NCBI GenBank assembly: GCA_050014495.1
Contig: JBEKDF010000043.1
Location: 1-20,020, forward strand
Length of the DNA stretch: 20,020 nucleotides
Direction of reading: 5' to 3'
Source of the DNA: Candidatus Bathyarchaeia archaeon
Lineage (GTDB): Archaea; Thermoproteota; Bathyarchaeia; TCS64
Position numbers and translations under genes: made by a program
Notes under the pieces: generated by a model
Told to the model about the DNA's origin: nothing
The model's database searches: none
The model's input: only the letters and a program-made list of their open reading frames with translations
Shown here: positions 1-20,020 of the stretch, one piece after another
Layout of the letters: every line of letters begins with the position of its first letter
Numbering within the stretch: position 1 is the first letter of the stretch

Positions 1-119
1 TGGCCGAGGCCGTGATACATGTCTCCCTGAGCCTCATCTCGATGCTCGCGGTGGCGGTGACCGCGGTTAGGATCGGTGTGCCCCGTCTGGTGAGGTGTAT
101 CAAGCGGTTCGTTGAGTGA
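1..119 (+). CDS. C-terminal end of a DDE transposase (IS5/IS1182-like), 5'-partial
   Basis: Frame from nt 3 reads AEAVIHVSLSLISMLAVAVTAVRIGVPRLVRCIKRFVE* (TGA 117-119). This resembles the C-terminus of the internal transposase (VSVYALLSVLCCVLNREAAENLGRPEKAISPTFFNV) and is followed by a G/T-rich tail and an IS terminal repeat. Confidence 0.7.
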   Translation, partial: AEAVIHVSLSLISMLAVAVTAVRIGVPRLVRCIKRFVE

Positions 120-298
120 GTCTCCGGTTCGGGGGGGAGGAGAGGGCTTGCCTAGGGCTGCTCATCCCTCTGCTCGCGGTTTTCCTGCTTTAGCCGGTTA
201 ACGTGGTTGATTCGTTGATGGATCGGGTGGGTTATCCCGGTTTTAGGGTGCTTGAGGCGTTAAAAGCATCGTAAATTGGCTAATTTCTAAACAACCAA
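1..298 (+). mobile_element. Right part of an IS element, ending in its terminal inverted repeat
   Basis: TAATTTCTAAACAACC (281-296) is the reverse complement (15/16) of GGCTGTTTAGAAATTA at 19908-19923. The element end is followed directly by GCGCGC at 299-304. Confidence 0.75.
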
Positions 299-423
299 GC
301 GCGCGATCTGTTGACACTGGTCTACTCAACAACGCGCGCGAATCATGCTGCATGTGCGAAGTTTAGTGTTTACCCACGCGCGCTGCTTTATATCCCACCC
401 TAACTTCTAATTGCGCATGCGCA
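299..423. repeat. Cluster of (GC)n tracts separated by ~30-nt unrelated spacers
   Basis: GCGCGCG 299-305, CGCGCGCG 333-340, CGCGCGC 377-383, and the palindrome TGCGCATGCGCA 412-423. Confidence 0.8.
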
Positions 424-442
424 GAATATCGGGTGATTCATA

Positions 443-1267
443 ATATCAACAAGAACCATTATTTACATAGGTATCCTTATCGTGATAATCGCAATAGCTG
501 GAGGAGCATACTACTTTAATACCCGCGCACCAGCGCTGCTGACTTACACTCTTACCATAGAACCTCCCGCAGGAAACGGCACAACCAACCCGCATACGGG
601 CGCTGAGACGCATAACCAGAGTGATAAGGTTCAGATCTCTGAGGTCCCAAGATCGGGTTGGAGCTTTGATCACTGGATAGTAGACGGATCATGGAGCGGA
701 ACCGCCGACAACATAACTATTACCATGAACTCCGCGCATACGGTCATGGCTGTATTCATTAAGGTGAAGCCTGTTATTACAAAATACAATCTAACTATGC
801 TAGCGCCAGTTGGGTCTGGCACGACTAGCCTCGGTGTTGGATCTCACTCATATGATGGGGGAACATTAGTCAACGTTACCGCGACTCCAGCTTCTAGCTG
901 GGTATTCGATCACTGGGTGATTGATGGTGCACCAAGTGGCAGCACTAACCCGGACAGGTTGTCGATGATTGCAAACCACACTCTCCAAGCCGTGTTTGCG
1001 CAGTCTCAACCTTAGAATACAGTAAAAATCACGATCTACGGTGGTGAGTTAACTTCATCGACTGGAAATACCTACTATGGATTCTCGCTTACGAGGGGTA
1101 ACCTAACTTCGCCGGGTCCAACACTGAATGTCACCCTTGGATACACTGTCACAGTCAATTTCACTAACATTGGAACGCTGCCCCACACCTGGGTGCTTAA
1201 GGCGGGTAATGATCCCACTTCAGCGACTCTCTTCAATGCGCGCGCGCCCTGTACCAGAACGTCTTAA
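443..1267 (+). pseudogene. Membrane-anchored surface protein with 2 InlB B-repeat-like domains and a truncated cupredoxin/sulfocyanin-like domain; disrupted
   Basis: SD-like GGGTGA 431-436 precedes ATA at 443 (probable former ATG), giving an N-terminal anchor STRTIIYIGILIVIIAIAGGAYYF. Two repeats follow (YxLT...GxGTT...W.FDHW.xDG...M...HT.xAVF). After the in-frame TAG at 1013-1015 the frame continues NTVKITIYGGE...SPGPTLNVTLGYTVTVNFTNIGTLPHTW...LFNA (cupredoxin-like N-half). It is cut at (GC)5 1238-1247 before any C-terminal Cys/His/Met copper ligands. Confidence 0.75.
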
Positions 1268-1354
1268 TATCGCGGTCACATTTTTAAGAGCGAATTTAAG
1301 TAAAATGCTTACCGATCCATAATAGACGTGAACAGGTCACGGATCTGACGGCCA

Positions 1355-2596
1355 ATGTCCTTTGAGGTTTTATATAGTATAAACGGAGTCATTTCCCTGG
1401 TCTTTATATTTTATATATTACGTCAATATCTTTTTTCAATCGTAACTTTAAGAAATAACGACTTAGATAACTTCACTGATTATATACCTAATCGTACTGT
1501 CTCCATTTTAATTCCTGCAAGAAATGAGGAGAGAGTAATAGATCAAACATTAGAATTCATGAGCAAACTAGACTATCCATTAGATAAAATGGAAATCCTA
1601 GTATTAAATGACGCCTCAACCGATGGCACCTCAAAAATTGCTCATGAATGGGCAGATAGATACCCATTTATTCGTATCGTTGATAGAAAAATTGGCGGTC
1701 TGGGAAAAGGTGACGTCCTAAACCAAGGATTAAGAGAATCAAAAAACGATATAATACTAGTTTTTGATGCTGATTACACTCCTGCGCCTGATACCGTTAA
1801 GAGATTGGTACGATGGTTTGAAGATCCTAAGATAGGGCTAGTTCAGGGGAGAATATACGTAGTGAATAAAGATACTAACATACTCACGAAGATGATTAAC
1901 ACAGAGAGATGTGCGGGTTTCTTATGCGATCTTTTTGCACGAGACAAGCTTAAAATTTCAAACCAGTATGGGGGCACCGCGGGTGGCTTTAGGAGAGAGC
2001 TCATCAGCAAAGTCGGTGAATGGGATGTCAACACCTATTGCGAAGATACTGACCTTACATGCAGAGCATTAATTGCAGGCTACAAGATAAAATATGATGT
2101 ATCCGTTAATTGCGGCGAGGAAGCTCCGGATAGTCTAAAAGCATACTATAAGCAGCGTTACCGCTGGATACGCGGCCACACTATTTGTGGGCTGAAGTAT
2201 ACGCAAGGATTACTAACCTCACCCTTTTTATCGATGAGAGAAAAAATAGACTCCTTCTTTTGGATAAACATTAACCTAATTCCGATCCTGATAATAATTG
2301 GACAAATTCTTGGGGTTACCCAATACTTCCTCTCTCCTGTTGTTCAAACACCACAGCCTTACTCAATGGCGATGATTTTTATCTCAGGCGGCGCAACAGT
2401 TGCAATGGTTTTTGCTAGCCTATATCAAATAAAACAGATGCGTTATCTGAAATTTGCGATATTAATGGTTCTAAACAGCTTTATAATGTCTTTCATTATA
2501 TCTATCAAAGTATATTTAGACATTTTATTTAACAGTCCCTTTAAATGGAATAAAACTGAACGGAGTATAATTATTCGGTCAACTACCCACCCCTAA
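1355..2596 (+). CDS. Membrane-bound processive family 2 glycosyltransferase (cellulose synthase/PgaC/IcaA-like)
   Basis: 413 aa. Motifs IPARNEE, NDASTD, GKGDVLN, DAD (DxD), CEDTDL, QRYRW (QxxRW), C-terminal WNKTER, with N- and C-terminal TM helices. Visibly more AT-rich than its neighbours. Confidence 0.93.
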   Translation: MSFEVLYSINGVISLVFIFYILRQYLFSIVTLRNNDLDNFTDYIPNRTVSILIPARNEERVIDQTLEFMSKLDYPLDKMEILVLNDASTDGTSKIAHEWADRYPFIRIVDRKIGGLGKGDVLNQGLRESKNDIILVFDADYTPAPDTVKRLVRWFEDPKIGLVQGRIYVVNKDTNILTKMINTERCAGFLCDLFARDKLKISNQYGGTAGGFRRELISKVGEWDVNTYCEDTDLTCRALIAGYKIKYDVSVNCGEEAPDSLKAYYKQRYRWIRGHTICGLKYTQGLLTSPFLSMREKIDSFFWININLIPILIIIGQILGVTQYFLSPVVQTPQPYSMAMIFISGGATVAMVFASLYQIKQMRYLKFAILMVLNSFIMSFIISIKVYLDILFNSPFKWNKTERSIIIRSTTHP

Positions 2597-2733
2597 AGAG
2601 GGTGGGCTTGCGGTTCAAGCTCCAGCACCCGCTGGCAGACCGCAATAGGCTGGTCGACATCAGCCCTCCACAGAATGTTACGGGCAGCATTCAAATCAGC
2701 GTTAGACTCATACCCACAGGCCCTACAGATGAT
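2562..2733 (-). ncRNA. Candidate TnpB omegaRNA (reRNA/sotRNA) scaffold plus flanking guide
   Basis: TnpB omegaRNAs overlap the tnpB 3' end and the right end. About 155 nt of that region is retained, and the guide would read CGAAUAAUUAUACUCC (reverse complement of 2562-2577). Expression is not shown. Confidence 0.4.
2578..2733 (-). mobile_element. tnpB: 3' remnant of an IS200/IS605-family (tnpB) element including its right end
   Basis: Minus strand 2733-2593 reads IICRACGYESNADLNAARNILWRADVDQPIAVCQRVLELEPQAHPL*, i.e. the zinc-ribbon CxxC half and RuvC-III NADxNAAxNI motif of TnpB. Subterminal hairpin CCCACCC-CTAAAGA-GGGTGGG (2586-2606) and terminal ...GTAGTTGAC. Truncated at GCGCGCGC 2734-2741. 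Confidence 0.88.
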
Positions 2734-2873
2734 GCGCGCGCACTTTGGCCCCAAACCCAAACCCGGGTCCAAACCCTGGGCCCCAAAAATAATCCAATAA
2801 ACCCTTATTTTTAATACTTAACTCATCGCGCGCAGCTTCAACAAGTCTGGGACTTCTCCGACGTTGCGCGCGC
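2734..2873. repeat. Cluster of (GC)n tracts with short unrelated spacers
   Basis: GCGCGCGC 2734-2741, CGCGCGC 2827-2833, GCGCGCGC 2866-2873. Confidence 0.8.
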
Positions 2874-2977
2874 AAATCAAGTCCTATTAACTAACTCTCG
2901 ATATTTATTCAGGATTACAGCATTGATTCTATATTTTGCACCAAGCTTTCCACTGCCAATTCGAAGCAATATTCCAT

Positions 2978-3214
2978 TTAAATATAATGCCCTTGAAGTA
3001 CGTGATGGATAGATTTCCCAGACAAGAAATTCTTGATCTCATCTCGATAAAAGAAAAACATATTTTCCTGGCTCTTCTCCAGCATTTCCTTATCTACTTG
3101 TTCTTTTTCCTTCTCAGATAGATCACACCAGCCCCTCATGACAGCTTCCTCTTCCCTTACTAATTCATACCTGCAACGAACATTACCATGCGAATCAATG
3201 TGATAGAGAGCCAA
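2978..3214 (-). CDS. Small charged hypothetical protein or gene fragment; start uncertain
   Basis: 78-aa ORF with protein-like E/K-rich composition, downstream of the leftward GTTCTA-N5-TAGCATTATA motif. No family recognised. Confidence 0.35.
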   Translation of the reverse strand: MALYHIDSHGNVRCRYELVREEEAVMRGWCDLSEKEKEQVDKEMLEKSQENMFFFYRDEIKNFLSGKSIHHVLQGHYI

Positions 3215-3217
3215 GAA

Positions 3218-3242
3218 GGATATAATGCTAAAGAGTAGAACA
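3218..3242 (-). promoter_or_regulatory. GTTCTA-N5-TAGCATTA operator/TATA element, copy 1 (divergent from wHTH gene 3354)
   Basis: Minus strand TGTTCTACTCTTTAGCATTATATCC, 23/25 identical to 10543-10567. Confidence 0.65.
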
Positions 3243-3311
3243 TCTGCTCACGCTCTATTGAGGAGACAAGATTTGTTTCCTTCCCCATCTACGAACTCTA
3301 GATAAGGAACC

Positions 3312-3332
3312 TTTTCGAGAAGCCTCATAAAC
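3312..3332 (+). promoter_or_regulatory. Promoter of wHTH gene: quasi-palindrome TTTTCGAGAA followed by TATA-like TCATAAAC
   Basis: The TATA-like element is ~22-29 nt before ATG 3354. The same layout occurs upstream of the wHTH genes at 10414 and 17288. Confidence 0.55.
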
Positions 3333-3353
3333 ACTGAACATGAACCACTAGCC

Positions 3354-4103
3354 ATGAGCGAGGATGATACATACTCAACGATCTTCACAGCCCTAAAGCA
3401 TCCTATAAGAAGAAAGATACTGCGCATCCTCAACCAGCAACCGACGACATACACGGAGATCCTGAACCAGCTAAACATCGAAAACGGATTGCTCAACTAC
3501 CACCTCGACAACATGAAGGACCTCATCACCAAGGGCGAGGATGGAAAGTATAGCCTCTCGGATTTCGGTGGAGCCGCGATCAGTGTAACCGAGAAGGTTG
3601 AGGGTCCAGTAAAGAGTAGAAGTAACTTGTTAAGTGCTAATCAGATGATTAGAATAATCCTGATTCTCATAGTCGCGATCGCTTCCCTCTCAGTTTTGGG
3701 TTTCCTCCTCTACAATAAAAATACCATGCTTCTCAACCAGAACACTATGCTTCTGAATCAGATCGAAACAGCAAATGTGGTCTTAGGATCATCGTTTGGA
3801 GCGTCAATATCTAGGGTACAGGCAATCACAATCGCCCTACGGAATGGTGGCTGGAACAGCACAGGCCTGAAGGGAATGAAGGTCGATTCGAACCTTGCAT
3901 ATTGTTCTCCTGTTGATGGTAATCTTCACTTTGTTAATAGTACAGTCACTGACTTTTCGCCAAAGAGCGCTACCGGAGTGATGTATCGATACTTTTGGCT
4001 GGTTACTGTTGATCAATCTGTATGGTGCGGCTATATTCGTCCCACCGGATATTATGAGGTTGACGCCGTGACGGGTGAGATAATACCTCTCTTCAACTGG
4101 TGA
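3354..4103 (+). CDS. Membrane-anchored ArsR-like winged-HTH regulator with PepSY-like ectodomain (regulator A)
   Basis: IFTALKHPIRRKILRIL...TYTEILNQLNIENGLLNYHL...KYSLSDFG (ArsR/HTH_20-like). One TM (IILILIVAIASLSVLGFLLY), a short coiled coil, then ISRVQAITIA...YFWLVTV...YEVDAVTGEIIP. Confidence 0.88.
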   Translation: MSEDDTYSTIFTALKHPIRRKILRILNQQPTTYTEILNQLNIENGLLNYHLDNMKDLITKGEDGKYSLSDFGGAAISVTEKVEGPVKSRSNLLSANQMIRIILILIVAIASLSVLGFLLYNKNTMLLNQNTMLLNQIETANVVLGSSFGASISRVQAITIALRNGGWNSTGLKGMKVDSNLAYCSPVDGNLHFVNSTVTDFSPKSATGVMYRYFWLVTVDQSVWCGYIRPTGYYEVDAVTGEIIPLFNW

Positions 4104-4224
4104 TTTATCGAGAACCGCTAAGAGAGGCGCACGCATTCTTACCCCATGAAGCCACGAGTCTCGGGCTGGTCTGGTCGGTGCGCTATCCCATTCTAGTTGA
4201 TTACCCAGCGCACGAAGTTGTTTT

Positions 4225-4944
4225 CTAACTTTTGACTATTGTGTTTAGAAACCAGATTGAACCTGCAACTATGATTAACAGGATAATGATGACCCATTGG
4301 AGGTCTATTTGAGATGGAATTCCTGAGGACCCTGATTGCGTCTGCGCCGCTCCAGCCGCTTCCTCGGCGGCTCTCGCAGCCTCAACAGAAGTATCAGGGC
4401 TAGTGGGACCCCCACCGGTAGATATAGATGAGAGTGGATACACGGAAATCTCGCGAGTCAACTGCTTTACGCCGCCCTACCAGACCGTGATTGAGTAGTT
4501 ACCCGCTTCCCCCAAAACGAAGTTGAAGGTGAACCAGTTCGAGTCTCTGCTATATGAGACGATGCTCTCGTAGGAGGACTCCACACCTCCAATCTGGGCT
4601 GTGATTACAGCTGTGGCACTGTATACACCCGTCTGATTGGACCTAATTGGTCCCACCCTCATCGTGATGGGCTCTCCTGCGATGAATATGTCATCGCGGA
4701 AGTTTACGTAACTTAGGGATAGTTGAGGTTGAACACTTGGTTCGGTTGCATTCGAAACTGGTTTGGAGGCTGTGAGTGCTGGAAACGAACCGGTTTGGGC
4801 AGCCGTTGTTGAATTAGATGCTGGAGCTAGCTGAGCGTGAGCAGGGAGAGAAAAAGAGGTCACAGCGCATACTGTGACGATGAATATGATGATGGTGATG
4901 ATGATTAATCGCCTCAACGTATTTTCATCACTTTCTAATCTCAT
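4225..4944 (-). pseudogene. Secreted, C-terminally anchored Ig-like protein, paralogous to the C-half of 10690..11982; split by in-frame TAG
   Basis: ORFs 4477..4944 and 4225..4461 are one frame: ...GNYSITVW*GGVKQLTREI...STGGGP... aligns with ...GKYTVTIWQNGVKQLARKF...STGGGP... The TAG (4477-4479) sits at the paralog's CAG. Signal peptide, C-terminal TM and an upstream TATA (minus-strand TTATATA, 4966-4972) are present. Confidence 0.8.
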
Positions 4945-5165
4945 TATGTAACCTTTAACTCTATGTATATAATTTCTATTTATTGTAAACAGAGTAAGTT
5001 ATTATGTATACAATATTAATGGAAACATGCTTGCGTTTACTTTTCACACGCATTCTTTATGCGCGCGCATCCTCGCTCCGTTAAGCAATAAGGCTCAGGC
5101 TGGTCGTAGCGCATGCTTCCATGATCAATCGATAATCATAATTCCTCAAACATACAGACATAGTC

Positions 5166-5951
5166 ATGAATGGAGACTACGCGACCAAAGCAACGGCGAT
5201 AATCACATGCATCATCACCATCATCGGATTCATCATACTCTCCACAACCACCAACATTCAGAACCCCCAAACCCCAACAACAAGATCCGCCACGCCTTCC
5301 CTGACATTACTAGGTGCCGGGGCGCACTGGGCCGCAAACGGGGGTAATCGTACACTATATGTGAATTGGATCGACTACTCCCTAGCCCACCCGGGACACC
5401 CAACAGAGTTTAACCCGCCGCCAAACGCGACCAAGATAGTATCTTCAGTGATAAGCGCGTTGAATGATACCGGCCTGATAGTGAACCGTTCAGCAGAGAT
5501 ACCCAGCGACCTCTCCAGGTATAGCGTCGTGGTCATCGACTGCTACTGGGTGGGTAATCCCTCTGATTCACAAATATTGCGCAATTACATTTTCAATGGT
5601 GGAGGTGTGGTGTTGATTAGCGGGACACCGCCCTACTTCGTTAAAAATGATAAGACTTTGCACCCACTGCAGAACGATTTATCTGAGATAGCGGATTGGT
5701 TGGGTGCATCCTCCTACTACAATGTTGAGGGACAAGCGCAGATTACAGTCAACAATCCACTTGGCACTTCTCTTCACCTCAACCAGATGGTCTTCTCGGG
5801 GCCGTGGTCTCAGGCGGCGATATTTGATCTACGGCCAGGTGCGACGCCGGTAGCGGTCTAGGCGGAGGGAGGAATCTTTGCCTATACCTATCAATATGGC
5901 AGTGGAAGAGTGTACTACCAAGCTTCTCATGACTTCGAATCAAATTCTTAG
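5166..5951 (+). pseudogene. Membrane-anchored extracellular protein with class I glutamine amidotransferase-like (ThuA/DUF4350-type) fold; in-frame TAG near the C-terminus
   Basis: N-terminal TM and T/P linker, then DLSRYSVVVID...LRNYIFNGGGVVLISG. The frame continues past TAG 5859-5861 as ATPVAV*AEGGIFAYTYQYGSGRVYYQAS, the YGxGRV strand expected for this fold. Confidence 0.7.
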
Positions 5952-6088
5952 CTTGGGACATAATTGCATATGTCTACGCGTGCATCTGCTTTTCTCTGGT
6001 CTCTTGTCTTTTTTAGGAAAAGGTGGTTTAAGTCAAGAATGCTTCTCTATTTAATTGTTCGTGGAGTTCATCATTCTGGTACCCTTGA

Positions 6089-6421
6089 CTTCGAGGTTGG
6101 TATGGGGAATCTAGCGATGAAGCTCTACCCGATCTATTACTTGTGTTGGTGGGGAAACTATTCATCACGCTGCCTATTCAGAGGATCTTCGTCGTTGTGG
6201 ATAACTCGGTATCCGAGGAGGATGTTTACATGATCCTCGGCTCAGGTAGTTTAGGGCCGGCTATTATGTTTAAGCAGCCAGGTATGACAATTGCTTAGAT
6301 CGCCCTCACTCACATAGCCCAATCTGTGCAGCCCTACGTTGCGATCTATCTGGGTAACCTGGCGCTAGACATCGCTCTGGCAATATGCGTAATCGAAGTT
6401 TATTTGATCGAAAAAAGATGA
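6089..6421 (+). pseudogene. Possible degraded membrane-protein gene
   Basis: About 110-codon frame with one internal TAG (6296-6298) and a hydrophobic end (YVAIYLGNLALDIALAICVIEVYLIEKR*). No clear start and no family recognised. Confidence 0.25.
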
Positions 6422-6445
6422 ACTAGTTACCCATGCGCGCGCTCT

Positions 6446-8854
6446 TTATTTGATCATGCTCACGTCGAGGACGACGGATGACTTGACGCCGCCGGACGCC
6501 TTGAAGGCGAAGGTGTAGAAGCCGCTCCTGGGCACATTGAAGAGTTGCTCGTAGCTCTGAAGCCCCGACTCGCGGATGATGTAGTCGCTCGGCTTCGCGA
6601 GCTCGAAGTCGGTGACGACTGAGACATCAGGGTTGTAGGTAAATGTGTAGAGACCAAACTCTACAGGCTTAGTAGCGTTGTAGCTGATCTTTATGGTGGT
6701 GCCCATCTTCACGTAGGAGCTGTAGAACCGCTCAACGTTGCCATAGTACGACTCCCCATTCGCTGTGTAGTTGTCGAATCCGAGGTTAAACTTGACTGGG
6801 AAATACTCAATCGTGTCGTTTTCTAACCCCTGGTTATTGTATCCGCTCACGATGTCTGAGGACTGCTTCGCGTATAGTGGATAGGGTCCGACGATCTCGG
6901 CTGAGTTGACGTGGAATAGATCAACGATTACTCCGTTGAGGCTGATTTGGAATGGGAATCCGGTGACCCGGATGGTGGAGTTCCCCACGTAGGCGTTGTT
7001 CAGGTCGGTGAGCGTCACGTTGCCGAGCATCTTGTAGCCCTCAACTGGCACCGAGATGAACTCGCTTGGTGTTCCGAGGTGGAGGAGGAGCGACTTGGTG
7101 GAGTTCTCCAGCTTAAGCGTCATCACACTTTCTTTTGATATGGGTGATGTTGAGGAGCCGAGCCTCCCGGTGATTGTCGTCGTTCTGTTGATTGTTGGTG
7201 GGAATTGGAAGTCTTGCTTGACCTCATCTAGCTGTTTGTCCTCTATCATGGCTGCGGTTTGATCTGGGTAGCTTAGGCTACTACCATTCACGGTTCGGCA
7301 CCTGAAGGCGACTATCGCCGTCTCCGGCTGCGCTACATCGAAGCTGAAAGTATATTTCCCCGTAGACCGGACCGTGTATGAACTCTTGTAAGAGTACAAG
7401 TTGTTGTAGCTTAGGACTGTTCCCGAATCTGATGCGAAGCCGAAGATAACCTGTTCTGTGGAGTTGTATCCAAATTCAATGACCGTGCCCTCGCTGAGCG
7501 TCGCCTCGAAACTGATCGAGTGATCGGTCCAAGTGCTATTATACCAAGTTCTACCGACTACGAAGCTCCTCGGGGGAGACTCCAGGTAGAAGGTCTCCCA
7601 GCCCATGCCTCCGAAGGCGCCGCTGCTGCCGCCCGATTCTTTAAAGAGAACCCCAGTTGGATCCCTGCTCACCTTCCAGGTGTTGAATGTGACGTTTGCT
7701 TCGGGTGAGTTTATGGTGAATGCGAAGTCGTAGGTGCCACTCCTCAGGGCTATCAGGCCGCTTCTCATATGCGTGGTGTTATCCGAGTACCAAGTGTAGG
7801 GTGGCTGCCCCTGGGCGACGTAGTAGATGCTGAATCCAACCTGTTGGGTGGAGTTGAACTCGAATCCGATTGCATCTCCCTCGTTTAGGATTACTCTATA
7901 GTTGTGTATCCGGGTGCCATTCAGGGATTTTCCTCCCTCAACGATGAATCTCTGAGGCTGGCTAGCATTACCCAGGTCCTGTACAGTTTGGTTCGTGACT
8001 GTGGCGTTGACCGTGGGCTCGACGTAGATAAAGTTAAGCTGGTTTGTACCCAGGAAGCCGATCTCCATGTCGAAGTGGGGAATCTGAGACCCATTTTGAG
8101 GCGATAGAAAATCAGCAGGGTAAGGGACAGAAGTGTGGATCTCGAGTAGGAAGAACGCGGATCCGCCGGTCTTCAAGATCGCGGACGTAGCGTTCGCTGT
8201 CACGCTGAAACCCATCGGTACGCTAGTTACATTCAATGACACCGGAAGCGAGGCGTTGTAGTAGGGCCTAGCTATCACCCTCAACACAACTGATGTAGAT
8301 TCACCTGGTTTCACCCTTATTGGGGTGCTCGGGTCCCACGCGTTTGGGTGAAGTGACATCAGGTAATCGGGACCAACCGCCGTGACTCCGCCGCCGGTGC
8401 TTTCGAGGCTGAGCATGAGTTCCCCGGTCTGCGCGTCCACGACGTATCTCCCCGATCCTACATAATCTCCGGGAAGAGGTACGAGGTCTGTCTCGTATTC
8501 GATGAGCCAGTATGGTCTGACTTCTCCAACCGGTGTCGGTGAGACATATATTCGGTCGTGCATAGTTAACGGGTCCGAGTTCACTGTCTTTAGGTAGTTT
8601 GTCCAGTTTAGCGAAATATATTCTAGGTCGGCGCTTGCGGGTGAGGCGCTGCCACCTGGGATGCCATTGATTATTCTGGGATCGGTTTTATCGCTTTCTT
8701 TTAGTATCTCGATCGCCTGCGCCTCTGACACGTTTATCGATTGCGCTGGTTGGGTCTGTGATGCTGATTGGGTCTTTGCCACCGTGAGGAAGGCTGTGGT
8801 TGCGAGTATGATGGAGATCAGCACCGTTAGGGTGATGGTTGATGTTTTAGGCAT
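6446..8854 (-). CDS. Large secreted protein: PepSY-like domain, Ig-like domain and three GOLD-like beta-sandwich repeats
   Basis: 802 aa with signal/anchor. Residues ~40-280 are paralogous to 12022..12822 and 14856..15659 (LxYISLNW, PVGExRPYW, GSGRYVVDAQTGE, YNASLPVS, LKTGGS). Three repeats of G.xI.(F/I).(F/Y)N(S/A)T..V.F...(S/T)G.Y.F.F follow. Confidence 0.85.
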   Translation of the reverse strand: MPKTSTITLTVLISIILATTAFLTVAKTQSASQTQPAQSINVSEAQAIEILKESDKTDPRIINGIPGGSASPASADLEYISLNWTNYLKTVNSDPLTMHDRIYVSPTPVGEVRPYWLIEYETDLVPLPGDYVGSGRYVVDAQTGELMLSLESTGGGVTAVGPDYLMSLHPNAWDPSTPIRVKPGESTSVVLRVIARPYYNASLPVSLNVTSVPMGFSVTANATSAILKTGGSAFFLLEIHTSVPYPADFLSPQNGSQIPHFDMEIGFLGTNQLNFIYVEPTVNATVTNQTVQDLGNASQPQRFIVEGGKSLNGTRIHNYRVILNEGDAIGFEFNSTQQVGFSIYYVAQGQPPYTWYSDNTTHMRSGLIALRSGTYDFAFTINSPEANVTFNTWKVSRDPTGVLFKESGGSSGAFGGMGWETFYLESPPRSFVVGRTWYNSTWTDHSISFEATLSEGTVIEFGYNSTEQVIFGFASDSGTVLSYNNLYSYKSSYTVRSTGKYTFSFDVAQPETAIVAFRCRTVNGSSLSYPDQTAAMIEDKQLDEVKQDFQFPPTINRTTTITGRLGSSTSPISKESVMTLKLENSTKSLLLHLGTPSEFISVPVEGYKMLGNVTLTDLNNAYVGNSTIRVTGFPFQISLNGVIVDLFHVNSAEIVGPYPLYAKQSSDIVSGYNNQGLENDTIEYFPVKFNLGFDNYTANGESYYGNVERFYSSYVKMGTTIKISYNATKPVEFGLYTFTYNPDVSVVTDFELAKPSDYIIRESGLQSYEQLFNVPRSGFYTFAFKASGGVKSSVVLDVSMIK

Positions 8855-8880
8855 TAGTGATTACTGAGGGGCACCGGCGA

Positions 8881-8902
8881 CTTAATGCTAGTGTTTAGAA
8901 CA
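8881..8902 (-). promoter_or_regulatory. GTTCTA-N5-TAGCATTA operator/TATA element, copy 2
   Basis: Minus strand TGTTCTAAACACTAGCATTAAG, ending ~27 nt before ATG 8854. Confidence 0.65.
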
Positions 8903-8995
8903 GGGTACACGATACCTGAGTGGGCGGTAGAAGGCAACGATTCGGGCTCACATACAAGTTTTCTCGGGGAGATTCAGGGCTAGGAACCAAGAATC

Positions 8996-10414
8996 TCAGG
9001 ATTCTAGGTTTGACAATACTAGTATACCGTCAGCGCTTATCCCCAGGTCGTCCAAGGCCCACCTGGGGAAGACGAACACCTGCCCAGCATCATCGGGTGC
9101 CCGAACTGTAGCGGTGATGTTCACCGTCTCCCCTGTCCTCAGTGGCAAAGATCCAACTGGCTCGTAAGTTAGAACGTCTCTGAGCCTGTCCGCCATGTTC
9201 GACTGCACCTGATAGGGATCCCGGTACTGCGGGTCGATGATGAGCTTAGCATAAGGAGTATTCACATTGTATGAGATGAACGTCGCCGACACCGTGAAGG
9301 TGAGGTTGCCACCCCCCAAGATCTGTATCTGCTCCGGCAAATCAGGATACACAAGCTTCACGTAGCCATCAATACCCTGAGCAGCTGCCTTCGCAGCAGT
9401 GTCTACCTGAGACTCACTTAGCCCCAAGCCGCCTCGACCGTTCGTCGAATACACTTGGCCGGTGACCGGGTCAACCATGGCGTACATGTACATCCGCGTC
9501 CTGGCCCAGGGTGGATCGATATACGATGTGACCTGCCAGACGTACTTGTCAGTGTAGGGTGATTGAGGGTTGACATCGTATCCGAAGGCACCAACTATCT
9601 CCGCTGCCAACCCATAGGGGCTATCGAATAGACCAGCGTTGAGGGCGAGGCGCTTCGCTTCAGCCGCCGTGATGTTGTATGGCTGCAGGTTACCCTCCAC
9701 GGGAATTTCACCGGATTGCATTATGTACTCCGGATGGAACTCGAAGATGATTTTTTCATCCTTAGAGTAATTCCCCACCTCTATGCGGTAGCTGTATGTG
9801 ACTCTGGTCGCGTTTGGCTGATTGGCTGGATTTGACTCGACGGTGGGGTCGTGGAAGTACTTGTTGAAGTAGTCGACCCCGACTCTGTCTATGATGATGG
9901 TGGAGGCCCTTACAAGCGGGTTCTTCTCAAGGGTGGTCAGGGTCGAGTTGAGTCGACTCGAAGACGCTACGGAGGTGTTAAGTGCTGATTGCAGGTAGCT
10001 CTTCTCGATGCTCTGAGTGCTGTATCTTCCGGATAAGTCGAGGTACCTGTTGTTGAGCTCAATGAGCCCCAAGCCGGATACGACGAGGGCGACTACTAGG
10101 ACCGCTGCGAGCACCTTCATGATGGGCGAGGTGAAGGTTGATTTAACTACCTTACTCGGCTCCTCCACGCCTCTAATCAGGCCAGCCGTGGCCCTTCCGA
10201 AGTCGGATAACGTGTACTTCTCCTCGCCATTCTTGGTGATGAGTGAGCTCAGGGCCTCTAGGTGGTAGTTGAGGAGCCCGTTGTCTATGTTGAGGTCCCT
10301 CTGGATCTCCGTGTAGGTCGATGGCTTCTCGCCTATCATTCGTAGGATTCTTCGCCTTATGGGATGCTGTATTGCCTTGAAGATGGTGTTGTAGGTGTCC
10401 TCCTCGAAGCCCAT
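8996..10414 (-). CDS. Membrane-anchored ArsR-like winged-HTH regulator with large PepSY-like plus beta-rich ectodomain (regulator B)
   Basis: IFKAIQHPIRRRILRMI...NIDNGLLNYHL...KYTLSDFG, TM (VLAAVLVVALVVSGLGLI), coiled coil, then ITAAEAKRLA...YVWQVT...MVDPVTGQVY. Confidence 0.88.
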   Translation of the reverse strand: MGFEEDTYNTIFKAIQHPIRRRILRMIGEKPSTYTEIQRDLNIDNGLLNYHLEALSSLITKNGEEKYTLSDFGRATAGLIRGVEEPSKVVKSTFTSPIMKVLAAVLVVALVVSGLGLIELNNRYLDLSGRYSTQSIEKSYLQSALNTSVASSSRLNSTLTTLEKNPLVRASTIIIDRVGVDYFNKYFHDPTVESNPANQPNATRVTYSYRIEVGNYSKDEKIIFEFHPEYIMQSGEIPVEGNLQPYNITAAEAKRLALNAGLFDSPYGLAAEIVGAFGYDVNPQSPYTDKYVWQVTSYIDPPWARTRMYMYAMVDPVTGQVYSTNGRGGLGLSESQVDTAAKAAAQGIDGYVKLVYPDLPEQIQILGGGNLTFTVSATFISYNVNTPYAKLIIDPQYRDPYQVQSNMADRLRDVLTYEPVGSLPLRTGETVNITATVRAPDDAGQVFVFPRWALDDLGISADGILVLSNLES

Positions 10415-10440
10415 GGTCGGTCGATTGTACCTTACCCGGG

Positions 10441-10463
10441 CTTTAAAAAAGGGTTTTCGAGAA
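10441..10463 (-). promoter_or_regulatory. Promoter of regulator B: TTCTCGAAAA followed by TTTTTAAAG
   Basis: Minus strand TTCTCGAAAA-CCC-TTTTTTAAAG, with the TATA ~27-36 nt before ATG 10414. On the + strand the 10-mer (10454-10463) is identical to 3312-3321 although the gene is inverted. Confidence 0.6.
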
Positions 10464-10542
10464 ATCTTTTTCTCCTAAACTGTGCTATCAATTGAGTGTC
10501 GGGAGAAGAACTATTCTCTACGACGCGCTAAGTCATAACAAC

Positions 10543-10567
10543 TGTTCTATTCTCTAGCATTATATCC
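10543..10567 (+). promoter_or_regulatory. GTTCTA-N5-TAGCATTA operator/TATA element, copy 3 (divergent from regulator B)
   Basis: TGTTCTATTCTCTAGCATTATATCC. Confidence 0.65.
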
Positions 10568-10613
10568 GTCTAGGGTAGTAATGGATTAACAACAATAATG
10601 GTGGGAAAGACTC

Positions 10614-10658
10614 ATGAAACTTGTATACATCCTAATTATCATGCATGCGCGCGCGTAG
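10614..10658 (+). pseudogene. Signal-peptide stub truncated at a (GC)n junction
   Basis: MKLVYILIIM then HARA* where the GCGCGCGCG tract (10647-10655) begins. It lies downstream of motif copy 3. Confidence 0.35.
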
Positions 10659-10689
10659 TATGGCAGTCAATGCATAAAAGTGAAGCATT

Positions 10690-11982
10690 ATGATGAAATC
10701 ACAATTAGCCCTGTTGACGGCACTACTCTTCTTGGCCCTAACCCTCCCCACATCAAACGCCTCCTTAACCCGCTTAACCTACGATCAGATACAGTCACAG
10801 TCAGACCTCATCGTACTCGGAAAAGTGACAGGCTCAACAAGCCACACCGACTCGGGGAACGACACGGGTAACGTCCCCTACCTTATCAGACACGTGCAGG
10901 TGCAACAGTGCTACAAGGGAGGCGGGCCCCCGAGCATCGACGTGAAGGAGCTGGGGGGCGATCTGGGCAACGGGAACTCGATATGGGTCGAGGACCAGCC
11001 GGAGCTATCCGTCGGCACGACGTACGTCTTATTCCTCAAGGCTGACGGGTATGGCAACTACTACGTCTACGGGGGACCCGAAGGAGGCCTCGCCGTAGTA
11101 GATGGGGTTGCAAGCAACTCCATGTATACCCTTCAGGTCTCCGACTCCGGACTCATACCAGTCCCCGCATCCAACGTAAGCGTGACCGGATTCCACAATG
11201 AAACTTACCCGATAACCAACGGTCCAACAACCCTTGAGATCAAGGTCGGGGGAGGTACCAAGTTCGGATACTGGACTTTCCACGTCACATTCGACGGCGT
11301 TTCAGGCAAAGCCAAGGGATATGTCTCCGAGGACACGGTCAGTGATTTCGTGTACGGCTATGGTTCTTACGTCTCCTTCAGCCATAACTTCACGGTGCCC
11401 GGCGTCTACAGTGTCATCGTCGATGGAGTCAGCTGTGGTCAGCTGGAGGTGAAGCCGGGTGGTTCTCAGATGCATTTGACCTGGGCTGAGTTCTCCTCCG
11501 AGCCCCTCTTCGTCGATGAGCCGATAACTCTGCGTGTGGGGTCCATCCCATCGAACGTGACTGGGGAATATAGAGCCGTGGCGGTGGTAACCCCGAGGCT
11601 TGATGAGGCTGATCCCTACCTCGAGAGCTACGCCTCGTACAGTAGGGACTCACCCTGGTTCACCTTCAACTTCCTCATGAGGGAACCCGGTAAATACACC
11701 GTGACGATTTGGCAGAACGGCGTCAAGCAGCTGGCGAGGAAATTTATGGTTGTTAACTCGACATCGACTGGTGGTGGGCCTTTGAAGCCCGATTCCGCAG
11801 CCTCTCTCGCGGCTGAGCTCGCTGCGGGTAGGACGGCGAATACATCTACGCCTTATGTTTCTGATGTCGGAACACTTCCCGATTCTGCTACCCGGAATAA
11901 TTGGTATCCTTTGGAGGTCCTTCTGCTGCTCATGGTGGTTGCCGCCTCAGGGTTCCTCCTCTATAGAATAAGAGGGAAATAA
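10690..11982 (+). CDS. Secreted, C-terminally anchored multidomain surface protein (TIMP/NTR-like OB-type N-domain, two Ig-like domains)
   Basis: 430 aa with signal peptide; SDLIVLGKV...VQQCYKG...IDVKELGG...PELSVGTTYVLFL; FSHNFTVPGVYSVIVDG; C-terminal TM followed by RIRGK. Confidence 0.8.
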   Translation: MMKSQLALLTALLFLALTLPTSNASLTRLTYDQIQSQSDLIVLGKVTGSTSHTDSGNDTGNVPYLIRHVQVQQCYKGGGPPSIDVKELGGDLGNGNSIWVEDQPELSVGTTYVLFLKADGYGNYYVYGGPEGGLAVVDGVASNSMYTLQVSDSGLIPVPASNVSVTGFHNETYPITNGPTTLEIKVGGGTKFGYWTFHVTFDGVSGKAKGYVSEDTVSDFVYGYGSYVSFSHNFTVPGVYSVIVDGVSCGQLEVKPGGSQMHLTWAEFSSEPLFVDEPITLRVGSIPSNVTGEYRAVAVVTPRLDEADPYLESYASYSRDSPWFTFNFLMREPGKYTVTIWQNGVKQLARKFMVVNSTSTGGGPLKPDSAASLAAELAAGRTANTSTPYVSDVGTLPDSATRNNWYPLEVLLLLMVVAASGFLLYRIRGK

Positions 11983-12021
11983 GACCACTAGCTACGCTCC
12001 CAAGAAATGAGTTTGTTCACA

Positions 12022-12822
12022 TTACCCGCCTGGGACGTAGATGTTGGCGTATTCATCCTCGCCAGCCAGAGTGAACTTAACCCTGACCGCGTAGGACCCT
12101 TTGCTAGACGTCGTCTCCAACGGGATAAAGGGGCCCATAGCGTAGAAAGCAAGCCCAATGTTGAAGCGAACGGCTGCGGAGCCACCAGTCCTAAGAACCA
12201 GAGAGGTGACGTTCTGGGACACGTAGTAACCAACCGGAACCTCAACCACCGTTACGGAAACTGGCAGGGAAGCATCGTAGGAAGACTTCGCATCTATCCT
12301 AATATCGACATGAGCCACATCGGAGGGATCCTTAATGACCAAGGGATTCCTTGGGTCTGAGCCGTTGCTGATCGATGAGACGCCGAAGTATGGGGTAAAT
12401 ATCGTTGAAAATCCGTGGAACTGCTCCATGGCAGCCATGAGCTCCCCCGTATCCGCGTCGACGATGTATCTACCGGATCCAAGGTTGATTACATTAGGCT
12501 GACCATAATCCATGATCCAGTATGGCTTGTCTTCGCCGACTTGGGTCGGGGAGATGTATAGGTGGTTGAAGTTCCCGGCGTTTCGTAGGTACTCGTCCCA
12601 GTTGAGTGATATGTACTGAAGCTCAGCGCTCTCAAGGTGCTCGTCGCTTCTGCCAACCATATATGGATCCGCCTTTGAACTCGTCTCAACGATTTTCATT
12701 GCCTGCTCCTTCGATATCTTCACGTCGCTGCTCGGCATTTTCATGGTTAATGCTGCGAATGTTGTGACTGCTAGTATGCATGATACGATGGCTACTAGCT
12801 GCGTTTGTCTGGGGGGCGTCAA
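12022..12822 (-). CDS. Secreted PepSY-like plus Ig-like protein (paralog family of 6446..8854)
   Basis: 266 aa, TTG start; ISKEQAMKIV, LQYISLNW, VGEDKPYW, GSGRYIVDADTGE, YDASLPVS, LRTGGS. Confidence 0.85.
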   Translation of the reverse strand: MTPPRQTQLVAIVSCILAVTTFAALTMKMPSSDVKISKEQAMKIVETSSKADPYMVGRSDEHLESAELQYISLNWDEYLRNAGNFNHLYISPTQVGEDKPYWIMDYGQPNVINLGSGRYIVDADTGELMAAMEQFHGFSTIFTPYFGVSSISNGSDPRNPLVIKDPSDVAHVDIRIDAKSSYDASLPVSVTVVEVPVGYYVSQNVTSLVLRTGGSAAVRFNIGLAFYAMGPFIPLETTSSKGSYAVRVKFTLAGEDEYANIYVPGG

Positions 12823-13252
12823 TTAGATTACCAACTACAGGTACAATCAAAATGTTATTTAGACCTTAGTCTCAGGATTTACAACTGTAGAAAAAGCAAA
12901 ATCTAATAGATTGAAACTTCCGTAATCGTGCGCAATATTTAAGAAATATAAAATCAGTCTTCAAAGTTTAATGTCTTGTCCTTACTACATCCAGGTAGAG
13001 TGCTACGCAGATGCACTCAACAACGATCTCAAACCCTCCAATATCCCAAAGAACCTCAGCCCTCTCTGTAAAACTGATGACGAGTGGCAAAACTGTGAAC
13101 GATACAATAAGTCAGAGCTGGGCAAAGACCCGGATGAACCATAAAACCCTGGGGTGTTACACACGCATAGAATACAAAGGAAATCGGGGCTCGTATGCAT
13201 TCACTATGGAAAAGCGTAAAAATCATCCAGATTGCTAACTCATTCGACGCCA

Positions 13253-14518
13253 ATGATCAAGAAGAGGATCCTTATCACAGCCTTGGTCATAGTATTAGTC
13301 TCCCTACCTCTCGCTTTCCTACTACCCCCATACATGCGGTCGCAAGCTCAGACACAAGCCTACGCCGCATCGGACCAGAAAGCCGCAAACGCCGACCCCG
13401 AGATCGTGAATGCCAACACCCGCTTCGCGGTCTCGATGATCCAGCAACTAGCCAAGGAGGATCCTGGGAGCAACATATTGATCTCTCCACTCAGCGTCTC
13501 CACCGCCCTAACCATGGCGTACAACGGCGCCGGAGGAACGACGAAGGAGTCGATGGCTAGAACTCTTGGGGTAGAGAATATGAGCCTCAGCAGATTGGAT
13601 AACGGATACCTTAACCTGCTTCAGAGCCTCCAATCCGTCGACGACACGATCCAACTCAGCATAGCCGACTCGATGCTGGTGAAAGACGTGTTCGCGCCTA
13701 AGGTAAAGCAGAGTTTCACCGACAACGTCACGAATTACTTCATGGGTGAGGTCTCCATCCGCCCATTCGACTCCACCACGGTGACCTACATAAATAACTG
13801 GGTGAGCGAGAAGACGAATGGCGTGGTCCAGAAGATGCTGGACGCGATCGACCCGAAAGACGTAGTGATCCTGCTGAATACCATCTACTTCAAGGGAGCC
13901 TGGTCAAACATGTTCAACCCATCCTGGACACGCCCCGGCGTCTTCAAGCTGAGCGACGGATCAACGGCCACCGTCAGCTACATGAACAAGGAAGCGAGTT
14001 ACGGGTACCTCAACGACAGCGAGGCCCAAGCCATCAGACTACCCTACGGTAGGGGCAAGGTCGCGATGTATGTCTTTGTGCCCCGCTCATCGTTGGACTC
14101 CTTCCTTGATGGTTTGACTCGGGGGAGGCTCGACGGCTACTTCACACGCTTCCAGCAGAAGGATCTGGAGCTTAGTATGCCAAGGTTCAACGTGACTTAT
14201 GGGACGAGGAGCCTGAATGACGCGTTGAAGAGTCTCGGTATGGGTGTGGCCTTCGATTGGATGAATGCGGACTTCAGCGGTATCGCGTCGGGGCCGCCGA
14301 ATCTGGCCATAAGTCAGGTTGATCATAAGGCTTACGTCGGCGTCGGTGAGGGGGGGACGGTGGCCGCCGCGGCTACGTCGGTTGAGATTATTCAGACGGC
14401 CTCTAGGCCTGGGTTTGTGGTGGATAGGCCGTTTCTGTTCGTCATCAGGGACGACCGCTCCGGGTCGATACTCTTCATAGGAGAGATAGAGAATCCCCTG
14501 CAGACGACCTCTCCGTAA
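13253..14518 (+). CDS. Secreted or membrane-anchored serpin (serine protease inhibitor, MEROPS I4)
   Basis: NILISPLSVSTALTMAYNGAGGTT, INNWVSEKTNG, LLNTIYFKGAW, RLPY, MPRF, hinge EGGTVAAAAT and FVVDRPFLFVIRD...ILFIG. ATG 13253 gives the signal MIKKRILITALVIVLVSLPLAFLL; the ORF track starts at TTG 13232. Confidence 0.96.
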   Translation: MIKKRILITALVIVLVSLPLAFLLPPYMRSQAQTQAYAASDQKAANADPEIVNANTRFAVSMIQQLAKEDPGSNILISPLSVSTALTMAYNGAGGTTKESMARTLGVENMSLSRLDNGYLNLLQSLQSVDDTIQLSIADSMLVKDVFAPKVKQSFTDNVTNYFMGEVSIRPFDSTTVTYINNWVSEKTNGVVQKMLDAIDPKDVVILLNTIYFKGAWSNMFNPSWTRPGVFKLSDGSTATVSYMNKEASYGYLNDSEAQAIRLPYGRGKVAMYVFVPRSSLDSFLDGLTRGRLDGYFTRFQQKDLELSMPRFNVTYGTRSLNDALKSLGMGVAFDWMNADFSGIASGPPNLAISQVDHKAYVGVGEGGTVAAAATSVEIIQTASRPGFVVDRPFLFVIRDDRSGSILFIGEIENPLQTTSP

Positions 14519-14745
14519 TGTACTTTGTTGGGGATAGGATGCTTCTCCAAAAAGATACTCGCCGCCAGTTACGCGAATGGGCAATCCTCTTCGAGGATTA
14601 TCCTGGGCTTGGTAAGACTCTGCTGGCCAAGGCATTCGCGAAGGCGACTGGATGTGAATTTAGTCGTGTAGAACGAGGAAAGGAACACTAAGCCTGTGAG
14701 TCTCACCCTCAATGGTGACCTGTCGCTCCTCCCAAATGGGCTTCA
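14518..14745. pseudogene. moxR: Scrambled MoxR-family AAA+ ATPase relic (two fragments on opposite strands)
   Basis: + strand 14518-14670 reads YFVGDRMLLQK...ILFEDYPGLGKTLLAKAFAKATGCEFSRV (Walker A). The minus strand 14731-14669 reads EERQVTIEGETHRLSVPFLVL, the segment that precedes ATQNP in MoxR. Confidence 0.8.
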
Positions 14746-14809
14746 TCGGCTCCGGTGGGAAAACGATTATCACTGGGCTGATCACGCGCTCCTCACTCTT
14801 AATGGACTC

Positions 14810-14830
14810 GTTCTAATCACTAGCATTAAA
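14810..14830 (+). promoter_or_regulatory. GTTCTA-N5-TAGCATTA operator/TATA element, copy 4
   Basis: GTTCTAATCACTAGCATTAAA, ending 26 nt before ATG 14856. Confidence 0.65.
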
Positions 14831-14855
14831 CATAGGTCAATTGATAGAATGAACC

Positions 14856-15659
14856 ATGCTCTTTAGTTCCAAAACCACGATCACAGCCTTGATCTCAGTC
14901 ATCCTCGCGACCTCCGCCTTCATTTTAGTGGCTACAAATCAACAAGCATTCGGGGCAAAGATAAACGAGGAACAGGCAATCAACATACTCAAATCAAGCA
15001 ATAAAACTAATCACAGAATACTAAACGGCACCGTCACGACCCTAACCACCGACTTACAATACGTCGCACTCAACTGGACAAGTTACCTGAATAACACTGG
15101 AGCTGAACCCCATAGCCAAATATATGTCCCAGCCACCCCAGTAGGCGAATCCAGACCATACTGGTTCATTCACATTGAGTCTAGTTGGTACTACGGTTGG
15201 AGCAGTGGTTCTGGTACATACATCGTTGATGCGCAGAGTGGGGAGGTGATGCTCTCACTCGAAAGTATCGGTGGCGGAGTCTCGGCTGTTGGTCCAGATT
15301 ACCTGATCTCCTTCAACCCTCCTGCATATGATCCTGGCCCTCCACTTAGTGTTAAGCCTGGTGTGCTAACTCCAATCACGTTGACTTTGACTGCCCCATC
15401 GTACTACAATGCGTCGCTTCCCGTTTCGATTAGGGTAACTGATGTTCCGTTGGGCTATAGCATTGGGCCGAAGAACGCGACAGCTATCTTGACCACCGGC
15501 GGTTCAGTTTCCTTCGCTTTATTGGTTTTCCAACCGGTTCCGCATCCCGCTGACTTTTTGCCGCCGCCGACTGATCCTTATCCTCACTTTAACGTTGAGA
15601 TCAGCTTCCTTAGTCACACCGACTCTCATCCAATTTACATCGTTTCATCAAACAGGTAA
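14856..15659 (+). CDS. Secreted PepSY-like plus Ig-like protein (closest paralog of the N-third of 6446..8854)
   Basis: 267 aa; INEEQAINILK, LQYVALNW, PVGESRPYW, GSGTYIVDAQSGEVMLSLESIGGGVSAVGPDYL, YYNASLPVS, PADFL. Confidence 0.87.
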   Translation: MLFSSKTTITALISVILATSAFILVATNQQAFGAKINEEQAINILKSSNKTNHRILNGTVTTLTTDLQYVALNWTSYLNNTGAEPHSQIYVPATPVGESRPYWFIHIESSWYYGWSSGSGTYIVDAQSGEVMLSLESIGGGVSAVGPDYLISFNPPAYDPGPPLSVKPGVLTPITLTLTAPSYYNASLPVSIRVTDVPLGYSIGPKNATAILTTGGSVSFALLVFQPVPHPADFLPPPTDPYPHFNVEISFLSHTDSHPIYIVSSNR

Positions 15660-15691
15660 CAGCGACTCATTTCGCCAACCCCAAACCAATC

Positions 15692-15780
15692 CGCGCGCGC
15701 TTAAGGCCCTCGTCCTCGTTGGCGCGCGCTTAACGAGTGTCTCCTTCTCCTCCAGGGCTTCGAATGTGATTTGTGCGCGC
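15692..15780. repeat. Cluster of (GC)n tracts, including direct repeat GCGCGCGCTTAA x2
   Basis: GCGCGCGCTTAA at 15693-15704 and 15722-15733. GCGCGC 15775-15780 is the left target-site copy of the IS. Confidence 0.8.
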
Positions 15781-17065
15781 CGGCTTGTCCCGAAATTCAT
15801 CCAGGCTAGAATAAGCTTATTTTGATAGTTGAGGGTCTCGTCCTCTTGATGGTCTGTCCAACCGTAGGAGGTGAGTTCACTTAGGACAAGATGAACACGA
15901 GACCCTCGAAACACTCTTCAAAAACATCGACTTAAGCATTGCTGAACAGCAACTACTCGGCTGCTACCACACAGCCGGCCCCGGCAGGCCACCGAGGAAC
16001 CCCCTAGGCATACTCAGAGCCCTCCTAGTCATGCGATTGAAGGGAATCCGCAGCCTACGGGAGATGACCAGGATCCTCGACGTAGACAGACGCCTCAGAA
16101 AGCTCTGCCTCATCAAACCCAGCGAGAGGGGATACACGAGGTCAGTAATCAGCCGCTTCACCCACAGGGTCGGAGCCGACCGGATTCAGCTCATCATAGA
16201 GGAGAAGGTTGTGCGGCTCCTAAGGAGGGCTAAAGTGGAGGAGGTGGACGTCATCTTAGACGCCAGCTTCGTCAAGGCTTGGAGCAAAAGGCACCCCGAC
16301 GACGGTAGGATAGGCTTCTCAGACTCTGACGCGAAGGTCGGGAGGAACGGTCGAGGCTACGACCTCGGCTACAAGCTCCACGTCTCCGTGGATCAGAGGA
16401 GGATCCTGCCTCTGGCCGAGGTGATCGCTCCCGCCAACGAGAACGAGAAGAGGCACGCGCCGTCCCTGGTCGAGAGGACCCGGATGGTCCTAGGGAGGGC
16501 CGATGCTAGGCTCAGGAGCCTGATCGCGGACAGCCAGTACAGCAGCGCCAAGGTGAGAGGCCTGGTGGAGACTGCTGTGATCCCTTATACGGCAAGCCAG
16601 ATGCGTGGCGTGGATGTGCTGAGGGTGGATCGGAGGTTCAGGACACATGGCCCCGAGGTAGAGGTGGTTGAGTACCGTAGGCGGCCGGCGGTGGAGGCTT
16701 CGTTTGCCTTCATGAAGACCCAGTTCGGGTTGACTGTGAATAAGGTGAGGGGTCTGCTGGGTGTGTCGGTGTACGCTCTTCTTAGTGTGCTGTGCTGTGT
16801 GCTGAACAGGGAGGCGGCGGAGAACCTGGGTAGGCCGGAGAAGGCCATCTCGCCGACGTTCTTCAACGTCTAAGGGTTCGCGTCTACGGTCGGCGTATGG
16901 GCCGTGGTTAGTGGGTGCTGGGCTTGTCTGTGTCGTTTTTCAGTCGTTTTGCTGGTGGTGTGTTTTGTCTTTGGGGCTTTTTCGGTGTTGGGTCGTCGTT
17001 GGGGTTGATTGTTGGGGTTTTGTTGGTGATTGCTGTTCTAAAGTATTTGATTTAGGGACGAGCCA
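15781..17065 (+). mobile_element. Complete 1285-bp IS5/IS1182-like insertion sequence with 6-bp GCGCGC target-site duplication
   Basis: Left end CGGCTTGTCCCGAAATT and right end (reverse complement) TGGCTCGTCCCTAAATC. GCGCGC lies immediately outside both ends (15775-15780, 17066-17071). Single transposase ORF. Confidence 0.88.
15881..16873 (+). CDS. DDE transposase with DUF772/InsH-like N-domain, ~330 aa; start codon apparently non-canonical (TTA)
   Basis: The open frame extends 50 codons upstream of ATG 16031 (LGQDEHETLETLFKNIDLS...GPGRPPRNPLGILRALLVM). Catalytic motifs ILDASF, GYKLHVSVD, LIADSQYS, YRRRPAVEASFAFMK. SD GGAGGTGA 15867-15874 sits 6 nt before TTA 15881. Confidence 0.88.
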   Translation, partial: LGQDEHETLETLFKNIDLSIAEQQLLGCYHTAGPGRPPRNPLGILRALLVMRLKGIRSLREMTRILDVDRRLRKLCLIKPSERGYTRSVISRFTHRVGADRIQLIIEEKVVRLLRRAKVEEVDVILDASFVKAWSKRHPDDGRIGFSDSDAKVGRNGRGYDLGYKLHVSVDQRRILPLAEVIAPANENEKRHAPSLVERTRMVLGRADARLRSLIADSQYSSAKVRGLVETAVIPYTASQMRGVDVLRVDRRFRTHGPEVEVVEYRRRPAVEASFAFMKTQFGLTVNKVRGLLGVSVYALLSVLCCVLNREAAENLGRPEKAISPTFFNV

Positions 17066-17236
17066 GCGCGCATTCTTTGGATTGGCTATATTCTATTATT
17101 CAAGAAGACGCGCCTACGCTAAATACTAAATAAATACGGGCTGGTGCCCCTCTCCATCTTTTTTCATAGTCACATACTCAAACACGAGTGGAGAAGATTT
17201 CTTACCTAAATACTTGGATAGTCTAGGTAATTTTCC

Positions 17237-17256
17237 TTTTCAAGAACCCCTTTATA
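17237..17256 (+). promoter_or_regulatory. Promoter of regulator C: TTTTCAAGAA followed by TTTATA
   Basis: TTTTCAAGAA-CCCC-TTTATA, ~32-37 nt before TTG 17288. An upstream inverted repeat TTACCTA (17202-17208)...TAGGTAA (17224-17230) is also present. Confidence 0.6.
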
Positions 17257-17287
17257 GGCACACGAAACAAGCCTAATCCGATCCAAC

Positions 17288-18340
17288 TTGAGCGAAGAGG
17301 ATGACACATACTCAACCATGTTCACTGCGCTCAAACATCCAATTCGGAGGAAGATACTACGAATCGTCAGCCAGTCACCAGTCACCTACACAACGATACT
17401 GAACCAGCTTGGAATCGACAACGGTCTACTAAACTACCACCTCGAAAACATGAGAGCCCTTCTTGCCAAGGATGATGAAGAGCGATACCATCTATCGGAA
17501 TTCGGGAAAGCGTCCATCAACTTAATTCAAAGGGTTGAGGAGATCCCCGCAGCTCAGAAGCCCATGGTTCTTGGGTTGAATACAAAACAGGTGACATCGG
17601 TCCTGCTGATTTTGATAATCGGGCTAGCATCTGTCTCCACGCTACTGGGAGTGAGCTATAACGACCATCAACAATTGGGCAATGTGCTTGCCCAGACCCG
17701 CTCCCAACTCGACTTAACCAATCAGCGATTGCAAAACATCTCCTACCTCCAGACACTCACAAACATCACCAAGTCACCGACCGCGATTGTGCCATCATAC
17801 TTCATGACATTCAACTACGATGAAGGACCACCTCTGGTATGGGATCAGCAAACGTCCATCATCGTCTACTATGTGCCCGTCGATGGCTCGGTTACTCGCC
17901 TCGAACTCATTGTACCCTCTTCAAACAGATACACCCTCGAGCTAACCCTCCAGGATGGTAACGCCTGGAAGAATGAGACCTGGGTGAGGCTAGGAACCGT
18001 CGACCAGGTGTACGGCAAGAACCAGAACGCGTCGTTAGGTTCGAGGGTCGTCTGGCAGGCACCTATAGAGTGGTCGATGAACGTCTCCGATTCAGGAGTC
18101 TACGTGACGCCTCCTCTGAGTAGAGGCTGGCATACGTTGAGCATGTTTGGTCCGATAACCCTCCTCGACAAGCTTGTGGCAAGGGGGGAAGACGACTACT
18201 ACAGGTATCCGATGTTTCACGGCTCTGTAGAGGATCCTTCAGCTTCTGTAAAGATGTATAGCTACAGCGTCGCCATCACCGCTTACGTTCAGAAGAATAA
18301 CGATCCCATCTTCTTCGCTGTGGAAAACCGGAGGTATTAG
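17288..18340 (+). CDS. Membrane-anchored ArsR-like winged-HTH regulator with uncharacterised beta-rich ectodomain (regulator C)
   Basis: MFTALKHPIRRKILRIV...GIDNGLLNYHL...RYHLSEFG, TM, coiled coil; ectodomain motifs SII.YYVP.DGS, TLQ.GNAW.N.T, VWQ.PI.WS, GW.T.SMFGP, FFAV. Confidence 0.88.
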   Translation: MSEEDDTYSTMFTALKHPIRRKILRIVSQSPVTYTTILNQLGIDNGLLNYHLENMRALLAKDDEERYHLSEFGKASINLIQRVEEIPAAQKPMVLGLNTKQVTSVLLILIIGLASVSTLLGVSYNDHQQLGNVLAQTRSQLDLTNQRLQNISYLQTLTNITKSPTAIVPSYFMTFNYDEGPPLVWDQQTSIIVYYVPVDGSVTRLELIVPSSNRYTLELTLQDGNAWKNETWVRLGTVDQVYGKNQNASLGSRVVWQAPIEWSMNVSDSGVYVTPPLSRGWHTLSMFGPITLLDKLVARGEDDYYRYPMFHGSVEDPSASVKMYSYSVAITAYVQKNNDPIFFAVENRRY

Positions 18341-18342
18341 GC

Positions 18343-19290
18343 ATGTGGGATTATGAGGACGGGCTACTCGACTACCACCTGGAAAATATGAGGGAACTCA
18401 TCTCCAAGGGCGAAGATGGCAAGTACAGTCTCTCAGAGTTTGAAAGAGCCGCATTGAGCGTAACTAGGAGGGTCGAGGAACCAGTTCAAAGAAAGACTGG
18501 TGTAAGCGTGTGGACCCTGCTGGGGGTAATAATGATCCTAGTCGTAGCGATGGCTACGTTGTCCGGGTTCTACATTATCCTGTTCAACAATTACCAGTCA
18601 CAGAGCGCAGTGCTCACCGAGACTAGTGCAGCCCTCGAATCCGTGAACACTCGACTTAACAGGATTGCACCGCTTGGCGAGTTGATGAACGTCTCCCAGC
18701 CAGCGACGTGGACGACCTTCGGTATACAGATTGTGAAAGGGTTCCCCATGTCATACAAGTACCAGAACATCTCATCGAACACGTCTCTTAGCGACACTAC
18801 GACCTCCATCATAACATTCTATGTACCGGAAAATGGTTCCACTATACACTTCGATTTGGTGGTGGTGGACCCCGTTAACGTGTATGATCTTCACCCGACG
18901 CTTCAGAGGGGAAACGCGTGGAGAAATGACACAAGGGTCAGTGCCGGAACAGTTGGGAAATACTTCAACCTGACTAATCCTAGTACTCCGAATCTGCAGT
19001 TGACGGTATGGCAGTCACCCATTCTCTGGTCTATTACGACAAACGGTGACGGGGTCTACGAGTCCCCGAAGCTGTCTAAGGGTTGGTATACCTTCAGCAT
19101 GTTTGGTCCGGTAATCGCGTATGGCTCCGCTTCGGATATGGGTATGACTCAGGTTCGTACACTCTACGAGTTTTATCCTCGTTATCCCGGTAACGAGGAG
19201 TATGGGCTGATGAGCTTTAGGGCAGATGCCAGCTTCTCTATACTGCGAAATGGGGAAGCGACCTTCTTCGCAGTTTCAACCGATCACTAA
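18343..19290 (+). CDS. 5'-truncated wHTH-TM-ectodomain paralog (regulator D; lacks the first ~40 aa of the wHTH); possibly a pseudogene
   Basis: Begins at DGLLDYHLENMRELISKGEDGKYSLSEF. The ectodomain is colinear with regulator C. ATG lies 2 nt after the regulator C stop. Confidence 0.75.
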   Translation: MWDYEDGLLDYHLENMRELISKGEDGKYSLSEFERAALSVTRRVEEPVQRKTGVSVWTLLGVIMILVVAMATLSGFYIILFNNYQSQSAVLTETSAALESVNTRLNRIAPLGELMNVSQPATWTTFGIQIVKGFPMSYKYQNISSNTSLSDTTTSIITFYVPENGSTIHFDLVVVDPVNVYDLHPTLQRGNAWRNDTRVSAGTVGKYFNLTNPSTPNLQLTVWQSPILWSITTNGDGVYESPKLSKGWYTFSMFGPVIAYGSASDMGMTQVRTLYEFYPRYPGNEEYGLMSFRADASFSILRNGEATFFAVSTDH

Positions 19291-19351
19291 ATCGAAAAAT
19301 CGCGTAATTTGATAAGATAGTGAAGGTGAATTAGTAGTCACTCAAACAAGA

Positions 19352-19852
19352 GTGGTCGCAGTGAAACAACATACCTTCATCTTCTCGCTTCTTATCATAA
19401 TTCTTCTATCAGTGACACTAATCGGAGCCATAGACCAAAAACCCAGAAATTACACTGCACCTTCACCTAAAACCGAAAATGGTCCACCGTTTACCAGCGT
19501 GGAGGCGATACAAGCCGACATCGACTGGTACAAGACGACCTTCGGAGAAGACCTTTCAGGGCAAAACCTGACGGCGACGCTGTACCTTACCAGATCATTT
19601 CACGTATACGGTACCAATGGAAGCAGCTTCGAGATGCTGAAGGAGGCGATGCTCATCGGAGGAGGATACGCCCCGTGGACGGAGTATAACACTACGGACC
19701 CGGGAACGTACTCGTATCCGCCTGTCTACGGTGATATGACGTATCGATTCGTTTGGGAGGTGAAGGTGAGGGGTTCAAACAGCCTACCCCCGGACGGCTA
19801 CGCTTTCGTCGATGCCTACACCGGGAAGATAATCCCAATGACATTACTGTAA
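19352..19852 (+). CDS. Secreted or anchored stand-alone PepSY-like protein resembling the regulator A ectodomain
   Basis: N-terminal hydrophobic segment; YRFVWEVKV...PPDGYAFVDAYTGKIIPM versus regulator A YRYFWLVTV...RPTGYYEVDAVTGEIIPL. Confidence 0.8.
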   Translation: MVAVKQHTFIFSLLIIILLSVTLIGAIDQKPRNYTAPSPKTENGPPFTSVEAIQADIDWYKTTFGEDLSGQNLTATLYLTRSFHVYGTNGSSFEMLKEAMLIGGGYAPWTEYNTTDPGTYSYPPVYGDMTYRFVWEVKVRGSNSLPPDGYAFVDAYTGKIIPMTLL

Positions 19853-19905
19853 TCCATACCTCTATTTCTGGGAGCGTACAGGCTGGACCAATCAACAATG
19901 CGCGC

Positions 19906-20020
19906 AAGGCTGTTTAGAAATTAAATAATACATCGCATAACTCTTCCTTGAGTGTAGGTTGAACGTTGAGCGTGTGCTTGACTCACTCGACCTAGACTGG
20001 ATACGCATACTTCTATGGAA
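19906..20020 (+). mobile_element. Left end of an IS matching the right end at 1-298
   Basis: GCGCGC (19900-19905) followed by AAGGCTGTTTAGAAATTA. Confidence 0.75.
19959..20020 (+). CDS. Probable transposase N-terminus, 3'-partial
   Basis: TTG start; (M)NVERVLDSLDLDWIRILLW resembles the internal transposase N-terminus TLETLFKNIDLSIAEQQLL and lies 53 nt inside the IS left end. Confidence 0.55.
   Translation, partial: MNVERVLDSLDLDWIRILLW

Follow-up and report, generated by a model that had tools for sequence, protein, structure and literature searches.

GC tracts at rearrangement junctions of a Bathyarchaeia archaeon may be RNA-templated end-joining scars

The 20,020-nucleotide stretch of DNA analysed here (the window), which comes from a Candidatus Bathyarchaeia archaeon, is dotted with short runs of alternating G and C, and it raises the question of what these runs are and how they came to lie where they do. 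An earlier note on this DNA had listed 15 GCGCGC tracts at gene boundaries and truncation points, and a recount in the window returned all of them at the same starts with lengths of 6-10 bp. Their excess over chance also holds, as the window contains 24 overlapping GCGCGC matches compared to 3.24 +/- 1.86 in 100 shuffles (shuffle maximum 11), and none of the 15 tracts lies inside any of the 17 called genes. However, they do not define an island. The host genome (G000) contains 958 tracts on 82 of its 92 contigs, and the density in the window is only about 2.4 times the genome average. The host is a peat archaeon, and tracts are present well beyond the window. Among the tracts of at least 8 bp in G000, 392 are non-coding and 67 are found in called genes. 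The cyanobacterial HIP1 is likewise a highly iterated short palindrome. HIP1 is common in coding DNA and arises by substitution, whereas the tracts here avoid genes and mark breaks.

Palindromes can confuse assemblies and the tracts are intergenic, which would suit chimeras that arose during assembly or amplification, or else a conserved signal of regulatory or Z-DNA type. However, the joins at 333, 377, 1238, 2827, 2866, 6435, 15692, 15722, and 15775 are bridged by contigs of the runs X8, X9, and X10, and X1, which is possibly the source run, bridges the same nine and all remaining internal tracts with 0 differences in its long pieces. The idea of junctions without read support is thus refuted by the same joins in separate sequencing runs. 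In addition, homology ends at the tracts instead of conserving them, and decayed versions exist, so that chimeras or a conserved signal seem extremely improbable. Alternative alleles at the free tracts of the window were not seen in the run contigs, which drop rare variants. In G000 only 12 of the 958 tracts are longer than 10 bp, and a G follows (GC)5 at 3 of 126 ends. We do not use this length cap as proof because, although sharp in G000, it is soft in G016 and G021.

Comparison with paralogs shows the tracts to be junctions of rearrangement. In G000, paralog alignments stop at 72 of the 376 long non-coding tracts, compared to 145 of 3000 random sites, and they run through none of the 376, compared to 258 of 3000. 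This was replicated in G016, where 34 of 107 tracts break alignments compared to 6-13 at shifted positions and 2 are spanned compared to 18-38, and in G007, where 0 of 45 are spanned compared to 2-9. Synteny running through the tracts, the pattern that the earlier note had set against its own reading, was thus not seen in the paralogous DNA of G000. In the window, the homology of a tnpB remnant (2578-2733, PF07282) stops at 2723-2739 next to an 8-bp scar at 2734-2741. A signal-peptide stub (10615-10646) is truncated by the scar at 10647-10655, where an intact paralog on contig C1 (87%) departs at 10642 and has no GCGC. Both breakpoints had been proposed before and stand. The third of these, a cupredoxin-like stub at 1016-1237, ends at a 10-bp scar with an AT edge (1238-1247, bridged by X10); its assignment is weakly supported (PF07732, E 0.02), and no paralog was found for comparison. 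Several scars come in pairs: those at 333-340 and 377-383 bound orphan fragments of 27 and 36 bp (bridged by X8 and X9), those at 2827-2833 and 2866-2873 surround a 32-bp fragment (bridged by X9), and those at 15692-15700 and 15722-15729 a 21-bp fragment (bridged by X8). A paralog on C21 departs at the scar 5061-5068, which is old, since G002 carries a decayed version at this position.

The scar at 6435-6442, confirmed to lie 3 nt past the stop codon of an ORF at 6446-8854 on the minus strand, is common to a copy on C34 that runs on into different DNA, and is thus a re-used breakpoint. Such a tract, common to two copies that then continue into different DNA, is found at 9 of 97 junctions, and weak re-use of scars as repeat breakpoints does occur. 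This could also be expected if the tracts were crossover cores at which a site-specific system shuffles cassettes and so moves modules intact. However, of the 54 truncated protein matches ending at most 99 nt from a long tract, 45 end at most 8 nt away and in mid-gene, and the parent sequences are without the core. The cassette-core alternative offered in the earlier note fails because breakpoints lie mid-gene and inside IS copies and because no flanking site is shared beyond the IS ends; we consider it very unlikely. A conserved site surrounding the core and whole-gene cassettes, as expected for integron-type cassettes, were not found.

What lies between the joined ends is foreign to both parents. 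Intact paralogs are without GCGC or CGCG at 78 of 88 scar junctions, and seven colinear deletions, in which 27-1255 bp were lost, carry 8-14 bp of GC filler. The tract is therefore new sequence and not a duplicated native target. In the lost intervals of the seven deletions a 6-mer was seen only once, in one of the 15 homologs that represent a single case, and small deletions of 27-89 bp also carry filler. Most paralog joins (58 of 83) connect unrelated loci; the 25 colinear ones comprise 8 shared tracts, 9 substitutions, 1 false pairing with an IS, and the 7 deletions. Small-indel scars were not seen among them, the smallest loss being 27 bp. A fold-back or P-nucleotide origin was rejected, the left and right flanks being no more palindromic than shuffled pairs, and C3:37200, at first a candidate for a small deletion, is an equal-length in-frame chance 8-mer instead.

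Four of the 15 tracts of the window abut IS ends, and the GCGCGC-flanked IS family suspected in the earlier note is indeed active here. The complete element (15781-17065, plus strand) is 1285 bp long, has imperfect terminal inverted repeats, and is flanked by GCGCGC target duplications at 15775-15780 and 17066-17071. Its transposase frame (16031-16873) matches DDE_Tnp_1 and DUF772 and is open upstream to 332 aa. The window begins with the right end of an IS5-like element (1-298, plus strand, the second end type), which is cut by the contig end, matches elements in G016, G014, and G009 at 78-89%, and is flanked by a tract at 299-305. It closes with a tract at 19900-19905 and the left end of a multicopy IS5-like element (19906-20020, plus strand), of which four other contig ends carry a 100% identical copy. 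The elements share terminal inverted repeats, a fixed duplicated target, and MITE derivatives with the IS5 superfamily, and the repeats and target duplication together with the DDE_Tnp_1 transposase justify calling the complete element IS5-like. However, it differs from the named families in its 6-bp GCGCGC duplication and in a transposase (280-aa frame) below the NCBIfam cut-offs (73 compared to 140 bits for IS5_4, 77 compared to 270 for IS1182). It may resemble the ISH1 subgroup.

Could the IS alone have made the scars? A GCGCGC-targeting IS would excise, and the GC-ended breaks would rejoin out of register, be joined to a resected end, or capture fragments, the scars multiplying until hardly any flank was native. 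GCGCGC precedes 68 of 111 IS-end motif matches, the two genomes richest in scars also have the most IS ends (55 in G000, 43 in G016), the distant G039 carries both IS and clustered scars, and tract lengths of 6, 8, and 10 bp fit the overlap of two hexamers. Excision sites of mPing, a PIF/Harbinger-type element, are repaired via microhomology derived from the target site duplication (PMC4561436). However, only 64 of 1915 tract flanks are within IS-end clusters, and none of 17 IS flanks has a native GCGCGC in intact paralogs. The earlier footprint model was thus right about the junctions and the active IS, but a duplicated native target is not supported. A simple excision footprint in colinear DNA was not found either: the flanks of the tracts are not colinear, the colinear cases have lost sequence, and filler lies inside deletions as small as those of 27-89 bp. 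Moreover, the phase of the scars varies between genomes independently of the IS. G007 is dominated by CG-phase scars (76 G-ended compared to 18 C-ended long tracts), whereas only GC-phase IS ends were seen there, and G023, a genome only 69% complete, has 84 compared to 12, with 183 kb free of IS-end clusters and no match to DDE_Tnp_1. Nor would the IS explain why RNA word and scar edge agree, as described below, and scars made by the IS alone are therefore unlikely. Instead, the IS5-like elements sit in pre-existing scars, which distinguishes them from IS5-superfamily elements at native sites. In G016, 10 of 12 complete elements are perfectly flanked, and subtracting the 6-bp duplication leaves sites of 6-10 bp. 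A search for empty IS alleles in metagenomes found none at 14 loci, 13 of which have the same insertions as G000.

The filler could also have been made without any RNA template by a resident polymerase (the LigD Prim-Pol, the replicative PriSL, or a 439-aa AEP) through G/C addition, self-annealing, and slippage, and this would cover the genomes in which the RNA was not found. G000 encodes a Ku-ligase-Prim-Pol operon at C3:63436-67463, 21 of 32 direct junctions share at least one base of microhomology, and PriSL of Saccharolobus anneals ends via 2-4 GC pairs and makes G/C-biased insertions (PMC12019639). However, Ku occurs in two genomes free of scars (G001 and G010), whereas none was found in the scar-rich G021, G022, G023, and G039; by this distribution, in which the absence calls rest on incomplete genomes, scars do not depend on Ku. 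Whether scarred or not, 38 of 41 genomes carry PriS-family genes, and the 439-aa AEP is full-length in G000 and only four of 17 genus relatives. Ku and the 439-aa AEP were therefore rejected as common causes, as was an RT, with no PF00078 (RVT_1) match in G000, G001, G010, G013, and G016. A resident polymerase gives no reason for lineage-specific AT, TA, or AA edges, and we regard this explanation as quite unlikely.

A better candidate is an extra primase (AEP) of 268 aa, which is intact in G000 at C53:7058-7864, matches PF01896, and has a profile match to the host PriS at 96.7%. Across 50 homologs D99, D101, and D205 are invariant and the SG-GFH motif is nearly so, and 17 of 22 loci of the family have a tract of at least 8 bp nearby. 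Among 41 genomes only G000 yielded an intact member, while broken pieces were found in G016, G002, G009, G012, G013, and G007; relatives in viral contigs were not found. An A/T-rich word upstream of the AEP on C53 was considered as template but is probably a TATA box.

At the 3' end of the AEP lies a conserved structured RNA in 9 loci (E <= 1.5e-15) and 2 weak ones, while no copy was seen following the AEP of L216, L218, L220, L228, L229, and L240. By eye, the RNA also has putative K-turn-like boxes. Its 3' hairpin is 94% paired with compensatory changes in 10 of 14 pairs, and none of 500 shuffles was as good, slid controls reaching 29-57%. In an Rfam scan of five RNA loci the best score was 26.4 compared to 50 bits and thus below the gathering score. 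G000 has seven full copies, which the first RNA model missed or, for two of them, ranked at E about 1, and which were reached through a weak match in G012. They sit at the 3' ends of unrelated genes and not directly behind the AEP, two of them at 2.3-2.8 kb from its gene, and one copy lies at C53:10210-10329. The AEP and the first RNA copy are linked on a single X1 contig without difference and at a depth like that of the window. Among the candidates scored, at most 81-150 per genome, the RNA was not found in the scar-rich G007, G013, G015, G021, G022, G023, and G039.

The RNA carries a short word that can be compared with the edges of the scars. In G000 the local scar edge, ATGCGC, has its complement in the word GGCGCAUA, and of 577 scar edges 159 are C/AT (2.6 times background), while C/TA is at 0.68 times. 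In the stretch 5055-5068, the six bases ahead of the scar at 5061-5068 match the entire complement of this word. Loci of the GCGCUA type have the C/TA edge in 7 of 40 cases compared to 36 of 891 in G000 (p 0.0016), locus L225 with the word GCGCGUA has G/TA in 5 of 12 compared to 41 of 891 (p 0.0002), and G011 with the word UGCGAAAA has G/AA in 26 of 233 compared to 50 of 891 (p 0.005), an effect that is weaker among G-ended tracts (p 0.08). These p values are overstated because the lineages are related and the locus samples small. With this reservation, the word co-varies with the scar edges in other lineages. By the same logic, G023 is predicted to have a word of the GCGAA type and G007 one in CG phase. 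The word in L221 is GUGCGAUC, and this locus has few scars. The G000 word GCGCAT was predicted before its copies were found, and the G011 edge before counting. The signal reaches only two bases, ATA being no higher than ATT or ATG. Six of 30 direct junctions do not fit the template register, only 1 of 33 junctions with extra bases before the tract is in register, and for the many G-ended tracts of G016 there is no RNA variant that matches.

Taken together, we consider it somewhat more probable than its negation that the tracts are RNA-templated end-joining scars, likely written by the extra AEP copying the small structured RNA. A broken 3' end would pair with 0-2 bases of the template, and one slip would allow extension to about GCGCGC. 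Two such self-complementary tails would anneal with an overlap of 6, 4, or 2 bp, and would therefore give tracts of 6-10 bp and allow any two ends to be joined, resulting in deletions, captured fragments, and mosaics. In these the tract would be filler absent from both parent sequences. Gaps would be filled and ligated by host enzymes; G000 has Ku/LigD, whereas none was found in several relatives rich in scars. GCGCGC-targeting IS5-like elements would then settle in the scars, where insertion is safe, and some breaks may in turn result from excision of these elements. With the same slight leaning we propose that the AEP and its template RNA of ~100-130 nt form an RNP that adds self-complementary GC tails in the manner of telomerase. 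This RNP would travel with mobile DNA and mark each lineage with a signature that can be read from its RNA. It would also have assembled the mosaic accessory genome and opened a target niche that IS5-like elements, with their IS1111-type parasites, came to exploit.

In telomerase, repeats are templated by an RNA word in a structured RNA. The bacterial DRT10 is an RT-ncRNA system (bioRxiv 10.1101/2025.10.16.682844), and as in both of these, the tandem repeats here would be copied, with realignment, from a short word of a structured non-coding RNA. Such an RNA, whose template complements the repeat, was found, whereas the candidate enzyme is an AEP, the five genomes searched having no RT domain. 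The product also differs: it is an internal, self-complementary tract of 6-10 bp, and its role would be to link ends, not to cap them or to serve defence. In Saccharolobus islandicus end joining an archaeal AEP likewise acts at breaks by terminal transfer and GC-pair annealing (PMC12019639). That enzyme is the replicative primase, leaves 1-2 bp indels, and has no described RNA template, whereas here a separate 268-aa family would leave alternating filler of a fixed kind. For archaeo-prokaryotic NHEJ (Ku, Prim-Pol, ligase, phosphoesterase; PMC4797286), G000 has the full operon, and the junctions here show 0-2 bases of microhomology, but the distribution of the operon does not track the scars, and small indels were not seen among them. 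Deletion-coupled insertions and repeat-mediated deletions in Haloquadratum walsbyi also combine loss and gain of unrelated DNA at one archaeal point (PMC3119063); unlike the tracts here, the sites show no reported sequence conservation, and GCGC does not occur in that paper.

Even if the RNA part falls, no account of a fixed alternating filler at junctions in prokaryotes was found in open-access full text. If true, the proposal would mean a telomerase-like reaction by a primase fold, a new archaeal route of break repair and foreign-DNA capture, and a mark that can be read at hundreds of joins in each genome. With the RNA word swappable, it would also offer a programmable route to universally sticky ends. 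CRISPR-like capture was tested with fragment matching: 32 of 220 tract-bounded fragments have a match elsewhere in the genome compared to 88 of 1098 controls, which would fit remnants or capture.

All 15 GC tracts that the earlier note had claimed are present in the window, which holds 24 GCGCGC hexamers where 3.24 are expected, and none of the 15 falls within a called gene; the joins across them are bridged by separate sequencing runs. Over the whole 3.1 Mb genome (G000), of which the window forms contig C43, GCGCGC is the most over-represented hexamer. G000 occurs in peat and wetland runs and belongs to an archaeon, most likely one of the Bathyarchaeia to judge from its primase genes. The alternating tracts of G000 total 958 (313 of 6 bp, 186 of 7, 192 of 8, 144 of 9, 111 of 10, and 12 longer). 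A purpose-made simple gene caller assigns 2.55 Mb to genes and leaves 0.55 Mb as non-coding; of the tracts of at least 8 bp, 392 lie in the non-coding part and 67 in the called genes. The one-transition variants GCGTGC and GTGCGC are three to four times denser in non-coding than in coding DNA of G000 and are probably decayed scars. G000 has 512 octamers; 40 related genomes have between 0 and 402 each, and relatives differ in the proportion of perfect to decayed ones. The two genus members with near-zero counts are AT-rich in their sampled parts (34-40% GC).

The earlier reading of the GC tracts as scars of rearrangement is right: they mark breakpoints. Of the 376 long non-coding tracts of G000, 72 coincide with the end of a paralogous alignment and none is spanned by one, compared with 4.8% ends and 8.6% spans at random non-coding sites and 2.7-5.9% and 8.8-16.5% at shifted controls. 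The pattern recurs in the relatives G016 and G007; the samples of G021 and G023 contained too few paralogs for this comparison. At the protein level, 45 of 71 truncated matches in the 300-bp tract flanks stop within 8 nt of the tract.

The parents do not contain the tract sequence. For 56 of 76 breaks, neither GCGC nor CGCG occurs near the corresponding point of the paralog. In a stricter projection of 97 junctions, nine have the tract in both copies; of the remaining 88, 78 are without so much as a 4-mer. IS copies, whose parent is defined by many intact copies, are cut by GC tracts at arbitrary internal points. In G000 and the fetched relatives, 83 tracts out of 1074 could be placed on both sides, and 58 of these 83 unite unrelated loci. 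Seven of the 83 are colinear deletions (27, 44, 89, 167, 317, 455, and 1255 bp) sealed by 8-14 alternating bases. It is likely that the tracts are filler written at end-joining, and we lean slightly towards an RNA-templated archaeo-eukaryotic primase (AEP) as the putative writer, judging from sequence. A literature search of open-access full text found no description of such a system.

The earlier note had attributed the tracts to IS elements targeting GCGCGC. A complete IS5-like element (15781-17065) indeed has GCGCGC on both flanks, and the two ends of the window's contig are both ends of a related element. If a 6-bp duplication is subtracted, complete elements in G016 leave sites of 6-10 bp resembling free scars; in G000 the same subtraction leaves 11-12 bp in three of five, a poorer fit. 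Only 64 of 1915 tract flanks lie inside IS-end clusters. Tract phase is a property of the genome, with C-ended to G-ended long-tract ends at 604:314 in G000, 18:76 in G007, and 12:84 in G023; the IS ends are all GC-phase in G007, and none were seen in G023. An origin from IS elements only would need many cycles of scar multiplication and unseen CG-phase elements. Where a paralog allowed comparison, at 17 IS flanks, no native GCGCGC was seen (one was near-cognate). IS footprints are probably wrong as the origin of the tracts. The IS5-like element is real but looks secondary to the scars. In G000, a member of the IS110 family whose inverted repeats are sub-terminal, as in the IS1111 type (PF01548 and PF02371; C17:57466-58774, locus L146, and C48:5781-7090; also at L003/L015 and L007) adjoins the first base of IS5-like ends, the usual place of the GCGCGC flank. 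This parallels IS4321/IS5075, which target Tn21 repeats according to a title cited in PMC11187229. A GCGCGCG word conserved in the non-coding region of this element is a candidate seekRNA guide.

Concerning the writer of the filler, Ku/LigD is encoded in G000 but its distribution does not follow the scars, and a search of five genomes for a reverse transcriptase as candidate found none. The complete archaeal NHEJ operon (C3:63436-67463, L147) comprises Prim-Pol, Ku, a ligase-phosphoesterase fusion, and DUF72; besides G000, Ku is carried by 14 of the 17 relatives in its genus and by one other genus. Two extra AEPs, of 439 and 268 aa, are encoded in G000. The former, absent from several scar-rich genomes, was rejected as the common cause; it forms a two-gene unit with a 114-aa gene (C20:26047-27707, L149), and counterparts of this unit in G005, G007, G013, and G017 share about 70% of its nucleotides and lie in differing neighbourhoods. 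The 268-aa AEP (C53:7058-7864) adjoins an integrase remnant and retains the invariant acidic residues and motif II of its family. It has 91 database relatives, and family loci are found in Bathyarchaeia, Brockarchaeota, and Nitrososphaerota-labelled records. These loci are scar-rich, 17 of 22 having a tract of at least 8 bp; in five, the gene preceding the AEP is presumably radA, judged by eye. Among the 41 genomes examined, an intact AEP of this family was found only in G000.

A conserved non-coding element, matching no Rfam family, overlaps the 3' end of the AEP gene at nine loci, plus two weak ones, and its 3' hairpin is backed by covariation. A single contig joins AEP and RNA, at a depth like that of the window. 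G000 has seven full copies, six of which read GGCGCATA in the conserved loop, three half copies, and one scar-cut stub. The same element lies at the 3' end of an RNase H-like exonuclease with HhH motif (C62:3400-4353, L280), and further copies come after unknown genes of 93 and 98 aa on C53, C56, and C40. Because it stands behind several unrelated genes, the RNA might instead be a mobile 3' element that serves a different role. A search that scored at most 81-150 candidates per genome did not find it in seven scar-rich relatives. The lack of RNA and intact AEP in relatives would fit a mobile module that is often lost, but also a search of too little sensitivity or a candidate that is wrong.

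If this RNA were the template, its short GC-rich word might be reflected in the bases flanking the scars. After G000 scars, A is enriched 1.84-fold and AT 2.59-fold over background while TA falls to 0.68-fold, the pattern expected from the complement of GCGCAT. At seven loci selected for their GCGCTA-type RNA, TA edges make up 7 of 40 cases versus 36 of 891 in G000, and L225, with the word GCGCGTA, has CG-phase TA edges in 5 of 12 versus 41 of 891 in G000. In G011, which has three copies of TGCGAAAA, G|AA edges have double the share of G000 (26/233, from 300 kb of tract-rich contigs, versus 50/891). G023 has exactly this edge in 32 of 88, and no RNA was found in it. The signal spans two bases, and the p values of these comparisons are inflated by kinship. 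Direct junctions are in template register in 24 of 30 cases, the C-to-G and G-to-C steps being partly true by construction, and extra bases ahead of tracts fit the template in one of 33. The best template match in the window (5055-5068) is an old scar, of which G002 carries a decayed version.

A multicopy repeat around GATAAGGCTAT lies, cassette-like, between small membrane-protein genes on C15, C40, C44, C50, C53, C72, C74, C75, C84, C86, and C90. GC tracts are entirely missing from C50, C72, C74, C75, C84-C87, C90, and C92, and several of these contigs bear this repeat, which suggests a second, integron-like assembly route in G000. In the window, a one-component receptor-like family combines an ArsR-type winged-helix protein with a transmembrane segment and extracellular domains that vary between copies (3354-4103, 8996-10414, 17288-18340, and 18343-19290, the last having lost its start). 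After a secreted serpin (13232-14518; PF00079, E 1.5e-97) comes a MoxR-type AAA fragment (14518-14691), and there is no GC tract at its end.

What the first reader, a model, noticed from the sequence alone, without database searches (positions are those of the whole stretch)
3218..14830. Four-copy promoter element GTTCTA-N5-TAGCATTA(A/T): candidate regulon operator fused to the TATA box
Seen: TGTTCTA-CTCTT-TAGCATTATA (3242-3221, minus), TGTTCTA-AACAC-TAGCATTAAG (8902-8881, minus), TGTTCTA-TTCTC-TAGCATTATA (10543-10564, plus), CGTTCTA-ATCAC-TAGCATTAAA (14809-14830, plus). Fourteen positions are invariant, the 5-nt spacer varies, and the CTA-N5-TAG core is dyad symmetric. Two copies end 26-27 nt before the ATG of secreted PepSY-like genes. 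The other two point away from regulators A and B, 110-155 nt upstream of them, in otherwise dissimilar intergenic DNA. Inference: a binding site over the BRE position, most simply for the adjacent wHTH-TM proteins, linking receptors to secreted outputs.
Basis: partly seen in the sequence, partly recalled or inferred. Interest (0 to 1): 0.8.

Follow-up and report, generated by a model that had tools for sequence, protein, structure and literature searches.

The report
Phylum-wide archaeal membrane-anchored secretome regulator
The four repeats are real copies of a promoter element conserved across many Thermoproteota archaea in front of exported-protein genes, and they are likely read not by the neighbouring regulators but by a membrane-anchored DNA-binding protein encoded elsewhere in the genome, which would give these archaea a cell-envelope gene-control system that our literature searches did not find described.

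Summary
Observation confirmed: four exact copies, 0.03 expected. The element is a dyad, GTTCTA-N5-TAG(AAC), whose right half lies in the BRE slot and fuses with a weak TATA box. This Bathyarchaeia genome has about 19 sites; 11 of 12 chosen intact downstream genes encode signal/anchor proteins. Regulators A/B/C (DUF7347) have their own dyad, GAGAA-N6-TTCTC, and were not found in many genomes that carry the motif. The likely binder is a 143-aa wHTH plus membrane-hairpin protein outside the window (G000 C11:29282-29710). The motif follows its gene in 59 of 76 loci, never precedes it (0 of 76), and changes sequence in paralog clades with a changed recognition helix. Weak core promoters, fixed register and upstream-only, helically phased extra sites favour activation; repression remains possible. 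At window copies 1 and 3 the A/B dyad sits in helical phase, suggesting co-regulation. No binding, TSS or complex data were obtained. Ten paper searches and six look-ups of this scan's earlier notes found no description of this system.

The parts
3221..3242 (-). Operator-TATA element, copy 1 (dyad 3241-3225, TATA-like ATTATATC 3226-3219); orphan, no intact downstream gene
8881..8902 (-). Operator-TATA element, copy 2; heads the 802-aa exported protein, leaderless spacing
10543..10564 (+). Operator-TATA element, copy 3; original target truncated, 430-aa ORF 125 nt downstream
14809..14830 (+). Operator-TATA element, copy 4; heads the 267-aa exported protein
3265..3280 (.). Distal A-type dyad (GAGAA-N6-TTCTC family, 2 mismatches), 23 nt from copy 1
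3301..3316 (.). Proximal A-type dyad (2 mismatches) next to the BRE/TATA of gene A
10459..10474 (.). Proximal B-type dyad, perfect GAGAA-N6-TTCTC, next to the BRE/TATA of gene B
10503..10518 (.). Distal B-type dyad, perfect GAGAA-N6-TTCTC, 25 nt upstream of copy 3 (about 4 helical turns centre to centre)
17191..17206 (.). Degenerate dyad of the same family upstream of gene C (2 mismatches)
3354..4103 (+). Regulator A, 249 aa: DUF7347/ArsR-like wHTH, one TM, extracellular domain
8996..10414 (-). Regulator B, 472 aa, same family
17288..18340 (+). Regulator C, 350 aa, same family; no copy of the motif nearby
6446..8854 (-). Target of copy 2: 802-aa protein with N-terminal signal/anchor; N-terminal part resembles the 267-aa protein
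14856..15659 (+). Target of copy 4: 267-aa signal/anchor protein, predicted alpha/beta domain plus Ig-like domain
10598..10654 (+). Truncated 5' end of a secreted-protein gene (paralog of G000 C1:196618), broken at a GCGCGC tract
10690..11982 (+). 430-aa protein with N-terminal signal and C-terminal anchor; possible present-day target of copy 3 through a leader

Best explanation
The four copies belong to a promoter element conserved across many Thermoproteota families that is likely the operator of a single-copy, predicted membrane-anchored winged-helix regulator encoded outside this window (G000 C11:29282-29710), which likely activates a set of genes for exported proteins. Shown: the dyad GTTCTA-N5-TAG(AAC) lies at about -47 to -31 from leaderless start codons, with its right half in the BRE slot and fused to a weak TATA box. 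It heads the gene for a small two-TM partner directly after the regulator gene, and elsewhere heads genes for serpin, SIMPL, beta-propeller, PrcB_C, ICMT-like and uncharacterised secreted proteins. Inferred: a regulator dimer binds both half-sites (binder identity about 0.8) and makes an otherwise weak promoter fire by standing in for the TFB-BRE contact, helped by extra dyads 2-5 helical turns upstream (activation about 0.7 given that binder). The induced partner would feed back on the regulator in the membrane (untested). At window copies 1 and 3 the local receptors A and B would bind their own GAGAA-N6-TTCTC dyad on the same DNA face and gate the response, in the manner of ToxR and TcpP (about 0.45). 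The signal is likely envelope or extracellular-protein stress (inferred from the target list only).
For: Synteny: motif within 200 nt after the regulator stop in 24 of 30 and 59 of 76 loci, 0 of 76 upstream (4 further loci were truncated). In the 17 loci scoring under 15 bits, 15 show no partner gene and 2 have a weaker site. Several other Thermoproteota families keep regulator, motif and partner, often with the left half-site overlapping the regulator's stop codon. Phyletic match: regulator in 24 of 24 family genomes and 89 of 151 phylum genomes. Eight regulator-bearing families give 95 motif hits against 15 controls (59 genomes); four families with none or almost none give 20 against 56 (42 genomes) (hand tally). 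Co-variation: loci with helix SPS(V/I/L) mostly have GTTC(T/G)(A/G)..TAG/TGG; in the SP(A/T)LA clade 6 of 8 loci have GTWCAA-N5-TTG/TTT-N-ATTAWR in the same register and 2 have no site; the TPSLA clade has TTCAA-N5-TTGAA arrays. A PWM trained only on relatives' regulator-adjacent sites puts all four window copies among the 19 G000 sites at 18 bits or more, against 1 for the reversed control. For activation: median BRE/TATA scores -1.2/3.1 for 19 sites against 3.0/6.6 for 46 tRNA promoters (p=2e-7, 4e-6); among 167 sites, 77 extra dyads lie upstream at gaps 4-6, 14-16, 25-26, 35, 46 and only 1 downstream (Rayleigh p=4e-4 at 10.5 bp). Archaeal activators acting on weak BREs are documented (PMC5937170, passages and Discussion read), and upstream versus downstream site position separates activation from repression for OxsR (PMC9426492, passages). 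Targets: 11 of 12 chosen intact ORFs have an N-terminal hydrophobic segment against 14% background; Pfam families.
Against: No binding, expression or TSS data. A dimer covering the BRE slot would be expected to block TFB, the textbook signature of repression (PMC5937170 Introduction); known activators bind upstream of the BRE. The helix/half-site co-variation rests on about two evolutionary events, and many loci had no site by the strict pattern (28 of 65 SPSVA, 13 of 22 SPSIA). The second TM helix is seen in the AlphaFold model but did not pass the hydropathy cut-off. tRNA promoters are an unusually strong comparison set, and A/B/C-type promoters also score low. Only about 2 of the 4 window copies head an intact gene at leaderless distance. 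Some phylum-level hits are in coding or non-secreted contexts. The A/B phasing is p=0.003 on 8 thinned values but may reflect only two or three indel events.
Confidence: 0.6

Rival explanations
1. Same regulator and regulon, but the protein is a repressor that occludes TFB by sitting on the BRE and is removed by proteolysis or by sequestration on its induced partner.
For: The right half-site lies exactly in the BRE slot and keeps dyad symmetry when specificity changes. The wHTH scores just above the LexA_DNA_bind cut-off, and LexA is a repressor. Regulators bound within the promoter act as repressors (PMC5937170 Introduction).
Against: Core promoters are weak; extra sites are upstream-only and phased, 77 against 1; the register is fixed across unrelated targets and paralog clades; no site upstream of the regulator gene in 76 loci, although some paralogs in one family do carry it.
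Confidence: 0.23
2. One reading: the adjacent DUF7347 wHTH-TM receptors A/B/C bind the motif and switch on neighbouring secreted genes.
For: Two of four window copies are divergent from A and B; the same divergent layout recurs in relatives (5 of 30 loci had the motif nearby; 5 of 21; 4 of 7 composite hits).
Against: A/B/C genes have a separate conserved dyad. They were not found in genomes that carry the motif, such as G001, G004, G005, G007, G008, G016, G018, G020, G024 (incomplete MAGs, one query). Their DNA-binding domain is not detectably similar to that of the C11 regulator (E=0.25). Most G000 sites have no such gene within 3.5 kb.
Confidence: 0.07
3. The element is a variant core promoter read by one of several TFB/TBP paralogs, with no dedicated DNA-binding regulator.
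For: G000 encodes 7 TFB and 3 TBP genes; the element is fused to TATA at fixed spacing.
Against: Dyad symmetry, phased upstream repeats of the dyad, linkage to the regulator gene and sequence change with the regulator's helix are not expected of a TFB element. A special TFB acting as partner of the regulator is not excluded.
Confidence: 0.06
4. The element is the end of a mobile repeat, a recombination site, or a terminator of the upstream gene.
For: The contig is a rearranged island with a transposase and gene fragments; the element often follows a stop codon.
Against: No shared flanks beyond paralogous genes; fixed distance to start codons; the site is lost when the partner gene, not the regulator, is absent; it is conserved at an orthologous locus across families.
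Confidence: 0.02

Closest known systems
TFB-RF1 (PF1088) of Pyrococcus furiosus (PMC5937170; passages and Discussion read)
   Same: Archaeal regulator with a spaced palindrome (TCTG-N5-CAGA; ours contains TCT-N7-AGA), fixed distance to a weak BRE, a small regulon of membrane/transport genes, and a membrane-protein gene linked to the regulator.
   Different: TFB-RF1 footprints -47 to -70 from the start codon, upstream of the BRE; our dyad lies at about -47 to -31, over the BRE. Our regulator carries predicted TM helices and precedes its partner gene. Sequence homology was not tested.
Transmembrane transcription regulators: ToxR/ToxS, TcpP/TcpH, CadC; archaeal ArnR (PMC10269533 and PMC6598108, passages read)
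   Same: N-terminal wHTH tethered to the membrane, a linked membrane partner, and possible co-operation of two membrane regulators on one promoter, as ToxR and TcpP do at toxT.
   Different: No OmpR-type domain and no extracytoplasmic sensor domain in the C11 regulator; the partner has its own operator-controlled promoter; the machinery is archaeal TBP/TFB.
LexA repressor (SOS box tCGAAC-N4-GNNCGa, PMC9380542, passages read)
   Same: Weak LexA_DNA_bind match; GTTC/GAAC-type half-sites; tandem sites create a GAAC-N4-GTTC junction.
   Different: No peptidase domain; TIGR00498 18.5 bits against cut-off 110.95; half-sites face the other way in the minimal site; targets are exported proteins, not DNA repair genes.
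ECF sigma / anti-sigma and Psp/Cpx envelope-stress systems (recalled; PMC11237479 passages read for Psp)
   Same: Functional logic: membrane-linked factor, induced small membrane partner, regulon of exported proteins.
   Different: No sigma or PspA/PspF domain was detected; the passages read in PMC11237479 do not describe this gene pair.

Membership tests
Transmembrane transcription regulator (TTR, Demey 2023) | DNA-binding domain plus at least one predicted TM region in one protein | tested here: met
   wHTH at residues 1-75; TM 93-111 by hydropathy; second long helix in the model
Transmembrane transcription regulator (TTR, Demey 2023) | Binds DNA and regulates transcription while membrane-anchored | not testable with these tools
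   needs EMSA, fractionation and transcription assays
ToxR/TcpP-type co-component system | OmpR-type wHTH with single TM and extracytoplasmic sensor domain | tested here: not met
   Pfam gives LexA/ArsR/TrmB-type HTH only, and the protein ends after the membrane helices
ToxR/TcpP-type co-component system | Adjacent membrane partner that binds the regulator | tested here: inconclusive
LexA repressor | LexA DNA-binding domain | tested here: inconclusive
   PF01726 24.1 bits against cut-off 23.7; Foldseek top hit 3jsp E=0.02; ArsR Z 10.0 and LexA Z 9.1 are tied
LexA repressor | C-terminal autocleaving peptidase domain / full-length model | tested here: not met
   TIGR00498 18.5 against 110.95 bits; the C-terminal half is hydrophobic helices
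TFB-RF1-type activator | Target promoters with weak BRE | tested here: met
   BRE score median -1.2 against 3.0 for tRNA promoters; weaker support
TFB-RF1-type activator | Operator located upstream of the BRE | tested here: not met
   right half-site occupies the BRE slot
TFB-RF1-type activator | Sequence homology to PF1088 | not tested
ECF sigma factor | Sigma region 2 and 4 domains | tested here: not met
   no such Pfam or NCBIfam hit; the analogy is functional only
PepSY-domain protein (targets of copies 2 and 4) | PepSY domain by profile or fold | tested here: inconclusive
   no Pfam hit for window targets, E=0.022 for a paralog; whole-model Foldseek dominated by Ig-like hits; N-domain not folded alone
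Mobile repeat / MITE end | Shared flanking sequence between copies | tested here: not met
   100-nt flanks align only between paralogous genes or overlapping sites

The most novel reading that the evidence does not exclude
A membrane-anchored, sigma-like promoter-specificity factor of Thermoproteota: the wHTH dimer replaces TFB's BRE recognition at a dedicated promoter class (GTTCTA-N5-TAG-N-ATTA) and, with its induced two-TM partner as anti-factor, runs an ancestral envelope-stress regulon. Paralogs re-specify the promoter class by changing one helix, and lineage-specific DUF7347 receptors plug into helically phased upstream slots to make signal-specific AND gates.
Probability: 0.3. Interest if true: 0.88.

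Novelty: new variant of a known kind. Interest (0 to 1): 0.72.

Why it matters
Few archaeal activators and, as far as the TTR survey's table shows, one archaeal membrane-bound regulator (ArnR) are characterised (PMC10269533, passages). This gives a named regulator, operator, partner and regulon conserved from Bathyarchaeia to other Thermoproteota, including homologs labelled Ca. Caldarchaeum, Aigarchaeota and Nitrososphaerales. It makes testable how archaea, which lack sigma factors, control envelope and secreted proteins. It also poses a mechanistic puzzle, an operator lying on the BRE of weak promoters, that can be settled in vitro with a 75-aa domain. The paralog series offers a natural helix-to-half-site code.

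Tried and rejected
Complex prediction of regulator with partner was not available, so their binding is open. No RNA holder was listed for window 6400-15700, so no TSS test was made and read laying was not used. PDB sequence search gave only spurious PUF-repeat hits. A phage DNA search with one distant locus found nothing. A TATA-free dyad scan at 2 mismatches was not enriched over the reversed control (54 against 51 non-coding at gap 5), so the TATA part carries much of the signal; 6 of its 7 near-perfect gap-5 hits are TATA-fused or upstream auxiliary sites, and C32:19211 is unexplained. A start-codon-based promoter model was noisy and partly circular and was replaced by tRNA promoters. No beta-propeller gene was found in G000 (96% complete), although it is a common target in relatives. 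Literature: 10 searches, judged from listings and abstract starts; PMC13384398 (Caulobacter HigX) abstract only, unrelated; no supplements were read, and the TTR survey's supplementary files may list these proteins. Subscription papers are not in the library. Six look-ups of this scan's earlier notes returned other Bathyarchaeia operators or nothing; none concerns this motif.
Full report
Observation. The pattern GTTCTA-N5-TAGCATTAW occurs four times in the window, all exact, against 0.03 expected. The window is the whole contig C43 of a 3.1-Mb genome, G000. Its regulator orthologs come almost entirely from records titled Bathyarchaeota or Bathyarchaeia, so I take it to be a Bathyarchaeia genome.

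Genome-wide. G000 has 6 exact copies, 13 at one mismatch and 29 at two. An iterated PWM gives 17 sites at 22.9 bits or more, all non-coding, and none at 20 bits for the reversed matrix. A PWM trained only on 36 distinct sites from related loci finds 19 sites at 18 bits or more (control 1), including all four window copies; 9 of the 19 have an ATG 27-28 nt after the final TTA, against 7.4% background. That is the TATA-to-ATG distance of leaderless genes in this genome (peak -30 to -28). Of 12 sites I chose because they have an intact downstream ORF, 11 head a protein with an N-terminal hydrophobic segment, against 14% of long ORFs. They include a serpin and a SIMPL protein. Relatives add beta-propeller, SIMPL, PrcB_C, FtsX-like and ICMT-like proteins. 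Flanks are unrelated except between paralogs. The element is therefore a promoter element, not a mobile repeat.

The window copies. Copies 2 and 4 head related exported proteins of 802 and 267 aa. The 267-aa protein folds as an alpha/beta domain plus an Ig-like domain; PepSY is unproven. Copy 1 has no intact target. Copy 3 heads a gene stump whose intact paralog is on C1, broken at a GCGCGC tract, with a 430-aa exported protein 125 nt downstream. The window's serpin and 266-aa paralog have no site.

Which protein reads it. A, B and C are DUF7347/ArsR-like wHTH proteins with one TM. Their family was found in 11 of 17 same-genus genomes and their close subfamily in 19 of 71 family genomes, while the motif at one mismatch is in 17 of 17 and 24 of 24. 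Their upstream regions share another dyad, GAGAA-N6-TTCTC, perfect in 10 of 19 regions and usually present twice, once next to the BRE. In contrast, a 143-aa wHTH protein with a membrane hairpin, at G000 C11:29282-29710, is present in 24 of 24 family genomes and 89 of 151 phylum genomes. The motif follows its stop codon in 24 of 30 and 59 of 76 loci and never precedes the gene (0 of 76). There it heads a conserved 85-220-aa protein with two terminal TM segments, single-copy in G000. Where the site is missing, the partner gene is usually missing too. The trio persists in several other Thermoproteota families, often with the left half-site overlapping the regulator's own stop codon; there the right half reads TAGAA or TAGAT, showing the underlying palindrome GTTCTA-N5-TAGAAC. 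By family, motif counts exceed controls where the regulator occurs (95 against 15) and not where it is absent or nearly so (20 against 56) (hand tally of 12 families, others left out).

Co-variation. Paralogs with a changed recognition helix carry changed dyads in the same position. The SP(A/T)LA clade has GTWCAA-N5-TTG/TTT-N-ATTAWR in 6 of 8 loci; the TPSLA clade, including G000's second paralog on C4, has TTCAA-N5-TTGAA arrays with 21-bp period. The SP(A/T)LA rows form one clade with moderate support, so this is one event, and TPSLA a second. It is the strongest sign that this family binds the element and that both half-sites are read. The wHTH is a generic fold with a slight LexA lean; the protein is not a LexA.

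Activator or repressor. A promoter model from tRNA genes places the conserved TAG in the BRE slot and shows both BRE and TATA to be weak at the 19 sites. Across 167 distinct sites, extra dyads lie upstream at gaps of 4-6, 14-16, 25-26, 35 and 46 nt (77 cases) and once downstream, a 10-10.5-bp ladder. Weak promoters, fixed register, upstream-only phased sites and no autoregulation of the main gene fit an activator, by analogy with TFB-RF1 and OxsR. Against this, a protein on the BRE should block TFB. I favour activation by replacing the BRE contact, with repression as the main rival. Neither is shown.

Role of A and B. In 11 of 12 cases where an A/B-type gene is divergent from a motif site, its distal dyad lies 13-15, 23-26 or 35-36 nt from the motif, close to 3, 4 or 5 helical turns centre to centre (p=0.003 on 8 thinned values; possibly only two or three independent indels). 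A metagenome scan for both elements together gave 7 loci, 4 with this divergent layout (one near-identical to the window, two duplicates of each other); the 3 others had gaps of 36, 29 and 19. This suggests that A and B co-regulate copies 1 and 3 through their own operator, like ToxR and TcpP at toxT (PMC6598108). It is an inference.

Comparison and novelty. The regulator meets the sequence definition of a transmembrane transcription regulator (PMC10269533). It is not a ToxR-, LexA- or sigma-family member, and it differs from TFB-RF1 in operator position. Ten paper searches and six look-ups of earlier scan notes found no description of this family, operator or regulon; supplements and subscription papers were not seen. 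I rate it a new variant of a known kind, interest 0.72, with a 0.3 chance of the stronger reading that it is a sigma-like promoter-specificity system.

Noticed in passing
G000 genome-wide; window 299, 334, 378, 1238, 2734, 2828, 2866, 5061, 6435, 10647, 15693, 15722, 15775, 17066, 19900: GCGCGC occurs 1470 times in G000, 81% in non-coding DNA that makes up 23% of the genome (other GC hexamers 11-17%). Tracts peak 0-50 nt after stop codons, vary from 0 to 23 per 10 kb among contigs, and mark at least one gene truncation (10647). They may be deletion or recombination scars, or a terminator or chromatin signal.
   Followed up: partly
G000 C4:56960-57406 (-), L246: Second paralog of the regulator family, followed by its own TTCAA-N5-TTGAA array (21-bp period) and a 390-aa signal-peptide gene; same layout in G002, G013, G015, G016.
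   Followed up: partly
L168, L169, L186, L188, L190, L191, L192, L200: The operator's left half overlaps the regulator's last codons and stop, so the conserved C-terminal residues and the operator share DNA.
   Followed up: partly
L254, L255, L300, L301: In some lineages regulator paralogs lie directly behind a motif site or downstream of a motif-controlled beta-propeller gene, suggesting feedback or cascades.
   Followed up: no
window 18343-19290 (+): Fourth DUF7347-type paralog lacking the first part of the wHTH, directly after gene C.
   Followed up: no
window 14543-14690 (+): Short fragment with a Walker A-like motif resembling a MoxR AAA ATPase (family name recalled) between the serpin and copy 4.
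   Followed up: no
window 4477-4944 (-) and 10690-11982 (+): The 155-aa ORF shares an 82-aa block (48% identity) with the 430-aa protein; it looks like an internally deleted paralog.
   Followed up: partly
window 482-1245 (+): InlB B-repeat-like protein (Flg_new_2) followed, after its stop, by a stretch that by eye resembles a cupredoxin domain (recalled, untested) and ends at a GCGCGC tract.
   Followed up: no
window 16031-16873 (+): DDE transposase (PF01609/DUF772) within the island.
   Followed up: no
G000 C1, C3, C5, C9, C10, C38, C40, C51: Seven TFB and three TBP genes; C10 and C51 each carry both. Contamination is 7.5%, so some may be foreign.
   Followed up: no
L124: A record titled Patescibacteria carries the archaeal regulator, motif and partner locus and nests among Bathyarchaeia in the tree; probably mis-binned.
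   Followed up: no
G000 C32:19211: A perfect GTTCTA-N5-TAGAAC dyad with no TATA-fused partner site or clear target.
   Followed up: partly

Follow-up and report, generated by a model that had tools for sequence, protein, structure and literature searches.

Putative membrane-anchored ArsR-fold receptors of Bathyarchaeia and a candidate palindromic operator in their own promoters

The analysed stretch of DNA (hereafter the window) comprises 20,020 nucleotides of a Candidatus Bathyarchaeia archaeon (contig JBEKDF010000043.1 of assembly GCA_050014495.1) and holds four related open reading frames, all of which were borne out. R1 (3354-4103, + strand; 249 aa), R2 (8996-10414, − strand; 472 aa) and R3 (17288-18340, + strand; 350 aa, TTG start) each consist of a winged helix-turn-helix (wHTH) head, a transmembrane segment (TM), a stalk and an ectodomain, which is small in R1, large in R2 and a predicted beta-sandwich in R3. 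The fourth, R4 (18343-19290, + strand; 315 aa), is a headless paralog with the R3 type of ectodomain, having lost its promoter and first ~40 codons. R1-R4 have a single hydrophobic segment each, located after the head. Genome-wide there are seven intact family copies, and up to eight paralogs are found per genome. The R4 frame begins two bases past the R3 stop codon, at a point within the recognition helix (GLLDYHL), and would be read off the R3 transcript. The truncation of R4, already proposed in the initial annotation, is real, because a contig of the X6 run spans 17944-19377 across the R3/R4 junction without a mismatch and because a full-length relative (P0018) combines an intact head with a 75% identical ectodomain. 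An assembly error was rejected on account of the same contig. No RNA run was among those listed as containing this DNA. Despite the loss of the head, the 315-aa frame is still open.

The heads of R1-R3 share the pattern HPIRR...NGLLNYHL...LS(D/E)FG and match the Pfam family DUF7347 (PF24038) at 32.0-32.5 bits (gathering cut-off 27.6), in agreement with the shared wHTH noted initially; R4 has no match to PF24038. The other Pfam matches of the head are HTH_5 and HTH_20, with Trans_reg_C absent at E 0.05-0.1, and a profile search matched the head to 1y0u (E 2.6e-7). The modelled head resembles the ArsR/SmtB wHTH (SmtB, Z 12.5, rmsd 2.8, 87 aligned; CzrA, Z 12.3), the nearest solved folds being SmtB, CzrA, HlyU, PagR and NolR (Z 11-12.5). 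As to orientation, a TM is located at residues 80-115 in all 124 full-length members. More lysine and arginine precede the TM than follow it in 105 members out of 125, whereas 5 show the opposite, and N-glycosylation sequons are concentrated in the part beyond the TM (per 100 aa, 1.34 following the TM and 0.35 preceding it). Both biases agree with the cytoplasmic head postulated earlier. Having a predicted DNA-binding domain and at least one predicted TM, the family counts as putative transmembrane transcription regulators by the domain criteria of Demey et al. In the R3 structure model, built on a 29-row alignment (a single-sequence fold reached only pLDDT 37), residues 99-158 form one continuous helix from the TM into the stalk, which makes signal transfer plausible.

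The ectodomains fall into three types, as had been suggested: phmmer groups R3 with R4, while R1 and R2 match neither that type nor each other. The proposed label "PepSY-like" turned out to be weak. R1 scores 17.1 bits (E 0.007) and the gene at 19352 scores 19.5 bits against PF03413 (PepSY), for which the cut-off is 24, and R2 has no Pfam match and an Atlas score of 0.80, which is a lead only. For the R3-type fold there was no Foldseek match at E 0.001, and one weak GOLD/jelly-roll row was obtained for an ectodomain (7rrm, E 2.9e-3). In a wider structure search the matches were taken up by the head, and Atlas scores were below 0.9. The idea that ectodomains are interchangeable gains from 24 pairs of members whose heads are at least 90% identical and whose ectodomains belong to different clusters. 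We also considered orphan-cassette recombination, as in polymorphic toxins, and rejected it, since paralog DNA in the genome is just 69-76% identical. A comparison of contigs showed a single junction linking paralog heads; it came from one run, had a 32-nt side and was taken as paralog similarity.

Each of the seven intact genes is preceded by two copies of a 16-bp palindrome, GAnAA-N6-TTnTC (box A), of which the proximal one abuts the BRE. Upstream of R1 the distal box is at 3265-3280 and the proximal one at 3301-3316, followed directly by a BRE-like and TATA-like stretch; the proximal and distal boxes of R2 (10459-10474 and 10503-10518) are 44 nt apart, and those of R3 are at 17226-17241 and 17191-17206, respectively. 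In a leave-one-out analysis over 3.1 million positions, each family promoter ranked among the top 3-11. A model made from 79 sites of other sequences found 10 sites genome-wide, 7 of them being the intact family promoters and an eighth (C71:1434-1484) nearly identical to the family promoter of a relative but not followed by a family gene. A strict pattern matched 10 times in five relatives, with 8 of the matches shortly before a family gene, and the control gave 0. Across homologues, box A with BRE lies ahead of 120 of 137, and 15 of the remaining 17 form one clade of ~425-aa forms. Of 151 genomes of the class, only 5 have at least 10 such matches, and all 5 belong to the 20 that have the family; genome G149, with the SSHLTY long form, has just 3 box matches. 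The initial annotation had inferred that the paralogs converge on one operator, and box A, common to all seven intact ones, is a candidate for it. Its conservation partly reflects shared ancestry, because promoter and head are inherited together. A viral origin was not borne out, none of 22 pattern matches in viral contigs being confirmed.

A second box A is present in 84 of 116 family promoters, and in 83 of these 84 the spacing is 23-25, 33-37, 42-46, 54-55 or 66 nt, in line with the helical repeat (p 0.018, each spacing class counted once). In addition, base 15 of the box (T or A) tracks the type of recognition helix in 113 of 115 members, and the rule also holds for 4 of 4 further S-type members from a protein search. 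A tree-aware test of this covariation was not significant, with 2-3 independent pairs on supported branches, and the match rests mostly on one deep split. The idea that the distal box generally serves divergent promoters was discarded, since none of 116 promoters had a BRE/TATA above threshold on the opposite strand. One clade has BRE/TATA-like bases beyond its distal box that lie on the other strand and face an exported gene (seen by eye; scores are low).

The surroundings of the receptor genes are rich in exported proteins. An N-terminal hydrophobic segment is found in 9 of the 15 called genes of the window, the highest count among 111 windows of 20 kb (genome-wide, 336 of 2862). The clustering thus stands, with corrections to the initial statement: a glycosyltransferase and a transposase are not exported, and two of the exported-protein genes are broken by in-frame stops, namely 4225-4944 (− strand; interrupted at 4477-4479, with an intact paralog on C21) and 5166-5951 (+ strand; stop at 5859-5861). 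The transposase, of the DDE type, belongs to a multicopy insertion sequence (15769-16933, + strand). Three exported genes and one short ORF of the window are marked by another element, TGTTCTA-N5-TAGYATTA (box B). It is located at 8881-8902 (−) before the gene of an 802-aa exported protein (6446-8854, −), at 10543-10564 (+) facing a divergent gene for a 430-aa exported protein with a C-terminal anchor (10690-11982, +), at 14809-14830 (+) before a gene for a 267-aa exported protein (14856-15659, +), a paralog of those at 8854 and 12822, and at 3221-3242 (−), where it points away from R1 toward a 78-aa ORF without a TM segment (2978-3214, −). Neither box scored at the 266-aa exported paralog (12022-12822, −) or at a membrane-anchored serpin (13232-14518, +), whose paralog on C6 has box B. 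Genome-wide, box B occurs at 10 of 194 exported-gene promoters versus 2 of 1515 others, and in relatives all 28 marked genes encode exported proteins; box B works as a predictor of exported proteins in these genomes. Perfect box B palindromes lie directly behind a wHTH-2TM gene at 22 of 30 loci. Hence, with gene adjacency as the link, the reader of box B is likely a separate, class-wide wHTH-2TM membrane regulator, encoded at G000:C11:29258-29710. In 20 of 131 promoters box B lies at helical steps from box A, and receptors at the distal box could therefore influence the divergent gene. The position of box B coincides in part with that of the BRE, and the element extends into TATA-like bases.

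Based on these observations, we propose, with a probability of roughly 0.68, that the single-pass receptors bind the paired boxes of their own promoters and activate them, so that they are mainly self-regulating, and that the exported genes are run via box B by another regulator. According to this scheme, the inward-facing ArsR-fold head would bind the paired 16-bp boxes, one head dimer reading each palindrome. Two dimers on the membrane-facing side of the DNA may bind cooperatively, as the helical-step spacing suggests, and the proximal one might recruit TFB/TBP from the same position as TFB-RF1, EarA and ArnR. The ectodomain would steer the heads through the TM-stalk helix. Since the NGLLNYH helix and the box type are common to the seven heads, activation of any one paralog would increase the level of the whole set; in other words, the family would act as an OR gate with positive feedback. 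Receptors that likely bind and activate their own promoters would therefore make a family that mainly regulates itself in this genome. The boxes, promoter, head and TM might form a cassette that has been joined to new ectodomains within the stalk, and in some lineages this type of box has spread to ~25 surface-protein promoters. Most ArsR/SmtB proteins are repressors, and because box A touches the BRE, repression by steric block is conceivable. An argument for activation from weak TATA elements was abandoned: a canonical BRE-TATA is present at 12 of the 120 box promoters, and at no more than 146 of 1709 generic ones.

It could be argued instead that the ectodomains are cargo, the cassette having been grafted onto ordinary surface proteins to set their copy number or to switch their display in a self-limiting or bistable manner. 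Headless, separately anchored ectodomain homologues do recur. One of them lies in the window (19352-19852, +) and is related to the ectodomain type of R1 and its C18 paralog in genome G000 (E 2.6e-12 to the latter); others are at loci L116, L108, L120 and L119, and L360 is under box B. The open frame of headless R4, the lack of any target outside the family in this genome and the gene order (the downstream gene is convergent in 48 of 77 members and close and co-oriented in only 11) point the same way. However, in genome G152, of another genus, this box type heads ~25 unrelated surface genes (a box-A variant lies at 25 sites with an ORF, 23 of these being exported-protein genes), the divergent partner genes of genus g8 have a box of their own, and the continuous TM-stalk helix suits signal transfer. 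We therefore consider the cargo explanation unlikely. Quite improbable is the initial version, in which the receptors govern the surrounding secreted genes via one shared operator. Exported genes are indeed frequent among neighbours of box-bearing members (64 of 258 versus 12% genome-wide; 18 of 37 divergent ones), the box B phasing and the clade with outward-facing TATA-like bases are consistent with it, and secreted outputs fit the G152 sites. In the present genome, however, box A is upstream of 0 of 194 exported-gene promoters (versus 5 of 1515 others), and its best score at the exported genes of the window is 4.4 bits, compared to 14.6-17.9 for R1-R3; sites flagged by a loose pattern at 5166 and 19352 reached 0.6 and 4.4 bits with the weight matrix and were rejected. 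The element that exported genes do have in common is box B, which keeps this form also in genomes that yielded no receptors. Least probable of all, boxes A and B would be core-promoter elements of particular TFB/TBP paralogs or soluble-regulator sites not read by the heads: the genome does have 7 TFB and 3 TBP genes, and the overlap of box B with the BRE and TATA-like bases would fit, but both elements are paired palindromes located ahead of the core promoter, the sequence of box A changes with the helix type of the head, and box B adjoins the wHTH-2TM gene. A soluble factor might also read box A.

Thus, convergence on one operator is supported, and in this genome its output probably consists of the receptors. 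Bathyarchaeia are abundant and have been little studied. The two candidate operators with their candidate proteins, the helix-to-base rule and the natural ectodomain swaps are open to tests in vitro or in a model archaeon, so that the host need not be cultured. The spacing in helical steps gives direct access to the question of how a membrane-tethered regulator operates, and the head, since it accepts many different ectodomains, could serve as a chassis for archaeal synthetic receptors. It is tempting to speculate further, although this is rather unlikely, that two interlocked membrane regulators run the Bathyarchaeia surface: a core wHTH-2TM protein with a secretome regulon via box B, and a mobile cassette (two boxes, promoter, ArsR head and TM) that recruits surface proteins as plug-in sensors into a cross-activating positive-feedback network, each regulator gating the other from the membrane-facing side of the DNA, at fixed helical phase on back-to-back promoters. 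If true, archaea would have a set of recombinable receptors whose specificity could be read from a two-residue code.

Membrane-tethered transcription factors have been predicted in most archaea, with a known site or target for few (PMC10269533). Our literature search, which covered few subscription journals, found no paper on DUF7347 or this receptor family, and the term "Bathyarch" is absent from the main text and nine supplements of that census. New here are the two candidate operators with their candidate proteins; the receptor family itself is a variant of the ArnR/ToxR-like regulators. Like ToxR, TcpP and CadC as described in the census (Demey et al. 2023), the family has an N-terminal cytoplasmic DNA-binding domain, one TM and an external domain. 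The ToxR/CadC head, however, is of the OmpR/PhoB type, whereas the family head has the ArsR/SmtB fold, and the partner seen in ToxR/ToxS has no conserved counterpart behind family genes, the close co-oriented ones being of unrelated kinds. According to their description (PMC6396743), ArnR and ArnR1 of Sulfolobus acidocaldarius are likewise membrane-bound one-component regulators of an archaeon and, as paralogs, have almost the same HTH; ArnR depends on both members of a pair of inverted repeats ahead of the BRE, an arrangement that recalls the 84 two-box family promoters, where binding is inferred, and it controls surface structures. By the same description, two C-terminal TMs follow the HAMP and sensor domains of ArnR, whereas here one TM at about residue 100 precedes an outside variable domain; up to eight paralogs, swapped ectodomains and boxes in their own promoters also set the family apart, and the ArnR box, TCGAC-N5-GTCGA, is not box A. 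Binding upstream of the BRE, as described for archaeal activators (PMC5937170, PMC5512572) and among them for TFB-RF1 (PF1088) of Pyrococcus furiosus, is the position proposed for box A. The family differs from the ArsR/SmtB metalloregulators in lacking a conserved head Cys, in scoring 21-29 bits against NF033788 of NCBIfam (cut-off 55) and in its membrane anchor. It differs as well from TFB-RF1, a soluble protein with one box per promoter and no ectodomain. With the ArsR/SmtB repressors it shares the closest solved head folds and, putatively, self-regulation through a palindrome.

The four related ORFs of the initial annotation are present as it described them: R1 (3354..4103, +), R2 (8996..10414, -), R3 (17288..18340, +) and R4 (18343..19290, +). 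The first three carry complete wHTH heads that pass Pfam's DUF7347 threshold and give weak scores to ArsR-type HTH families; R4 starts inside the recognition helix. This head loss is real, since the junction is covered without mismatch by a contig from another run and a relative with an intact head (P0018) exists. The whole genome (G000) encodes seven intact family members and one headless, the seven heads being 54-84% identical and all containing NGLLNYH. Its distribution is uneven: at E 1e-27 the family turns up in 20 of 151 class genomes, and other classes of the phylum hold a few members. A TM segment lies at residues 80-115 in 124 of 124 full-length members, and charge and glycosylation-sequon biases place the head on the inner side of the membrane. 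The R3 model (29 sequences, pLDDT 80) comprises an ArsR/SmtB-type head, a disordered linker, a single helix (99-158) and a beta-sandwich with weak jelly-roll/GOLD-like leads. The 117 ectodomains form 31 sequence clusters, some of them truncated or multi-TM forms. In 24 pairs, heads at least 90% identical are joined to ectodomains of different clusters, similarity in most top swap pairs stopping around residue 128-187, within or past the stalk, and the R3-type ectodomain is found with both NGLLNY and SSHLTY heads. Elsewhere, a related head (NTGKFNYHL) is followed by 3-5 TM segments without a large ectodomain (L050-L060), under promoters with their own box, GATAA-N6-TAGTC, ahead of BRE. An open frame at C46:2584-3477 (-) of G000 (L217) fuses a fragment, presumably of PfpI/DJ-1 type, to an R3-type ectodomain and looks like a rearrangement junction.

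Two copies of the palindrome GAnAA-N6-TTnTC (box A) stand upstream of all 7 intact genes in G000, the end of the nearer one coinciding with the start of a BRE-like purine run. In leave-one-out scans, every held-out promoter was in the top 3-11 among 3.1 million positions. A box+BRE model trained on 79 sites from other sequences gave 10 sites in G000: the seven family promoters, one orphan copy on C71, and two (C7, C13) with no evident family gene. The orphan promoter (C71:1434-1500; L213) has two A boxes and BRE/TATA, its receptor gene being absent; next to it are a repressor gene of BlaI/MecI type (PF03965) and an exported gene with box B. Strict matching in five relatives gave 10 hits, 8 of them ahead of family genes. 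Of 156 distinct heads collected, 137 had enough upstream DNA and few gaps; the box A + BRE element accompanies 120 of these, the ~425-aa forms mostly being without it. A second box occurs in 84 of the 116 promoters with sufficient sequence, in 83 cases at 23-25, 33-37, 42-46, 54-55 or 66 nt, that is, in steps of ~10.5 bp (R 0.84-0.86; p 0.018, each class counted once). At box base 15, 113 of 115 members (excluding 5 that have some other base) follow one rule: T goes with [N/T/K]GxLNY helices, A with the S/T types; on the tree this covariation is not significant, with few independent changes.

The architecture, the topology signals and both boxes, with their locations and gene associations, are direct observations; it is inferred that the heads bind box A (probability about 0.85), and probably do so as paired dimers in fixed phase. 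By analogy, we lean toward activation rather than repression: box A abuts BRE, as do the sites of TFB-RF1 and EarA (PMC5937170, PMC5512572), and the two boxes recall those of ArnR (PMC6396743). An argument from weak TATA elements gave no support when tested. It is also somewhat favoured that the ectodomain senses something and signals via the long helix, our confidence decreasing from box A binding through paired dimers and activation to sensing. The chief competing explanation is a cassette that merely controls the display of captured surface proteins; ectodomain homologues without a head, separately anchored, do exist, gene 19352 (19352..19852, +) being one. If the inferred steps hold, the proteins would form a set of receptors with one common operator that amplify each other, and a secretome regulon would stand separately beside it.

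In G000, box A scores at 0 of 194 exported-gene promoters versus 5 of 1515 others, so it appears to control nothing detectable outside the family. Most family members have no co-oriented gene downstream; R4 and gene 19352 may be co-carried with R3. At least 10 box+BRE matches are found in 5 of 151 class genomes, each with the family. Genus g67 has a variant, GTCAA-N6-TTGAC + BRE, at 35 per genome in two genomes, against 1 and 3 in the controls. In the complete genome G152, this type makes up 28 of 36 examined sites; 25 have an ORF, 23 of which encode N-terminally anchored proteins, and paired boxes are spaced by 34-35 or 44-45 nt. NosD/beta-helix proteins are frequent among the targets in G152 and G158, accounting for 7 of the 13 that were scanned. 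In the five genomes rich in matches, the candidate readers are members whose helices are SSHLTY-like, a class that in genus g8 carries GTCAA boxes in its own promoters. Genomes with large GTCAA regulons contain ~425-435-aa forms with SSHLTY-like helices, which may be master activators; forms of this length at L028-L047, L250-L254 and L271-L272 have a promoter without the box. Three g8 loci (L280, L294, L296) pair a receptor with a divergent exported protein, each with a GTCAA box and BRE, ~93 nt apart; the one protein scanned (L280) has a transglutaminase-like domain.

A second element, TGTTCTA-N5-TAGYATTA (box B), is common to four places in the window. A matrix built from 14 sites in other sequences gave 18 top sites in G000, 14 with an ORF; 13 of these 14 encode N-terminally anchored proteins, against 157 of 1090 random positions in the same test. 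Box B is found at 10 of 194 exported promoters versus 2 of 1515 others (p 1.5e-8). A strict pattern picks out 46 of 71 family genomes and nothing in the control; across 30 loci, every one of the 28 sites that have an ORF stands ahead of an anchored protein. The most conserved site is directly behind the gene for a 145-aa wHTH protein, whose hydrophobic C-terminal half we read as two predicted TMs. This wHTH-2TM gene occurs in 122 of 151 class genomes and is followed by B-type boxes in 22 of 30 loci, often as a perfect palindrome plus a promoter-proximal copy. Alternative TFB/TBP use is a possible explanation of box B, G000 having 7 TFB and 3 TBP genes; adjacency of genes makes the wHTH-2TM protein the best candidate reader. 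At C11:29258-29710 (+) of G000 (L211, L218), the wHTH-2TM gene is followed by a pair of B boxes and then by a small protein of TM-linker-TM form; the wHTH-2TM protein may be a master regulator of exported proteins, with the small one as its ToxS-like partner. At C4:56963-57412 (-) (L212), a paralog is followed by a palindrome variant of its own (TTCAA-N5-YTGAA-like) and then by an exported gene. Of 131 receptor genes, 20 have box B no more than 260 nt away; it is always oriented away from the receptor, at centre distances to the proximal box A of ~31, 64, 76, 86 and 97 nt (p 0.005, five classes). This arrangement recurs in a relative's island (L360), where box B precedes a headless R2-type ectodomain. 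Three tandem receptors in another genome (G081:C46; L364) have two box types, for SSHLTY and NGLLNY heads, with B boxes in between.

Broadly defined, the family members count as transmembrane transcription regulators. Its topology is ToxR/CadC-like, but not all defining features of ToxR/CadC are present; like ArnR, it is membrane-bound with tandem boxes, but again part of the defining set is missing. Defining features of ArsR metalloregulators are lacking as well. The text and supplements of a census (PMC10269533) do not mention Bathyarchaeia, and our literature searches found no paper on DUF7347. The concept itself is already familiar; what makes the system directly testable is its pair of candidate operators, together with a candidate specificity rule and natural swaps of receptors.

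The window is an entire contig whose two ends (1-122 and 19899-20020) consist of repeated sequence; it also contains a full insertion sequence (15769-16933), an element with many copies across the genome. Nine of its 15 genes are N-terminally anchored, the top value among 111 20-kb windows of the genome; two exported genes are stop-broken. Homologues with names are almost exclusively from Bathyarchaeia. The window also encodes an InlB B-repeat (Flg_new_2) surface protein (482-1015) and a family-2 glycosyltransferase (1355-2596) with lower GC (about 40%). A membrane-anchored serpin (13232-14518) has a second copy on C6 with box B.
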